A DNA stretch of 64,000 nt from an uncultured Candidatus Rokubacteria bacterium (GTDB lineage Bacteria > Methylomirabilota > Methylomirabilia > Rokubacteriales > DASRDR01): the NCBI GenBank assembly GCA_963708025.1, contig CAVPSB010000023.1:32001-96000 (forward strand), in the 5' to 3' direction. Positions 1 through 64,000 of the stretch are shown one piece after another (position 1 is the stretch's first letter; each line of letters begins with the position of its first letter). The position numbers and the translations under genes were made by a program. Below the pieces are notes generated by a model, which saw only the letters and a list, made by a program, of their open reading frames with translations, did no database searches and had not been told where the DNA came from.

Positions 1-1468
1 CCCGACGGCCTTCGAGCAGGACGTCCGCGCCCAGCTCCTGCAGCGGAAGCTCCAGGGCCTCGTCACCGACGGCGTCAAGGTCTCGGAGGCGGAGGTCCGC
101 CAGCACTGGGAGGCCCGCCAGGCCCGGGTCCGGGTGGCCTACCTCGCGGTGTCCCCGGACGCGCTCCTGTCCGGCGTGGAGGTCACCGACGCCGATCTGG
201 AGAAGTACCACAAGGAACACCCGGCCGAGTTCACGCGCCCCGAGCGGCGGCGGGTCCTGGCGGCGGTCCTGCCGACGCTGAGCGTGCCGTTCCCCCAGAT
301 CAGCGAGGCCGACGTGGAGACGGCCTACCAGGAGCGCCTCCGCGAGTTCGAGCAGCCGGAGCGGCGGCGCGTGGCCCACGTCCTGGTCCGGGTGCCGAGT
401 GTCGGCGGCGGCGCGGCGGAGGAGGGGGCCAAGGCCAAGGCCGAGGCGGCGCTCGCGCGCATCAAGGGGGGCGCCGACTTCGCCCAGGTCGCGCGCGAGG
501 TGTCGGAGGACCAGGCGACGGCGTTGCGGGGCGGTGAGCTCGGCGTCGTGACCCGGGGCGAGATGCTGGCGCCGTTCGAGGAGCTGGCCTTCGGCCTCAA
601 GCAAGGGGAGATCGGCGGGCCGGTCCGGACGGCCTACGGCTACCACGTGGTGAAGGTCCTCGAGCTCATGCCGGCGTCGAAGAAGGAGCTCAAGGAGGTG
701 GCGCCCACCATCCGGGCGGGCCTGGCCGCCGAGGGGCAGCTCCGGGCGCTCCGCCAGAAGGCCGACGAGGTCCAGCAGGGGCTGCTCAAGGCCGGGGACT
801 TCGCCGCCGAGGCGCGACGGCTCGGGCTGACGGTGCGGGAGATCGGCCCCTTCGCCCGCACCGACGCGGTGGAGGGGATCGGTCGGGTGGCCGAGGCGAC
901 GACCGCCATCTTCGACCTGCCGGCCGGCGGGGTGAGCGCCCCGGTCAAGATCCCGGACGGGTACGTGGTCTTCCGCCTGCTCGAGAAGGAGGAGCCGAAG
1001 CTCCTGCCGCTTGCCGAGGTCCGGAGTCAGGTGACCCAGGCCGTGCGGCGCGGCAAGGCCCAGGAGGCGGCCCAGGCGAAGGCCAAGCAACTCGCCGACG
1101 CCCTGCGGGCCGGCCAGGAGCCGCGGAGCCTGGCCAAGCGCGACGAGGTGACCTTCGGCGAGACCGACGCCTTCTCGCGGGCCGCGCCGCTCGCCGACAA
1201 GGACGTCGGGTCCGCGGTCTCGGCCCTGGCGCTGGACCTGCCCGAGGGCGGCGTGGGCGGCCCGGTCGCCGGGCCCAAGGGACTGTACGTCGTCAAGGTG
1301 GTCAGCCGCGAGCGACCGGATCCGGCGGGGTTCGAGGGCGCGCGCCGCGACCTCGAGCGGCAGCTTCTCGAGCAGAAGCGGGGCCAGGCCTGGCAGGCCT
1401 GGATGTCCTCTCTGCGCGCCGGCGCGAAGATCGAGATCAATCGGAAGGTCCTGCCCCAGCAGAGCTAA
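1..1468 (+). CDS. ppiD: Periplasmic peptidyl-prolyl isomerase/chaperone PpiD (SurA N-domain + rotamase); 5' truncated by window edge
   Basis: Frame is open from position 2 (PTAFEQDVRAQLLQRKLQGLVTDGVKVSEAEV). Parvulin motifs RVAHVLV, GADFAQVAREVSED, GGELG and GPVRTAYGYHVV. Confidence 0.85.
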   Translation, partial: PTAFEQDVRAQLLQRKLQGLVTDGVKVSEAEVRQHWEARQARVRVAYLAVSPDALLSGVEVTDADLEKYHKEHPAEFTRPERRRVLAAVLPTLSVPFPQISEADVETAYQERLREFEQPERRRVAHVLVRVPSVGGGAAEEGAKAKAEAALARIKGGADFAQVAREVSEDQATALRGGELGVVTRGEMLAPFEELAFGLKQGEIGGPVRTAYGYHVVKVLELMPASKKELKEVAPTIRAGLAAEGQLRALRQKADEVQQGLLKAGDFAAEARRLGLTVREIGPFARTDAVEGIGRVAEATTAIFDLPAGGVSAPVKIPDGYVVFRLLEKEEPKLLPLAEVRSQVTQAVRRGKAQEAAQAKAKQLADALRAGQEPRSLAKRDEVTFGETDAFSRAAPLADKDVGSAVSALALDLPEGGVGGPVAGPKGLYVVKVVSRERPDPAGFEGARRDLERQLLEQKRGQAWQAWMSSLRAGAKIEINRKVLPQQS

Positions 1469-1659
1469 CCGCCGTGCCGATAACCGTCGCATCGTCCCTC
1501 CCGGCCGGGACGCGCTCGGCCTGCGGCCTCGCGGCCTACTGGCGTCCTCGGCCGGTGCTCATCCTCGACGTACAGAGGCGTACGTCTCCGGTGGGCACCG
1601 GCCTGCGTCGTCGGGACGGCCTCCGGCCTGTGGGGCCTGCTCGGTTCTCGGCCTGGCGG
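1469..1659. mobile_element. MITE-like repeat family A, copy 1
   Basis: Imperfect 16-bp TIRs CCGCCGTGCCGATAAC (1469-1484) / GTTCTCGGCCTGGCGG (1644-1659). Starts right after the ppiD TAA. Homologous to 30053-30218. Confidence 0.7.
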
Positions 1660-1678
1660 AGGTAGCGCGGCCTCGGCC

Positions 1679-2086
1679 GTGCGACTGAAGAAGGCCTACG
1701 CGGAGTTCGTCGCGCGGGCCCGGGTCGTCCGTGTCGCGACGGCCGACGCGCAGGGCCTGCCCCACGTGGTGCCGGTCTGTGCCGTCGTGGACGGCGACCG
1801 GCTCTGGTTCGGCAGCGGCGACGACGCCCGCAAGGTGCGAAACCTCCGCGCCAACCCCCGGGTGACCGTCGTGGCCGACGACTACAGCGAGGCCTGGGAG
1901 GGCCTCCGAGGCGTGATGGTCGCCGGCACCGCGACCATCCACGCCCGCGGGCCGCGCTTCCGCCGGGCCCGCAAGCTCCTGTACGCGAAGTACCCGCAGT
2001 ACCCGACCGACGCTGCCCTCGACGAGGGCGACTCCGCGATCGTGGAAGTCACGCCGACCCACGTCTTCGCCTGGGGCTTCGACTGA
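1679..2086 (+). CDS. Pyridoxamine 5'-phosphate oxidase-like (PPOX/FMN split barrel) protein
   Basis: RVATADAQGLPHVVPV and KVRNLRANPRVTVVAD motifs; GGAGG upstream. Confidence 0.85.
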   Translation: MRLKKAYAEFVARARVVRVATADAQGLPHVVPVCAVVDGDRLWFGSGDDARKVRNLRANPRVTVVADDYSEAWEGLRGVMVAGTATIHARGPRFRRARKLLYAKYPQYPTDAALDEGDSAIVEVTPTHVFAWGFD

Positions 2087-2158
2087 GAGCGTGTGAAGGG
2101 ATAGGGTCCTCCGGCACCCCCCTCCCCCCGGTGGGGGTGGGTGGGAGGTCCCCAAATG
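2087..2158 (+). repeat. Junction repeat family B (C-run/G-run hairpin ending GGGAGGTCNCNAA+ATG)
   Basis: GAGCGTGTGAA...CCCCCCTCCCCCCGGTGGGGG...GGGAGGTCCCCAAATG between the PPOX stop and purM; homologues listed below. Confidence 0.75.
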
Positions 2159-2176
2159 ATCCCTGAAGGGGAGCCA

Positions 2177-3292
2177 ATGGCGCGACCCGGCGGGTACACC
2201 TATCGCGCGGCCGGGGTCTCGACCAACGCGGAGCTGGGTCTCGCCGCCCTGCTGAAGTGGATCCAGCCCACGCTGGAGTTCCGGCGCGACACGGGCATCG
2301 GCCGGTCGGTCCTGGACATCGGGTACTTCGCCAACGTCATCGACCTCGGCCGGGGCCTCGGCCTGGCGCTGTCCACGGACGGCGTCGGCACCAAGGTGCT
2401 GGTGGCCGAGATGCTCGGTCGCTACGACACGATCGGGATCGACTGCGTCGCGATGAACGTCAACGACGTGATCTGCGTCGGCGCCGAGCCGATCGCCATG
2501 CTCGACTACATCGCCGTCGAGGCCGCCCGGCCCGACATGCTCGAGGCCATCGGGCGTGGGCTGCACGAGGGCGCGAAGCGGGCCGGGGTCAGCATCGTCG
2601 GCGGGGAGATCTCCCAGGTCAAGGAGATCATCCGGGGGGAGCGGGAAGGGGAAGGGCTCGACCTGGTCGGGATGTGCGTCGGGGTCGTCCCCCTCGACGA
2701 GGTGAACGTCGGCCGGGCCGTGAGGCCGGGCGACGTGCTCATCGGGCTGCGGAGCAGCGGCATCCACTGCAACGGCCTGACGCTGGCACGGAAGGCCCTG
2801 TTCCAGGCGGGAGGCCTGAAGCCGGACACGCACGTGCCGGAGCTCGGCCGGACGGTCGGCGAGGAGCTGCTGGAGCCCACCCGCATCTACGTCCCCGAAG
2901 TGCTGGACCTGCTCCGCCAGCGGCTGCCGATCCGGGCGCTCGTCAACATCACGGGTGACGGGCTCCTCAACCTGGCCCGGATCGACGCGCCGACCGGCTA
3001 CCGGATCGACGCCCTGCCCGCGCCGCCGCCGATCTTCGAGCTGATCCGCCGGGCCGGCCGGATCGACGATGCCGAGATGTACCGGGTGTTCAACATGGGC
3101 ATCGGCTTCTGCCTCGTCGTCCCGGCTGAGGCCGGCGTCGTGGCCACGGTCCACGAGACCGTCCGGCGCCACGGCGGCGAGAGCTTCGAGCTGGGCCGGG
3201 TCGTCGATGATCCCGAGCGCCGCGTCGCCCTGACCGAGAAGCGGCTCATCGGCCGAGCCGACCGCTTCCAGGAGGCGTCGAGCCCGCTCTGA
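2177..3292 (+). CDS. purM: Phosphoribosylformylglycinamidine cyclo-ligase (AIR synthetase); alternative start 2156
   Basis: YRAAGV, STDGVGTK, IGIDCVAMNVND, SSGIHCNG, ITGDG and VFNMGIGF motifs. Confidence 0.95.
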   Translation: MARPGGYTYRAAGVSTNAELGLAALLKWIQPTLEFRRDTGIGRSVLDIGYFANVIDLGRGLGLALSTDGVGTKVLVAEMLGRYDTIGIDCVAMNVNDVICVGAEPIAMLDYIAVEAARPDMLEAIGRGLHEGAKRAGVSIVGGEISQVKEIIRGEREGEGLDLVGMCVGVVPLDEVNVGRAVRPGDVLIGLRSSGIHCNGLTLARKALFQAGGLKPDTHVPELGRTVGEELLEPTRIYVPEVLDLLRQRLPIRALVNITGDGLLNLARIDAPTGYRIDALPAPPPIFELIRRAGRIDDAEMYRVFNMGIGFCLVVPAEAGVVATVHETVRRHGGESFELGRVVDDPERRVALTEKRLIGRADRFQEASSPL

Positions 3293-3349
3293 TCTGACGA
3301 ATCGCCCAGGCCTCCTGGGTCGGACCAGGCATGCCGGCCAGCATCGTGG

Positions 3350-4216
3350 TCAAGCCGCCGCTTCAAATCCTGACTTGAACTGAGCCAACAATTCGGTCGC
3401 TTCGGCAATCGGATCCGTGCCAGTCAGTCCTCGTGCCACATCTCTGACGAGGCGACGCGTCCACGCCGATTCGTTGACCAGGACGAGAATCTGTCTACGG
3501 GTTGTGGGTGCAGCAATCCGCCCGGCATCCATACCCAGGAGCCGCGCGCCGCCAAGCTCGACGTCGAAGTCCATGACCGCGAGGTCAATCTCCGCCCCAT
3601 ACAATCGATCCTCGTTGCCGGCATCGTGGTACGTGCGTAGCAGCGTCGCGAGATCGATCGCATCGCGTGGATCGTTGACTCCTCGATCTGCCCACGCGAC
3701 AAGCTTCATTAGCGCGAGCCCAGGCAACGAGGCCACACGAACGACAATGCCTGGAGCCACTTCCACGAGGACTGCGGCCGTGAGGGCCTCGCCGTATCCT
3801 GCCACGTTCATGAGTACCGATCCATCTGGCGGCCAGGCGATGGTGGTCTGGGGTTGCTCAACGCCTCCGAATGGAATCAGATCCAGCGGATATCCCCTTC
3901 GCCCTGAGGAAGGTTGGAGTCGGTGAGCCCGCGTCTTGTCTGGTTCGAACGCGCCCGATGCTACGAGGCACGCCTTGATCGCCTCGAATTGTGACCACCC
4001 ACTCACGACCACTCCGAAATCCATGTCATGGGTCGCGCGGTCGGTGACAAGCCCGAAGACACCATTGAGAATGATCTGCCGCGCCATCGCGCCAACCACG
4101 AAGTAGTCGAACTCGAGGTCTCGCGCAATGGTACTTAGCCACTGGAGGGCTTCCACAGTCAACTCGTCGAGGTGGCGCTCACGCGCGACGGAGAACAAGC
4201 TCGACCTGTTCTTCAC
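3350..4216 (-). CDS. AbiEii-family nucleotidyltransferase toxin (COG4849-like)
   Basis: Pol-beta NTase signature VVGAMAR...RATHDMDF; KLVAWADR and RDAIDL motifs; overlaps its upstream partner; lower GC than the flanks. Confidence 0.8.
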   Translation of the reverse strand: MKNRSSLFSVARERHLDELTVEALQWLSTIARDLEFDYFVVGAMARQIILNGVFGLVTDRATHDMDFGVVVSGWSQFEAIKACLVASGAFEPDKTRAHRLQPSSGRRGYPLDLIPFGGVEQPQTTIAWPPDGSVLMNVAGYGEALTAAVLVEVAPGIVVRVASLPGLALMKLVAWADRGVNDPRDAIDLATLLRTYHDAGNEDRLYGAEIDLAVMDFDVELGGARLLGMDAGRIAAPTTRRQILVLVNESAWTRRLVRDVARGLTGTDPIAEATELLAQFKSGFEAAA

Positions 4217-5258
4217 GGATCAGCTTCGCAATCTCCAGATTGCGTGGATCTAGCGTAGCCATGAGGTCTGCGTAGATGAGGAGCGGCGGCACAAGGTCTG
4301 GCCGCTGTGGATCTCCAGGGAAGTTCCAAAATCTGTCGAGGACTTCAACCTCGCCTTCGGGATCGGCGCGGAGCCGGTGGTCCTTCACGAGCTTGGTGAT
4401 TCGTTCGCGCGCCACTGCAGGATCGATGTAGATCGTGCAGGCGGCCGGCTTGAGATGCCCAGTGAGCTTGGTCCCGCCGACCTCGCCGCCCCAGAGCGCC
4501 CCATCGGTCAGGCGGGCATTCTTCCACCAGTCCGGCTCAAGGGCTCGGAATCGGCGCTGATTGAGTTTCGGGCGTAGCTTGATCGGGTAGTTGGTGACCC
4601 ATTCATCGAGCAGCCGTCCCGGCTCCAGCAAACGGCGGTTTCGAGTTCGCTTGCCTCCTATGATGTAGCCCCTGCGTTGGAGGTCGAAGAGAACCCAGCC
4701 TACGGCGCCGAGCGCAACGCCTGCGGCGCCGACGATCTCGCGGTAAGGCGCGTTGAGGAGCTCGGGCTTGCAGAGTAGTGCGAAGATGACTCGCAGCGCC
4801 GTTGCGTTGGCCGTGCCTCGAGTCTGCAAGTAGGTCGCCACCGGGCCATGCGGGCGCTCTCCGCGGATGTAGATGTACAGCCCGGGAACGCGGAGATAGG
4901 CATTCCCGACTGTGTCGAGGAACTGAAGGTCGATGTCCCGACAGCGGGCTGCGAGGTCGGGCGTGATATAGGGTGCGACGAGCACTCCTCGCCTGCCCAG
5001 GGGTTTGAGTCGATGCTTGACAGCGGCGAGGGCCACCGCTCGGTCGATGGCTTTGATCTCGACGAGGAAGCGTACTCGCTTTCCAAGCCCTTCGATGTCC
5101 ATCGCCGCGTCCGGCCGCACGTCATCCCGGACCTTGGGTTTCATGGCGCCGAGGCCAGCCTTGAGCCCAGTGATGCGCCTGAATGCGGCAAGCGCATTCT
5201 CCAGGAGCCTGTCTTGCCACTCTCGTGGACGCGCGGCTCGGTGCTTGGTACGCTTCAT
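4179..5258 (-). CDS. AbiEi-family antitoxin/transcriptional regulator (AbiEi_2, COG4861-like)
   Basis: FLDTVGNAYL, winged helix (YREIVGAAGVALGAV), WGGEVG and VPPLLIYADL motifs; directly upstream of the NTase. Confidence 0.8.
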   Translation of the reverse strand: MKRTKHRAARPREWQDRLLENALAAFRRITGLKAGLGAMKPKVRDDVRPDAAMDIEGLGKRVRFLVEIKAIDRAVALAAVKHRLKPLGRRGVLVAPYITPDLAARCRDIDLQFLDTVGNAYLRVPGLYIYIRGERPHGPVATYLQTRGTANATALRVIFALLCKPELLNAPYREIVGAAGVALGAVGWVLFDLQRRGYIIGGKRTRNRRLLEPGRLLDEWVTNYPIKLRPKLNQRRFRALEPDWWKNARLTDGALWGGEVGGTKLTGHLKPAACTIYIDPAVARERITKLVKDHRLRADPEGEVEVLDRFWNFPGDPQRPDLVPPLLIYADLMATLDPRNLEIAKLIREEQVELVLRRA

Positions 5259-5277
5259 CTGTTCATCTCGGCTCAGT

Positions 5278-5347
5278 TGTTCACGTAACGTGAACAGGAC
5301 CGATGTTCACTGTTCACGATGCCCTCATCGTACACGTAACGTGAACA
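5278..5347. promoter_or_regulatory. Two 19-bp palindromic operators upstream of abiEi
   Basis: TGTTCACG-TAA-CGTGAACA (5278-5296) and CGTACACG-TAA-CGTGAACA (5329-5347), with extra TGTTCAC half-sites at 5304 and 5311. Confidence 0.75.
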
Positions 5348-5916
5348 GCAGGGAAGCGCTGAACAAGGATCGGCCGCGACCGATCGAATCTCTGGCGGCT
5401 GCGGGTGTCTACGAGCGTAGACACGGAAGGGATGCCCCCAAGGCCAAAATGCCGCGCGGGCAGGGCTCCTCAACGCGTGGGGTAGGGCCGGCACTCGTAG
5501 GGTTGCCATCACTTGGGGCGGAAGTCTGGAAAGAGGCCAGGCGGCCACCCCGACACTCTCGCGGCATACCCTGTCGGACATGCTTCACGGGGTTTCGGTT
5601 GGCAGGGTCGTCGTGTGGTTTTGGCTTCTGGGCGCCAAAGTTTTCGCTGTAAACTCGACTAAACACGCGACGAGTAGACGCGGCTGACCCTGTGAGCCAC
5701 AAGGGGGTTTCGGGAGCCTTTCGGTAGTCAAACCGGACAGGGGATGCTGGACGTAAGCGCACAGTAAATAAAGCTCTTCCAGCCGTAGGGCAATCGCGTC
5801 TGGCGCGTCTTTGCTTGCTCCGCCCCGTCCGCGCCCACCTCTTCCCCCGGCGCATTCCCGACGGGCTGGTCCCGGCGCCGGTGATCCTGGCGGGTTGGCC
5901 ATGCCCTCAACCGCGC

Positions 5917-6501
5917 CTACTGCTGGTAGCCGAAGAGGCGCCAGACGCCGCTCTCGCGGCGGGCGATCTCCAGCTCCCGCTCCCACCAGAAGAGCGAGAT
6001 CCACTGGCCGATGAAGGGCAGCCGACCTGACATCTCCCCGGTCGAGTAGACCCAGGCCTGGTCGCCGACCAGGCGGACCTCGTCGACCCGGACCTGCGCC
6101 CGCATGGCGTCGTAGATCCCGAACATGGCGGCGAGCTGGTTGCGGAGGGCCGCCTTGGTCAGCGGCCCGGTGCGGTACTGCTCGGAGATGTGGGCGAGCA
6201 CGCCGTGCAGGTCCCGGGCCTCGAAGCGCTGGATCGCGGTGCCGAGCGTGGCCCGCAGCTCGGCGACGACCTGGGGGGGCGCCGCGACTCCGGGGGCCGC
6301 AGGGGTCGAGGGCGCCGGGGCGGGCGGCGCCGGGCTCGGGGCCGGCGCGGCGGAGGGGCGACCTGGCGTCGCGGGGGGACGCCCCGGCGCGGCAGCCGGC
6401 GGGACCGGAGGCGGGGGCGGGGGCGCGACCTGGGCCAGGGCGAGGCCAGTGACCAGCACGAGCGCGGCCGCGGCGCCGAGCCCGACCTGCCGCCCCGTCA
6501 C
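5917..6501 (-). CDS. Secreted Pro/Ala-rich-linker protein with NTF2/SnoaL-like domain
   Basis: GTG at 6501 overlaps an upstream TGA. Signal peptide ending ALA-Q, long Pro/Ala linker, then AIQRFEARDLHGVLAHISEQY...ARRESGVWRL. Confidence 0.65.
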   Translation of the reverse strand: MTGRQVGLGAAAALVLVTGLALAQVAPPPPPPVPPAAAPGRPPATPGRPSAAPAPSPAPPAPAPSTPAAPGVAAPPQVVAELRATLGTAIQRFEARDLHGVLAHISEQYRTGPLTKAALRNQLAAMFGIYDAMRAQVRVDEVRLVGDQAWVYSTGEMSGRLPFIGQWISLFWWERELEIARRESGVWRLFGYQQ

Positions 6502-7095
6502 CGTCGCCGCCCGTTGAGGGCTTCCTCGAGCCGCCGGCCGAGGACGGCCCGCAGCCGCCAGGTCGGGCGCCAGGCGAGGGCGCGGCGCGGCAGGCCGCGG
6601 AAGTCGTCGAAGAGCGAAGTACACCACCGGCGTGATCACGAGCGTGACCAGCAGGCAGAGCGCCTGGCCGCCGACCACCGCCACCGCGAGGGCGGCCCGG
6701 GAGGCGGAGCCGTCGCCCCGGCCCATCGCGACCGGCAGCATGCCGGCGATGATCGCGAGCGTCGACTTCGCCACGACTTCCTCCCAGGCGAGCAGGCTTC
6801 CCACCGTCTCCACGCTGCGCTGGACCGCCCGAGCCTCCACCGCGGCCGTCGTGATCCGGACGGCGGGTCGATCGGGCGTCCGGCCCGGTGGGCTGCTGCC
6901 GTTCTCCCGGCGCTCGGACTTCGCCTGGCTCGACTGACTGCAGGCGCCGAGGCCGAGGGCGAGCAGGAGCAGCACGGCGAGCGTGTGAACGAATCGCGTC
7001 CTCCGACTCCCCCCTCCCCCCAGTGGGCGGGGGAGGGGGGTTGGGGGGGTGGGCGGGAGGTCCCGAACGGTGATCGCGGCGCGGCCTCCCATCAC
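6498..7095 (-). pseudogene. Chimeric remnant: RND adaptor (MFP) N-terminus joined to the last helices of an AcrB-type RND permease
   Basis: Lipoprotein signal LGAC and VQRSVETVGSLLAWEEVVAKS are directly followed by TLAIIAGMLPVAMGRGDGS..LAVAVVGG..LVITPVVY. Removing one T near 6618 restores YSLFDD and a stop at 6498. Confidence 0.75.
6979..7067 (+). repeat. Family B repeat, antisense and in frame inside the MFP 5' end
   Basis: GAGCGTGTGAACGAAT..CCCCCTCCCCC..GGGGGAGGGGGG..GGGCGGGAGGTCCCGAA; very similar to 53125-53215. Confidence 0.8.
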
Positions 7096-7553
7096 CCCTC
7101 CGGGGTCGTGGCGGACACCAGGGCGTCGAGGCCGGCGATCAGCTTCCGGCGCTCGTCAACCGAGAGGCGGTCCAGGACGCCGGCCAGCCCGGCGATCTGC
7201 GCGCCTTCCAGCTCGCGTACGAGGGCGTCGCCCTCCCGCGTGAGCCGGAGCCGCGTGGCCCGGCGGTCCCGCGGGTCCTCCTCGCGGAGGAGGAAGCGCT
7301 TCTCGGCGACTCGATCGACCACCTGGCTGATCGCCGGCGGGGTCACCGCGTACGCCCGCGCCACCGCGCTCATCGGACAGCCCGGGTGCCGGTGGACGTA
7401 GAAGAGGACCTGCGCCTGCGCGTAGGTCAGCTCGAGCTCGAGGGCGCGCTTCCAGAGGATCGGGCGGAACGCCGAGGAGACCATCGCCTGCAGCAGCTCG
7501 AGGAGCCGCCGGGCATCGTCCTGCAAGGTGGGATGGCCAACCGCGCGGCCCAT
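7092..7553 (-). CDS. MarR-family transcriptional regulator
   Basis: [41 protein letters not shown]; coupled (ATGA) to the efflux remnant. Confidence 0.9.
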
Positions 7554-7566
7554 GGGAGACCCACAA

Positions 7567-7594
7567 AGGTTAACAGTCTTAACCATCCTGTCAA
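7567..7594 (-). promoter_or_regulatory. Sigma70 promoter of marR with overlapping palindromic operator
   Basis: TTGACA-16-TAACCT (TGn extended) on the minus strand; inverted repeat GGTTAA-N5-TTAACC at 7568-7584. Confidence 0.7.
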
Positions 7595-7667
7595 GCAAGC
7601 CGCCGGATTCGCCGCCGGTCGGGGTCGGGTCGCTATAGTAGAATCGACCCCGAGAGGGACCGGATCG

Positions 7668-8141
7668 ATGACCCGAACGCCGATGACCAAGCAAGGCTTC
7701 GAGCGGCTGCAGCAGGAGCTGGAGCAGCTCAAGCGCGAGGAGCGTCCGCGCATCATCAAGGCGATCGCCGAGGCCCGGGCTCACGGTGATCTGTCGGAGA
7801 ACGCGGAATACCATGCCGCCAAGGAGCGCCAGGGCTTCATCGAGGGCCGGATCCGTGATCTCGAGACCAAGGTCGGCGCGGCCGAGGTCATCGAGCCCCC
7901 CCGGGACGGGGATCGCATCACCTTCGGCTCGACCGTCCTGCTGAAGGGCCCCGACGGCAAGGAGATCCGCTACCAGATCGTCGGCTCCGACGAGTCCGAG
8001 CCCGCAACGGGCCGGATCTCGGTCCTGTCGCCGCTGGCGCGCACGCTGATCGGGAAGGAAGCGGGCGACGAGGTGAAGGTCCAGGCTCCCGGCGGCGCGA
8101 AGACGTACGAGGTCCTCGCGGTCAACTTCGTCTGGACCTGA
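7668..8141 (+). CDS. greA: Transcription elongation factor GreA
   Basis: [20 protein letters not shown] and [14 protein letters not shown] motifs. Confidence 0.97.
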
Positions 8142-8317
8142 GCCGGCCGGCTGTTCCCTCCCGAGTCACTTCCGTCAGCTCTCGAACGGCCGGTGCGTTT
8201 CGCCGGCGCAACATCGCGGCGCTAAAGCCCTGAAAACCTGTCCATCGGGCCACCTGGCCCCAGTCCTGCTGCCTCAGGGCCGAGGGCTCGGAGTCCTCCC
8301 GGCCTCCAGATCCGACG

Positions 8318-8788
8318 ATGACCCTGCGAAACCCGCTTCGAACGGGCTCGACCCTGGTGGTGGCGGCGCTCGTCGCCGGCTGCGCGCTCGAGCCCCTTCC
8401 GCCGGTCGACTCGGTCCGGGCGTGGCACGACGAGACCACTCGCTTGCGGGCTCGACCGGCGCCGGTCACCACGGCGCCGGCCCCGCGCGTCGAGCTCGCG
8501 TCCTGGTACGGGGAATGGCACCACGGGCTGCCGACGGCGAGCGGTGAGCCCTACGACATGGAGGCCCTTACCGCGGCCCATCGCTCGCTTCCCCTCGGAA
8601 CGTGCGTCGAGGTGATCCACCTCGGAAACGGCCGGCGGGTCCTCGTGCGGGTCAACGATCGCGGCCCCTACGTGCCGGGACGGACCATCGACCTCTCGCA
8701 CCGCGCGGCCGAGGAGCTGGGGATGGTGGACGAGGGGCTGGCCCACGTTCGGATCCGTCGGGCGAAGGCCGAGGGCTGCGAGACCTGA
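8318..8788 (+). CDS. rlpA: RlpA-family lytic transglycosylase lipoprotein (DPBB domain only)
   Basis: Lipobox VAGC; ASWYG..TASGE..TAAHRSLP..VRVNDRGP..IDLS. Confidence 0.9.
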   Translation: MTLRNPLRTGSTLVVAALVAGCALEPLPPVDSVRAWHDETTRLRARPAPVTTAPAPRVELASWYGEWHHGLPTASGEPYDMEALTAAHRSLPLGTCVEVIHLGNGRRVLVRVNDRGPYVPGRTIDLSHRAAEELGMVDEGLAHVRIRRAKAEGCET

Positions 8789-8808
8789 AAAAGGGGCGCG
8801 GCGCCGCG

Positions 8809-9936
8809 CTACGTGCGCAGGGCGTCGCGCAGCTCGCGGGCGAGGGTCTCCACGGTTCCGCGCGTGCCGCCGGCGAGCTTCTGGCGCCACTCCGACTCGG
8901 TCTCGAAGCGGCGGTCGCCGAGGCGCTCGGCCCACGGCCGGAGCGCGTCCCGGATCGCGCGCAGATCGTACGGGTCGCCGCGTAGCTCGCGGGCTCGCGC
9001 CATCACGTCCGGGGCCACCCGGACGAAGGCCCGGAGGGCGGTGCCCGTCTTGATCGAGTACTTCCGCCCAGCCCAGGCGTTCGGAAACGTCTGGGCGATC
9101 GCCTTGACGTAGTTCAGGAAGAAGCGGCGGCCCGAGTCCCGGAGCTCCTTGGCGCGGCCGCGGCCGCCCATCTTCTCCACGGTCTCGATCAGGTCCACGA
9201 TCTCCTCGGCCAGCGGCGCCTGGGCGACCTTCCCCCGGCCGATGCCGAGCATCTTGATCTCGCCCTGGAGCGGGGAGGTCTCGTCCACGTTGAGGGCCCG
9301 GATGATGTCGTGGGCGAGGGCCTGGTTCTCGTCGGGATAGAGCTTCCGGCCGGCGAGGCTGACCAGGTGCGACGGGTTCAGCCGCGTGTGCTTGGCGTTG
9401 ATCGTCACGAACAGCTCGACGATCTGTTGCGCATCGAGGCTGTCGAAGACGACGGCCGGGACGTCGAGACCGGCCAGGGTGCCCTCGGCGGCGAGGGCAT
9501 GGAGGGCCAGGAGCCGGTGCTGCCCGTCGAGGACCCGCAGGACGCCGGGCTCCTCGGGAATCTCCAGGGTCCCCAGGTTGCCGTGCTGGCCGACCGGCTT
9601 GAAGGTCAGGCGCTTGTCGGCGGTCATGATCACGGCGCCGGCGATGGCGGGCAGCTTTCCCGCCTCACGACAGTCCGTGAAGTAGGCGACCAGCTCCTCG
9701 ATCTTCCGCCGGATCACCGGACGCTGGTAGGCCTCGGAGCTCTCGCCGATCCGACTCTCCAGGACGTCCCAGTTCACGCGCGTGCGCGCCGGACGCTTGG
9801 TGGGGCCCGGCTCGGGGACGCCCCCGTAGCCCAGCACCTCGAACTTGACCAGGCGATCGATCTCGCGGGCAGGGAACGACGCCTGGTAGAACTCGACGCC
9901 ATACTGCTTGATCCGGTGGGCGGCGACGGTGATCAC
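8809..9936 (-). CDS. DGQHR-domain protein (DndB/ParB-Srx superfamily)
   Basis: AYQRP, VLDGQHRLLAL and FVTINAK motifs in the canonical order. Confidence 0.85.
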   Translation of the reverse strand: MITVAAHRIKQYGVEFYQASFPAREIDRLVKFEVLGYGGVPEPGPTKRPARTRVNWDVLESRIGESSEAYQRPVIRRKIEELVAYFTDCREAGKLPAIAGAVIMTADKRLTFKPVGQHGNLGTLEIPEEPGVLRVLDGQHRLLALHALAAEGTLAGLDVPAVVFDSLDAQQIVELFVTINAKHTRLNPSHLVSLAGRKLYPDENQALAHDIIRALNVDETSPLQGEIKMLGIGRGKVAQAPLAEEIVDLIETVEKMGGRGRAKELRDSGRRFFLNYVKAIAQTFPNAWAGRKYSIKTGTALRAFVRVAPDVMARARELRGDPYDLRAIRDALRPWAERLGDRRFETESEWRQKLAGGTRGTVETLARELRDALRT

Positions 9937-9953
9937 GGCACGTCTCGTGCCTC

Positions 9954-9982
9954 ACTCTAGCCGACGGGTCCGGGGGTGTCAA
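9954..9982 (-). promoter_or_regulatory. Near-consensus sigma70 promoter of the DGQHR gene
   Basis: TTGACA-17-TAGAGT on the minus strand, 17 nt upstream of the GTG. Confidence 0.65.
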
Positions 9983-10074
9983 CGATCTCGGAGGGTAACC
10001 CTGACTTATGAGTGACCGCGCGGCGCGACGGTGCGGCGCCCGCGCCTTGACAGGCCAGGGGCCGGGACCCGAAC

Positions 10075-10386
10075 ATGGCGGCCATGGCGCGGGTCCGGAT
10101 CACCTGCTGGCGGGACATTCCCGTGCTGGTCACCGCGCGCGACGAGGTCGGGGAGGTCACCGTCGCGCTCGGCCCGCGCTTCCAGGAGCTGGTGGACGCG
10201 GTGGCCATGCAGACCGGCCTCTCCGACTCCGAGGAGTACCTGGGCGCCTGGGAGACCCGTTCCGAGGAAGAGCGAGCGGGGCCGGCGGGGGAGGCAGCGC
10301 GGGCCGTCGCGGCCGAGCTGGAGGAGGGCTTCGCCGAGATCCGGGCGCGGCATCTCCGCCCGGGTGGCCCCTTCGACGCCCACTGA
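10075..10386 (+). CDS. Small protein of the Pfam Virulence_fact family (function unknown)
   Basis: WRDIP..RFQELVDAVAM..EEYLGAW pattern recalled for this family. Confidence 0.7.
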   Translation: MAAMARVRITCWRDIPVLVTARDEVGEVTVALGPRFQELVDAVAMQTGLSDSEEYLGAWETRSEEERAGPAGEAARAVAAELEEGFAEIRARHLRPGGPFDAH

Positions 10387-10457
10387 CGGGCGGGGCCGAT
10401 GAGACCACCCTGGGTCGAGCCCGGGCGGTCCCTGGGCTACGGGGTTCCTGCTCGCCC

Positions 10458-11915
10458 CTACTTCTTCTCCAGCAGGATCGACTGCGGGAGCGTCCCCGGC
10501 CGGTCAACCCACGCCGTCGCCTCGAACACCCCGCGCCCCAGGCCCGACACGTCGATCACGACGCCGAAGAGGCCGGCGGTGCCCTTGTTGCCCGGGAGGC
10601 GGGGCACGATCCACGTCAAGCGGCGCCCGTCCTTCGCGCAGCGGCCGAGGCCCTCGGCGCCGAGCCAGCAGTGGCTGAGCGGCGCCCGCTCGGGGATTTC
10701 AAGGCCTACCTCGATGGGGCCGACGACGGAGGGCCCGTGGTTGCGGACGGCGAAGCGATAGGTCGCGGTCTGGCCGTCGAGCGTCCCCTCGGCCAGCACG
10801 TCGAACGCCGGCACGGCGACGGTGACGTGGTCGGCGTCGCGGGCCTGCCAGCGCTTGAGGTAGCTCATCGTCGCGATCCCGAACCAGTGGGGGTCGGAGA
10901 GATAGAGCCCGCCGGAATGCCGGCCCTGGTCGAGCACGAGGGTGCGGACGTACGGGTGGTCGCGCACCGCGTCCCGGTAGGTCAGATTGAACGATCCTCC
11001 GTCATGCCGCCCCGCCTTGACGTTGGCGCGCCAGAAGAAGTCGTCGAGCGTGTGGAACATGAGGAGCGGCGCCTTGACCTTTGGGATGTCGGCGTCGGCC
11101 AGCGCCCGCGCCTGCAGAGTCGTGATGTCCACCCCGTACCATCGGGCGGCGCGCTCGAAGTACTCGTACTCCGACGGGGCGCCCAGGAAGCTCGCGATGT
11201 ACCGGTCCCAGTCCGTGGGCGCCTGACCCGGCTCGGGCCGCGTGGGGGGCGAGGCGAGGCCGAGGGGCGCGGTGACCCCAATGCCCGCCGCGATCCGCTC
11301 CCCGCCGTCCCGGGCCATCGCCTTGACCAGGCTGCGACCGCCGTTGCTGAAGCCGATCACCGCGACGGACGTCGCCTGGCTCGTCTCCCGCGGGTAGCGC
11401 ACCGCGCCGAGGATGTCGTCCGCCTCCTTCCATCCGAGCGAGATCGGGGCCGCGGAGAGCGTGCGACTCTCGCCCTGGCCCCGGACGTCGATCGCCAGCA
11501 CGTGCCAGCCGTTCCGGACGAGGAGCTCCGCCACTTCCACCATGAACTTCAGGTTCCGGATCTGGGTCAGTCCGGGAACCAGGACCACGCCGGGTCGCGG
11601 CTTGCCGTCCCGGAACACCGCCAGCGAGCCGGCCAGGGGCGTCCCGTCGAGCGCCTGGAAGCGGGTCGTGCCGAACATGGAGGGATAGGCCTTCACCTGA
11701 GTGTGGGCCGCCGTCACGCCGAGGTGGTTCGGATCCTGGGGCAGCCGCCGGATGAACTCGACGATGTCGCCGGTCGCGGCGGCCGCGATGGGGAGCCACT
11801 CCCGGGGCCTCTCCTCCGGGACGCTGCCGGCGTGGCCGGGCGCGGTCAGGATGAGGGCCAGGGCGACGATCAGGACGGTCAGGACGACGAAGTGGCGCCG
11901 GCTGACAGCGGGCAT
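10458..11915 (-). CDS. Secreted alpha/beta hydrolase with C-terminal DUF11/Ig-like domain
   Basis: AGGAGG SD; signal peptide; IDVRGQGES; nucleophile elbow GFSNGG; C-terminal TYRFAVRNHGPS..LTWIV. Confidence 0.7.
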   Translation of the reverse strand: MPAVSRRHFVVLTVLIVALALILTAPGHAGSVPEERPREWLPIAAAATGDIVEFIRRLPQDPNHLGVTAAHTQVKAYPSMFGTTRFQALDGTPLAGSLAVFRDGKPRPGVVLVPGLTQIRNLKFMVEVAELLVRNGWHVLAIDVRGQGESRTLSAAPISLGWKEADDILGAVRYPRETSQATSVAVIGFSNGGRSLVKAMARDGGERIAAGIGVTAPLGLASPPTRPEPGQAPTDWDRYIASFLGAPSEYEYFERAARWYGVDITTLQARALADADIPKVKAPLLMFHTLDDFFWRANVKAGRHDGGSFNLTYRDAVRDHPYVRTLVLDQGRHSGGLYLSDPHWFGIATMSYLKRWQARDADHVTVAVPAFDVLAEGTLDGQTATYRFAVRNHGPSVVGPIEVGLEIPERAPLSHCWLGAEGLGRCAKDGRRLTWIVPRLPGNKGTAGLFGVVIDVSGLGRGVFEATAWVDRPGTLPQSILLEKK

Positions 11916-12115
11916 GGTGCGCCTCCTGGTGAACGTCGGGAGAGCGGAGGGTTGTCCAGCGGAGCGGGCTGGGGGCATGAGCCTCCCGGGCTGGACGGCG
12001 ACTTCCGGTCACTCTAGTCGAGGGGCGGAGGCCTGTCAATGACGCGGACGTGACGGCCGGCAGCCCGTGGGCGCTGCGCGCTCTTCGGCTCCGCCCGCCG
12101 GAGTCCCCGGGCGGT

Positions 12116-13251
12116 CTAGAACTTGACCTCCAGCAGGGTGTTGAGCTCGTGGCCGCCGAAGTCCTCGGTTCCGGGGGGCGTCGAGCCCGTAGCCGTAGCC
12201 GAGGATCAGCGTGATGCGGTCGGTGAACTCGATGGTCAGGTCCACTCCCAGTCCACGCAGGCCCTGGCGCGGCAGGGCGTGGCCCTCCAGGTAGTCGACC
12301 TGCGCGTAGTCCCAGGAGAGCTGGAGGCGGACCCGCTCGCTGCCCGGCCAGAGCGGGAAGCGGTAGGCGAGGTTCAGGAGCCAGAAGCGCTCGGCGAAGA
12401 TCTCGTCCACGTAGTAGCCGTGGAGGAGCAGGGGGAACTCCCGGCGAAAGGGCAGTGCGCTTCCCAGGCGGAAGGCCGAGAGACGGTCCGGGTGGCGGGC
12501 TCGTCCCGCCGGTGAGGAACGCGCGCACCGTCTGCGTCCGGGTGATCGAGTAGACCCCGCCCAGCCGCCCCCACAGCTGCTGCGTGTGGGGCTCGGTCGC
12601 CACCGGCGCGTCCCGGAACCCGTACGGCTCCGCGTCCTGCCGGTAGCCGATCTCGTACCAGAGCGACAGCCTCCAGCGGCCAGGTCCGGCAGGAGCTCGG
12701 GCGGCTCGCCGCCCACCCGGACGCCGACCCGCCCGGTGTAGATCGGCGTGTCGGCCGGCAGCCGGAACCGGGAGGCGGTGCTGCTCGACCTGTCGTAGAC
12801 GACGTACTGGGGCCGGAACCGGAGCTGGCCCTCGATCGGGAGCAGGTCGGCGATCTCGATCCGGCGGTAGTAGCTCAGGGCCAGCTCCCCGCCGTGCCCG
12901 TAGAACGACTCGCGGTCCTTGTGGTCGCCCCCGCGGAACTCCTCGACGTTGTACGGGAAGAAGCCTCCGCCGAGACCGAGGCCGAGCGCGTGACCGTCGG
13001 CTGGCCAGCGATCGCGGACCAGCTCGCCGCTGAGGTAGGTCGGGGCGAAGACGATCCGGAGGTAGAGGTCCTCGCTCGAGGACGTGCGGTCGGTTCCAGA
13101 GCAGGAAGGCGTAGCCGGAGGAGTTTCCGTCGCCGCGCAGGGGACCCTCGACGCCGAGCTCGAGGTAGGTGCGCGGCTCGGGATCGATCTGGGCGCCGGC
13201 CTCGCCGGCGGAGCCGACGAGGCGCGCCACGAGGGCGGTGAGGAGGAGCAT
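12116..13251 (-). pseudogene. Outer-membrane beta-barrel-like protein with several frameshifts (pseudogene or sequencing errors)
   Basis: Signal peptide then QIDPEPRTYLELGVEG. Amphipathic beta-strand segments are spread over different frames (shifts near 13075, 12675, 12500 and 12170). Ends with beta-signal-like LLEVKF. Confidence 0.55.
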
Positions 13252-13307
13252 CCGGCCGCGCCTCCGGCAGCCGACCCTGGGTGGCGGCTGCCGGAGGTCG
13301 GCCGTCG

Positions 13308-15113
<1,806 letters not shown>

Positions 15114-15196
15114 GATATCTCAGTGTATCAGATGCCGCCCGGAAGGCCGCGCTGGCGGGATGGTAGAATGGGCCGCGTCACCAGGGGAGGACTCGG

Positions 15197-15721
15197 ATGA
15201 GACTCGTGCGCTGGCTTCTGCTCGTGGCGTTCGTGACCGCGCTGCCGGCCCCGCCGGCGGGCGCCCAGGGGAAGGCGATGCATCCGACCGCGGTGATCGT
15301 GATGGAGAAGGGCGGGGAGATCCGGATCGAGCTGTACCCTGAGGACGCGCCCAAGACGGTAGAGAGCTTCATCACGCTCTCGAAGAAGGGCTTCTACGAC
15401 GGCCTGACGTTCCACCGGGTGGAGCCGGGCTTCGTCGCCCAGGGCGGTGACCCGAAGGGTGACGGGACGGGCGGCCCCGGGTACACGCTAAAGGCCGAGT
15501 TCAACCAGCGGAAGCACGTGCGGGGGACGGTGGCCATGGCCCGCTCCGCCAGCCCGGATTCGGCGGGGAGCCAGTTCTACATCTGCTTCGCTCCGGCGTC
15601 ACACCTCGACGGCAAGTACACGGTGTTCGGGCAGGTCGTGAAGGGAATGGAGGTCGTCGATCAGATCAAGCGCGGTGACCGGATGAAGTCGATCCGCATC
15701 GAGGAGCCCCCCAAGCAGTAA
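15197..15721 (+). CDS. Exported cyclophilin-type peptidyl-prolyl isomerase
   Basis: Signal peptide; FYDGLTFHRV..QGGDP..GTVAMAR..SAGSQFYI. Confidence 0.93.
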   Translation: MRLVRWLLLVAFVTALPAPPAGAQGKAMHPTAVIVMEKGGEIRIELYPEDAPKTVESFITLSKKGFYDGLTFHRVEPGFVAQGGDPKGDGTGGPGYTLKAEFNQRKHVRGTVAMARSASPDSAGSQFYICFAPASHLDGKYTVFGQVVKGMEVVDQIKRGDRMKSIRIEEPPKQ

Positions 15722-15746
15722 CCCGGCCGCCGTCCGCTCCCTGGGC

Positions 15747-16241
15747 GTGTCCACCATCCCGGAGTACCGGGCGCTCCCACGGGAGCCGCGGCTGGTCCGG
15801 CTGGCCCGAACCCTGGAAGCCCTGCCCGCGGCCCTCTCGGGCCGGAGCGTCGCCAGCGTCGGGCGGCGCCCGGCGCCCGGGGCCTGGGCCGCGATCGAGA
15901 TCCTCTGTCACCTGCGAGATGTCGAAGAGTCCTTCATGGATCGCCTCCAGCAGATCCTGCTCATGGACGAGCCGGGGTTTCCCCGGACCAGCCCGGATCG
16001 CTGGGCCGAGGAGCGCCAGTATCGGCGCCAGGACGCGGCGGCGGCCCTGGTCGCGTTCGAGCGGCGGCGCGGCGAGAGCCTGGCGCTGTTCGCGCGGCTG
16101 ACGCCGCTCGAGTGGGAGCGGGCGGGAGTCCAGCTCGACTCCCGCGGCCGCCGGACCCTGGATGACTTCCTCGCCGTCATGGCCTGGCACGACGAGAATC
16201 ACCTGGATCAGCTCCGCCGGGCCCTCGACGGCCGGCCCTGA
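15747..16241 (+). CDS. DinB/YfiT-family protein
   Basis: WAAIEILCHLRDVE and HDENHLDQL His motifs. Confidence 0.85.
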   Translation: MSTIPEYRALPREPRLVRLARTLEALPAALSGRSVASVGRRPAPGAWAAIEILCHLRDVEESFMDRLQQILLMDEPGFPRTSPDRWAEERQYRRQDAAAALVAFERRRGESLALFARLTPLEWERAGVQLDSRGRRTLDDFLAVMAWHDENHLDQLRRALDGRP

Positions 16242-16287
16242 CCGCCACCGACCCCCGGGAACAGTCTGCCGGACCGGATCCGGTGCT

Positions 16288-16327
16288 TTGATGATCTTCC
16301 CGAATCATGGTAGGTTCTTCCCGAATC
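16288..16327 (+). promoter_or_regulatory. Promoter of the W/Mo operon overlapped by a 12-bp direct-repeat operator
   Basis: TTGATG-17-TAGGTT (TGn extended); TCTTCCCGAATC at 16295-16306 and 16316-16327 (21-bp period). Confidence 0.7.
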
Positions 16328-16331
16328 TTCC

Positions 16332-17273
16332 ATGGAACGCCGCCTGCTGACGGTCCAGGAGGCCGCACGCTACCTCCGGCTGAACCCCCGGTCAGTCTAT
16401 CTCCTCGCCCAGCGGGGGGCCATCCCGGCGACGCGGGTCACCGGCAAGTGGCTCTTTCCCGAGCACTTGCTGGACGAGTGGCTCGAGGCCCACGCGCGTC
16501 CGGGGGACCGCCCGGCGGCGCCGGCCCGGGCCGCCCGAGCCGCGGCATCACCGCCGGCGACTCTCTTCGCGGCGGGCAGCGACGATCCGGCGCTCGAGCT
16601 GCTCCTGGACGCCTTCAACGCGGGTATCCGGGGGGCGGAGGGGCCGCTCCTGTTCACCGCGACCGTCGGCAGCACGGCGGGCCTCCGCGCCCTCGGCGAG
16701 GGGCGCGCGGACCTGGCGTGGGCCCACCTCGTCGACGCCGACTCCGGGGAGTACAACCTGCCGCACCTGCCGCGGTACCTCGGCGGGCGTCCGGCGGCGC
16801 TGGTCAACCTCTTCCATCGCGACCTCGGTCTCCTCGTGTGGACCGGCAACCCGCGGAGGCTCGGCGGCGTGGCCGAGATCGCCCGGCCCGGGCTCCGGTT
16901 CGTCAACCGCCAGGCGGGCTCCGGGACCCGCCACTTCGTGGACACCGCGCTGGGCCGAGCCGGCGTGAGCCCGGCGGCCGTCGGCGGGTACGGGGACGAG
17001 GTCTCGACCCACTGGGCGGTCGGGCTGCGGGTCCTGCGCGGCGAGGCGGACGTGGGGGTCGCCACCCGCTCCGTCGCCCACGCGCTCAGCCTGGGCTTCG
17101 TCCTGCTGACCCGGGAGCGGTTCGACATGGTCATCCCCAAGGATCTCTTCTTCCGACCGGTCGTGCAGGCCCTGGTGGAGGCCGTCCGCTCCGATCGGTT
17201 TCGCCGCCGCCTCGCCGGGCTCGGCGGCTACGATGCGCGCGAGGCCGGCCGGGTCCTCGCGGAGGTCTCGTGA
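16332..17273 (+). CDS. Excisionase-like HTH + periplasmic-binding-like domain regulator (putative molybdate/tungstate sensor)
   Basis: LLTVQEAARYLR..GAIPATRVTGKWLF; GSTAGLRAL and FVNRQAGSGTR PBP_like motifs; first gene of the tup/mod operon. Confidence 0.85.
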   Translation: MERRLLTVQEAARYLRLNPRSVYLLAQRGAIPATRVTGKWLFPEHLLDEWLEAHARPGDRPAAPARAARAAASPPATLFAAGSDDPALELLLDAFNAGIRGAEGPLLFTATVGSTAGLRALGEGRADLAWAHLVDADSGEYNLPHLPRYLGGRPAALVNLFHRDLGLLVWTGNPRRLGGVAEIARPGLRFVNRQAGSGTRHFVDTALGRAGVSPAAVGGYGDEVSTHWAVGLRVLRGEADVGVATRSVAHALSLGFVLLTRERFDMVIPKDLFFRPVVQALVEAVRSDRFRRRLAGLGGYDAREAGRVLAEVS

Positions 17274-17298
17274 GGGCGTGTGACCCCAGGAGGCCACC

Positions 17299-18201
17299 AT
17301 GAAGCGACCCGGTGTGAGGCCACAGCCTGACCGCCGTGCGAACGGCCGGCCGGCACGATGGCTGGGCGGACTGCTCGCGATCCTGCTGGTGGCGGGGGCG
17401 GTCGCGCCGGCCGCCGGCCAGTCCAAGGTCGTGATCGTGTCGACGACCACGAGCACGCAGGACTCCGGCTTGCTCGACGTCCTGGTGCCGATGTTCGAGA
17501 AGCAGACCGGCTATTCCGTCAAGACGGTGGCGGTCGGCACCGGCCAGGCGCTCGCCCTGGCCGCCCGGGGGGAAGCCGACGTCACCCTCGCTCACGCGCC
17601 GGGCCTCGAGAAGAAGTACGTCCAGGACGGGAAGATGCTCAACCGCCGGCTCGTCATGTACAACGACTTCGTGATCGTCGGGCCGCCCGGGGATCCGGCG
17701 GGGATCAAGGGCACGAAGGCCGCGGTCGAGGCGCTCCGGCGCATCGGCGACACCCGGGCACGCTTCGTCTCGCGCGGGGACAACTCCGGCACGCACAACC
17801 TGGAGCAGGCCCTGTGGAAGCAAGCCGGCCTGGCGTCGAAGGGCGACTGGTACATCGAGTCCGGCCAGGGCATGGGCGCCACCCTGACCATCGCGAACGA
17901 CCGGCAAGCCTACACGCTCACCGACCGGGCGACGCTCCTGGCTTTCGCCAAGCGGGTCAGCTTGCCGATCATGGTGGAAGGGGACCGGCCGTTGCTGAAC
18001 GTCTACTCCGTGATGGAGGTGAACCCGGCCAACGGCCCGCGGGTGAACACGGCCGCGGGGAAGGCCTTCGCCGACTTCATGGTCGCCCCGGAGACCCAGG
18101 CCGTCATCCGGACCTTCGGCGTCGAGAAGTACGGCCAGCCGCTCTTCGTCCCGATCGCCGGGAAGAGTGAGGACGAGATCGGCGGTGAGCCGGGAGTGTG
18201 A
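17299..18201 (+). CDS. tupA: Tungstate ABC transporter substrate-binding protein
   Basis: TTTS signature (STTTSTQDSGLL); FVSRGDNSGTH and GQGMGATL motifs. Confidence 0.93.
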   Translation: MKRPGVRPQPDRRANGRPARWLGGLLAILLVAGAVAPAAGQSKVVIVSTTTSTQDSGLLDVLVPMFEKQTGYSVKTVAVGTGQALALAARGEADVTLAHAPGLEKKYVQDGKMLNRRLVMYNDFVIVGPPGDPAGIKGTKAAVEALRRIGDTRARFVSRGDNSGTHNLEQALWKQAGLASKGDWYIESGQGMGATLTIANDRQAYTLTDRATLLAFAKRVSLPIMVEGDRPLLNVYSVMEVNPANGPRVNTAAGKAFADFMVAPETQAVIRTFGVEKYGQPLFVPIAGKSEDEIGGEPGV

Positions 18202-18342
18202 CGGCATCGTGCCCCTCCGGGGTTGGGGGCTTCCGGCTCCCCCCTCCCCCGGCCACAGGCCGAAGGCCGTCCATCGGTGGGGGAGGGGGGCCAGAGGCCG
18301 AAGGCCGTTGACGAATCGGGTGGGCGGGAGGTCCCGAAGATG
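18194..18342 (+). repeat. Family B/E repeat between the tupA stop and tupB start
   Basis: C-run/G-run hairpin with two GGCCANAGGCCGAAGGCCGT modules; ends GGGCGGGAGGTCCCGAAGATG. Confidence 0.8.
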
Positions 18343-19036
18343 GACCTGATCGGCGAAGGCCTCGTCCGGGCGCTCCGCCTGGTCCTGGGCGGCGACCCCG
18401 AGGTGCTCGGGGTGACCTGGCTCTCGCTCCGGCTCTCGGGCGCCGCCACGCTCCTCTCGCTCGTCGTCGGCCTGCCGCTCGGCACCGCTCCTGGCCCTCG
18501 TGCGCTTCCCGGGCCGCGGGCTCGTGGTCTCGCTCGTCAACACCGGCATGGGGCTGCCCCCGGTGGTGGTCGGACTGTTCATCTCGGTCCTCCTCTGGCG
18601 GAGCGGGCCCCTCGGGTTCCTCGAGCTGCTCTACACGCCCACGGCGATCGTCCTCGCCCAGTTCGTCATCGCGGTGCCCATCGTCACCGGGCTCACCCTG
18701 GCGGCGGTCCAGCAGATCCCCGAGCGCTTTCGGTTGCAGATGCTGGCGCTGGGGGCCTCGCGGGTCCAGCTGGTCTGGGTCCTGATCCGGGAGGCGCGGC
18801 TGCCCATGCTGGCCGCCCTCATGGCGGGCTTCGGCGCGGTCATCTCCGAGGTCGGCGCCTCCCTGATGGTCGGCGGCAACATCCGGGGCCAGACCCGTGT
18901 CCTGACCACGGCCACCGTTCTCGAGACCGGCAAGGGGAACTTCGACGTCGCCATCGCGCTCTCGGTTATCCTGTTGGGGGTGACCTTCCTGGTGAACTGG
19001 GCGCTCACGTGGATCCAGCAGCGGCGCGGCGCCTGA
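18340..19036 (+). CDS. tupB: Tungstate ABC permease, one frameshift near 18490
   Basis: MDLIGEGLVRAL..GLPLGT in one frame; RFPGR..NTGMGLPPVVVGL..EVGASLMVGGNI..TRVLTT in the next. Confidence 0.85.
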
Positions 19037-19048
19037 CGGAGGTGTGAC

Positions 19049-19816
19049 GTGCTCCGAGTCCTTCTCGGTCTGATCGTGACGCTCGCCCTGGCTGGCCCGG
19101 CGGCAGCCCAGGAGGTCACGCTGTCGGTGGCCATCAGCATGAAGGAGGCCGTCGAGGAGCTGGGCCGCCGGTTCGGGGCGAGCCGCCCCGGCGTCACCCT
19201 GCGCTACAACCTCGGGTCGTCCGGAGAGCTGCAGAAGCAGATCGAGGCCGGGGCGCCGATCGATCTCTTCGTCTCGGCGGCCCAGCGGCAGATGGACGAG
19301 CTGGAGCAGAAGGGCCTCATCGTGCCGGGGAGCCGGCGGGTCTTCGCCAGGAACGTTCTCACCGTCGTGAAGCCGGCGGACTCGCGGCTGGACCTGGCCA
19401 AGCCCGGGGATCTCCTGGACGCGCGCGTCACGCGGATCGCGATCGGGAACCCGAAGACCGTGCCGGCCGGGCAGTACGCGGAGGAGAGCCTCAAGGCGCT
19501 GGGACTGTGGGACCGCCTGCAGCTCAAGCTCGTCTTCGCCGAGAACGTCCGCCAGACGCTCGACTACGTGGCCCGCGGCGAGGTGGACGCGGGCTTCGTC
19601 TACACGACGGATGCCGCCGTGCGCGGCAGTCAGGTCCGGGAGGCCTTCCGCCCCGCGGAGGAGACCTACCGGCCGGTCATCTATCCGGTCGCGGTCGTCG
19701 CCGGCGCCAGGCAGCCGGTCCTCGCCCGGGCCTTCATCGAGCTGCTGCTGAGCCAGGAGGGGCAGGCCGTGCTGGCGCGGCTCGGCTTCCAGCCGCCGCC
19801 GCCCGGCGCCCGCTGA
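19049..19816 (+). CDS. modA: Molybdate ABC transporter substrate-binding protein
   Basis: GSSGELQKQIEAGAPIDLFVSA, IGNPKTVPAGQYA, ENVRQ and GFVYTTDA motifs. Confidence 0.93.
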   Translation: MLRVLLGLIVTLALAGPAAAQEVTLSVAISMKEAVEELGRRFGASRPGVTLRYNLGSSGELQKQIEAGAPIDLFVSAAQRQMDELEQKGLIVPGSRRVFARNVLTVVKPADSRLDLAKPGDLLDARVTRIAIGNPKTVPAGQYAEESLKALGLWDRLQLKLVFAENVRQTLDYVARGEVDAGFVYTTDAAVRGSQVREAFRPAEETYRPVIYPVAVVAGARQPVLARAFIELLLSQEGQAVLARLGFQPPPPGAR

Positions 19817-19924
19817 GCGGCGCCGCCCGAGGGCCGGGCGGATCCGCCGCGCGCCGATCCGCCTTCGCGTTCCTGATAAACTGATCGCTCACCATGTGGC
19901 AGCCGCCGAGGCGCGACTAGCTCC

Positions 19925-20590
19925 ATGCTGCCCGAGGCCACCGTGGCGGCGCTCTGGCTCTCGGTGCGGGTGTCGCTGCTCGCCACCGCGCTGAACGCAG
20001 CCATCGGGATCCCGCTCGCCTACGTCCTGGCCAAGCGCCGCTTCTGGGGCCGCAGCGCGCTCGACGTCCTGGTCACCCTGCCCCTCGTGCTGCCACCGAC
20101 CGTCACCGGCTACTACCTGATCGTGCTCCTGGGGCGCCGGGGCTGGCTGGGCCGCCCGCTCTACGAGCTGACGGGCTGGACGGTCGCCTTCACCTGGCAA
20201 GCCGCGGTGGTGGCGGCCACCATCATGGCACTGCCGCTGATGGTCCGTGCCAGTCGAGCGGCGATCGAGGCCGTGAACCCGGATCTCGAGCGCGCGGCGT
20301 TCGTGCTGGGTCGCTCCGAGTGGCGGACCGCCGTGGAGGTGACGCTCCCGCTCGCACGGCGCGGGATCGTCGCCGGGCTGGTGCTGGCCTTTGCCCGCGC
20401 CCTGGGCGAGTTCGGCGCGACGCTGATGCTGGCTGGCAACATTCCAGGCCGGACGCAGACGGTGCCGCTGGCCATCTACACGGCGGTCTCCACCGGTGAG
20501 ACGCAAGAGGCGCAGGTGCTGGTGCTGCTCTTGACCCTCCTGTCGTGCGCCGTGGTCCTCACCGCGGCCCGTCTGGGAGGTCGGGTGTGA
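19925..20590 (+). CDS. modB: Molybdate ABC permease
   Basis: LPLVLPPTVTGYYL and FARALGEFGATLMLAGNIPGRTQT motifs. Confidence 0.95.
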   Translation: MLPEATVAALWLSVRVSLLATALNAAIGIPLAYVLAKRRFWGRSALDVLVTLPLVLPPTVTGYYLIVLLGRRGWLGRPLYELTGWTVAFTWQAAVVAATIMALPLMVRASRAAIEAVNPDLERAAFVLGRSEWRTAVEVTLPLARRGIVAGLVLAFARALGEFGATLMLAGNIPGRTQTVPLAIYTAVSTGETQEAQVLVLLLTLLSCAVVLTAARLGGRV

Positions 20591-21708
20591 TCGAGCTGAA
20601 CGTCCGGAAGCGCTATGCGGGGTTCCTTCTCGACGCCGCCTGGACCGCCGGCGACGAGGTCGTGGCGCTGTTCGGGCCGTCGGGCGCCGGGAAGAGCCTG
20701 ACGCTGAACTGCCTGGCCGGGCTCGTCCGTCCCGACGCCGGGCGGGTCGTCGTCAACGGGCGCGTCTTCGACGACGTGGAGCGCGGGGTGCGGCTTCCGC
20801 CGCAGGCCCGTCACCTCGGCTACGTGTTCCAGGGCTACGCCCTGTTCCCGCACCTCACCGTGGCCGAGAACGTCGGCTTCGGGCTCGCGGACCAACCGCG
20901 GACCGCGCGCCGACGGACTACCGCGGACGTGCTCGATCGGCTGGGTCTGGCCGACGTCGCCGGCCGCCATCCGCGCGAGCTGTCGGGCGGCCAGCAGCAG
21001 CGGGTCGCTCTCGGCCGGGCGCTGGCGCCGGATCCCGAGCTGCTGCTGCTCGACGAGCCCCTGTCGGCCCTGGACGCTCCGCTCCGGCGCCAGCTCCGCG
21101 AGGAGCTGGGCCGGGTGATCCGCGAGTGGGGCAAGGCGGTGGTCCTGGTCACCCACGACCTCGCCGAGGCCTACCAGCTCGGCGAGCGCCTGGTGCTCTA
21201 CGACGGAGGCCGCGTCGTGCAGGCGGCGCCGAAGGGCGAGCTCTTGCTCCATCCCGCGTCGGAGACGGTGGCCCGGCTGATCGGGATGCGAAACATCGTC
21301 CGGGGCACCGTGGTGAAGGCGAGTGCCGATCGCATCGAGATCGCCTGGCGGGGCCACACCGTCGAGGCGGTGAACTCGCTGACTCGCCCCTACCTGGCCC
21401 CGCCTGGGACCCCGGTGGCGTTCTTCGTGCGCCCGGAGTACGTGCGGCTGATCCGGAAGGACCGCACGGGACCGGACCCGGGCCACCACATGAACCTCCT
21501 CGCGGGGACCGTCGTCGGCGAGCTCGATCAGGGCACCGCGTGGACGCTGCTCTTCCGCGTGGACGCGCCGGGCGAGGCGAGCCAGGGCACCTACGACCTC
21601 GAGGTCGAGATCCCCAAGCTGGTCTACGAGATGCTGGACGTGGGCCGCGACCGCCGCTGGAGCGTCTCGATGCACCGGGGCGCGCTTCAGGTGCTGCCGA
21701 CGGAATGA
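20587..21708 (+). CDS. modC: Molybdate ABC ATPase
   Basis: LFGPSGAGKS, LSGGQQQRVAL and LLDEP; GTGA-coupled to modB. Confidence 0.85.
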   Translation: MIELNVRKRYAGFLLDAAWTAGDEVVALFGPSGAGKSLTLNCLAGLVRPDAGRVVVNGRVFDDVERGVRLPPQARHLGYVFQGYALFPHLTVAENVGFGLADQPRTARRRTTADVLDRLGLADVAGRHPRELSGGQQQRVALGRALAPDPELLLLDEPLSALDAPLRRQLREELGRVIREWGKAVVLVTHDLAEAYQLGERLVLYDGGRVVQAAPKGELLLHPASETVARLIGMRNIVRGTVVKASADRIEIAWRGHTVEAVNSLTRPYLAPPGTPVAFFVRPEYVRLIRKDRTGPDPGHHMNLLAGTVVGELDQGTAWTLLFRVDAPGEASQGTYDLEVEIPKLVYEMLDVGRDRRWSVSMHRGALQVLPTE

Positions 21709-22807
21709 CCCCGGCGGTTCCGGTGCTGGCCGCCGAGGAGGTCGAGGTCGCCTACCGCGGGCGCGCGGCGCTGGCGGTGCCGGCCCTGGCGGTGAGCGAG
21801 GGCGAGGTGCTGGCCGTCATCGGGCCGAACGGTGCCGGCAAGTCGACCCTCCTGCGGGTGCTCGGCCTGCTCGAGTCGCCGGCGCGCGGGACCGTCGCGT
21901 TCCGCGGCGTCGTCCCGCGCACGGACGCCGAGCGCCTGGCGTTGCGCCGCCGCATGGCCTCCGTGTTCCAGGAGGCCCTCCTGTGCGACACCAGCGTCGC
22001 CGCCAACGTGCGCCTGCCGCTGGCGTTCCGTGGCGTGGGCCGGGCCGAGGCCGAGCGGCGGGCGCGGCCGTGGATGGAGCGGGTCGGGATCGCGCACCTG
22101 GCCGACCGTCCGGCGCGCACGCTCTCGGGGGCGAGGCCCAGCGGGCGAGCCTGGCCCGGGCGTTCGTGACCGCGCCCGAGGTGCTCCTCCTCGACGAGCC
22201 ATTCGCCGCGCTCGACCCGCCGACCCGCGAGGCCTTGCTCGACGACCTGGCGTCGCTCCTGGGCGAGGCCCGGACGACCGCGATCTTCGTCACCCACGAT
22301 CGCGCCGAGGCCCTCCGGCTCGGTCACCGGGTCGCGGTGCTGATCGACGGGCGCCTGGCCCAGGTGGGGCCGCCCCCGGAGGTCTTCGGCGCGCCGGTGG
22401 ACGCGGAGGTGGCGCGGCTGGTCGGCGTGGAGAACCTGCTGCCCGGCCGGGTGGTGGCGGTCCGCGACGGCTTCGTCCACGTGAGCGTGGGGAGCGAGAC
22501 GCTGGCGGTCGCCGGCACGGCGCGCGAGGGGGACGAGGCGCTGGTCGGCCTGCGGCCCGAGGACCTGCTCCTCGAGCCGGCCGGGCCCGGGCGCCTGACC
22601 AGCGCCCAGAATCGCCTGGCGGGCGTCGTTCGCCAGGTGGCGCCGGTGGGCGCGCTCTACCGCGTCGTCGTCGACTGCGGCGTCCGGCTGAGCGTCGTGG
22701 TGACCCGCCCGGCCGTGGAGGCACTTGGCCTGGCGCCCGGGGTCGCGGTCGCGGTGAGCTTCAAGGCGACGGCCGCGCACCTGGTCCGGATCGGCCCGGG
22801 AACGTGA
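21705..22807 (+). CDS. tupC: Tungstate ABC ATPase with TOBE domains, frameshift in G-run 22127-22131
   Basis: GPNGAGKSTLL. The signature LSG/GEAQR is split by a missing G. C-terminal SAQNRLAG..FKATA TOBE domain. Confidence 0.8.
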
Positions 22808-22850
22808 GCGTGCCGGGGCCGTCCGCGGCCTGCTGCGGGCGCCGTCGCGC

Positions 22851-22880
22851 TTGACAGCCGCGACTCCCATTTGGTACAAG
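22851..22880 (+). promoter_or_regulatory. Sigma70-type promoter
   Basis: TTGACA-18-TACAAG with TGn extension. Confidence 0.55.
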
Positions 22881-22961
22881 GAGAGCATAGCGCGAGAGGC
22901 CGGATCCCGGAGCGAGTGGGAGGGCCGAGTGCGTCGAGGGCGTGACGAGGTCTGGAAGCGA

Positions 22962-22998
22962 GGCCAGCGGCCGGTGGGGCGCTGGCCGTTTTTGTTTT
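22962..22998 (+). terminator. Intrinsic terminator within the leader of the DUF465-moaC operon
   Basis: GGCCAGCG/CGCTGGCC stem followed by GTTTTTGTTTT, lying upstream of the AAGGAGG SD. Confidence 0.7.
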
Positions 22999-23020
22999 CC
23001 CACGGCGAAGGAGGCGGATC

Positions 23021-23257
23021 ATGCCCGACCGTGAAGTCCTCATCCAGCGACTGACGGAGGCCAGTGACGAGTTCCGCCGGCTCCGCGGCGAGCACCAGGA
23101 GCACGAGCGGGAGATCTCCGACCTCCAGGCCCGGTCGTTCCTCACGACCGAGCAGCAGTGGCGGGTGAGCGAGCTGAAGAAGTTGAAGCTAATGGCCAAG
23201 GACCGGATGGAGACGCTCATCCGGGAGAGTCAGCGCTCCGCCCAGACGCCGGCCTAG
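23021..23257 (+). CDS. DUF465/YdcH-family small coiled-coil protein
   Basis: [25 protein letters not shown]; strong SD. Confidence 0.85.
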
Positions 23258-23272
23258 CGGCGCCCTCCCACC

Positions 23273-23911
23273 ATGTCCCGCAGCACCGAGGGGGGCGGGG
23301 CAGATCGGCCCACCCCCCTTGGGGCTCGAATGCGCTCGCGCCTCCCGCCGCGCCCTTCCGGTTCTCGCCGATCCGCCCCGGTCTCGTCCCCGCGCTCGAC
23401 CGACGACCCCGGACCGTACGGGCTCACGCACCTGGACCGCGAAGGCCGGGCGAAGATGGTGGACGTCACCGCCAAGCCCGAGACGGCCCGCGAAGCCCGG
23501 GCCCGGGTGACCCTCCGGATGCAGCCGGCCACGCTCGCCGCCATCCGGGCCGGGGGGATCGCCAAGGGTGACGTGCTCGGGGTGGCCCGGGTGGCCGGGA
23601 TCATGGCGGCCAAGCGAACCGCCGATCTGATCCCGCTCTGTCACCCGCTCCGCCTCACCGGCGTCGACGTCCGGTTCGTCCTCGACCGGGCGCGCTCGGC
23701 CGTGCACGTGGAGACCGCGGCCCGGACGGTGGACAAGACCGGCGTGGAGATGGAAGCCCTGACCGCCGCCGCCGGTGCGGCCCTGGCGATCTACGACATG
23801 GTGAAGGCGATCGACCGGGGCCTCGTCGTCACCGACCTCTGCCTGGTGGAGAAGCGCGGGGGTCGCAGCGGGCACTGGGTCCGGCCGCGCGCGGGCCGGC
23901 GATCGCCATGA
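23273..23911 (+). CDS. moaC: Cyclic pyranopterin monophosphate synthase (start uncertain)
   Basis: [31 protein letters not shown] and YDMVKA motifs. Confidence 0.96.
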
Positions 23912-25038
23912 AGACCGCGCTGGTCCACTCCGACGCCTATCAGCGCTTCGACTACGGGCCGAGCCACCCGCTCCGGATGGAGCGCCTCGGGCTCACCTAC
24001 GCCCTGATGGAGGCCTACGGGCTGACCGGCCTGCCCGAGACGAAGGTGATCGCCCCGCGACCGGCGCCGGAGGCGGTGCTGCGCGGCTTCCACACGGAGG
24101 AGTACCTCGAGGTGCTGCGCGCCGCCTCGGCCGGCCAGGCGGTGCCGAGTCCCCATCGCTACGGGCTGGGCCCGGGCGACAACCCGATCTGGCCCGGGAT
24201 GTTCGAGGCCTCGGCGCTCGCCTGCGGGGGATCGGTCGCGGCCGCCGACCTGGTCGCGGCCGGCGAGGTCGAGCGGGCCTTCGCCTTCGCCGGCGGCCTG
24301 CACCACGCGATGCCGGACCGCGCCTCCGGCTTCTGCTACCTCAACGACGCGGTCCTGGCGATCCGGGCGCTCAGGTCCCGCGGGCTCCGGGTCTGCTACG
24401 TCGACATCGACGCGCACCACGGCGACGGCGTCCAGCACGCGTTCTACGCGGAGGCCGAGGTCCTCACCATCTCGACCCACGAGCGCGGGGACCGGCTGTT
24501 CCCGGGCACCGGGTTCGTGGACGAGATGGGGGAGGGCGCCGGGAGAGGATACTCGGTCAACCTGCCTCTCCACCCGTACACGGACGATGCCGTGTACCTC
24601 GAGGCCTTCGACGCGGTCGTCCCGCCGATCGTCCGCGCCTTCCGGCCGGACGTGGTGGTGGCCCAGCTCGGGATCGACAGCCACCGGACCGATCCGCTGA
24701 CACACCTGGTGCTCAGCGTGGAGGGCTTCGCCGACGCCGTCCGGCGGATCCTGGGTCTGGCGCCACGCCTGGTGGCCCTCGGCGGCGGCGGCTACGATCT
24801 CTCGAACGTCGCCCGGGCCTGGACGGCCGCCTGGGCGCTGATGAACGAGGTGACCCTCCCGGACGAGCTGCCCGCGTCCTTCGTCGCGAGCGCCGCGCGC
24901 CATCTTCACGGCCGGACCGCCCTCCGGGACGGGGCGGCGGCGCTTCCCGATGACGTGATCCGCGCGGCGCGCGAGTACGCCCGGCGTCAGGTCGCGGAGA
25001 TCGAGCGCCGCATCTTCCCGATTCTCGGCGTCCGTTGA
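23908..25038 (+). CDS. acuC: Histone deacetylase family / acetoin utilisation protein
   Basis: GGLHHA..ASGFCYLND, DIDAHHGDG, FPGTG and GGGGY motifs. Confidence 0.9.
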   Translation: MKTALVHSDAYQRFDYGPSHPLRMERLGLTYALMEAYGLTGLPETKVIAPRPAPEAVLRGFHTEEYLEVLRAASAGQAVPSPHRYGLGPGDNPIWPGMFEASALACGGSVAAADLVAAGEVERAFAFAGGLHHAMPDRASGFCYLNDAVLAIRALRSRGLRVCYVDIDAHHGDGVQHAFYAEAEVLTISTHERGDRLFPGTGFVDEMGEGAGRGYSVNLPLHPYTDDAVYLEAFDAVVPPIVRAFRPDVVVAQLGIDSHRTDPLTHLVLSVEGFADAVRRILGLAPRLVALGGGGYDLSNVARAWTAAWALMNEVTLPDELPASFVASAARHLHGRTALRDGAAALPDDVIRAAREYARRQVAEIERRIFPILGVR

Positions 25039-25071
25039 GCCCCGCGGGGTCGTGTGTTAGCCTGCTCGAAT

Positions 25072-25773
25072 ATGGAGCGCGCGAGGTCCGCGAGTGCCGG
25101 CGACGCGGCGAAGTCGGAGGGCTGGCTGATCACGATCGAGGGCGTGGAAGGGGCGGGCAAGTCCACGCAGATCGCCCGGCTGGCCGCGTGGCTCGAGTCG
25201 GTCGGCACCCGGGTCGTGTCGACGTCCGAGCCGGACGGCTCTCCGCTGGGCCCTTGGGTCCGCCGGGTCCTGGCCGACCGGTCCCCGGTCGACCCGTTGA
25301 CCGAGTGCTTCCTGTTCGCGACCGCCCGGGCCGAGCACGTCCGCCGGGTGATCCGCCCGGCGCTCGGGCGCGGCGCCGTCGTCCTGTGTGACCGGTACGC
25401 CGACTCCACCGTCGCCTACCAGGGCTACGGGCGGGGCGTCCCCCTCGAGGTCGTCGCCGAGTTGAACCGCCTGGCGACCGACGGGCTCACGCCGGATCTC
25501 ACGCTCGTCCTCGACCTCGACCCGGACGAGGGGTTGCGGCGAGTGCGCCGCCGGCTGGCGCCGGCCGGAGCCGGGGAGGTGGCCGGGGCGGCCGATCCCT
25601 TCGAGCGGCTCGGGCTGGAGTTCCACGAGCGCGTCCGAAAGGGATATCGGGCGATCCAGGAGCGGGCGCCGGACCGCGCGGTGCTGATCGACGCCGGGCG
25701 ATCCGAAGAGTCGGTGGCGGCGGCCATCCGCGCGGTGGTGGGGGCGCGGCTGGGACTGGACGCGCCAGGATGA
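25072..25773 (+). CDS. tmk: Thymidylate kinase
   Basis: IEGVEGAGKSTQ and CDRYADSTVAYQGYGRG motifs. Confidence 0.95.
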   Translation: MERARSASAGDAAKSEGWLITIEGVEGAGKSTQIARLAAWLESVGTRVVSTSEPDGSPLGPWVRRVLADRSPVDPLTECFLFATARAEHVRRVIRPALGRGAVVLCDRYADSTVAYQGYGRGVPLEVVAELNRLATDGLTPDLTLVLDLDPDEGLRRVRRRLAPAGAGEVAGAADPFERLGLEFHERVRKGYRAIQERAPDRAVLIDAGRSEESVAAAIRAVVGARLGLDAPG

Positions 25774-25932
25774 GACATCCTCTGTCAACCCTCTCGCTCC
25801 GCCGACCTCGTGCCGCGTCGGGACTGCGGGGCGCCCCCCCTCGCCCCGGCCAAAGGCCGGAGGCTGTCGACTGGTGGGGAGGGGTCGCCAAAGGCCGAAG
25901 GCCGTCGAAGGGTGGCGGTGGACCCGGATGAG
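25768..25932 (+). repeat. Family E junction repeat flanked by a GGATGAG duplication
   Basis: GGATGAG at 25768-25774 (tmk stop) and 25926-25932 (holB start); body similar to 26960-27120 and 32302-32450. Confidence 0.8.
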
Positions 25933-26950
25933 CCAGCCCGCCGGAGCCGCGGCAGCCCGGCCGCTCTGGTCGGCGATCCGAGGGCAGGACGCGGCCGTCG
26001 CGCTGCTCCGGCGCGCGCTCGCCACCGACCGGGTGGCCCACGCCTACGCGTTCGTGGGTCCGCCCGGGGTGGGGCGGCGCCTCACGGCGCTCACGTTCGC
26101 GCGGGCCTGCCTCTGCCCCCGGCAGGGCTGTGGCGCCTGCGCGGTCTGTCGGCGCGTCGCCGCCGGCCAGCATCCCGATTGCCAGCTCATCGTGCCGACG
26201 CCGCCGAAGGACAACCCGAAAGGTCCGCTGGCGATCCGCATGGAGCAGGTGCGTGACCTCGAGCACTGGGCGGCCCTCTCGCCGCTGGAGGCGCCCCGCA
26301 AGCTGTTCATCGTGGACGACGCCGACCGTCTCACCCGGGAGGCGCCCCAGGCGCTCCTCAAGACCCTCGAGGAGCCGCCGCCCCGGACCCTCCTGATCCT
26401 GATCGTCGCCAACGTGCGGGGGCTGCCGCCGACCGTCCTCTCGCGGTGCCAGCTCGTTCGGTTCCGGCCGCTCCCCGAGCCCGACGCGATGGCGCTGCTG
26501 GTCGAGCGGGGGGCGGACGCGGCGGCGGCCCGCCGCCTGGCGCGCCTCTGCCGCGGCCAGGTCGGGCTGGCGCTGGCGGCCGACCTGGAGGCCGTCCAGG
26601 CACACCGGGCCGCGGCGCTCGAGTTGCTCGCCACGGCGCCTCCGCGCCTGGCCGGGCGCCTCGACGAGGCGCGGCTCGATCGCGATCGCGACGCCGTCGC
26701 GGCCCTCCTCGAGACGTACTGGCTCTGGTACCGGGACGCTCTCTGCCTGGCGGCCGGCGGCGACGCGACGCCGCTCGTGAACGAGGACCGCCGGGAGGAC
26801 CTGACGGCCCTCGCCGGCCGGCTATCCCTGCCCGCGCTGTCCGAGGCCCTCCGGGTCGTCAAGGAGGCCTGGCTCGCGCTGGAGACCAACGTCAATCCCC
26901 GGCTGGCGCTCGAGTGCGCGCTGCTGGCGCTGGCGCCGCGGGCCGCCTGA
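25928..26950 (+). CDS. holB: DNA polymerase III delta-prime subunit
   Basis: HAYAFVGPPGVG, Zn motif CGACAVC, HPD, ALLKTLEEPP and TVLSRCQ. Confidence 0.95.
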   Translation: MSQPAGAAAARPLWSAIRGQDAAVALLRRALATDRVAHAYAFVGPPGVGRRLTALTFARACLCPRQGCGACAVCRRVAAGQHPDCQLIVPTPPKDNPKGPLAIRMEQVRDLEHWAALSPLEAPRKLFIVDDADRLTREAPQALLKTLEEPPPRTLLILIVANVRGLPPTVLSRCQLVRFRPLPEPDAMALLVERGADAAAARRLARLCRGQVGLALAADLEAVQAHRAAALELLATAPPRLAGRLDEARLDRDRDAVAALLETYWLWYRDALCLAAGGDATPLVNEDRREDLTALAGRLSLPALSEALRVVKEAWLALETNVNPRLALECALLALAPRAA

Positions 26951-26959
26951 GGTGGCCGG

Positions 26960-27222
26960 AATGAGACACCCCGTGTCCCTCGCGTTCCGCCGACTTCGGA
27001 CCGCGTCGGGACCGCGGGGCGCCCCCCCTCCCCCCGGCCAAAGGCCGGAGGCCGTCGACAGGTCGGGAGGGGTCGCCAAAGGCCGAAGGCCGTCGATGGG
27101 TGGGGGTGGACCCAAATGAGCAACGTGATGGAGCCACCCCTCTCGTTCCGCCGACTCGGACCGCGTCGGGACCGCGGGCCCCTCCCGGCGGGTGGGAGGG
27201 GTCGGGGGTGGACGCAAATGAG
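26960..27222 (+). repeat. Tandem long+short family E repeats with duplicated ricT start
   Basis: AATGAG at 26960, 27115 and 27217; 37-bp segment 27102-27138 is repeated at 27204-27240 with 3 mismatches. Confidence 0.8.
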
Positions 27223-28117
27223 CAACGTACTGGAGCCACCGATCGATTCCGCCGATGGCGCGGATCCGCGGCCGCCTGCGCGCCTGATCGGCGTCCGGCT
27301 CCGCGAAGGCGCCCGGGCCGACGACTACCTCACCGAGGAGCCCGGCCTCCACGTCGGGGATCATGTCCTCGTCGAGGTGCCGAACGGCCAGGCGGTGGGC
27401 GAGATCCGCCGCCCGGCCCGGGACGTTTCCGAGTTCCGGCGCGACCGGACCTACCCGCGGGTGCTGCGCCTGGCCACCGCCGACGAGCTGGCGGAGGTGC
27501 GCCGCCGGCGCGACCGCGAAAAGACCGCCGTGGGCACGTGTCAGGTCCGCGCCAAGAGCCACGGGCTGCCGATGAAGATCGTAGACGTCGAGATGACGCC
27601 CGATGGCCGCCGGCTCACCGTGCTGTTCGCGGCCGAGGGCCGGGTGGACTTCCGGGAGCTGGTGAAGGAGCTGGCCCGCGAGTTCCGCGCCCGGATCGAG
27701 ATGCGGCAGATCGGGGCCCGGGACGTCACCAAGATCCAGGAGGGCATCGGCCCGTGCGGGAGGGAGCTCTGCTGCTCGAGCCACCTCCGGAAGTTCGAGC
27801 CGATCTCGGTGCGGATGGCGAAGGCCCAGGACATGCCGCTGACCGACAGCCGGCTGCTCGGCAACTGCGGCCGGCTCAAGTGCTGCCTCCTCTACGAGTT
27901 CTCGATGTACGAGGAGCTGCGGGCCCGGCTGCCGCGGGTGGGGTCGGCCTGCGAGGCCGACTGCGGCGGGGGCGGCTGCATGCAGGGACGGGTGAAGGGG
28001 ATCAAGGTCCTGAAGGAGAGCGTGCTGGTGGGCTTCGCGGACGGGACGGAGGCCGAGGTGCCGCTGGCCCAGCTCACCTGGGAAGGGCGGCCCCACGTCA
28101 AGCCGCTGACCGAGTAG
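27218..28117 (+). CDS. ricT: PSP1/YaaT (RicT) Fe-S family protein; in-frame alternative start at 27116
   Basis: RVDFRELVKEL..RIEMRQIG, GIGPCGRELCC and CGRLKCCL motifs; tmk-holB-yaaT-metG-tatD synteny. Confidence 0.9.
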   Translation: MSNVLEPPIDSADGADPRPPARLIGVRLREGARADDYLTEEPGLHVGDHVLVEVPNGQAVGEIRRPARDVSEFRRDRTYPRVLRLATADELAEVRRRRDREKTAVGTCQVRAKSHGLPMKIVDVEMTPDGRRLTVLFAAEGRVDFRELVKELAREFRARIEMRQIGARDVTKIQEGIGPCGRELCCSSHLRKFEPISVRMAKAQDMPLTDSRLLGNCGRLKCCLLYEFSMYEELRARLPRVGSACEADCGGGGCMQGRVKGIKVLKESVLVGFADGTEAEVPLAQLTWEGRPHVKPLTE

Positions 28118-28121
28118 GACC

Positions 28122-30053
28122 GTGTCGCCTTCGACGCCGCGTCGCGTCTTCTATCTCACCACCCCCATCTACTACGTCAACGCGACACCCCACCTCGGCC
28201 ACGCTTACACGACGATCGTCGCCGACGCCATGGCCCGGTATCATCGCCTGTCCGGCGACGACGTCTGGCTCCTGACGGGGACCGACGAGCACGGGGACAA
28301 GATCGCCCAGGCCGCCGCCAAGGCGGGGGTCTCGCCCCAGTCCTACACGGACCGGATCTCGGCCGCCTTCCGCGAGACGTGGCAGCGCCTCGGCATCACC
28401 AACGACGACTTCATCCGCACGACCGAGCCGCGCCACCAGAAGGTCGTGCAGTCGGTGCTCCAGCGGCTCTGGGACGCCGGTGAGATCTACTTCGGCAAGT
28501 ACGGCGGCCACTATTGCTTCGGCTGCGAGCGCTTCTACACCGAGAAGGAGATCGTCGACGGGAAGTGCCCCGACCACCAGACGCCGCTGACCTGGATCGA
28601 GGAGGAGAACTACTTCTTCCGGATGTCCAAGTACCAGGAGTGGCTGGTCGGCTACATCCAGGAGCACCCGGACGCAATCCGGCCCGAGCGGTACCGGAAC
28701 GAGATCCTGGGCTTCCTGCGGGAGCCGCTCCAGGACCTGTCGATCAGCCGGCCCCGGACCCGGCTCGAGTGGGGGATCCCGCTGCCGTTCGACGACCGGT
28801 TCGTCACCTACGTCTGGTTCGACGCCCTGCTCAACTACGTCTCGGCCCTCGGCGACATCGGGAGCGCGCGATACGAGAAGTACTGGCCCCACGCCCAGCA
28901 CCTGATCGGCAAGGACATCCTCAAGCCCCACGGGGTCTACTGGCCGTGCATGCTGAAGGCCGCCGGCATCTCCGTCTTCCGGCACCTCAACGTCCACGGG
29001 TACTGGAACATCGGCGGCGGCAAGATGTCGAAGTCGGTGGGCAACGTGGTCGAGGCCCTCGCGCTGACCGACAAGTACGGCCACGACGCCTTCCGCTACT
29101 TCCTGATGCGCGAGATGACGTTCGGACTGGACGCGAACTTCTCCGAGGAGGCGCTCGTCGACCGGCTCAACGCCGACCTGGCCAACGACCTCGGGAACCT
29201 CGTGAGCCGGGCGACCGCCCTGATCGTCGGCTTCGGCCAGGGAAGGATCCCCCAGCCGCGCTCGGCCGCGGCCGGCCAGGGTCCGGTGGTCGCCGCGTGG
29301 GCGACCGCGCGACAGCAGCTCCAGGGCGCGATGGAGGATTTCGCGTTCCAGCGGGCGCTCGGCGCCGTGTGGGAGTTCATCGCCGAGGTGAATCGCTTCG
29401 TCGACACGAGCCAGCCGTGGCAGCTCGCCAAGAGGAGCGCCACCGACGCCAAAGCCGGCGAGCAGCTCGAGGCGGTGCTGTACGCGCTGGGCGAGAGCCT
29501 GCGCCTTCTGGGCATCGTGCTGGACCCGTTCCTCCCCGAGGCCGCCGGGAAGATCCGGGGCGCGCTCGGTCAGACGGGTGAGCCGCGGCTCGCCGATGCG
29601 GAGTGGGGTCGACTGGCGTCCGGGACCACCGTCCGGAAGCTCTCGGGGCTCTTCCCTCGGGTCGAGGCCGGCCGGGCCTCCGGAGAGCCGCCGGTGGCCG
29701 CGCCTTCCGCGGGCGCCGTCGGGGATGCGCCGCGGGTGAGCATCGAGGAGTTCCGGCGCCTCGACCTCCGGGTCGCCGAGGTGCTGGCCGCCGAGCCGGT
29801 CCCGAAGTCCAAGAAGCTCCTGAAGCTCACCGTGAAGCTGGGCGACGAGACGCGGACGATCGTGGCGGGCATCGCCGAGCACTACCGGCCGGAGACCCTC
29901 CGGGGCCGGAAGGTCGTCGTCGTCGCCAACCTCGCGCCGGCGACGCTGATGGGCGTGGAGTCGAGCGGCATGGTCCTGGCGGGCTCCGAAGGGGAGACGC
30001 TCGCCCTGCTCACGCTGGATCGCGACTTGCCGACCGGCGCCAAAGTCCGCTAG
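28122..30053 (+). CDS. metG: Methionine--tRNA ligase with C-terminal tRNA-binding OB domain
   Basis: TTPIYYVN..PHLGHAY, GTDEHG, KMSKS and VVANLAPATLMGVES motifs. Confidence 0.98.
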   Translation: MSPSTPRRVFYLTTPIYYVNATPHLGHAYTTIVADAMARYHRLSGDDVWLLTGTDEHGDKIAQAAAKAGVSPQSYTDRISAAFRETWQRLGITNDDFIRTTEPRHQKVVQSVLQRLWDAGEIYFGKYGGHYCFGCERFYTEKEIVDGKCPDHQTPLTWIEEENYFFRMSKYQEWLVGYIQEHPDAIRPERYRNEILGFLREPLQDLSISRPRTRLEWGIPLPFDDRFVTYVWFDALLNYVSALGDIGSARYEKYWPHAQHLIGKDILKPHGVYWPCMLKAAGISVFRHLNVHGYWNIGGGKMSKSVGNVVEALALTDKYGHDAFRYFLMREMTFGLDANFSEEALVDRLNADLANDLGNLVSRATALIVGFGQGRIPQPRSAAAGQGPVVAAWATARQQLQGAMEDFAFQRALGAVWEFIAEVNRFVDTSQPWQLAKRSATDAKAGEQLEAVLYALGESLRLLGIVLDPFLPEAAGKIRGALGQTGEPRLADAEWGRLASGTTVRKLSGLFPRVEAGRASGEPPVAAPSAGAVGDAPRVSIEEFRRLDLRVAEVLAAEPVPKSKKLLKLTVKLGDETRTIVAGIAEHYRPETLRGRKVVVVANLAPATLMGVESSGMVLAGSEGETLALLTLDRDLPTGAKVR

Positions 30054-30218
30054 CGCCGTGCCGATACCCGTCGCATCCCGTCGTCCTCGATCCGGCCTTC
30101 GGCCTTTGGGGTCGTCGGCGGGCCTCGACGTATGCGGCATGCGCCCCGGCCCGCCTCCTCCCTGCGTCGGTCGGACGGCCTTCCGCCTGTGGGGGCTGCT
30201 CGGGTCTCGGCCCGGCGC
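30053..30218. mobile_element. MITE-like repeat family A, copy 2
   Basis: 17-bp imperfect TIRs GCGCCGTGCCGATACCC / GGGTCTCGGCCCGGCGC starting in the metG TAG; shares CCTCGACGTA and the right arm with 1469-1659. Confidence 0.7.
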
Positions 30219-30244
30219 AGCTCGGTAAGTCTCGACCGGTCTTG

Positions 30245-31294
30245 ATGCGGGATCCTACCGCCCCGGCGTCCGATCCCTTCGTCCGCCGGCGCGAGTGGGC
30301 CGCGCTCGACGGGCCGGCGTGGCGGGCGTTCCTCACGCGCTGGGCGATCTCGGTCTGCTCGCTGGTCGGCGGCCTGGCCGCGCTGTTCGTCTTCCGCCGG
30401 GCTGTCCCTCACGTCGCCTGGATCGTCGGCTACGTGGTCGTGCTCTGGCTCCTCTTCACCGTGCGGACTCAGATGCGCGCCCGGCTCGAGTCCCGTCGGA
30501 GCCGCCTGGTGGCGGCGGCCGGCGACTACACGATCCAGACCCTCTACCACGGGCTCTTGCTCTTCGTGCTGCCCGGCTACCTGGCGAGCACGACCTTCGA
30601 CGGCCTCACCGTCGCGTTCTTCGTCCTGCTGGCCGCCGCCGCCCTCTTGACCACGGTCGATCCCTGGTACCGGGCGCTCGTCCACCCGTATCCCTGGTGC
30701 GGCCGCGCCCTCTTCGCCTTCTCCATCTTCGCCGGCCTCAACGTCGCGCTCCCGCTCGTCGGCATCTCGCCGGCCTGGGCCCTCCCCACCAGCGCCGCCG
30801 CCGCCGGGCTCGGGCTGGGGCCGGCCTTCGTCGAGCGGGCCGGCTCGTGGCTCGGCGCCATGGGCTACGCAGCCGGGTCCGCCCTCGCCGGCGCCGCGCT
30901 CGGCTGGCTCTGCCTGCCGGCCATCCCGCCGGCTCCGCTCCAGCTCGTCGCGCCGACCATGGCGCGGGCCGTCGCCAACCTGGACCCGGTGGAGCCGGTC
31001 GGGGGCCGGGTCTCCGTGGACACCCTCGCCACCTGGGGCGGCCTCGCGGCCTACACGCCGGTCGCCGCGCCGGCGGGCCTCCGGCAGCCCATCCTGCACC
31101 AGTGGCGTCACGACGGCCGGGTCGTCACGACGGTTCGGCTGCCGACGCCGGTGCTGGGCGGCCGCGCGGCGGGCTTCCGCACCCACTCGCGCAAGACCGA
31201 CTTCCCGCCGGATCCGCGCGGACGCTGGTCCGTCGACGTCGTCACGGCGTCGGGCCAGTTGATCGGCCGGGTGCGCTTCACCGTGGGGCCGTGA
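30245..31294 (+). CDS. Membrane protein with C-terminal DUF2914 domain
   Basis: Multiple TM helices, then APAGLRQPILHQWRHDG..GFRTHSRK..GRWSVDVVTASGQLIGRVRFTV. Confidence 0.75.
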   Translation: MRDPTAPASDPFVRRREWAALDGPAWRAFLTRWAISVCSLVGGLAALFVFRRAVPHVAWIVGYVVVLWLLFTVRTQMRARLESRRSRLVAAAGDYTIQTLYHGLLLFVLPGYLASTTFDGLTVAFFVLLAAAALLTTVDPWYRALVHPYPWCGRALFAFSIFAGLNVALPLVGISPAWALPTSAAAAGLGLGPAFVERAGSWLGAMGYAAGSALAGAALGWLCLPAIPPAPLQLVAPTMARAVANLDPVEPVGGRVSVDTLATWGGLAAYTPVAAPAGLRQPILHQWRHDGRVVTTVRLPTPVLGGRAAGFRTHSRKTDFPPDPRGRWSVDVVTASGQLIGRVRFTVGP

Positions 31295-31300
31295 GTCTGT

Positions 31301-31490
31301 TCGGGGGGGTCTCGGAAGACCCCCCCGATGCCCCCCCTTCGGAGGCCGCGGCAAGCCGCGGCTCGAAGTGGAACGCCATGGCCGCGAGGCTTGGAGGCAG
31401 CGCGTTGCGAGAAGCCAATGGGTGGCGCGATGGGAGCCGCCCGGATGTGGTCGCCGACCTGAGAGCACATGGGCGGGAGGTCACGAACTG
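31301..31490 (+). repeat. Composite repeat: family C hairpin + conserved middle segment + family B 3' end
   Basis: GGGGGTCT-CGGA-AGACCCCC; 31364-31441 matches 43616-43692; ends GGGCGGGAGGTCACGAACTG. Confidence 0.75.
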
Positions 31491-31496
31491 AAGAAG

Positions 31497-32306
31497 ATGG
31501 AGCTTGCCGGCGGGAGTGTGCTGCTCGTCGATACGCACGCGCACCTCCACGATGCTGCGTTCGCGGAGGACCGGGCGGCCGTGCTCGCCCGGGCCCGGGC
31601 GGCCGGCGTCGCGCGGCTCTTGACCGTCGGCACCGACCCGGACGCGGCGCGCGCCGCCGTGGCCCTGGCCGCGGCCGAGCCGGACGTCTACGCGGCGGTC
31701 GGCATCCACCCCCACGACGCGGCGAAGGCGGACGCCGACGCCCTCGCGGTCATCGCGGCGCTGGCCCGTGCGCCCCGGGTGGTCGCCATCGGCGAGATCG
31801 GCCTCGACTACTACCGCAACCTCTCGCCGCCCGACGCCCAGCGGGACGCGCTGCGCGTGCAGCTCGCGCTGGCCCGCGAGGTCGGCAAGCCCGTGCTCCT
31901 CCACTGTCGGGAAGCGCACGCCGACCTGCTCGCCGTGCTGGCGGCGGAGGGGATCGGGCGGGCCGGCGGGATCATGCACTGCTTCTCGGGGGAGCTGGCG
32001 GTCGCCCGGCGCTGTCTCGACCTGGGCTTGCTGGTCTCGATCGCCGGGCCCGTGACCTACCCGAACGCGCGCCGGCTCGGCGAGGTCGTCCGCGCGCTCG
32101 GCCTCGATTCGCTCGTGATCGAGACCGACTGCCCGTACCTGCCGCCCCAGCCGTGGCGCGGGAAGCGCAACGAGCCGGCCTATCTGCCGGCCACCGCCGC
32201 CCGGATCGCCGAGCTCACCGGCGTTCCCGTCGCGGACGTGGCGCGGCGGACGACCGCCACCGCCTGCGCGCGTCTGGGGATTCCCGTGCCGGAGGCCGAC
32301 CGATGA
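31497..32306 (+). CDS. tatD: TatD-family deoxyribonuclease (alternative start 31518)
   Basis: DTHAHL, GIHPH, GEIGLDY, HCRE, HCFSG and ETDCPYL motifs. Confidence 0.95.
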   Translation: MELAGGSVLLVDTHAHLHDAAFAEDRAAVLARARAAGVARLLTVGTDPDAARAAVALAAAEPDVYAAVGIHPHDAAKADADALAVIAALARAPRVVAIGEIGLDYYRNLSPPDAQRDALRVQLALAREVGKPVLLHCREAHADLLAVLAAEGIGRAGGIMHCFSGELAVARRCLDLGLLVSIAGPVTYPNARRLGEVVRALGLDSLVIETDCPYLPPQPWRGKRNEPAYLPATAARIAELTGVPVADVARRTTATACARLGIPVPEADR

Positions 32307-32514
32307 GATCCCCCCCGGCGGCGCGGTCCGGCCTCGTACCGCGTTGGGACCGCGGGCCGCCCCCCCTCCCCCCGGCCAAAGGCCGGAGGCCGTCGGTTGG
32401 TGGGGAGGGGTCGCCAAAGGCCGAAGGCCGTCAATGGGTGGGGGTGGGCCCGCCACCGGAGGGGCGCGACGTCCCGAGGGCCGCAGGCCCGAGGCGTCGC
32501 GGCGAGACGGATGA
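32302..32514 (+). repeat. Family E + family D repeats between the tatD stop and M28 start, flanked by GATGA
   Basis: GATGA at 32302-32306 and 32510-32514; E body 32307-32450; D hairpin 32466-32500. Confidence 0.75.
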
Positions 32515-33485
32515 CCGGAGGGGCGCTCTGGCGCCGGGAGCTGCGCCGTGCCCTGGGCGGCGCGCTGAACGTCCTCACGGCGCGCCTCCTGAACGTCCGC
32601 CACCGGGGCCCGGCCGTCACGCCCCTCGAGCTCGAGGCCTACCAGGCGCTGGCCGCGCCGACGGCGATCGACACGGCGCGCTTGCTCGCGGGCCGATCGA
32701 ACGCCCAGCGCGCCCGCCTGGTCGAGGCGGTGCTCCGGCGCCTCGGCGCTCCGGTGACGCGGCTCCCGTACCGGACCGTCGAGGGGGCCGGGGTGAACCT
32801 CTTCGTCGAGGCCGGCGCCGGCTCCCGGGTGCTCCTGCTGGCCGCTCACCACGACGCGGTGCCGGGCAGCCCGGGCGCCAACGACAACGCGGCGAGCGTC
32901 GGCCTCCTGCTGGATCTGTGGGCCCGCCTGGCCGCCGACCCGCCCCGGCGGCTGACCGTCCGGTTCGGCTTCTTCGGCGACGAGGAGCGCGGCATGCTCG
33001 GCTCCCGGGTGTATGCCCGGACCGCGGCGCTCGGCGATCTGGTCGGCGTGGTGAGCCTGGAGCTGTGCGGGATCGGCGACAGCCTGGCCCTGTGGGACGT
33101 CACGCCGGCGCTGGCCGAGACGCCGCTCGTCCGGGCCTGGATCGAGGCGGCGGAGTCCCTCGGCTACCGGCGCGACGAGACCTATCACCTAGCCGAGCCG
33201 GTTCCGTTCTTCGGGAGCGACCACCGGCCGCTGGTCGATCGAGGCGTCCCGGGCGTCGGCCTGACCGCGGTGCCGACCGCGGCGGCGGAGGCGCTGCGCG
33301 CGTTCATCTACGGTGGCGTCCGTGGCGTCCTGGTGCCGCCGGCGCGGCGCCCACCCCCCTTCACGACCTACCACACGGCCGCCGACGCCCCCGAGACGCT
33401 CGAGCCGGCCGCGCTCGCCCGCACGGTCACCGTGCTGGAAGCGCTCTGCCGGGTCCTCGAATCCCGCCCGGGCGCCCCGGGGTGA
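32511..33485 (+). CDS. M28-family metallopeptidase
   Basis: AHHD, GANDNAAS, DEERGMLGS, SDH and YHTAAD motifs. Confidence 0.88.
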   Translation: MTGGALWRRELRRALGGALNVLTARLLNVRHRGPAVTPLELEAYQALAAPTAIDTARLLAGRSNAQRARLVEAVLRRLGAPVTRLPYRTVEGAGVNLFVEAGAGSRVLLLAAHHDAVPGSPGANDNAASVGLLLDLWARLAADPPRRLTVRFGFFGDEERGMLGSRVYARTAALGDLVGVVSLELCGIGDSLALWDVTPALAETPLVRAWIEAAESLGYRRDETYHLAEPVPFFGSDHRPLVDRGVPGVGLTAVPTAAAEALRAFIYGGVRGVLVPPARRPPPFTTYHTAADAPETLEPAALARTVTVLEALCRVLESRPGAPG

Positions 33486-33493
33486 CCGGACGG

Positions 33494-33832
33494 TCACGTG
33501 TAGTCGAGAGCGCGGAGCATGCTCCCGGCGGCCGCTTCGAAGGCGTCGATCTCGTCGGCCCGCAGCTCGTCCCGCCACCGCCCGATCCGGGCCGGCTCCG
33601 GGGGTCGACTCGTGAAGCGCTGGTTTTCCAGGCGCCGGGCCTTGCTGATGAGCGAGCTCCCGTCCGCTCGGAACCGCGCTTCGTGCTCGGCCAGGCGCTC
33701 GGGGGCCCGCTCGTAGTAGCGCTCCATGGCCGCGTCAAACCCCAGCTCGAGGAAGCGGAGCAGCGTGGTTCCGGAGCGCGGAACGCCGACGACGAAGGGC
33801 GCCGGGGGAGAACGCCGGGTGGGGGACTTCAC
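33494..33832 (-). pseudogene. Sulfotransferase remnant with in-frame internal deletion
   Basis: 5'PSB loop FVVGVPRSGTTLLR is joined directly to C-terminal FLELGFDAAM..RIGRWRDEL; only 112 aa. Confidence 0.7.
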
Positions 33833-35034
33833 GCCGGGCGGTCGGGGAGCGCACGAAGCCGGCGCCACCCACGCTTCACACGGCTCCCCCCCATGCGCGC
33901 GAGCAGCCCGCGGACCCGGGCTCGGAGGGGCCGCGGGCGCGTCCGGGCCAGATCGGCCTCCAGTTGCCGGGCCTGGACCTCCAGCTGCAGGATCCGGTCT
34001 TCCGCGGCGAAGATGGCGAAGAGCGGCGGCTCGAGCGACTGGAGATAGTCCGCCGCCGCCCGCGCCTCGACGCTCGCGGCGTCCGGGCTGGTCGGGGCCC
34101 CATCGGCCAGGGCGTCCTCGTAGGTCGAGAGCAGCTCGGTGACCATGACGTCGAGGCCGGCCTCGGCGCGCACCCGGGCCGACACCGCCGCGGCCTCGCG
34201 CGGGTCGTACCGGGCGATCTGGTCCACCAGGAGGTCGGCGCTCACGGGGTTGACCAGCGTGCCGCGTCCGAAGTTGAGCCGCCGCAGCCCGGCGACGGCC
34301 TCTGGCCGGACCAGCGGGCCACTCCCCTCGGGGCCGCACAGCACGACCGCGGCGCCGACCGCCAGGGCCTCCAGAGCACACTTCGCCTTGGCGAACACCA
34401 GGTCGAACTTCCCGAGGATCGCCTCGGGCTGCTCGCTTACGGCGTTCACCCCGGAGCCGACCACCTCGAGATCCAGGCCCGTTCGCGCACACGCCGCGCG
34501 CACCGCCGGGAGGTAGGTGTTCTCGTTCGCGTAGTTGCTGAAGAGGAGGGCCCGCCGGGGACGCTCGGGGAGCGGTCCCCGCGGCTTGAACCGATCGAGG
34601 TCGACCGCGTTGTAGACGACGCGCACCTGGCCCTCGGGGAGCTCGCCCTCGGCGAGGAGCCGCTCGCGACAGAGGTGGTCGACGGCCACGTACCGACGGA
34701 TCCGCGGAAACCGGGGCGGCGCGTCGGCCCAGAAATGGCCGCTGTGACAGACGAAGACGGCCGGGACTCCGGGAAAGCGGAGCAGCGCCGACATCGTGGG
34801 AAGGCTGTGGTGACCATGGATGACGTGCGGTCGCGCCTCGAGGTCGGCCAGCCGCTCCCGGACCGGCACGCCCGCGTCGCGGATCTCCCGGGCGATCGAG
34901 CCCGTCCGCGGGCTGTAGACCACGGGCTGATGCCCGCGCCGCTGGAGGGCGAGGGCGAGGTCGCGGACGTAGGTTTCCGTCCCGCTGCGGCCTAGCAGCA
35001 CCATGTTGGTGATGAGGACCCGGAGACCGGCCAC
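33829..35034 (-). CDS. GT-B (family 4-like) glycosyltransferase
   Basis: LRVLITN..GTETYVRDLA..RGH, VIHGHH, VVYNAVDLDRF and ALEALAVG motifs. Confidence 0.8.
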   Translation of the reverse strand: MAGLRVLITNMVLLGRSGTETYVRDLALALQRRGHQPVVYSPRTGSIAREIRDAGVPVRERLADLEARPHVIHGHHSLPTMSALLRFPGVPAVFVCHSGHFWADAPPRFPRIRRYVAVDHLCRERLLAEGELPEGQVRVVYNAVDLDRFKPRGPLPERPRRALLFSNYANENTYLPAVRAACARTGLDLEVVGSGVNAVSEQPEAILGKFDLVFAKAKCALEALAVGAAVVLCGPEGSGPLVRPEAVAGLRRLNFGRGTLVNPVSADLLVDQIARYDPREAAAVSARVRAEAGLDVMVTELLSTYEDALADGAPTSPDAASVEARAAADYLQSLEPPLFAIFAAEDRILQLEVQARQLEADLARTRPRPLRARVRGLLARMGGSRVKRGWRRLRALPDRPA

Positions 35035-35192
35035 GGCTCAGGCTCCGTAGACCTGCAGGTCGTGACCGGGATGAGCGCCGACGAGGGCGAAGCGCCGCGC
35101 GACCGGGCCGCTCACGTGGTGGCTGGCCGGTGTCCCTGGATTGACGCCGGAGGAAGCGGCGGCGTCGCGGGGGTCGCGGCGGGAGCCCACGG

Positions 35193-35480
35193 TCAGGGGA
35201 ACGACGGGCCCTCGGCGAGGCGGGCGAGCAGGAGCCGGCTCTCTGCGGCCGCCGTGCGCGGGACGAGGATGCGCACCTCCCCCTGGCCGCCGACCGTGAA
35301 GGGATGCACGGACTGGGCGACGTGGGTGCGGAGCAGCACCCGGATCCCGTAGGCCTCCAGGAGGCTCTGCACCACGAGGGCCTCGGCCTGATCCCGCACG
35401 CGCGTCACTTCCTCGAACTCGTCGGCGTCGTCGCCGGGTTCGTCGGACCGTCGCGGGAACGGGATCACTCGCCCGGTCAT
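35193..35480 (-). CDS. DUF2007-family small protein
   Basis: EALVVQSLLEAYGI..GEVRILVP motif. Confidence 0.75.
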   Translation of the reverse strand: MTGRVIPFPRRSDEPGDDADEFEEVTRVRDQAEALVVQSLLEAYGIRVLLRTHVAQSVHPFTVGGQGEVRILVPRTAAAESRLLLARLAEGPSFP

Positions 35481-35514
35481 GTCGCCATGCTACCAGACCG
35501 CCGGGGGGTAGCCC

Positions 35515-36045
35515 TTATTCGGCAAGGCGCTGGATGCCCACCCGGTGCCGCCGCGCCAGGGCCTGGTAGGCCTCCGGGTTGACCCGCACCCAACGCTCGG
35601 CCGCGGTGCCGGCGAGCGATCGCTTCACCTCGGCAGGGACGCCGGCCACCAGGACGCCGCCCGGCACGGCCATTCCGGCCGGGACGACGGCACCGGCGGC
35701 GACCAGGCTGCGCGCCCCGATCCGGGCCCCGTCGAGCACGACCGCCCCGTTCCCGACGAGGCACTCCTCCTCAAGGATCGCGGCGTGCACCATGCAGAGG
35801 TGGGCGACGGTCACGCCGGGGCCGATCTCGACAGGGCCGTCCGGCGTGGTATGGACCACCGCGTTGTCCTGCACGTTGGCGCCGGCCCGGAGGACGATCG
35901 GCGCGAAGTCGCCGCGGAGCACGACCCCGTACCAGACCGAGGCGCCGGCCTCCACGGTGACGTCCCCGATCAGCGTGGCGGTGGGGGCGATGAACGCCTC
36001 CGCGTGTACCCGGGGACGGCGGCCTTCGAAGCTGTAGAGCGGCAT
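35515..36045 (-). CDS. Gamma carbonic anhydrase-like hexapeptide-repeat protein
   Basis: IAPTATLIGDV..VLRGD..NVQDNAVVH..HLCMVH. Confidence 0.92.
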   Translation of the reverse strand: MPLYSFEGRRPRVHAEAFIAPTATLIGDVTVEAGASVWYGVVLRGDFAPIVLRAGANVQDNAVVHTTPDGPVEIGPGVTVAHLCMVHAAILEEECLVGNGAVVLDGARIGARSLVAAGAVVPAGMAVPGGVLVAGVPAEVKRSLAGTAAERWVRVNPEAYQALARRHRVGIQRLAE

Positions 36046-36124
36046 GGCGTCTCTCCGCGCGAGCGGTCGGACATCCGACCTGCCCATGATAGCAGCCCTT
36101 GACGGCGGCCGGCCGGTCGAGCGC

Positions 36125-36210
36125 GGGCGTGTGAAAGGAATCGGGGCCTCCGGCTCCCCCTTCCCCTCAGTGGGTGGGGGGGGTTGGGGGGGTGGGAGGG
36201 AGGTCCCGAA
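36125..36210 (+). repeat. Family B repeat, antisense to flanking genes
   Basis: GGGCGTGTGAA..CCCCCTTCCCC..GGGAGGGAGGTCCCGAA. Confidence 0.75.
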
Positions 36211-36214
36211 GATC

Positions 36215-37210
36215 TCAGCCGGGAGCGAGGTCGCGCCAGGCCGGCAGGCCGCCGAGGGAGGTCGCGGCGCGCACGCCGCGGACCACCGCGTCGGCGACAC
36301 AGTCCGCCGCCGCCAACCCGAGCACGTCGAGGGGCGCGGTCGTCTCGGCTCCCGTCGCGAGGCAGAAGAGCGTGTCGCCGTCCACGGTGGTGTGTGGCGG
36401 TGAGAGCGTCGCCGCCAGCCCCAGGTGGGCGAGGCTGGCGAGCCGCCCGGCCTCGACCTTCGTCAGCCGCGCGTCCGTCGCCACGACGCCGATCGTGGTG
36501 TGGGTCCCGCGAAAGCCGGGCGGTGGCGCCCCGGCGCGGAGCGCGCGGGCTGTGTCGACGAGCCGGTGACCATCCGGGGCATCGCGGGCGCCGGCAAGCA
36601 GGGCGCCCGTGACGGGGTCCCGCACGTCCCCCAGCGCGTTGACGGCGACGAGGGCCCCGACCGTCGCGGCCCCGGCCCGCCGGCTGGCCGTCCCGATTCC
36701 GCCCTTCATCGCGCGCGACAGCCCGAAGAGCTTCCCGAGCGAGGCCCCGGTTCCGGCGCCGACGGAGCCCTCCGCGACCGGCCCGGCGGTCGCCGCCGTG
36801 GCGGCCCGCTCCCCCATCGACCGGTCGGGCCGAGCGCGCCGGTCGCCGACGGCGAGGTCGTACAGGATCGCTCCGACCACGAGGGGGACGACACCGGCCG
36901 GCGTGGGGAAGCCGATGCCCCGCGCTTCGAGGTGCGCCATCATCCCGAAGACCGTCTCGAGGCCGAAGGCGCTGCCGCCCGCCAGGACGACCGCGTGGAT
37001 CCGCTCGGCGAGGTGTCGCGGGTCGAGGAGATCGAGGCCGGCGATCCCCGAGGCCCAGCCGCGCACCTCGACCGAGGCGACGGCGCCGTCGGGGCAGAGG
37101 ATGGCCGTGCAGCCGGTCGCGCCGACGGGATCCGTGGCGTGGCCGACGAGGAGTCCCGGGACGTCGGTCAGCGCGCCGGAGATTCGAGACCTCCAGCGCC
37201 TCCCGCCCAC
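36215..37210 (-). CDS. P1/S58 (DmpA-like) aminopeptidase; start uncertain (GTG 37210 or ATC 37183)
   Basis: LTDVPGLLVGH, LAGGSAFGL, GSVGAGTGA, KGGIGTAS and HTTVDGDTLF motifs. Confidence 0.88.
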   Translation of the reverse strand: MGGRRWRSRISGALTDVPGLLVGHATDPVGATGCTAILCPDGAVASVEVRGWASGIAGLDLLDPRHLAERIHAVVLAGGSAFGLETVFGMMAHLEARGIGFPTPAGVVPLVVGAILYDLAVGDRRARPDRSMGERAATAATAGPVAEGSVGAGTGASLGKLFGLSRAMKGGIGTASRRAGAATVGALVAVNALGDVRDPVTGALLAGARDAPDGHRLVDTARALRAGAPPPGFRGTHTTIGVVATDARLTKVEAGRLASLAHLGLAATLSPPHTTVDGDTLFCLATGAETTAPLDVLGLAAADCVADAVVRGVRAATSLGGLPAWRDLAPG

Positions 37211-37282
37211 CCCCCCAGCCCCCCTCCCCCACCCACCGGGGGGAGGGGGGGGCCGGAAGGCCCCACGGGTTCACACGCCCTC
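37184..37282 (-). repeat. Family B repeat supplying the upstream stop and the downstream SD
   Basis: Minus strand GAGGGCGTG-TGA..CCCCCTCCCCC..GGGGGAGGGGG..GGGCGGGAGG..GGAGGTCTCGAATC. Confidence 0.75.
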
Positions 37283-38539
37283 AGTGGAGGGGGCCTCACT
37301 GCCGCCTCTGTCCTTCCATATTAACGGGTCGCGGCGCGGAGGGGGCGCGGCACGCGGCGGACCTGGTTCGACGGGAAGGCGGCCCAGGACGACCTCGCCG
37401 GCCACCTCCAGGCTGCGCTCGACCAGCGCGCGCACGAACGGGATGCGGCGGGGCGCGTAGTCGGGGTCCGCCAGGGCCCGGGCCACCGCGACCGCCTGCC
37501 GGGCCTCGGCGGGCCGGTCCGTCGCGTCCAGCACGAAGGCCTGCTCCTCCAGCCGTCGCTGCCAGAGCCGTCGCGCGTCGGCGCCGAACTGGCTCTCGAC
37601 CGTCCGGTCGATCAGGGCGGCGTGGCGCTCCGCCTTCACCTGGTCGGTGACGACCAGACGGCTTTCGTTGGCCTGCAACAGCTCGACGGCCTCACCCTGA
37701 ACGGAGGGGGGATCGAGGAACCAGCCGGCCAGCTCGGGGACCTCGAGGAGCCGGGCCGAGGCCTCGAGTGCCGCCGGGTCGTCGGCGACGGTCTCGGAGG
37801 GGATGCGGGCGTAGATCGGCGGCGGGCCCACCGCCTCGCCCGGGTCGAGCAGCGGCTGCCACCGGGCCAGCTCGGCGGGGACCGGGGTGCCGGCCGCCGC
37901 GTGCAGGCGACTCGCCTCGGCGAACAGGTGAACGGCCCACGCCGGCGGTGCTTCCACCCACGGCAGGGGGCTCTCCTCCCGGATTGCGCGGAGCCGCTCG
38001 CCGAGCCGCTTCTTGGCGATGGGCCCGCCGGCCACGTCGAGGATCCCGGTGAAGTCGTTGAGGACGCCCGTGAGCAGCGTGCGCTCGCCGGACGGTCCCT
38101 CGAACAGGATCCAGCAGCCCCGGGAGCCGGTGCCGTCCACCGCGGACACCCAGGCCTCCGTCGGCACCGGCGCCATCGGCGCCGGCTTCGCGGCGGGCGG
38201 CTTCGGGGTGGGCGTCACCCCGGCCTGGCGGAGCCGGTAGAGCGCGCGGCGCAGCGCGGTGCGGACGGCCTTCGGGAGGCCAGGCCGCTCCGCCTCCGCG
38301 AGGGCATCGGCCGCCGTCCGGCTCGCCACCGACGCCAGGGCCTCGGCGGCGGCGATCGCCCCGTCGGGCCGCCCGTTGAGGCACCGGCGGAGCAGTGGCA
38401 CGCTGCCAGGCCCGTGCCGGCGGGCGAGGAGCCTCAGGCTGTCGGCCAGCTCGGTCGCCGGGATCGTGGCCAGGGCGGCGGCGACGGCCTCGGGACTCGG
38501 CTCCTCGCCGACCAGCGCCTCGAGCGCGGCGCCTACCAT
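37271..38539 (-). CDS. Hypothetical protein with HEAT-like N-terminus
   Basis: 422-aa ORF with host-like codon usage; VRTALRRALYRLRQAG and SAVDGTGSR segments; overlaps the upstream gene. Confidence 0.65.
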   Translation of the reverse strand: MVGAALEALVGEEPSPEAVAAALATIPATELADSLRLLARRHGPGSVPLLRRCLNGRPDGAIAAAEALASVASRTAADALAEAERPGLPKAVRTALRRALYRLRQAGVTPTPKPPAAKPAPMAPVPTEAWVSAVDGTGSRGCWILFEGPSGERTLLTGVLNDFTGILDVAGGPIAKKRLGERLRAIREESPLPWVEAPPAWAVHLFAEASRLHAAAGTPVPAELARWQPLLDPGEAVGPPPIYARIPSETVADDPAALEASARLLEVPELAGWFLDPPSVQGEAVELLQANESRLVVTDQVKAERHAALIDRTVESQFGADARRLWQRRLEEQAFVLDATDRPAEARQAVAVARALADPDYAPRRIPFVRALVERSLEVAGEVVLGRLPVEPGPPRAAPPPRRDPLIWKDRGGSEAPSTEGV

Positions 38540-39096
38540 TCCTTGATCAGGCGCAGGACCGGCTGCAGCTCTCGTGGGGAGTCCAGCGGGCGGAGGTAGA
38601 CGCGCTTCATGTACTGGAGCGCCGTCGCGTAGCCCTCGAACCGGTCGGCGAGCGCCGCGAAGAGCCGGGCGTCGGCCTTCAGCGCCGACCGCTGGAAGTC
38701 CGCCACCACCTGGTACGCGCGCTTGCCCTCCCGAACGTAGAACCCCGTGCTGGCCCGGCGCTCGACGTGTTCGCGGAAGACCCCGATCATGAAGAGGGTG
38801 AAGTCGCCGATGTGCTGTCGGACGTCGCGCTCCCGGAAGGGGTTGAAGTGCGGCTGGTCGAATTCCCAGCTTCGCTGCACTTCGATCAGCATCTCGACGA
38901 CGGTCTCCAGGCGCTCGCCGGTCGCGCCGTGGAGAGCATAGAGCTGGTCGGTGCGGGCGAAGCGAGCGAGCAGACCGGCCAGGTAGTCGGCGACGGGATC
39001 CGCGCCGCCCATTCGTAGGTCCTCCAGGCTCCGCCGCACGAGACGGTCGAAGAACCGCTTGAGGCTGGGCGCGATGGGAGATTCCGACATCGCCAC
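38533..39096 (-). CDS. Conserved hypothetical helical protein
   Basis: Globular composition with YLAGLLARF, QHIGDFTLFMIGVF and GKRAY segments; TATCAT -10 upstream. Confidence 0.7.
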   Translation of the reverse strand: MAMSESPIAPSLKRFFDRLVRRSLEDLRMGGADPVADYLAGLLARFARTDQLYALHGATGERLETVVEMLIEVQRSWEFDQPHFNPFRERDVRQHIGDFTLFMIGVFREHVERRASTGFYVREGKRAYQVVADFQRSALKADARLFAALADRFEGYATALQYMKRVYLRPLDSPRELQPVLRLIKEW

Positions 39097-39340
39097 GCTG
39101 ATGATACCCCAGGGCCCGAAGCTATGCCAAGGCTCCGGGGTCCCCGGCGGGCCCAGAATTTTCTTGGGGATGCCGCGCGCGGGTTTCTAGAATCGACGCT
39201 GACGGGATGTCACACGCCGGTCTCCGTCCGATCGCCGTCGCGCTTCGAGCCGAAGCGCTCCGAGCGCCCGCTTTGCCCGCGCAATCCCGGGGAGAGGAAT
39301 CGGGAGGCGTATGCCGCCCGCCGACACCAAGGAGGCACGC

Positions 39341-39790
39341 ATGGCGATGATCCAGCAGGAGCTGAAAGCCCAGACTCCCGAGGAAGAGCCGGAGGAGATC
39401 TACGAAGAGGAGCCCCGACGTTGACCGTGGGGCGCGATCCTGAGCGTCGCCCTCGCCCTCGCTGTGATCTTCGTCGGCTACCAGTGGCACCAGGCGTCGG
39501 CGCGCGAGCAGACGCTCGGCGGCCAGGCGCACGCGCTGCGGGCCGAGGCCGAGTCCCTCCGCCTCCGCGTCGAAGAGGCCCAGCGCGAGGTGGATGGACT
39601 GCAGAAGAAGGTGGCCGCGCTCGGGGCCGAGAGGACCGCGCTGGGCGAGCGCATCGTCGGCCTCGAGAAGGCCGCCCAGGAGCACCAGGCCGCCCTCCGC
39701 GCCGCCGAGCAGAGGAGCGCGGCCGCGACCGCCGCCGCCGCGCGGGAGAAGGCGCGAGCGATTCCGGTCGTCCAGAAGAAGTCGCGGTAG
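39341..39790 (+). pseudogene. Membrane-anchored coiled-coil protein with in-frame TGA at codon 28
   Basis: AAGGAGG SD, then MAMIQQE..EPRR*PWGAILSVALALAVIF continuing in frame into ORF 39464-39790. Confidence 0.6.
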
Positions 39791-39795
39791 CCTCT

Positions 39796-39965
39796 CCGAG
39801 GGGATTTCGGAGCCCCCCGACGCCCCCGGCCTGGCGGCAGCCGGGAACCCTCGCCTGAGGCGCGGAGCGCCGCCGGGTGGGTGGCCGCTCGGATGCGGCT
39901 CCCGTCCGAGCACGGCGGACCGTCTGGCCTGCACCACGCCCCCTCGGAGCGACCCCCCCGAAGAT
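39796..39965. repeat. Degenerate family C repeat between convergent genes
   Basis: GGGGATTTCGGAGCCCCCCGACGCCCCC at the left end; CCCCCCCGAAGA at the right end, resembling 44661-44671. Confidence 0.45.
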
Positions 39966-39966
39966 C

Positions 39967-40770
39967 TCATCCCGCCTGCGCCTCGATGGCGGCCAGCACC
40001 GGCAAGACGTGCTCACGAAAGCGGATGATGTCGCGATACCGGCCCTCGTTGACGCGGATCTGCCCGGAACGCTCGTAGGCGGGTGCATCGTTCTCGAAGC
40101 GCGCGATCATCGATCGTGTCGCGGCGGGCCGCAGGCACTCCACCGCGAACGCTTGCCGGCCAAATCGCTCGAGCGCGGCCTCCACTTCCTTGCGCATCTC
40201 GGGATAGGCCTGAGCCGCCCCCAGCTTGCGCTCCAGGGCGGCTTCGTCGAGGCGCAGCCACCGCGCGCCGGCGCGCAATGGCTCGGGGCAGCTGTCGGGG
40301 GCAGTGTCCAGGACGAAGTCGTAGTTCTGAAGCGCGCGCCCCGTCTGCTGGCGCGCCATCTCCACGGCGCCGTCGATGATGAAGCGGCACACGTCGTGCA
40401 CCGGATTGAAGCCTTCCACCGCGTCCCCGGCCACGCACTCCACGCCTGCCTCCGCCAGAGCGGCGGCCAGCTCCTTGGCCAGGCCCACGAACACCTCCGC
40501 CTGCCCGTCGAGGAGCAGGCGATAGACTTCCTTGTCGCGATAGCGACCGTAGAGCTGTCCCACCGTGGCGCCGGCGTGTTCCAGCAGGCAGCTGGTGGAC
40601 GCGATGCGGGACGTCGCGCTGCCGCCGGAGCCGTCGGTGAGGCAGAAGTAGAGCGGGCGGTGCCGTTCCACCCAGTGGTAAACCATCAGCTCGTGCCCAG
40701 GATGGGCCACGATGAGGGCGGTCTTGTCCGGGGCACCCAAAGGGGTTCGAGAATCGCTCGGGGCGCCCAC
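39967..40770 (-). CDS. PIG-L/LmbE-like hypothetical protein (AHPGHE variant)
   Basis: LIVAHPGHEL, CLTDGS and EGFNPVHD segments resemble PIG-L motifs; start inferred. Confidence 0.55.
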   Translation of the reverse strand: MGAPSDSRTPLGAPDKTALIVAHPGHELMVYHWVERHRPLYFCLTDGSGGSATSRIASTSCLLEHAGATVGQLYGRYRDKEVYRLLLDGQAEVFVGLAKELAAALAEAGVECVAGDAVEGFNPVHDVCRFIIDGAVEMARQQTGRALQNYDFVLDTAPDSCPEPLRAGARWLRLDEAALERKLGAAQAYPEMRKEVEAALERFGRQAFAVECLRPAATRSMIARFENDAPAYERSGQIRVNEGRYRDIIRFREHVLPVLAAIEAQAG

Positions 40771-40871
40771 CGTGGCCAGATTACCATGCGGGTGGGGCGC
40801 CCAGATGATTCGTGATGCGTGGCCATCCGGAGTGGGCCCGGCGCCCCGGGCGCGGTCGCGAATGGTCCGCG

Positions 40872-41969
40872 CTAGGGACGCGCGAGCGCGGAGTCCAGCG
40901 CCGCGAGCATCGCCGCGTTCTGGGCGGCGGTCCCGATGCTGATCCGGAGGTGCCGCGGCAGCCCGACGTGGGCCCCGTCTCGCACGAGCACCCCCTGCGC
41001 CCGCATGACGGCCACCACCGGGCCGGACTCCCGGTCGATCCGCACGATCAGGAAGTTCGCGTCGCTCGGGGCGTACCCGAGCCGCCGCGCCTCCAGCGCG
41101 TCGTAGAGCCGGCGCTTCTCCGCCCACACGAGGCGCCGCGTTGCCTCCCGGTGGTCGGTGTCCCCGATGGCCGCCGTGGCGCCGACCTGGGCGAGTCGCC
41201 CCACGTTGAACGGCTCGCGCGTCCGGTCGAGCATCGCGATGACGGCGGGGTCGGCGATCGCGTAGCCGACCCGCAGCCCGGCCAGGCCGGTGATCTTCGA
41301 GAACGTGCGCAGGAGCACGAGACCCCCGGGCCGGGCGCCGAGCGTCGCCAGGCCGTCGGCGGCCGCCTTCGGCTCCTCCACGAAGTCGATGTAGGCCTCG
41401 TCGAGCAAGATCACCACGTCGCCGGGACAGCGGGCAGCGAAGCGCTCCCAGTCGGCGCGTGGCAGCGCGGGGCCGGTCGGGTTGTGGGGACTCGACAGGC
41501 AGACGAGCTTCGTGCGCGGCGTCACGCGACGGAGGATGTCGCCGAGATCGATCCGGTAGTCCCGGAGCGGGCTCGTGACGACGGCCCCGCCGGCCAGGAG
41601 GGCCGTCGTCGTGTAGGGCTCGAAGGCCGGATCGGGCACGACGACCTCGTCGCCGGGATCGAGCAGCGCGCGGGCGAGGATGGTGAGGATCTCGTCGCCG
41701 CCGTTGCCGAACAGGAGATGGGCCGGCGTGACGCCCAGCGCCGCGGCCACCGCCTCCCGGAGCGCGGGCGCGCCGCCGTCAGGGTAGAGGTGGATCCGGC
41801 CCGCCTCCGCGCGGATGGCCTCCACGGCGCGCGGCGACGGTCCGATGGGGTTCTCGTTGGCCGAGAGCCGGATCACCGGCCGGCCCAGCTCGGCCTCGAG
41901 CCGCGCTAGAGGCGGCGGCGGGATGTACGGCTCGATGCGGGAGAGGATCGGGCGCCAGCGGGGCGGCAT
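40872..41969 (-). CDS. hisC: Histidinol-phosphate aminotransferase
   Basis: LSANENPIG, NGGDE, PHNPTG, DEAY and RTFSKITGLAGLRVGY motifs. Confidence 0.93.
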   Translation of the reverse strand: MPPRWRPILSRIEPYIPPPPLARLEAELGRPVIRLSANENPIGPSPRAVEAIRAEAGRIHLYPDGGAPALREAVAAALGVTPAHLLFGNGGDEILTILARALLDPGDEVVVPDPAFEPYTTTALLAGGAVVTSPLRDYRIDLGDILRRVTPRTKLVCLSSPHNPTGPALPRADWERFAARCPGDVVILLDEAYIDFVEEPKAAADGLATLGARPGGLVLLRTFSKITGLAGLRVGYAIADPAVIAMLDRTREPFNVGRLAQVGATAAIGDTDHREATRRLVWAEKRRLYDALEARRLGYAPSDANFLIVRIDRESGPVVAVMRAQGVLVRDGAHVGLPRHLRISIGTAAQNAAMLAALDSALARP

Positions 41970-41978
41970 GGCGGGGGG

Positions 41979-42007
41979 AGTGTACGGGCCGAGCCGCGCA
42001 CTGTCAA
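41979..42007 (-). promoter_or_regulatory. Sigma70 promoter of hisC (near-leaderless)
   Basis: TTGACA-17-TACACT, 9 nt before the ATG, no SD. Confidence 0.7.
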
Positions 42008-42032
42008 GGCGCGGGGGAGTGCGATACCATCC

Positions 42033-42821
42033 ATGCCGATGCCGCCGGCTCACATCGACGTGCGCGATCTAAGCAAGCGGTGGGCCACCCGCGACGGCGG
42101 CGTGGCCGCCCTCGATCGGATCTCCCTCGGCGTGGCGCCGCAGGAATTCGTGACCGTGCTCGGCCCGTCCGGCTGCGGCAAGTCGACCCTGCTCTCGATC
42201 ATCGGCGGCCTGGTGGCGCCGGACGCGGGCGAGGTCCGGGTGGCCGGGGCCGCGCTCCGGGGCCCCGATCCGCGCAAGGTGGCCATGGTTTTCCAGGACC
42301 CCGGCCTCTTCCCGTGGCGGACCGCGCTCGAGAACGTCGAGTTCGGCCTGGAGCTCCAGGGAGTGCCGGCGGCCCAGCGGCGGGAGACCGCCCGCGGACT
42401 CCTCGAGCCGGTCGGGCTTCGCGGGTTCGAGGGGCGTTATCCCCGCGAGCTGTCCGGCGGGATGAAGCAGCGGGTGGCGATCGCCCGCGCGCTGGCGCTC
42501 GACTCGCCGATCCTCCTGATGGACGAGCCCTTCGGCGCCCTCGACGAGCAGACGCGGCTCCTGATGGGCGAGTGGCTCCTCGGCATCTGGGCCAAGACTC
42601 GGAAGACCGTGGTGTTCGTCACCCACAGCCTGCAGGAGGCGATCATGCTGTCCCAGCGTATCCTATTGATGACGGCGCGGCCGGGCCGCATCAAGGCGAC
42701 GTTCGAGGTGGCGCTCTCCTCGCCCCGGGATCTGACCGGGGCGGAGGCCATGGCGCTCCGGGTCAGGCTGTGGGACGCGATCCGCGAAGAGTCGCTGCGC
42801 GCGATGGAGAGCGGCCTGTGA
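42033..42821 (+). CDS. NitT/TauT-family ABC ATPase
   Basis: GPSGCGKST, LFPWRT, LSGGMKQR and MDEPFGALD motifs. Confidence 0.92.
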   Translation: MPMPPAHIDVRDLSKRWATRDGGVAALDRISLGVAPQEFVTVLGPSGCGKSTLLSIIGGLVAPDAGEVRVAGAALRGPDPRKVAMVFQDPGLFPWRTALENVEFGLELQGVPAAQRRETARGLLEPVGLRGFEGRYPRELSGGMKQRVAIARALALDSPILLMDEPFGALDEQTRLLMGEWLLGIWAKTRKTVVFVTHSLQEAIMLSQRILLMTARPGRIKATFEVALSSPRDLTGAEAMALRVRLWDAIREESLRAMESGL

Positions 42822-43564
42822 GGATCGTCGTCGCGCGGGTCGCCCTGCTGGTCCTGGCCCTGGGCGCCTGGGAGCTGTGGGCCCGCCGGGAGAACCCTCT
42901 CCTCTACATTCCGCCCTCCCGGGTCGGGCCGGCGCTGGTCCGCCTGCTTCGCCTCGAGTCCTACCCGACGCTTCCCGTAGAGCTCGCGCTCACCGTGGTC
43001 GAGGTATTGGTCGCCTTCGCGCTGGCAGCGGGGCTCGGGCTGGCCCTCGGCTTCCTTCTGGGGCTGCCGCGCTACCTCGGCGAGGTCTACGAGCCGATTC
43101 TCTCGGCGCTCTACGCGATCCCGAGCGTCGTCTGGTATCCCTCGCTCATGCTCTTCTTCGGGCTCGGCCCGGCGTCCAAGATCGCCTTCGGCGTCCTGCT
43201 CGGGTTCTTCCCGGTGGTCCTGGCGGTCCTGACCGGCATCCGCTCGGTCGACCGGCACCTCATCACGGTGGCGCGGGCGTTCGGGGCGAGCCCGGCGAGC
43301 TGCTTCCTCAGGGTGATGCTGCCGGCCATGAGCGGGACCCTGGTGGCCGGCCTTCGCGCGGGGCTCGCGCTCGTGGTCGTGGGCGTGATCGTGGGCGAGA
43401 TCCTGGGCGCCCGCGGCGGGCTCGGCCATCTGATCAACCACGCCTACGGCTTCATGCGGACCGCCGACTACGCGGCGCTGGCCATCGTGGCGCTGCTCCT
43501 GGTGGTCGTCGTGGATAGCGCCGGCGCCCTCGTCGAGGCGCGGGCCCGCCGCTGGGTCGCCTGA
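42818..43564 (+). CDS. NitT/TauT-family ABC permease
   Basis: YAIPSVVW, EAA-like loop and GEILGARGGLG. Confidence 0.88.
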   Translation: MRIVVARVALLVLALGAWELWARRENPLLYIPPSRVGPALVRLLRLESYPTLPVELALTVVEVLVAFALAAGLGLALGFLLGLPRYLGEVYEPILSALYAIPSVVWYPSLMLFFGLGPASKIAFGVLLGFFPVVLAVLTGIRSVDRHLITVARAFGASPASCFLRVMLPAMSGTLVAGLRAGLALVVVGVIVGEILGARGGLGHLINHAYGFMRTADYAALAIVALLLVVVVDSAGALVEARARRWVA

Positions 43565-43567
43565 ACC

Positions 43568-43786
43568 TCGGGGGCCTCGGAAGGCCCCCGAGGCCCCCCC
43601 GCGGCGGCCGCGGCGCGAAGTGGAACGCCAGGGCCGCGCGGCCGGAGCCGGGGGGTGCGAGAAGCCGATGGGCGGCGAGAATGGGGACCGCCGTCCCAGA
43701 GTGTCTGAAGCAGTCGATGCTTCCGGCCCCCCTCCCCCCGGTGGGTGGGGGAGGGGGGTTGGGGGGTGGGCGGGAGGTTACGAATG
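43568..43786 (+). repeat. Composite repeat C + middle + B between the two permeases
   Basis: GGGGGCCT-CGGA-AGGCCCCC; 43616-43692 matches 31364-31441; ends GGGCGGGAGGTTACGAATG at the permease start. Confidence 0.8.
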
Positions 43787-44527
43787 TCGGCCTGGATGCG
43801 GCGGATGATCCAGCTCGGCTCGATTCTGCTCCTGCTGCTCGCCTGGGACACGGTCGTGCGGCTCGAGTGGGTGGATTCGCTCTTCGTCCCGGCGCCCTCG
43901 GCGGTGGCGCTGGCGCTGGCGGCGATCGGCCCCGAGGCCTTCCGCCTCCTCGGCGAGACGCTCGGCAAAGCGCTGATCGCCTACGTGCTGTCGGTTGTGC
44001 TCGGGGTCGGCGTCGGCCTGGCGATCGGCGCGGTCCGGTACCTCCACGACGTGCTGAACCCGTTTCTCATCGCGGTGTACGCGATTCCGAAGATCCTGGT
44101 CCTGCCGTGGATCTTGCTGACCTTTGGCCTCGGGCTGACGCCGGCGATCGTCTACGGACTCCTGCAGGGCTTCTTCCCGATCTGCCTCCTGGTGGCGGGC
44201 GGGGTGCGTGACATCGACCGCCAGCCGATCGTGATCGCCCGCTCGATGGGCGCGACGACCGGGCAGATCTACCGGAAGGTCATCTTCCCGGCGGTGCTGC
44301 CGTCCGTCCTGGCCGGCATGCGGCTCGGGATCGTCTTCTGCCTGCTCGGCGTCCTCGTGGTCGAGATGTTCGGCGGGATCCGGGGGATGGGCTTCCTGCT
44401 CACCACGCTGGCCAACGCCTTCCGGGCGGCCGAGCTGTTCGCCGCGACCGCGCTGGTCTCCGTGCTGTCGATCGCCGTGGTCCTGGCGCTGGAGAGCCTG
44501 AACCGCCACCTCGGCCGCTGGCGCTGA
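43784..44527 (+). CDS. NitT/TauT-family ABC permease (second)
   Basis: YAIPKILVLP and ARSMGAT..KVIFPAVLP motifs. Confidence 0.88.
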   Translation: MSAWMRRMIQLGSILLLLLAWDTVVRLEWVDSLFVPAPSAVALALAAIGPEAFRLLGETLGKALIAYVLSVVLGVGVGLAIGAVRYLHDVLNPFLIAVYAIPKILVLPWILLTFGLGLTPAIVYGLLQGFFPICLLVAGGVRDIDRQPIVIARSMGATTGQIYRKVIFPAVLPSVLAGMRLGIVFCLLGVLVVEMFGGIRGMGFLLTTLANAFRAAELFAATALVSVLSIAVVLALESLNRHLGRWR

Positions 44528-44606
44528 CCGGCCCCCTCCAACGAATCGGAGTTCGCGGAGTATGCAGTGTCGCGTTCAGTGCGACGCGAGCCATGAAGAG
44601 CGTCCG

Positions 44607-44671
44607 AGCGGCGGCTTCGCCGCCGCAACCGAGGGGGGGGAATCGGGGGGTCTTCCGAGACCCCCCGAAGA
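44607..44671 (-). repeat. Family C hairpins downstream of the SBP stop
   Basis: Minus strand CGGGGGGTCT-CGGA-AGACCCCCCG, then GCGGCGGC-GAA-GCCGCCGC. Confidence 0.7.
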
Positions 44672-44673
44672 AA

Positions 44674-45657
44674 CTACACGCGGACCGGGGTGAACTCGGT
44701 CGTGTAGCAGTCGGCGGTCGGCACCCGCTGCTTCTGGGCCTTCAGGTCGACCATCGTCGTCTGCATGATGTCGATCGCTTCGACGCTGATCGCGCCGTCC
44801 CTGGAGAAGAGCGGGCCGGTGATCTCGGCGGCGCGGGCCACGGCGTTCTCGGGCCAGCCCAGGGTCTTGGCCGCGATGGCGTGGGCCTCCTTCGGCGACT
44901 CGCGGATGAGCTTCACCCCCTGGAAGAAGCCCTTGAGGATGCCCCCGATGGCCGCCTTCTGGCCCTTGATGGCGTCGTCGGTGCAGTAGGCGGCCAGGCT
45001 GATCCACTTCGGGGTGACCGAGTCGAGCCGGAACAGGATCCGTGATTTGCCCTGGAGCTCCGAGACCGCGCCCGAGTCGCCGAAGATGAAAGCGTGGATC
45101 TCCCCGCGAGAGGCGGCGGCGAGGATGGCATCGTTCCCCCCCAGGCCGAGGATCTTCACGTCGCGCTCGGGATCCCATCCCTGCTGCCGGGCCACCAGGT
45201 TGGCGAAGACCCACGTGGTGGAGCCGACGCGGGTGACGCCGATCGACTTGCCCTTGAGGTCGGCGAGCTTGGCGATGCCCGGCACCACGTTGAAGGTGAA
45301 CGAGTTGCCCCCGACGACGGTGGCGACGTACCGGATCGGGACGCCCTCCGCCCGGAAGACCGGCACGTCGGTGGCCCCGGTGACGCCGACCAGGATCTGC
45401 TCCCCGACGACCGCCTTGACGAGGTCGGGCCCGCCCCGGAACGGCTGGAACTCGACGTTCACCCCGGCCGCCTTGAAGAACCCCTTGTCCAGCGCGACCG
45501 CGATCGGCCCCACCAGCCCGAAGTCCGAGAGGACGGCGGTGCCGATCTTGACCGTCGGCCCCTGGGCGGGGACCGGCCACGGGCGCGTGACCACGCCGGC
45601 GGCGGTCACCAGGCCGCCGGCCGTCAGCCGGAAGAACTGCCGTCGTGAGGTCTGCAT
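44674..45657 (-). CDS. NMT1/SsuA-like ABC substrate-binding protein, Tat signal (paralogue 2)
   Basis: MQTSRRQFF; KGFFKAAGVNVE; DLKGKSIGVTRVGS. Confidence 0.88.
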   Translation of the reverse strand: MQTSRRQFFRLTAGGLVTAAGVVTRPWPVPAQGPTVKIGTAVLSDFGLVGPIAVALDKGFFKAAGVNVEFQPFRGGPDLVKAVVGEQILVGVTGATDVPVFRAEGVPIRYVATVVGGNSFTFNVVPGIAKLADLKGKSIGVTRVGSTTWVFANLVARQQGWDPERDVKILGLGGNDAILAAASRGEIHAFIFGDSGAVSELQGKSRILFRLDSVTPKWISLAAYCTDDAIKGQKAAIGGILKGFFQGVKLIRESPKEAHAIAAKTLGWPENAVARAAEITGPLFSRDGAISVEAIDIMQTTMVDLKAQKQRVPTADCYTTEFTPVRV

Positions 45658-45677
45658 CGGATCGCTCCTTCGCCAGC

Positions 45678-46658
45678 TCACAGCCGGACCGGAGTGAACT
45701 CCGCCGTGTAGCAGTCGGCGGTGGGCACCCGCTGCTTCTGGGCCTTCAGCTCGACCAATGTCGTCTGCATCACGTCGATGGCCTCGACGTTGATGGCGCC
45801 GTCCTTGGAGAGGAGCGGCCCCGAGACCTGGTGGGCGCGCAGGACGGCTTCCTCCGACCAGCCGATGGCCTTGGCCGCGATGGGAGCGGCCTCCTTCGGC
45901 GACTCGCGCAGGAGCTTCGAGCCCTGGAAGAACCCCCGGAGGGTGCGCTGGAGCGCGTCCTTGTTCCCCTTGATGTACTCGTCGGTGCAGTAGGCCGACT
46001 GGCTGATCCACTTCGGCGTCACGCTGTCCAGCCGGACGAGGATCTTCGACTTCCCCTGGAGCTCGGTCACGGCTCCCCCGTCGCCCCAGACATAGGCGTG
46101 GATCTCGCCCCGGGTGAGTGCTGCCAGCTGGGCGTCCAGCCCGCCGAGCCCGAGGATCTTGACGTCGCGCTCCGGATCCCAGCCCTGCTGCTTGGCGAGC
46201 ATGACGGCGAAGACCCAGGTGGTGGCGCCGACGCGGGTGACCCCGATCGACTTGTCCTTGAGATCGGCGAGCCGGGCGATCCCGGGGGCCACGTTGAGGG
46301 TGAAGTGGTTCCCGTCCACGGTGGTCGCCACGTAGCGGACCGGGACCCCCTCGGCGCGGAAGACGGGAACGTCCGTGCTGCCGGTCACCCCGATCTGGAC
46401 TTGATTGGCGAGGACGGCCTTGACGAGGTCGGGGCCACCGCGGAAGGGCTGGAACTCGACGTTCACCCCGGCGGCCTTGAAGTAGCCCTTCTCCAGTCCG
46501 ACCACGATCGGGGAGACGAGCGAGTAGTCGGCGAGCACCGCCGTCCCGATCTTGACGGTCGGCACCTGCGCCGGCACGGGCCGGGGTCGGGCGGCGGCAG
46601 CAGCCGCCACCACACCGCCGGCGGTGACACGGAAGAACTGACGCCGGGACGTCACCAT
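45678..46658 (-). CDS. NMT1/SsuA-like ABC substrate-binding protein, Tat signal (paralogue 1)
   Basis: MVTSRRQFF; colinear with and highly similar to the downstream paralogue. Confidence 0.88.
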   Translation of the reverse strand: MVTSRRQFFRVTAGGVVAAAAAARPRPVPAQVPTVKIGTAVLADYSLVSPIVVGLEKGYFKAAGVNVEFQPFRGGPDLVKAVLANQVQIGVTGSTDVPVFRAEGVPVRYVATTVDGNHFTLNVAPGIARLADLKDKSIGVTRVGATTWVFAVMLAKQQGWDPERDVKILGLGGLDAQLAALTRGEIHAYVWGDGGAVTELQGKSKILVRLDSVTPKWISQSAYCTDEYIKGNKDALQRTLRGFFQGSKLLRESPKEAAPIAAKAIGWSEEAVLRAHQVSGPLLSKDGAINVEAIDVMQTTLVELKAQKQRVPTADCYTAEFTPVRL

Positions 46659-46722
46659 GAAGGGCTCCTTTCTCGAACCGATTGGAGCATCCGTTGGACG
46701 TGGCGGGCGATCCGCGGCTCGG

Positions 46723-46819
46723 ATCATACCGAGGGCGCCGCCGGACTGTCAATTGCCGCGTCCAGCGCGGCCGCCCGGCGCCCCGGTTGTTTGACACCCC
46801 CTACCCGGCATGCTAGCGT
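46723..46819. promoter_or_regulatory. Back-to-back sigma70 promoters (SBP pair and glnD)
   Basis: Minus: TTGACA-18-TATGAT (46752-46723). Plus: TTGACA-17-TAGCGT (46791-46819). Confidence 0.7.
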
Positions 46820-46966
46820 CGTGTGTGCCATATCCTCGCGATGCTGCCTGCGTGGCTCCGCCCGCGCGGTCGATCGAGGCGGGCGGAGAAACTGGGGAGC
46901 CCGGGAAGGCCCGGAGGCCGGTCGCGACCGGGACGAGCGACGAGGCCACCCGAGGCGCATGAGGCA

Positions 46967-49765
46967 ATGGTTGACACTCTCGCTCGCCGTTTGCGCCGCG
47001 CCGAAGCGGTCTTGCAGGAGAGCTTCATCGGCCCGGCCGCCGACTGGCCGGATCGCCGCCGCCGGCTCCGGATCGAGCTGCTCCGCGAGCACCTGACCGC
47101 CGGCCAGGCGCGCCTGCGCGCCCGGCACGCCGATGGGGCGTCCGGGGAGGAGAGCGTCAGGAGCCACGCCGCCTTCATGGACGGCTTCCTGCGGCTCCTG
47201 TTCGAGCTCGCCCACACCGACGTCCGCCCGGATGGGCCCGGCCGGATGCCCCTGGTGCTGGCCGCGCTCGGCGGCTACGGGCGGGGCGAGCTGCACCCCT
47301 CCTCCGATCTCGACCTGATGCTCGTCCACGGGGGCGAGGTGACCCCGTACGTCCAGCGCATGGCCCAGGAGATCCTCTACACGCTCTGGGACCTCGGGCT
47401 GCGGGTCGGCCACGCGTGCCGGTCGCTGGCGGACTGTCTGGCGCTGGCCCGGACCGATCTGCCGAGCCGGACCTCCATGCAGGCGGCCCGGTTCCTCGCC
47501 GGCGACCGCCGCCTCTTCGAGAAGTTCCAGCGGACGCTCCGCCAGGAGGTCTACCGGAAGGACTACGCGGAGTTCCTCCGGCAGACCCTCGCCGAGCGCG
47601 ACGAGCGCTACCGCAAGCACGGCGGCTCGGTGTTCGCGCAAGAGCCGAACGTGAAGGAGTCGGCCGGCGGGCTCCGCGACGTCCACACCGCCCTCTGGCT
47701 AGCCTTCACCAAGTTCGGCGCTCGCACGCTCCAGGAGCTGGAGGACAAGCACCTGCTGACGCGCAAGGAGCGGGCGGCCACCGACGAGGCGCTGACCTTC
47801 CTCTGGCGGGTCCGGAACGAGCTGCACTTCCTGGCCGGCACCAAGCAGGACGTGCTGGAGCGCGAGCTGCAGGCGCGGATCGCGAAGAGCTTCGGCTACG
47901 AGACCGACACCGTCCGGCTGGACGTCGAGACGTTCATGCGCGACTACTACCGCCACGCGTGGACGATCCACCGTGTCTCGGCGCGCCTGATCGCCCGGTC
48001 CCACGAGGGGCTGGCCCGCCGGGTGACCGTCGGCCGCCGCGTCCGGGGTGCCGCGCTCGCCGACGGCCTCGTCGTCTACGACGGCCGGCTCCGCCTGACC
48101 GAGGCCGACGGCCTCCGCAAGGACCCGGCGCGCATCATGCGGGTCTTCTGGCACGCCCAGCAGCTCGGCTGCGCGCTGGACGTGGACCTCGAGCGGGCGG
48201 TCGAGGACGCGGCACCGGTGCTGGAGGAGGACGCCTGGCGGGCCTCGCCCGAGCTGCGCGCGATCTTCCTGGGGATCCTCCGGTCGTGGGGGCGGGTGGC
48301 CACCACGCTGCGCGGCATGCACGACACCGGGGTCCTGGGAGCGTACCTGCCGGAGTTCGGCGCGCTGACCTGCCTGCCCCAGTACGACCACTATCACCGC
48401 TACACGGTGGATCAGCACTCGCTGCTGGCGGTCGAGGTGCTGGAGGGACTGGCGCCCGGGCAGGGGGCCGACTCCGACGAGCTCGCCCAGCTGGTGGCAG
48501 AGCTGGAGCGACCCGAGCTCTTGACGCTGGGCGTGCTGCTCCACGACGTCGGCAAGGCGCAGGGGTCGGGCCACGCGGCGAAGGGCGTCCCTCTGATCAA
48601 GGGCCTCACGCGCCGGCTGAACCTCGATCCCGACGACGCCGCCGCCGTCGAGTTTCTCGTCGAGCACCACCTCGTCCTGTCCCACACCGCGGAGCGGCGC
48701 GACATCGAGGACCCCAAGACGGTGGAGCGATTCGCCTCCCTCGTGCGGTTCCCGGCCTGGCTCACGATGCTCTATCTCCTGAGCTGCGTCGACATCCGCG
48801 CGGTCGGGCCTGGCATCTGGAACCCGTGGCGGGGCGCGCTCCTGCGGGAGCTGTTCGTGCGGACCCGGACGCGCCTGGCCGGACGCTTCCCGAAGCCGCC
48901 CCGCCGCGCCGCCGTCGCCCACCGGATCGTGCAGGCGCTGGCCGATCCTACGTACGCCGCCGCCGCCGGGGCGCATCTGGCGGCGATGTCCGACCGCTAC
49001 GTCCGCTCGACCTCACCGCAGCGCATGGCCGCCCATCTCCGCCTGATCGACCGCCTGCGCGAGGAGCCGGTCGTCACCGAGCTGTTCCACTACCCGGAGC
49101 TGGGCGCCTCCGACCTGGTGGTCGTCACGCGGGACGTGCCCGGCCTGTTCGCGCTGATCGCCGGCACCCTGGCCGCCCACGACGTCAACATCCGGTCGGC
49201 GCAGATCGAGACCCGGGCCGACCGGGTGGCGGTCGACACCTTCCACGTCAACGACGCCGCCGGGGAGGCGATCCGCGACGAGCGCCGCTGGGATCAGGTG
49301 ACGGGCGCTCTGCGCCGTGCGCTCCGGGGCGAGGTGTCGGTCGAGGAGCTGTTCGCGACGCAGCGCCGGTCATTGCCGGCGCCCGCCGGCGCGGTGCGGG
49401 TCAGCCTGGACAACTCGTTGTCGGACACCCACACCGTGGTGGAGGTGAAGGCGCCGGACCGCGTTGGTCTGCTCTATGGCATCACCCGCGCGCTCGCCCA
49501 GCAGGGGCTCAACGTGGCGACGGCGAAGATCGCGACCGAGCGCGACCAGGCCTTCGACGCCTTCTACGTGACGGATGGAGCCGGCCGGAAGATCGAGGCG
49601 CCAGCGCGGGCCGCGGCCATCCGCGACGCCGTCAGGCGCGCGCTCGAGGCACCAGCGGCCGCGCCCGTCGCGGCCGAGACCCCAGAGGCCCCGGCGCAGC
49701 GCGGCCCAGCGGCCGCGCCCGTCGCGGCCGAGACGACGTCAGGCCTCCATGCTGGGACGCTATAA
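46967..49765 (+). CDS. glnD: [Protein-PII] uridylyltransferase (alternative start 46841)
   Basis: ALGGYGRGELHPSSDLDL, EPNVKESAGGLRD, HRYTVDQH, LLHDVGK and two ACT domains. Confidence 0.96.
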   Translation: MVDTLARRLRRAEAVLQESFIGPAADWPDRRRRLRIELLREHLTAGQARLRARHADGASGEESVRSHAAFMDGFLRLLFELAHTDVRPDGPGRMPLVLAALGGYGRGELHPSSDLDLMLVHGGEVTPYVQRMAQEILYTLWDLGLRVGHACRSLADCLALARTDLPSRTSMQAARFLAGDRRLFEKFQRTLRQEVYRKDYAEFLRQTLAERDERYRKHGGSVFAQEPNVKESAGGLRDVHTALWLAFTKFGARTLQELEDKHLLTRKERAATDEALTFLWRVRNELHFLAGTKQDVLERELQARIAKSFGYETDTVRLDVETFMRDYYRHAWTIHRVSARLIARSHEGLARRVTVGRRVRGAALADGLVVYDGRLRLTEADGLRKDPARIMRVFWHAQQLGCALDVDLERAVEDAAPVLEEDAWRASPELRAIFLGILRSWGRVATTLRGMHDTGVLGAYLPEFGALTCLPQYDHYHRYTVDQHSLLAVEVLEGLAPGQGADSDELAQLVAELERPELLTLGVLLHDVGKAQGSGHAAKGVPLIKGLTRRLNLDPDDAAAVEFLVEHHLVLSHTAERRDIEDPKTVERFASLVRFPAWLTMLYLLSCVDIRAVGPGIWNPWRGALLRELFVRTRTRLAGRFPKPPRRAAVAHRIVQALADPTYAAAAGAHLAAMSDRYVRSTSPQRMAAHLRLIDRLREEPVVTELFHYPELGASDLVVVTRDVPGLFALIAGTLAAHDVNIRSAQIETRADRVAVDTFHVNDAAGEAIRDERRWDQVTGALRRALRGEVSVEELFATQRRSLPAPAGAVRVSLDNSLSDTHTVVEVKAPDRVGLLYGITRALAQQGLNVATAKIATERDQAFDAFYVTDGAGRKIEAPARAAAIRDAVRRALEAPAAAPVAAETPEAPAQRGPAAAPVAAETTSGLHAGTL

Positions 49766-50333
49766 GGCCGAGGTCGGCCGCATCGCCGAACCGGTCGCCC
49801 GCGCGCTGCTGGGTGCCCGGGTCCGGCCGAACCAGCTCACGGTCCTGGGGCTCTTCTGGTCGGCCGCCTCGGCCGCGGCCTTCGCGTACGACCGCCAGCG
49901 CTGGGGCGGCGTCCTGCTCGCGCTGGCCGGCATCTGCGACATCCTCGACGGCGCGCTGGCCCGCGTCTCGGGCCAGGTCTCGCCCTTCGGCGCTTTTCTC
50001 GACTCGGTGCTCGACCGGTACTCGGACCTGCTGGTCCTGGCCGGCCTGCTCTTCCTCTTCGTGCGGTTCGGCCGCGCAGTGGACGTGGCCGCGACGCTGG
50101 CGGCCCTGGTCGGGACAGTGATGGTCAGCTACATCCGGGCTCGGGCGGAGTCGGTCGGGGTGGAGTGCAAGGTCGGGTTGATGGAGCGGGGCGAGCGTCT
50201 GCTCGTGCTGATCGCGGGCTCGATCTTCGATCTGCTCGTCCCCGCCATCTGGGTCTTGGCCGTGGGCGCCAACGCGACGGCGGCTCACCGGATCTGGCAC
50301 ACGTGGCGCGCGACGCAGGGCATTTATCGGTAG
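49749..50333 (+). CDS. CDP-alcohol phosphatidyltransferase (PgsA/PIPS-like)
   Basis: PNQLT and DILDGALAR..GAFLDSVLDRYSD motifs. Confidence 0.92.
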   Translation: MLGRYKAEVGRIAEPVARALLGARVRPNQLTVLGLFWSAASAAAFAYDRQRWGGVLLALAGICDILDGALARVSGQVSPFGAFLDSVLDRYSDLLVLAGLLFLFVRFGRAVDVAATLAALVGTVMVSYIRARAESVGVECKVGLMERGERLLVLIAGSIFDLLVPAIWVLAVGANATAAHRIWHTWRATQGIYR

Positions 50334-50368
50334 ACGGAATTTGGGCGCCCTCCTGCTAGACTAGAGCC

Positions 50369-52465
50369 ATGCCGCTGGCGGTCGTCCTCGTGGTCCTCCT
50401 GCTCCTGACCGCCTCCCCGGGCGCCGCGCTCGCCGCGCCGCGGGACGCGGACGCCGGTCTCGACCGGTACCGGCAGGGCCATGTCCTCCTGGCCGGCGGC
50501 GACCTGGCGCTCGCCCGGGCGCAGTTCGAGAGCGTGCCGGCCGGCTCGCTCCTCGCCGACTACGGGGCATTCTTCGCCGCCGAGAGCCTGCTGCGCGCCG
50601 GCGACGAAGCCGCGGCGCTCGAGCGCTTCCGCGGGGTCGTCGATCGCTTCCCCGACTCGACCCTGGTGCCCTCGGCGATCCTCGCGCTGGCCGACACGTC
50701 GTTCCGGCTCGGCCGGTGGGCCGACGCCGAGCGCGAGGCGCGCCGCTTCCTCAAGCAGGTGCCGAATCATCCGGAGGCCGGTCGCATCCTGGTCCGGCTG
50801 GCTGAGGCGCGAGCCGCGCAGGGCCAAGTGGTGGAGGCGATCGCGGACCTCCGGCGCCGGTGGGTCGAGGCGCCCGCCTCGCCGTGGGGGGAGGTGGCCC
50901 GGGAGGTCGCGGAGGACCTGGCCACGCTCAACGGGTTGAGCGTGGCGCCGCTCGGCCCCGAGGAGCGGTTCCTCCAGGCCCAGCGCTGGATCGACGCCGG
51001 CGACTTCGCCTCCGCCGCGCGGGGGCTCGAGGAGCTGCTGGCGCAGGGACCCGAGACGGCGATTCGCCACCGCGCGCTGGTTCAGCTCGCGCCGGCCCTC
51101 GGGCGACTGGGGCGGGGGCAGGAGGGGATCGCGCTCCTCGAGGCGACGCTCGCCGAGCCGCCCTCCGCCTGGCGGGCGCCGCTCCTGGCCGAGGTGGCGC
51201 GCCTGTACCGGCGGACCGGACAGACCGCGGCTGCGGTACCGGCGCTCGAGCGGCTCGTCGCCGAGCATCCGGATTCCCCGCTGGTCCCGGACACCTGGCT
51301 CGCGCTCGCGCGCGCGCGGCTCGAGCTGGGTCAGGCCGAGGCGGCGCGGTCGGCGTTCCAGACCCTCATCAAGGCCTTCCCGGACAACCCGGCAGCGGCC
51401 TCCGCCCAGTGGGAGCTCGGGTGGCACCACTACCGGGCCGGCCGGTTCCGCGACGCCGCGCTCACCTTCCGGCAGCTCTCGGCGGCCGGGTCCTCGTTCC
51501 GGCTGGCGGGCCTCTACTGGGCGGCGCGGGCAACGGACGCGGCGGGGGACAAGTCGGCGGCCGGCGCGCTCTATCGCGAGATCGTCAGCCGCGCTCCGCA
51601 GACCTACTACGGGATCGTGGCCGCGGGGCGGGTCCGGGGTCCGGCCCCGGCACCGGTCGCGGCACCGATCACCCTCGCCGTCGACCCGATCGCGCCCCTT
51701 GAGCCCGATCGCCACTTCCAGAAGGGCCGGGCACTCTGGCGCCTGGGCTTCGAGGGGCACGCCCTGGTCGAGCTGGAGGCCGTCGGCCGGGAGTCGCCCG
51801 CCAACGCCGACCGCGCGTGGAGTCTCGGCGTCGCCTTCGCCCAGATCGGCGAGGCGGGCCGCAGCCTGCGCTACCTGCGGCGAGCGTTCGGCGGCGCGGC
51901 CGAGGCGGGGGCGCCGGGGCTCACCGACCAGTTCTGGCGGCTCTTCTACCCGTTCGGCCACCCCGAGGTCGTCCGCGAAGCGGCCCGCCGCGCCGGACTC
52001 GACCCGTTCTTCGTGGCCGCGGTCATCCGGGAGGAGTCGTCGTACGACACAAGGGCCCGCTCCTGGGTGGGGGCCATCGGGCTGATGCAGCTCATGCCGG
52101 AGACGGCACGGGTCGTCGCCGCCGACGCCGGCGTTCGCCTCGTCGAGCCGGCCGGGCTCTGGGAGCCGCCGATCAACATCACGCTCGGCGCCCACTACCT
52201 CGCCCAGCTCCGGACCCGGTTCCGCGAGCCGCTCCTCGCCGTCGCCAGTTACAACGCCGGGCCCCACCGCGTCCAGAAGTGGCTCGCCGAGCGCCGCACG
52301 GCCGACCTCGAGGAGTTCGTCAACCAGATTCCCTTCGACGAGACGCGGGGCTTCGTCAAGCGCGTGTTCGCGAGCTGGCACCACTATCGACGCCTGTACG
52401 CGAACCCCCCCGAGCGCACGCCGCGGCGCGGCGAGGCGGAAGCCACCCCCCGCGCCTCTCGCTGA
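50369..52465 (+). CDS. slt: Soluble lytic transglycosylase with TPR repeats
   Basis: Signal peptide, TPRs, IREES, GAIGLMQLMP, SYNAGP and IPFDETRGFV. Confidence 0.9.
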   Translation: MPLAVVLVVLLLLTASPGAALAAPRDADAGLDRYRQGHVLLAGGDLALARAQFESVPAGSLLADYGAFFAAESLLRAGDEAAALERFRGVVDRFPDSTLVPSAILALADTSFRLGRWADAEREARRFLKQVPNHPEAGRILVRLAEARAAQGQVVEAIADLRRRWVEAPASPWGEVAREVAEDLATLNGLSVAPLGPEERFLQAQRWIDAGDFASAARGLEELLAQGPETAIRHRALVQLAPALGRLGRGQEGIALLEATLAEPPSAWRAPLLAEVARLYRRTGQTAAAVPALERLVAEHPDSPLVPDTWLALARARLELGQAEAARSAFQTLIKAFPDNPAAASAQWELGWHHYRAGRFRDAALTFRQLSAAGSSFRLAGLYWAARATDAAGDKSAAGALYREIVSRAPQTYYGIVAAGRVRGPAPAPVAAPITLAVDPIAPLEPDRHFQKGRALWRLGFEGHALVELEAVGRESPANADRAWSLGVAFAQIGEAGRSLRYLRRAFGGAAEAGAPGLTDQFWRLFYPFGHPEVVREAARRAGLDPFFVAAVIREESSYDTRARSWVGAIGLMQLMPETARVVAADAGVRLVEPAGLWEPPINITLGAHYLAQLRTRFREPLLAVASYNAGPHRVQKWLAERRTADLEEFVNQIPFDETRGFVKRVFASWHHYRRLYANPPERTPRRGEAEATPRASR

Positions 52466-52540
52466 GCGGCCGGCAACCAGTCGCCGGTGATGCGGAAGCG
52501 ACGGGAAGGCCGGAGGGGGGGCCCGAGCTGCCGGAGGGAC

Positions 52541-52588
52541 GCGGCGTCCCGAGGGCCGCAGGCCCGAGGCGCCGTGGCGATCCGGATG
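52541..52588 (+). repeat. Family D hairpin, copy 2
   Basis: GCGGCGTCCCGAGGGCCGCAGGCCCGAGGCGCCG..CGGATG; matches 32466-32513. Confidence 0.7.
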
Positions 52589-52642
52589 GAGCGCGCAGCT
52601 CCCCCCCGGCCCGACTGAGCGGCCGGTGGCGTTGCCCGGCGC

Positions 52643-53101
52643 ATGGCGGTCCCGGTGGTCATCGACGGCTACAACCTGCTCTACGCGCGCGGGGAAGCGC
52701 CGTCGGCGGCCGGCCGGGAGCGGCTGGTCCGCGACCTGGTGCGCTGGGCCGAGCGCCGCGGCCGGCGCGCGGTCCTGGTGTTCGACGCCTGGGCCCAGGG
52801 CGCGCGGGTCGAGCACGAGGAGGCGCGGGGTCCGGTGACGGTGTGCTTCACGCGGTACGGCGAGCGGGCCGACGCGTGGATCGTCCGTCGGGTGGCGGAG
52901 AGGCCGGAGGCCGTGGTCGTCACCTCGGACCGGGCCGTCGGCCAGGCGGCCCGGCGCCGGGGGGCGGCCGTCATCGGCGCCGAGGCTTTCCTCGCTCGAC
53001 TGGAGGCGGCGCTGAGGCCGGACGCCGAGGACGAGAGCGCGGAGCCGGCACCGCCCGGACGCCGCCTGGGACGCCAGGCGAGCTGGCTGCGCGGCCTGTG
53101 A
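52643..53101 (+). CDS. NYN-domain (YacP/Rae1-like) ribonuclease
   Basis: IDGYNL, LVFD, ADAWI and VVTSD motifs. Confidence 0.85.
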   Translation: MAVPVVIDGYNLLYARGEAPSAAGRERLVRDLVRWAERRGRRAVLVFDAWAQGARVEHEEARGPVTVCFTRYGERADAWIVRRVAERPEAVVVTSDRAVGQAARRRGAAVIGAEAFLARLEAALRPDAEDESAEPAPPGRRLGRQASWLRGL

Positions 53102-53124
53102 GGGTGCGCGCGGGGTGGATGTGA

Positions 53125-53263
53125 GAGCGTGCGAACGAATTTGTCCTCCGACTCCCCCCTCCCCCCGGTGGGTGGGGGAGGGGGGTTGGGGGGGTGGGCG
53201 GGAGGTCCCGAACTGAAGCAATCGATTCCGGCGGCTTCCGGGTGGGTGGGAGGTCTCGAGCTG
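53125..53263 (+). repeat. Family B repeat plus a second 3' end at the protease 5' end
   Basis: GAGCGTGCGAACGAAT..GGGCGGGAGGTCCCGAACTG, then GGGTGGGAGGTCTCGAGCTG; both CTG are in frame with the gene. Confidence 0.8.
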
Positions 53264-54265
53264 ACCGCGGCGCTCGCCCTCGTCGTCGGGCTCGCGCTGG
53301 CGCCGGCGGGGGCGGCCGCGCCGCGGGTCTCGACCCCGCGCCTCGACCCCAGCACCGCCCAGGACGTCCCGACCGCGGTCGCCCGGGTCAGCCCGGCCGT
53401 GGTGGCGATCCGGGCCCAGGTCCCGCCCGACCGGCCCTCGGCGTCCACCCTCGGTCCCGATCGGGCGGGCTCGGGTGTCGTCATCGACGCCGACGGTCTC
53501 GTGCTCACCGTCGGCTACCTCGTCCTCGAGGCGACCTCCGTCGAGGTGACGCTGGCTGATGGGCGGAGGCTGGCGGCGCGCGTGGTCGGGCACGACTTCG
53601 AGAGCGGGCTCGGCCTCCTTCGCCTGCCGGCGGGCGGCCAGTATCGGGCCGCCGTCCTGGGGCGCTCCGATCCGGTGGCGCCCGGCCAGCCAGTCTCGGT
53701 GGTGGGCATGGACGAGGACCGCCGGCCGCTCGGCATCCCGGCCACGGTCACGGGAGCCCGGCGCTTCGTCGCCTACTGGGAGTACATGCTGGAGCGCGCC
53801 CTCTTCGTGGCGCCGCGCCACCCGGCCTTCGGCGGGGCCGCGCTCGTGGATCCGGACGGCGCCCTGCTGGGCATCGTGTCGCTGCGCCTGGAGCGCGAGA
53901 ACCTCGCGATCCCCATCGACCTCTTCCCGCCGGTCCGCGAGGCTTTGCTGGCCCAGGGACGTCCGTCCCGGCCGCCGCGGCCGTGGCTCGGGGTGCGGGC
54001 GGTGGCGGTGGACGGCGGCGTCGCGATCGCCGGGGCGTCACCCACCGGTCCGGCGCACGCCGCCGGGCTCAAAGACGGGGACGTCATCGTCCGCGTGAAC
54101 GGTGACCGGGTCGCCGACCTCGAGGATTTCTACCGCAAGCTCTGGCGCACCCCCGCCGGGAGCCGGATCGAGCTGACGGTCTACCGGAACGGGCGCCTCG
54201 ACACGATCGCGCTGCGCTCGACGGATCGGTACTCCGTCTTCCGGTTCCGCCACCCCGCCCCGTGA
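53129..54265 (+). CDS. HtrA-like (S1C) trypsin+PDZ protein with degenerate catalytic motifs; start uncertain
   Basis: GSGVVID..LVLTVGYLV; HPAFGGAALV; PRPWLGV and GLKDGDVIVRVNG (PDZ). Confidence 0.8.
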   Translation: MRTNLSSDSPLPPVGGGGGLGGWAGGPELKQSIPAASGWVGGLELTAALALVVGLALAPAGAAAPRVSTPRLDPSTAQDVPTAVARVSPAVVAIRAQVPPDRPSASTLGPDRAGSGVVIDADGLVLTVGYLVLEATSVEVTLADGRRLAARVVGHDFESGLGLLRLPAGGQYRAAVLGRSDPVAPGQPVSVVGMDEDRRPLGIPATVTGARRFVAYWEYMLERALFVAPRHPAFGGAALVDPDGALLGIVSLRLERENLAIPIDLFPPVREALLAQGRPSRPPRPWLGVRAVAVDGGVAIAGASPTGPAHAAGLKDGDVIVRVNGDRVADLEDFYRKLWRTPAGSRIELTVYRNGRLDTIALRSTDRYSVFRFRHPAP

Positions 54266-55296
54266 CCCGCGTCGAGGCCGGGCCTGCTCAACGGCACCAC
54301 GATCGCGCTCCACTTCGTCGAGGACAAGTTCGCGCGGTGGCCGAGTCATGCCTTCGCCGCGTCGATCTTTGGCCTGGCGACCGCGCAGGGGAGCCACCCG
54401 GGCCGCGCGCTCACCACCAGCCTCGTCCTCCCGCTGGCCGCCGCGGCGGCGACCTGGTGGGCCGGCGGGGCCCTCTTCCGTCGGGTCATCTGGCGCGCCT
54501 CCGAGGGCGTGCTCCTCGCCCGGCCGGAAGGCTCGGCGACGCCGCCCCGCGGCTGGCCGGCCTTCCCCGTGCTCCTGCGCGGCCCGGTGGGCGCCCTCCT
54601 GGAGAAGGAGCTGGTGACGGTGGCCCGGAGTCCGCAGGAGCTGGGGCGCGGCGGGTTCTTCGCCTTCCTGCTGGTCGTCTACACGCTGCTCCTCCTCGGC
54701 GTGCCCGTCCCCGACCGGGCGGGGACCGAGGACGTGACGGCCCAGCTCGTCGCCTTCTCGCTCCTGGCCACCGGGTACTTCCTCACGACGGTGGCGCTGC
54801 GCTTCGTCTTCCCGGCGCTCTCGCTGGAGGGCCGGAGCGCCTGGATCCTCTTCGCGAGCCCGGTGCCCCTGGTTCCGCTCTTCTGGGCGCGCCTGGCTGT
54901 GTACGCGACGCTCGGCTTCCTGGGGCTCGGGGGCATCGCGCTGGCCGGCGGGGTGCGGCTCGGGCTGTCCGCGGCCGGCCTGGCCTGCCTGGCCGGGCTC
55001 CTCGGCCTCATGAGCCTCACCATCATGACCGTGGCGCTCGCCCTCGGCGTCTGCTGGCCTGATTTCCGGGGCCGGAGCGCGGAAACGCTCGCCACGAGCG
55101 CCGACGGGCTCCTCACGAGCGCGCTCTGCCTGGGGTACGTGGCGGCTGCGGCTGGCTCGGCTTGGCCCTCCTGACCGGCGCCCCGCCGTCGCGCCTAGCC
55201 GGGCCGCTGGCCGCGGTGGCGCTCGTGTCGGCGGCGGTCGCGGCCGGACCGCTCTGGCTCGCGCGCCACCGTCGGCCGGGCTTCGAGGTGCGGTAG
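54266..55296 (+). pseudogene. 5'-truncated multi-TM ABC-exporter-type permease, frameshift near 55150
   Basis: Frame is open from 54266 without a start codon. LLEKELVTVARSP and LRFVFPALSLEGRSAWIL..SP motifs; ends FEVR* in the shifted frame. Confidence 0.6.
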
Positions 55297-55304
55297 TGCT
55301 GACG

Positions 55305-57530
55305 ATGCGGTCGCCGTCCACGGCCGAGGTCCGCCACGAGCTCGTCCTGGTGGGCGGCGGCCATGCCCACATCCAGGTCCTCAGCCGCTGGGCCATGGCC
55401 CCGGTGCCCGGTGTCCATCTCACCGTCGTCGTCAACCATCCCATCGCCGTCTATTCCGGCATGGTCCCCGGCTTCGTGGCCGGCCAGTACGAGGCCCAGG
55501 ACCTCGAGATCGACGTGCGACCGCTGGCCATGCGCGCGGGGGCACGCTGCATATCATCCCGGGCCAGCGGTCTCGACACCGGCGACCACCGGCTCCGCCT
55601 CGACGGCCGGCCGCCGGTGGCCTACGACACCATTTCCTTCGATGTGGGATCGACGGTGGCCGGGCGCGACCTGCCCGGCGTGCGCGAGCACGCGCTGGCC
55701 ACCCGTCCTATCGGGGAGTTCGTCTGGCGCGCCGGCGCGCTGGTCGACCGGGCCCGCGGCCGCGATCGCTTCGACGTCGTGGTGGTCGGAGCGGGAGCGG
55801 GCGGCGTCGAGGTGGCCTTCGCTCTCCGGGTGCGGCTGCGGCGCGAGGGTGTCAAGGAGGTGCGGGTGTGGCTGCTCGAATCGGCTCCGCGACTCCTCCC
55901 CGGCTACCCGGCGGCGACGGCGGCGCGCGTGGCCGAGGCGGCCCAGGCGCGCGGCGTGACCCTTCGCCCCGGACAGGCCGTCGAGCGGGTCGAGGCCGAC
56001 GCGGTGGTCCTCGCCGGCGGCGAGCGCCTGTCCTGCGACGCCGTGCTCTGGGTGGCCGGGGGGGCCAGCCTGCCCCTCTTCGCGGGCTCCGGACTCTCAC
56101 TCGACGAGCGCGGCTTCGTCCGCGTCGGCCCGACCCTCCAAGCGATCGGGCACGAGGCCGTCTTCGCCGTCGGCGACTGCGCGGCCTGGGAGGCCGGCCC
56201 GCCGCTGCCCAAGGCCGGCGTCTACGCCGTTCGCCAGGGCCCGGTGCTGGCCGAGAACTTGCGCGCGCGCGTCGGAGGCGGGCGGCTCCGGCCCTACCGT
56301 CCCCAGCGCGACTTCCTCTCGCTCCTGAACCTCTGCGACGGCACCGCCATCGCCACCAAGTGGGGCCTCGCCGCCGAGGGAGCCTGGGCTTTCCGGCTCA
56401 AGGACTGGATCGATCGTCGCTTCATGCGCCGCTTCCAGGTCCTCGACGGTGACGGCGATCTCGCGCCGGACTTCCGTCGCCGGGCGATGCCGATGGCCGA
56501 GATGGTCTGCGGCGGCTGCGCGGCCAAGGTCGGCGAATCGGCGCTCCACCGGGCCCTGGAGCGGCTGGGCGCGGCCAGCGATCCCGCGGTGGTGCTGGGC
56601 CTGACCGTCCCCGACGACGCTGCCGCCGTGGAGACCGAGCGGGGCGAGATCGTCGCGGCCACCATCGACGGCTTCCGGGCCTTCGCCGACGATCCGTACC
56701 TGGTGGGCCGCGTCTCCGCCGTCAACGCCGCCAGCGACCTCTGGGCCAAGGGGGTGACCCCGCGCTTCGCCCTCGCCCAGGTCAACGTCCCCCACGCCGA
56801 TGCCGCCCGCGCCGAAGAGACGCTCTACCAGGTGATGGCCGGCGCCCGCGCCGCCCTCGACGCCGACGGGATCACGCTGGTGGGCGGCCACACCACCACC
56901 GGGCCCGAGCTGACAGTGGGCTTCGCGATTTTCGGCGTCGCCGCCTCGACCGACGCGCTCATCCGTCTGGGCGGGCTCACTCCGGGCGATCGCCTGATCC
57001 TGACCAAGGCCCTGGGGACCGGCGTCCTCCTCCAGGCCGACATGCGGGGGCTGGCGCGGGGTGAATGGATGCAGGCCGTCCACGCCTCGATGCTCCGATC
57101 CAACGCCGTGGCCTCCCGGGTGGCGCGTGCGGTCGGGGCCTCGGCGGCCACCGACGTCACCGGCTTCGGCCTGGCCGGGCACCTGGGCCAGATGCTGCGG
57201 GCGAGCAAGGCCGCGGCCGTCGTCGATCTCGAGGCCCTGCCGCTCTTGCCCGGGGCCGCGTCGCTGCTCGCCCGCGACGTGCGGAGCACCGCCCATCCGG
57301 AGAACGCTCGGACCCGGCGGGCCATCCTGGTGGAGCCCGGGGCCGCGTCACGACCCGAACTCGACATCCTGTTCGATCCGCAGACCTCGGGGGGCCTGCT
57401 CCTCGGGGTGGTCGCCGAGCGCGCCGAGGCCGCGGTGGCCGCGCTCCGCGAGGGTGGCGACCTCGCCGCCGCGGTCATCGGCGAGGTCACCCCGCCGCGC
57501 CTCGACGGCGCGTTGTTCGAGGTGCGGTAG
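55305..57530 (+). CDS. selD: FAD-dependent oxidoreductase fused to selenide, water dikinase
   Basis: LVLVGGGHAH, YSGMVPG and KAGVYAVRQGP in the N-terminal domain; CGGCAAK, DDAA, NAASDL, GGHT, TDVTGFGLAGH and DPQTSGGLL in SelD. Confidence 0.93.
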   Translation: MRSPSTAEVRHELVLVGGGHAHIQVLSRWAMAPVPGVHLTVVVNHPIAVYSGMVPGFVAGQYEAQDLEIDVRPLAMRAGARCISSRASGLDTGDHRLRLDGRPPVAYDTISFDVGSTVAGRDLPGVREHALATRPIGEFVWRAGALVDRARGRDRFDVVVVGAGAGGVEVAFALRVRLRREGVKEVRVWLLESAPRLLPGYPAATAARVAEAAQARGVTLRPGQAVERVEADAVVLAGGERLSCDAVLWVAGGASLPLFAGSGLSLDERGFVRVGPTLQAIGHEAVFAVGDCAAWEAGPPLPKAGVYAVRQGPVLAENLRARVGGGRLRPYRPQRDFLSLLNLCDGTAIATKWGLAAEGAWAFRLKDWIDRRFMRRFQVLDGDGDLAPDFRRRAMPMAEMVCGGCAAKVGESALHRALERLGAASDPAVVLGLTVPDDAAAVETERGEIVAATIDGFRAFADDPYLVGRVSAVNAASDLWAKGVTPRFALAQVNVPHADAARAEETLYQVMAGARAALDADGITLVGGHTTTGPELTVGFAIFGVAASTDALIRLGGLTPGDRLILTKALGTGVLLQADMRGLARGEWMQAVHASMLRSNAVASRVARAVGASAATDVTGFGLAGHLGQMLRASKAAAVVDLEALPLLPGAASLLARDVRSTAHPENARTRRAILVEPGAASRPELDILFDPQTSGGLLLGVVAERAEAAVAALREGGDLAAAVIGEVTPPRLDGALFEVR

Positions 57531-57531
57531 A

Positions 57532-59355
57532 TCAGGCCAGCCAGAGGCGCTTGACGGCGAGGCCGAGGCGGCGCGTGTCCTGGGAGCCAGGGATCACGTC
57601 GCGCGGGACGCGCGGGGCGCCGATTCCGAGGGTGAGGCGCACGCGGCCGGGGCCGGTCGGGATCGGCGCGGAGAGCTCGGCCCACGTGTCGGCGGCCAGG
57701 TCGAAGGCCACCTCGCCGGCCGGGGCGAAGGCGGCGTCGGGCGGCGCGTGCTCCACGACGAGCCGGCCCCCGACCGAACCGAGCTTGGCCTCCCCGCTGT
57801 AGGCGCGGACGAAGACCGCCCGGGCGTCGCCGGGACTGGCCAGATAGGCCACCGCCGCGGGCCCGCTCCAGCGCATCGGGCCGATCGTCCCCCAGTCCTC
57901 CCGGTGGTACCAGCCGGGGCCGAGCTGAGCGTCGTCTCCGGGCCCGACGTCGATCGCGGCCGCCGTTACCCGGTGCGGCACGTACAGGCTCTCCGCCGCG
58001 TGCCACCAGCCGTAGTCGAAGGACTCCTCGGCCTGGCGGTCGGTGGCGGTGCGCGCGATCGCCGCCTCGACCGCCGCCGGCGTGGCCAGCCGCTCGGCCA
58101 GCACCCACTGGCCGCCCACCTGGAGGCCGCCCTCCCGGCCGGTCGCCGCGTCGCGCCACGTCGTCGTCTCCAGGCCGACGCGCACGGCGCCGCGGCCGGC
58201 CAGCGCCGGCGGCACCAGCAGGCGGACGCGCACCGGCCGGAGCGCCGGTCGCAGCTCGAGGGTCATCGTCCGGTGCCCGTCGAGCGTCCAGTGGCTCCAC
58301 GCGGGGGGCGCGTCGTCGGGGACGAGGTGGGCCGCCATCAGGGAGAGCAACACCGGGCCCTCGCCGGGCGGGAGCGGCACCTCGAAGGCGGCCCGGGGGC
58401 CGGTCAGGCGGAACGGGAAGGTCAGCCGCCGCGTGAAGCCCTGGATCGGCTGCTCGTCCTCCTGGAGCGGGCCGAACCCCTCGAGTCCGCGGAGCGCCCC
58501 CCACTCGATCAGGGCGGCGTCGCTGCGGACCGCCCGGGCCATGAGCTGGGCCCGCGTTCGGGGGAACCATCGCCGGAGCTGGCGGGCGGCCCACCGCTCC
58601 AGCCCGGTCACCCGCTGGCCGGTGATGGTCGGGATCTCGTGGTCGTCGTCCAGGCAGTCCGAGTAATGCATCGCCTCCAGCCGGAAGTCGTAGAGGTCCT
58701 TGCCCTGCCGGGCGAGGTAGTAGGCGACCTCGCTGCCCGTGTACTCGCGGTTGTGGCGATGGTAGAGAAGCGAGGGGAAGAGGGCGTAGAACGGCCGGCT
58801 CACCGGGGGCTGGGCGCCCCAGTCGTGAAGGTACCGGAAGAGCGTCTCGGCACGGCGGAGGTTCGGCGTCGTGAGGATCAGGAGCCCTCCGGGCCGAAGG
58901 ACGCGGAAGATCTCCTTGAGCGTGTGGAAGGGGTTCCAGTAGAGGTGCTCGAACAGCTCGCAGAAGAGGACGGCGTCGTAGGCGGCGGTCGGGAGCGGAA
59001 AGGCCTCGCGCTCGACGTCGCAGCCGACGATCTCGATCTTCCGCTCGCGGCAGCGCTCGAGGAACACCTCCCACGGCGCCGCCCCCTCGATGTCGTTGTT
59101 GAGCCCGGTGACCTCCCAGCCCCGCGCCCGGGCCAGGGCCGAGAGGTGGCCCGGGAAGGAGCCGACGTCGAGCAGGCGGCGCCCGTGACCCTCGGGCAGG
59201 AGGCGGAGCGTGTCCCGATAGCGGCGCCGGTGATACTCGAGGTATCCGGCCTCCCAGGGCGCGAGGCTCCCCCGCGCGAAGGCCTCTACCTCGCGGCTGA
59301 TGGATCCGAGGTCGAGGGCCGGGTGCGCGTCCGGCGCCGGCGGCCAGAGGGTCAT
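57532..59355 (-). CDS. Class I SAM methyltransferase with two C-terminal beta-sandwich-like domains
   Basis: LLDVGSFPG, CELFEHL, RVLRPGGLLILTTPN and HNREYT; GWYHRE..RWSG and DTRRLGLAV in the tail. Confidence 0.75.
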   Translation of the reverse strand: MTLWPPAPDAHPALDLGSISREVEAFARGSLAPWEAGYLEYHRRRYRDTLRLLPEGHGRRLLDVGSFPGHLSALARARGWEVTGLNNDIEGAAPWEVFLERCRERKIEIVGCDVEREAFPLPTAAYDAVLFCELFEHLYWNPFHTLKEIFRVLRPGGLLILTTPNLRRAETLFRYLHDWGAQPPVSRPFYALFPSLLYHRHNREYTGSEVAYYLARQGKDLYDFRLEAMHYSDCLDDDHEIPTITGQRVTGLERWAARQLRRWFPRTRAQLMARAVRSDAALIEWGALRGLEGFGPLQEDEQPIQGFTRRLTFPFRLTGPRAAFEVPLPPGEGPVLLSLMAAHLVPDDAPPAWSHWTLDGHRTMTLELRPALRPVRVRLLVPPALAGRGAVRVGLETTTWRDAATGREGGLQVGGQWVLAERLATPAAVEAAIARTATDRQAEESFDYGWWHAAESLYVPHRVTAAAIDVGPGDDAQLGPGWYHREDWGTIGPMRWSGPAAVAYLASPGDARAVFVRAYSGEAKLGSVGGRLVVEHAPPDAAFAPAGEVAFDLAADTWAELSAPIPTGPGRVRLTLGIGAPRVPRDVIPGSQDTRRLGLAVKRLWLA

Positions 59356-59365
59356 GCCGGGTGGG

Positions 59366-60064
59366 TCAGGGCAGGTCGAGGAGGAGCATCTCGGCGGCCC
59401 GCTCGGCCTTCACGGTGAAAGCGGGCTCGCCTTCCAGGCGGGCGGAATCGCCCGGGTCGAGGGCAACGTCCCCCACCCGGGCCGCGCCGCCGATGACGAA
59501 GAGATAGGCGCGACGGCCGGGGTCGAGCGGGTGGGTGAGCGCCTCGGCGGAGCCCAGCTTGACCCGGTAGACGGTGGCGGCCTGCCCGATCGGCAGGGCG
59601 CCCGGGTGGTCTTCCCCCGACGCCAGCGCCATCACCGGACCGCCGCCGGTGCCGTGGGGGAAGGCCCGCTGGGCCCACCGCGGCGGGACGCCCCGCTGCT
59701 CGGGGGTGATCCAGATCTGGAGCAGGTGGAGCGGGACGGTCAGCGACGGGTTCCGCTCCGCGTGCACGATCCCGGTGCCGGCCGACATCACCTGGACATC
59801 GCCGGCCTCGAGGACCCCGCGATTGCCCTGGTTGTCCTCGTGCTCGAGCGTTCCCGACAGCACCACGGTGACGATCTCCATGTCGCGATGCGGGTGCATC
59901 GGGAACCCGCTCCGCGGGCGGATCGTGTCGTCGTTGAAGACCCGGAGCGCGCCGAAGTGGGTGCGGGCGGGGTCGTAGTAGTGATCGAAGGAGAAGTGCC
60001 AGAACGCCGACAGCCAGTCGTTCTTGACGTGATACCGCTGGCTCTGGCGGTCGATCTGCACCAT
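59366..60064 (-). CDS. Pirin-family protein
   Basis: FGALRVFNDD, GFPMHPHRDMEI, MSAGTGIVHAE and LQIWI; AAGGAGG SD. Confidence 0.93.
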   Translation of the reverse strand: MVQIDRQSQRYHVKNDWLSAFWHFSFDHYYDPARTHFGALRVFNDDTIRPRSGFPMHPHRDMEIVTVVLSGTLEHEDNQGNRGVLEAGDVQVMSAGTGIVHAERNPSLTVPLHLLQIWITPEQRGVPPRWAQRAFPHGTGGGPVMALASGEDHPGALPIGQAATVYRVKLGSAEALTHPLDPGRRAYLFVIGGAARVGDVALDPGDSARLEGEPAFTVKAERAAEMLLLDLP

Positions 60065-60093
60065 GGATCCTCCTTGGGCCGACGGCGAGAGGA

Positions 60094-60477
60094 TCAGGGC
60101 GTTCGGACGGCCGAATTGACGATCGTGCCCTCGCGGTTGACCCAGAAGAGGTAGGAGCGCACGTAGACCTTCGGCGTGTGGTAGGCCTCGACCGCCATGT
60201 CGTGGGCGGCCTGGTAGGTGGTGCCGCCACGGGGCTTGGACGGGTCCTGATTGTCGAAGCCGCTCTTGGCCGTTCGCTGCTCGACTTCCTCGTAGACGAG
60301 GATCCGCAGCTCGCCGTCCGGCACCTCCCGGGTCGCCGGGCCCCAGTCCTTCTGCAGGGCGGCCGCCGGCCGGCCGACCCACCGCTTCAGGGCTTCTGGC
60401 GGGAGCCCGCTGCTGGCGCATCCAGCGACCAGCCCTAGGGCCAGGACGAGCCGGAGAATCCCGCGGGGTGCCGGCAT
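60094..60477 (-). CDS. Small hypothetical lipoprotein
   Basis: Lipobox VAGC; WVGR..WGPA..LVYE fold-like pattern. Confidence 0.65.
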   Translation of the reverse strand: MPAPRGILRLVLALGLVAGCASSGLPPEALKRWVGRPAAALQKDWGPATREVPDGELRILVYEEVEQRTAKSGFDNQDPSKPRGGTTYQAAHDMAVEAYHTPKVYVRSYLFWVNREGTIVNSAVRTP

Positions 60478-60615
60478 GGCGGTTCCATGCTACACCAGAT
60501 CGAGACCCGGCGGCTCGACCTGACGCGGCAGCCCCGATCGCGGGGACGCCCGCGTATCATGGGCCGAGGTCTCCCGGCGGCGAGCCCGGCCCGGGGGTCG
60601 TGGTGGAGGGCAAGG

Positions 60616-61347
60616 GTGGCGGAGCGGGGGGGGGGAAGGGACGGGACCGGACGCTCCACGCTCCGGGTCGCGATGGCGATCATGGCCAAGGTGCCGGCGC
60701 CGGGTCAGGTGAAGACCCGCCTCTGCCCGCCGCTCACGCCGCTCCAGGCCGCTGACCTCGCGCGCTGCTTCCTGCAGGACAAGGTCGAGCAGGTCTCCGG
60801 AATCGAATCGGCGGCGCCCCTCCTCGCCTTCACGCCGGCCGACCGGGGCGACGAGCTCGCGCGACTCCTACCCCGCCCGATGCGTCTGGTCGCGCAGACC
60901 GGTCGGGACCTCGGCGCGCGCCTGGATCGGGTGCTGACCGCCCTCCTCGCGGAGGGCCATCCCGGAGCCGTCGCCGTGGGCACCGACAGCCCGAGCCTGC
61001 CGACCGCCTACCTGCGGCAGGCCTGCGCCCACCTGCTCGACGGCAGGGCCGACGTGGTGATCGGCCCCTGCGAGGATGGCGGCTACTACCTGATCGGCCT
61101 GCGGGCTCCGGCGCCCGCGCTCTTCGAGACGATGCCGTGGAGCACGTCCGTCGTGCTCGAGGAGACGCTCGCCCGCGTCCGGCGGCTCGGCCTCCGCCTG
61201 GCGCTCCTGCCTGCCTGGTTCGACGTGGACCGGGCCGAGGACCTGGCGCGCCTGCGGGCCGGTGCCGCGCCGCCGGCGGGCGCCGGACCCGGGCCCGAGC
61301 CCTTCGCGCCCGCCCGCACCCTCGCGTTCCTTCGGGAACTTCCGTGA
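60616..61347 (+). CDS. DUF2064 / TIGR04282 CofC-like transferase
   Basis: MAKVPAPGQVKTRL, DLGARL, GTDSP, GPCEDGGYYLIG, WST and DVD motifs. Confidence 0.88.
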   Translation: MAERGGGRDGTGRSTLRVAMAIMAKVPAPGQVKTRLCPPLTPLQAADLARCFLQDKVEQVSGIESAAPLLAFTPADRGDELARLLPRPMRLVAQTGRDLGARLDRVLTALLAEGHPGAVAVGTDSPSLPTAYLRQACAHLLDGRADVVIGPCEDGGYYLIGLRAPAPALFETMPWSTSVVLEETLARVRRLGLRLALLPAWFDVDRAEDLARLRAGAAPPAGAGPGPEPFAPARTLAFLRELP

Positions 61348-61412
61348 GCGGGGAAGCGCTCCGCCGCGAAGACAGGCGGCCGAGGCGCCGTGCCGCCCCG
61401 TTGGAGGATGAA

Positions 61413-61519
61413 CTAGTGCCGTTCCAACTTGTTCTAGCCAGTGCTTTCGAGGAATGCGGTACGTCGGTGCTTCAAGAATCGCTTGTGCATTTTGGCTCAT
61501 CTAGTTGGAACGGCACTAG
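61413..61519. mobile_element. 107-bp MITE with perfect 17-bp TIRs and CTAG ends (IS630-like)
   Basis: CTAGTGCCGTTCCAACT (61413-61429) / AGTTGGAACGGCACTAG (61503-61519); AT-richer interior. Confidence 0.85.
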
Positions 61520-61809
61520 CCCGGGGGCGTTAGATCGACGGCCGCCGATGGCGGTGGCTCCGCTTCGATCCAGGACCACGGCACGGTGACGACGGTGCGG
61601 GGGGTGTCCAGCTCGATGCTGACGCGCCGCCCGGGCGCGTCCCAGCCGACGACGATCCCGGCGGCGCCGGCAGGGATCCAGACCCGGTGGGTGCTGGCGA
61701 GCGGGTTCCGCAGGCGGACCCGAGAGCCCGGCTCGACGAGGGCGGGGAGCGCCGGCGGTCGGCCGGCGAAGCGGCGGCGCAGGGCACCCAGCCAGTCCGT
61801 CAGGGGCAT
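61516..61809 (-). CDS. Small hypothetical SH3/KOW-like protein
   Basis: PGSRVRL..GAAGIVVGW..VSIEL..VPWSWI; -10 TACAGT 6 nt before the ATG. Confidence 0.55.
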   Translation of the reverse strand: MPLTDWLGALRRRFAGRPPALPALVEPGSRVRLRNPLASTHRVWIPAGAAGIVVGWDAPGRRVSIELDTPRTVVTVPWSWIEAEPPPSAAVDLTPPG

Positions 61810-62012
61810 GCGGCTACTGTAGGGAGGGCCGCGGCCTTTGGCAAGCGGCTCGCCTCCTCCGGCCCCGGGTTCCGCCGGAACAATTCGTCCCGCGCCGACG
61901 TTCACCCGGTAGACGCTCGAGGCTCTGGGAGCCGCTGATTCCGCGATGGTCGGGAGCGGCTGTGCTAGACTCGGGCCATGTTGGTCGACAGGGAATCGAA
62001 AGGAGGTGATCG

Positions 62013-62435
62013 ATGATGCGACACTCGTTGACATGGATCGTGATGGTGGCGTTCCTTCTTGGCCTGGCCGCTCCGGCGCTGGCTCAGTCGACGACGGTGC
62101 CCGCCGCTCCGGCTCCCGCGCCCGCCCCCGCGCCCGCTCAGAAGGCTCCGGCGAAGGCCGAGGTGAAGAAGGTGGAGAAGCCGAAGTCCGCGAGCGGGAC
62201 CGTGAAGACCGCGTCGGCGGACAGCCTCGTGCTCGTGGCCGGCAAGGACAAGAAGGAGTGGACGTTCGAGCTCGAAAAGGACACGAAGATCACGAAGGCC
62301 GGCAAGGCCGCGACGGCTGCGGATCTCGCCGCGGAAGACAGCGCGACGGTGACCTACACCGAGCATGACGGCAAGATGCACGCGAAGTCGGTTTCGGCGA
62401 AGCCGAAGATGGCCGCCGCCAAGCCGAAGTCGTAG
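62013..62435 (+). CDS. Secreted Lys/Ala-rich small beta-barrel (DUF5666/OB-like) protein
   Basis: AAGGAGGT SD; signal peptide ALA-Q; SGTVK..DTKI..DL..ATVTY. Confidence 0.7.
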   Translation: MMRHSLTWIVMVAFLLGLAAPALAQSTTVPAAPAPAPAPAPAQKAPAKAEVKKVEKPKSASGTVKTASADSLVLVAGKDKKEWTFELEKDTKITKAGKAATAADLAAEDSATVTYTEHDGKMHAKSVSAKPKMAAAKPKS

Positions 62436-62611
62436 CGCTCGCCCCAGGCTGCCTCCGGGCCGCTCCGGCCCGGAGGCGGCGCGGCTCGTGATCCGGCGCC
62501 GGCGCCCGGCCGATCCGGGCCTCGGTTGCTGCCGGCGCCCGCGGTGTGCTAGAAGAGTCTGGGCCGGGTTCCAGGCCGTCCCCCCGATCCCCCGATTCCA
62601 GGAGGCGCCGC

Positions 62612-63643
62612 GTGCCGAATCTCCCCGCTCCCCAGCTCGAGAACCTCGCCACCCGCATCTTCACGGCGCTCGGCGCGCCCGATGCCGACGCCCGCTGGCT
62701 CGCGACGCTGCTCGTCCGGGCGAACCTGCGCGGGCACGACTCCCACGGCGTCATCCGCATCCCGCAATACGTGGGGGCGGTGCGGCAGAACCAGATCAAT
62801 CCCCGGCCCACGCTGGAGGTCCGCCAGGACACGCCGACGACCGCGGTGGTGGACGGCGACCTGGGCTTCGGCCAGGTCGTGGCCCGTCGGGCGACCGAGG
62901 TCGCCCTCGAGAAGGCGACTCGTCACGGGTTGGCCGCGGTCGGCGTGCGGCGCGCGTACCACGTCGGGCGCCTCGCCGACTACGTGGAGCTGGCCGCCGC
63001 GCGCGGCTTCGTGGGTCTGATGTGGGCCAACGCGGCCAGCGCCGCCTCGGTCGTGCCCCACGGCGGCGTCGACCGCCGGCTCTCCACGAACCCGCTGGCG
63101 GTGGCCGTCCCGGGTCCGAATGGCGGGATCGCGCTGTCGGTTGACATGGCGACGAGCGTCGTGGCCGAGGGCAAGGTGCGCGTGAAGCGCAACCGGAAGG
63201 AGCCGCTGCCGGCCGGCTGGGCCATCGACCCCGAGGGCCGTCCCGTCACCGACTCCACGGCCTTCTACGGTCCGCCGCGCGCGGGCCTGCTGCCGATGGC
63301 GGGGCACAAGGGGACGGCGCTCGCCTTGGTGGTGGAAGTCATGGGCGGCATCCTCTCCGGCGCCGGCGTCATCGGGGGGCCGCCGGCTCCCGGCATCAAC
63401 GGGTGCCTCGTCCTCCTCGTCGAGATCGAGCGGTTCCTCCCGCTCGCCGAGTTCACCCGCCAGGTGCAGGAGCTGGCCGGCTTCGTGACCTCCTCGAAGC
63501 CGGCGGCCGGGTCGAGCGGCGTCATGGTGCCGGGCGAGCCCGAAGCGCGAATGGAGCGGGAGCGCGGCGCCCACGGGATCCCGGTCGAGGACGAGACCTG
63601 GCGACAGATCGAGGTGATCGCCGCCGAGCTCGGGGTCGGGTGA
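62612..63643 (+). CDS. Ldh_2-family (type 2 malate/lactate) oxidoreductase
   Basis: ANLRGHDSHG, HVGRL, TNP, DMATS..GK, HKG and PGE motifs. Confidence 0.92.
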   Translation: MPNLPAPQLENLATRIFTALGAPDADARWLATLLVRANLRGHDSHGVIRIPQYVGAVRQNQINPRPTLEVRQDTPTTAVVDGDLGFGQVVARRATEVALEKATRHGLAAVGVRRAYHVGRLADYVELAAARGFVGLMWANAASAASVVPHGGVDRRLSTNPLAVAVPGPNGGIALSVDMATSVVAEGKVRVKRNRKEPLPAGWAIDPEGRPVTDSTAFYGPPRAGLLPMAGHKGTALALVVEVMGGILSGAGVIGGPPAPGINGCLVLLVEIERFLPLAEFTRQVQELAGFVTSSKPAAGSSGVMVPGEPEARMERERGAHGIPVEDETWRQIEVIAAELGVG

Positions 63644-64000
63644 GCGGGGACCTCGTGGACCTCCACACCTTCTCGATCGCCGCGCGGGACGCCGCCACCG
63701 GCGACACCGGGGTGGCCGTCGCCACCGCCCGGCCGGCGGTCGGCGCGCTGGTGCCGTGGGTGTCGCGGCGGGGCGCGATCGCGACCCAGGCGCGCGTCAA
63801 CACGGACCTCGGCCGCCAGGGCCTGGCCCTCGTCGAGGCCGGGGTGCCGGTCGGGGTCGCGCTGGCCGGTCTGCTCGCGGGCGATGCCGAGCGGGAGATC
63901 CGCCAGGTGCACGGGGTGGATTCACAGGGAGCATTCGCCCACACCGGCGCCCGCTGCGTCGAGTGGTGCGGACACCGGATCGCCGGCGACGGCGTCACCG
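63640..64000 (+). CDS. DUF1028-family (Ntn-hydrolase-like) protein, 3' truncated by window edge
   Basis: Read by hand from GTG 63640: HTFSIAARD..GVAVAT..VGALVPW..GAIATQA..RQVHGVD..AHTG. Confidence 0.85.
   Translation, partial: MSGDLVDLHTFSIAARDAATGDTGVAVATARPAVGALVPWVSRRGAIATQARVNTDLGRQGLALVEAGVPVGVALAGLLAGDAEREIRQVHGVDSQGAFAHTGARCVEWCGHRIAGDGVT

Follow-up and report, generated by a model that had tools for sequence, protein, structure and literature searches.

The closest described counterparts of the repeats reported here are the mycobacterial interspersed repetitive units, or MIRUs (Supply et al. 1997, as summarised in section 9 of PMC3184786 and in PMC12548453). In these summaries, MIRUs are short, G+C-rich repeats that lie in operons in one orientation and are co-transcribed. 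Their orthologous sites are found filled or empty, with tetranucleotide direct repeats at the flanks, and they carry internal inverted repeats and open reading frames that overlap the flanking genes by 4 nt; the stated copy number is 40-50 (PMC3184786, PMC12548453). REP units, as described in PMC3184786 and PMC2817692, are 21-65 bp long, occur in alternating orientation, and go with RAYT transposases. The Correia or NEMIS elements of Neisseria are small non-autonomous repeats co-transcribed with their neighbours, and in the account of PMC2229807 their RNA hairpins can affect mRNA, and the elements end in inverted repeats and contain IHF or promoter motifs.

A comparable family is found in an 8.2-Mb Methylomirabilota MAG from soil, an uncultured Candidatus Rokubacteria bacterium in 49 contigs and an estimated 99.67% complete. 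It has two types, B and E. Very probably they are subfamilies of one MIRU-like mobile repeat that is non-autonomous and specific to this lineage; it would insert at TGA followed by G, and its sense copies would restore translation. An earlier note, made from the 64,000-nt stretch of one contig that is called the window here, had proposed a non-autonomous repeat tolerated inside operons. That core idea stands: the repeat would be tolerated because an insertion leaves the junction with a stop, a ribosome-binding signal, and a start. The 12 copies listed in the note are all present when the sequences are read.

The family extends far beyond the window. A whole-genome nhmmer search (E<0.01) gives 499 B matches on 37 of the 49 contigs, 257 of them near full length, and the B family makes up 0.63% of the genome. 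When genome copies are aligned, conservation falls abruptly to background at both B ends. The C-run motif alone is weakly above chance in the window (21 matches vs 11.4 +/- 3.5 expected; 2 of 100 shuffles reach 21), whereas the family taken whole is far above chance. The earlier note had all copies sharing a hairpin and a 3' end, and B and E do have in common a C-run/G-run hairpin and a CCCGAA 3' end, but their 5' modules differ, and the two types would work in different ways. B copies are mostly 86-100 nt long (module-bearing variants about 110-150 nt) and E copies about 120-165 nt. Tandem clusters form 22 head-to-tail arrays of up to 7 units, all same-strand by construction, as only same-strand arrays were counted. 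In four soil runs, each from a different study, contigs enter the elements at the same places, so the elements are not an assembly artefact, and none of the 15 joints listed from these runs skips an element (393 further joints lie outside the list), which gives no sign of recent movement.

Of 251 genomes from the phylum, this is the only one with such an expansion. For example, first-look candidates number 460 in the host genome and at most 55 in each of 40 relatives. A 3'-module pattern has 27 matches in the host; among 20 further genomes from the host's family, five have 1-3 matches, and among 230 from the rest of the phylum, two have one match each. As for an already described REP or MITE family, no Rfam family matches the window on either strand at the gathering score, and a literature search turned up no published account of repeats like these from the lineage.

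Seven B copies in the window were found with a profile built from genome copies, and the E copies with an E profile; all lie on the plus strand except the one at 37183..37286. The B copy at 2081..2159 is a short variant without the second G-run. Its left TGA (2084-2086) is the stop of a PNPOx-like gene (1679-2086), and the ATGA at 2156-2159, made of its last A and the right TGA, is in frame with a purM-like gene, whose own start is more likely at 2177 than at the ATGA at 2156. The near-consensus copy at 6976..7071 is antisense to both neighbours, a MarR gene (7092-7526) and a gene at 5917-6975, both on the minus strand. A long variant with two GGCC-type modules occupies 18186..18339 (profile match 18223-18341), with TGAG at 18186-18189; here the internal GTGTGA serves as the tupA-like stop (18199-18201) because a 1-nt deletion shifted the ancestral stop out of frame, and GGGAGGT lies 8 nt upstream of an ATG at 18340 that orthologues confirm as a start. 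An internally deleted copy at 31460..31491 retains its two ends, TGAGAGC... and ...GGGAGGTCACGAAC followed by TGA, and lies upstream of the tatD ATG at 31497. A separate repeat of about 160 nt, family F, lies upstream of this copy, and another family-F repeat lies upstream of the copy at 43696..43785.

The copy at 36125..36214 belongs to the antisense subtype, with the 3' tail GATC, and is followed directly by TCA (36215-36217), the stop of a minus-strand S58 peptidase gene. The minus-strand copy at 37183..37286 is sense to its minus-strand neighbours, and its internal GTGTGA is the stop (37271-37273) of the gene at 37271-38539. The copy at 43696..43785 lies between two ABC permease genes. Its last A begins the permease ATG at 43784, 6 nt past GGAGG; permease orthologues have the same N-terminus, and in them the genes at this junction mostly overlap by GTGA or are separated by a short gap. 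The last B copy, at 53119..53262, is near consensus over 53119-53217, is followed by a second, incomplete 3' end at about 53236-53262, and lies upstream of an HtrA-like gene.

The E copy between tmk and holB (25764..25932) has an open 53-codon mini-ORF joining a left ATGA, which contains the tmk stop (25771-25773), to a right ATGA that holds the holB ATG (25928); the same junction in relatives is a plain ATGA/GTGA overlap. Downstream of holB, the E copy at 26955..27120 has an open 52-codon mini-ORF with its ATG 9 nt past the holB stop and its end in ATGA (27116-27119). It is followed in tandem by a truncated copy at 27116..27221 (profile match 27135-27183), which puts 102 nt, in frame, between ATG 27116 and ATG 27218; either could be the start of the PSP1/ricT gene. 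Downstream of tatD, the tatD stop (32304-32306) lies within the left ATGA of the E copy at 32302..32451. An unrelated 77-nt repeat follows directly, and this composite has ATGA again at its far end (M28 peptidase ATG 32511) where relatives have a single overlap between tatD and M28. Ten of the twelve copies were correctly described as co-oriented with their operons, those at 6979 and 36125 being the antisense ones, and GTGTGA is borne out as the upstream stop for tupA and for the gene ending at 37271. Pfam agrees with the gene names purM-like (AIRS), tmk, holB, PSP1/ricT, tatD, PBP-like tupA, and ABC permeases; tupB is without a Pfam match.

Across the genome, position and orientation are strongly non-random. 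The midpoint is intergenic in 451 of 499 copies, and co-directional junctions hold 330 sense and 39 antisense copies (binomial p = 1.5e-58, a value that, like the others given here, overstates independence since the copies are related by descent), so that about 11% are antisense. Of the 305 copies that could be assessed, 157 have the upstream stop precisely at the first TGA of the element, and a further 14 copies have it at the internal TGA. The gene calls come from a crude caller based on codon bias, which places starts with a downstream bias. Among the 227 copies anchored at both ends, CTGAG stands on both sides in 32, CTCAG on both sides in six, and a mixture in none. This means that the flanks agree in 38 of 38 cases, with CTGAG at sense copies and its complement CTCAG at antisense ones (Fisher p = 3.6e-7), although such a clean two-sided duplication is seen only in these 38 of 227 and neither flank has that form in 98. 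Where TCA stands on both sides, the right TCA is the stop of an opposite-strand gene in eight of ten copies.

The same arrangement can be read from relatives, in which empty orthologous sites were looked for and are present. At the Rrf2/cysK-like junction, the host has TGAG, element, TGAG, and one relative has a single TGAG in the same context. The AIRS/CorC junction, with TGAG on both sides of the element, spans 172 nt in the host, vs at most 58 nt in all but one of 19 relatives; in six relatives a single TGAG is separated from the start by 2-3 nt. Filled and empty forms also contrast at tmk/holB, tatD/M28, DUF2914/tatD, the permease junction, and tupA/tupB, the empty ones being tight ATGA/GTGA overlaps or a single TGAG; at tmk/holB and tatD/M28, (G)ATGA(G) stands on both sides in the host and once in relatives. 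The earlier note took the stop, Shine-Dalgarno (SD) motif, and start to be carried by the element itself. The SD is indeed its own, but the 5' stop and the 3' TGA are mostly duplicated target rather than cargo, because antisense copies carry CTCAG and empty orthologous sites a single TGAG. Besides the SD, the element itself contributes a final A, by which the right TGA is extended to ATGA, and a reserve TGA in a second frame.

These observations suggest how an insertion could be survived. The element would enter at a TGA stop followed by G and duplicate TGAG; the left copy would remain the upstream gene's stop, and the right copy would end up a little ahead of the following gene, or within that gene's start codon. 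Sense copies would then survive in operons by restoring downstream translation. In B (about 90-100 nt), the end GGGAGGT-CCCGAA would supply a canonical SD 6 nt or slightly more upstream of the element end; where TGA follows an end in ...GAA, the last A would recreate an ATG that keeps the frame of the earlier ATGA/GTGA overlap, and a second TGA near the 5' end would shut one further frame. The 3' GGGAGGT is complementary to the host's own 16S rRNA 3' end (...CACCTCCTTT), and GGAGG-to-start spacers in the host genome peak at 4-8 nt with a mode of 6, which makes it a plausible ribosome-binding site. Start offsets from the B end peak at 0, 1, 3, and 4, and B has no frame preference (19/17/13). 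That most copies end at a start codon holds in the window, where the tupB and permease starts are borne out by the N-termini of their orthologues. It does not extend to the genome, in which a called start lies within -5 to +8 nt of the element end in 90 of 314 sense B copies (29%) and within 20 nt in 132 (42%).

In E, ribosomes would be handed on through two 4-nt overlaps, an upstream and a downstream ATGA. The paired ends are open and in frame in 17 of 22 E copies, with mini-ORFs of 39, 52, 53, 65, and 71 codons, five length classes in multiples of 3, whose start overlaps the upstream stop and whose stop overlaps the downstream start. In a frame test, 15 of 21 are in frame vs 3 and 3 in the other frames (p = 4e-4). 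E carries a frame-preserved bridging mini-ORF and would not depend mainly on an SD.

What moves the element is a separate question. No mobilising gene is present in the window, as the earlier note held, nor was a transposase with matching ends found anywhere in the assembly, so mobility is something that we infer. The element is too short to encode a transposase, and of five long-range end pairs found, the four inspected all enclose ordinary genes. One could consider REP/BIME-type palindromes moved by a RAYT (Y1 HUH) enzyme, for which the position after a stop would be the usual 3'-end site; a G+C-rich palindromic core, high copy number, intergenic location, and a B type without coding capacity would all suit them. 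This origin is nevertheless highly improbable. Y1_Tnp (PF01797) has no match in this genome, estimated to be 99.7% complete, while the control matched in 6 of 14 genomes; clusters run head-to-tail (22 arrays, same-strand by construction) with no alternating orientation; the flanks are duplicated TGAG; and the units are about 90-165 nt long with asymmetric ends vs 21-65 nt in PMC3184786. A refinement of the preferred explanation rather than a replacement, and a doubtful one, is that the repeats are DDE-type MITEs of an IS5/Harbinger-like element moved in trans. The choice of a C-TNA-G target would then account for the position at stop codons, and selection for the remainder. IS5/Harbinger-like elements make 3-bp TNA duplications, the duplicated core here, T(G/C)A, is embedded in palindromic CTNAG whichever way the element is oriented, and the host has five DDE_Tnp_1 (IS4/IS5-type) genes. 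Yet the outermost B ends are unlike each other, the sole inverted repeat of the consensus being subterminal at the left, and no B end adjoins any of the 15 transposase loci (the five DDE and 10 IS110-type). In addition, the empty sites suit a 4-bp TGAG duplication better than one of 3 bp, and in E copies A rather than C precedes TGA.

Host regulatory RNA modules such as processing or stability hairpins or attenuators, spread by recombination or gene conversion and kept for regulation instead of inserting as selfish elements, would explain the strong sense bias in operons, the same insertions in strains from four soil studies, and the SD in or beside a small 3' hairpin loop of the consensus fold. 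The predicted hairpins are stable as well (-40 to -59 kcal/mol), but their advantage over shuffled sequence is modest (z = -1.0 to -2.65), covariation is unsupported (covariation term +0.49, a double change in one of 22 pairs), and Rfam offers no match. We regard such modules as unlikely, given that the orthologous junctions of 15-20 relatives do without the elements, the flanking genes are functionally unrelated, the target is duplicated, antisense copies occur, and only one genome of 251 shows the expansion. Within the preferred reading, a mobile repeat inserting at TGA-G, selection would be the source of the orientation bias, and the long C-run/G-run hairpin may or may not play a part. A purely selection-based orientation leaves unexplained the distinct 3' tail of antisense copies, (G/A)ATC. 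Because of the asymmetric ends and the different 3' tails of sense and antisense subtypes, one may speculate about a class of stop-codon-seeking transposons whose enzyme reads TGA-G strand-specifically, perhaps adopted by the host as intercistronic cassettes, which we think rather improbable. If they were adopted, the hairpin, a CCTCC segment, and the terminal SD could act together to fix, or to switch, how much the two flanking genes are translated relative to each other, and at hundreds of operons an inflexible overlap of 4 nt would have been replaced by a junction that can be tuned.

Compared with known systems, the repeats resemble REP/BIMEs as high-copy, extragenic, G+C-rich palindromes downstream of genes, but they are longer, with asymmetric ends, head-to-tail arrays, a duplicated target, and no RAYT match in the genome. 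Correia elements are likewise small, non-autonomous, and co-transcribed with neighbouring genes; the account in PMC2229807 mentions no rebuilt stop/start junctions and no SD at a fixed distance from the end. A further difference is that a TA target is used by Correia elements. A target-site duplication without a transposase of their own is shared with classical MITEs, and terminal inverted repeats matching an autonomous IS are absent here. The likeness to MIRUs goes furthest, in the location at operon junctions in one orientation, the empty and filled orthologous sites, the tetranucleotide direct repeats, the internal inverted repeats, and the E mini-ORF ends overlapping the flanking stop and start, a frame relation that B lacks. 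MIRUs form variable tandem arrays, as do the present repeats, and with a size of about 40-100 bp and G+C-rich inverted repeats they are matched by B and exceeded by E. The differences are another phylum, some ten times more copies (499 B matches vs 40-50), a target defined as a TGA stop then G, antisense copies placed on stop codons of the other strand, and a main subfamily, B, with a canonical SD in place of a bridging ORF. The repeats may at most be called an analogue of MIRUs, with which they are compared here by layout. The design agrees with the descriptions of MIRUs, most closely in the bridging mini-ORF of E, so it is not new in kind and is already known from mycobacteria; the SD-bearing B version is among the differences.

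The small dispersed repeat found at operon stop/start junctions belongs to a large family, in which two subfamilies, B and E, can be told apart. All 12 places listed in the earlier note contain related sequence on direct reading, and a repeat search within the window puts them into groups of 3-4 copies (D2-D7). The C-run motif alone exceeds chance only slightly (21 matches, where 11.4 +/- 3.5 are expected, a count reached in 2 of 100 shuffles). A profile built from five window copies yields 454 matches genome-wide; chance does not account for the full element. With a refined profile, the source genome contains 499 B matches at E<0.01, of which 276 are on the plus and 223 on the minus strand. 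They are spread over 37 of the 49 contigs and take up 51,770 bases (0.63% of the sequence). This assembly (8.17 Mb, 71% G+C; the window is C23:32001-96000) is estimated to be 99.67% complete with 8.18% contamination, and the tatD of the window has its closest named relative, at 73% identity, in a 'Candidatus Methylomirabilota' MAG. When 257 near-full B copies are aligned with 50-nt flanks, conservation jumps up at a TGA and drops sharply past CCCGAA(C)TGA; relative to the majority consensus, their median identity is 0.835 (quartiles 0.79 and 0.88). The genome also holds 22 tandem arrays of 2-7 units, arranged head-to-tail. The biggest (C2:215905-216640) is made of seven head-to-tail ~100-nt units of a B variant whose 5' module is a different one. 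It is VNTR-like, with unit boundaries that all read CCCGA-ATGA and an end that is the start codon of the next gene.

A representative B copy (6976-7071) reads, from 5' to 3', TGA, G, a 5' module with GTGTGA that places a second TGA one frame over, and a CCTCC segment. In the core that follows, a pair of C-runs is separated by a short loop from two G-runs with which it base-pairs, and an additional G-run comes next; the 3' end consists of GGGAGGT, CCCGAA, usually a C, and a closing TGA. In longer variants, one to three additional GGCC-type modules of ~21 nt are present. The E type (for example, 25764-25932) has the C-run/G-run core of B, the GGCC-type modules and the CCCGAA end; it differs from B in its 5' module and in having GGTGGA in place of GGGAGGT. 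RNA hairpins are predicted at -40 to -59 kcal/mol. Because shuffles of equal G/C-rich composition fold almost as well (z of -1.0 to -2.65, which is weak) and the 12-copy alignment contains no covariation (term +0.49, with a double change in 1 of 22 pairs), the hairpin is to be read as a thermodynamic prediction only, and any regulatory role of it would be putative.

Comparison with relatives, a check proposed in the earlier note, revealed empty orthologous junctions for B, E and composite inserts. At the Rrf2/cysK-like junction, the source genome reads CACATC-TGAG-element-TGAG-G, whereas its relative G009 reads CACATC-TGAG-G, with one TGAG. Between AIRS and CorC, the source genome has 172 nt from the stop to the first aligned codon, with TGAG flanking the element on both sides. 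The same distance is at most 58 nt in 18 of 19 relatives, the nineteenth having its own 274-nt insert, and six relatives read TGAG, 2-3 nt and a start codon. The tmk/holB junction measures 154 nt, with GGATGAG at both flanks; the comparison covered 16 loci, and in 10 of the 12 correctly parsed relatives at most 26 nt lead to the first aligned holB codon (query residue 8-14), these short junctions reading as ATGA or GTGA overlaps. Similarly, tatD/M28 spans 204 nt with GATGA at both ends, against at most 55 nt in 18 of 19 relatives, and DUF2914/tatD spans 202 nt, against at most 29 nt in 12 of 16 relatives and an extra gene in three others. The permease/permease junction is 219 nt long here and between -4 and 125 nt long in 14 relatives, and tupA/tupB in relatives is simply TGA, 7-8 nt and ATG. 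Synteny at PNPOx/purM and YacP/HtrA is absent in the relatives searched, so these two gave no empty site. At the YacP/HtrA-like junction (53099-53262), four relatives have an extra gene of ~650-780 nt in between; in the source genome this gene is absent, and a B copy with a partial second 3' end is there instead.

Other repeats were noted as well. Family F (~130-160 nt), present at 31297-31459 and 43567-43695, begins directly 3' of a TGA stop. It lies directly upstream of a B copy both times, and some junction inserts are therefore composites of two families. At the permease/permease junction, one relative (G010:C10, locus L043) has its own E-like element, which contains a GGCC module and, ahead of a GTG start, a G-run/GGCCCG end; this insert and the F plus B of the source genome are independent insertions at one junction. 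A 77-nt repeat (D10; 32437-32513 and 52512-52588, 82% alike) contains a GGGCCGCAGGCCC-type hairpin, and one copy follows the E copy at 32302, reaching as far as the ATGA of the M28 peptidase gene. A 300-nt direct repeat (D1; 44676-44975 and 45680-45979, 80% alike) has its copies inside neighboring minus-strand genes that match in size (44674-45657 and 45678-46658), which are for this reason probably tandem paralogues.

The flanks of anchored copies, together with the empty sites for B and for E and the composites, argue that the flanking TGA is a duplicated target. Among 227 copies anchored at both ends, CTGAG stands on both sides in 32 and its reverse complement, CTCAG, on both sides in 6, with no mixed case (Fisher p = 3.6e-7). 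The CTCAG-flanked copies are the antisense ones, and in 8 of 10 TCA/TCA copies an opposite-strand gene has its stop codon at the right TCA; for example, the S58 peptidase gene stops at the TCA at 36215-36217, directly 3' of copy 36125. The flank thus goes with the gene and not with the element. For B, a 4-bp NTGA duplication was rejected: the base before the right TGA is still C in 11 of 19 copies with G or A before the left one. This C is therefore part of the element, which leaves TGA(G) as the repeat. The family is mobile-looking, with a duplicated TGAG at stop codons.

Gene context was taken from a codon-bias caller (7,232 genes), whose stops are exact and whose starts are approximate, being conservatively chosen. 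The element midpoint is intergenic in 451 of the 499 B copies. Between co-directional genes, where a test of enrichment had been proposed, 330 copies are sense and 39 antisense; 60 copies lie between convergent and 22 between divergent genes. The binomial p for the 330 to 39 split is 1.5e-58, a figure that overstates independence since the copies are kin by descent, and the sense bias is strong. In the window, 10 of the 12 copies are sense, as had been claimed, with copies 6979 and 36125 antisense. The bias may reflect insertion in either orientation followed by selection. Antisense copies carry a distinct 3' tail, (G/A)ATC, which the selection account leaves unexplained. Where the 5' end is intact and the upstream gene co-oriented, the upstream stop is the element's first TGA in 157 of 305 copies and the internal GTGTGA in 14.

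How both genes stay readable differs between the two subfamilies. The GGGAGGT of B is complementary to the tail of the genome's own 16S rRNA, which ends in ...CACCTCCTTT. Across the genome, GGAGG is found upstream of 1,442 of 7,218 called genes, with spacers that peak at 4-8 nt (mode 6). In 90 of 314 sense B copies with an intact 3' end, the called start lies -5 to +8 nt from the CCCGAA end, and the distances peak at 0, 1, 3 and 4, that is, at spacers of 6-10 nt; the Shine-Dalgarno (SD) sequence is at the optimal distance from the element end. In the other sense copies, the start lies at 9-20 nt (42 copies, often with an AGGAGG of its own), inside the element (24) or farther off (158). When B lacks the C, its last A and the duplicated TGA make ATGA, so that an ATG is rebuilt in the frame of the former overlap, as in copy 43696-43785, with the permease ATG at 43784. 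The N-termini of orthologues back both this start and that of tupB at 18340. The earlier statement that most copies end at or just before a start codon is right for the window, with orthologue backing at these two sites; genome-wide, it applies to the 90 of 314 sense B copies. The length of B is not constrained modulo 3 (19, 17 and 13 among the 49 copies with TGA on both sides).

The claim that GTGTGA supplies the tupA stop was borne out, following a 1-nt deletion in tupA that puts the ancestral TGA out of frame; the gene ends four codons later, at the element's GTGTGA. The internal TGA thereby serves as a back-up stop. The tupB-like ORF downstream (18340-19047) has no Pfam match, and the caller favored an overlapping frame (18500-19036); a frameshift or assembly error within it is possible. 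One soil-run contig omits 1 nt at 18488, inside this ORF.

In E, the junction is bridged by a mini-ORF. The left flank is ATGA or GTGA, the original overlap, and the right end reads CCC-N-A-ATGA. An open frame runs from the left (A/G)TG, which overlaps the upstream TGA, in 17 of 22 paired E ends, and it stops at the right TGA, which overlaps the downstream ATG. All five length classes (39, 52, 53, 65 and 71 codons) are in frame, and the five exceptions include two mis-paired tandem copies and one mis-anchored right end. An independent count from E right ends gives 15 of 21 in frame and open, with 3 in each of the other frames (p = 4e-4). The right start opens at least 60 codons in 20 of 22, and the left TGA is the called upstream stop in 13 of 22. 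The bridging ORF of E is thus preserved in frame, and both it and the SD of B would, judging from sequence, be used in translation.

B sequence is concentrated in the source genome, with 460 first-look candidates against at most 55 in each of 40 relatives, 10 of which have a match to B at E<=1e-3. Diverged versions occur in relatives; they keep the core and the 3' end and likewise sit between the stop codon of one gene and the start codon of the next. A 22-nt 3'-module pattern, which differs by one G from the main consensus and so samples a variant only and undercounts everywhere, has 27 matches in the source genome; of 20 further genomes in the family, 5 have 1-3 matches, and of 230 elsewhere in the phylum, 2 have one each. 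Contigs from four soil runs (four studies), 90-99% alike, enter elements at the same places (for example, 24477-25840, 25910-27006 and 35589-36128), so the insertions are real rather than an assembly artefact and are common to related strains. When contigs of the four runs were compared with window positions 18001-38000 for insertion polymorphism, they mostly broke at repeats; none of the 15 joints listed skips an element, which is neutral on recent movement. Contigs of three soil runs (three studies) skip 341 nt at 33483-33825, with 3 nt common at the joint, removing a minus-strand ORF of 112 codons (33494-33832), and at a second joint (35047-35168) 6 letters replace 120 nt. The Rokubacteria and Methylomirabilota literature searched, supplements aside and including the accessible part of PMC5712423, holds no description of such repeats. 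That part gives a non-coding fraction of 8-17% for Rokubacteria, some of which the repeats may explain, although B alone makes up only 0.63% of the genome analysed here.

No mobilising gene whose ends match those of the family was found in the assembly. IS5/Harbinger-type elements make TNA duplications. In the source genome, PF13586 has no match and PF13358 has one, under the cut-off; none of 5 DDE_Tnp_1 and 10 IS110-type loci has a B copy at its ends, and any B lies within 4 kb of only 2 of the 15. An autonomous element bounded by B ends was looked for among five end pairs 790-5713 nt apart, and the four inspected enclose ordinary genes. No match to a described family emerged, with Rfam at gathering thresholds giving 0 matches over the whole window and the RAYT check, for RAYT/IS200 (PF01797), negative in the genome. 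REP/RAYT is rejected, as the Y1 transposase is absent, the units are too long, the arrays run head-to-tail and there is a target duplication. Terminal inverted repeats and a matching IS, both expected of a classical MITE, were not found, and the term may still apply as a statement about the enzyme. The earlier interpretation of an element that brings its own stop and start is right in essence and is refined in mechanism, in that the TGA flank is a duplicated target and E carries a bridging ORF.

Insertions of mobile DNA would usually be expected to disrupt operons, and here both genes stay readable at the stop/start junction. Hundreds of natural cases in one genome, with two solutions in one family (a ribosome-binding site at fixed distance or a bridging mini-ORF), provide a large data set for testing the rules of translational coupling and re-initiation. 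For annotation, such repeats, when unmasked, lead to miscalled start codons, short N-terminal extensions and small ORFs beside elements.

[quoted passage not shown] As described in section 9 of PMC3184786 and in PMC12548453, MIRUs are 40-100 bp long, present in 40-50 copies per genome and located within operons, where they are co-transcribed; they have filled and empty sites with tetranucleotide direct repeats, G+C-rich internal inverted repeats, and ORF ends that overlap the adjacent genes by 4 nt. Compared by description, E agrees with every one of these architectural points, the mini-ORF layout included, whereas B agrees with all but the ORF and has an SD instead. The target, TGA then G, is defined more sharply here than in those descriptions. 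Judged by its architecture, the family would be a variant of the MIRU-like design, and it extends the mycobacterial design to an uncultivated soil phylum.
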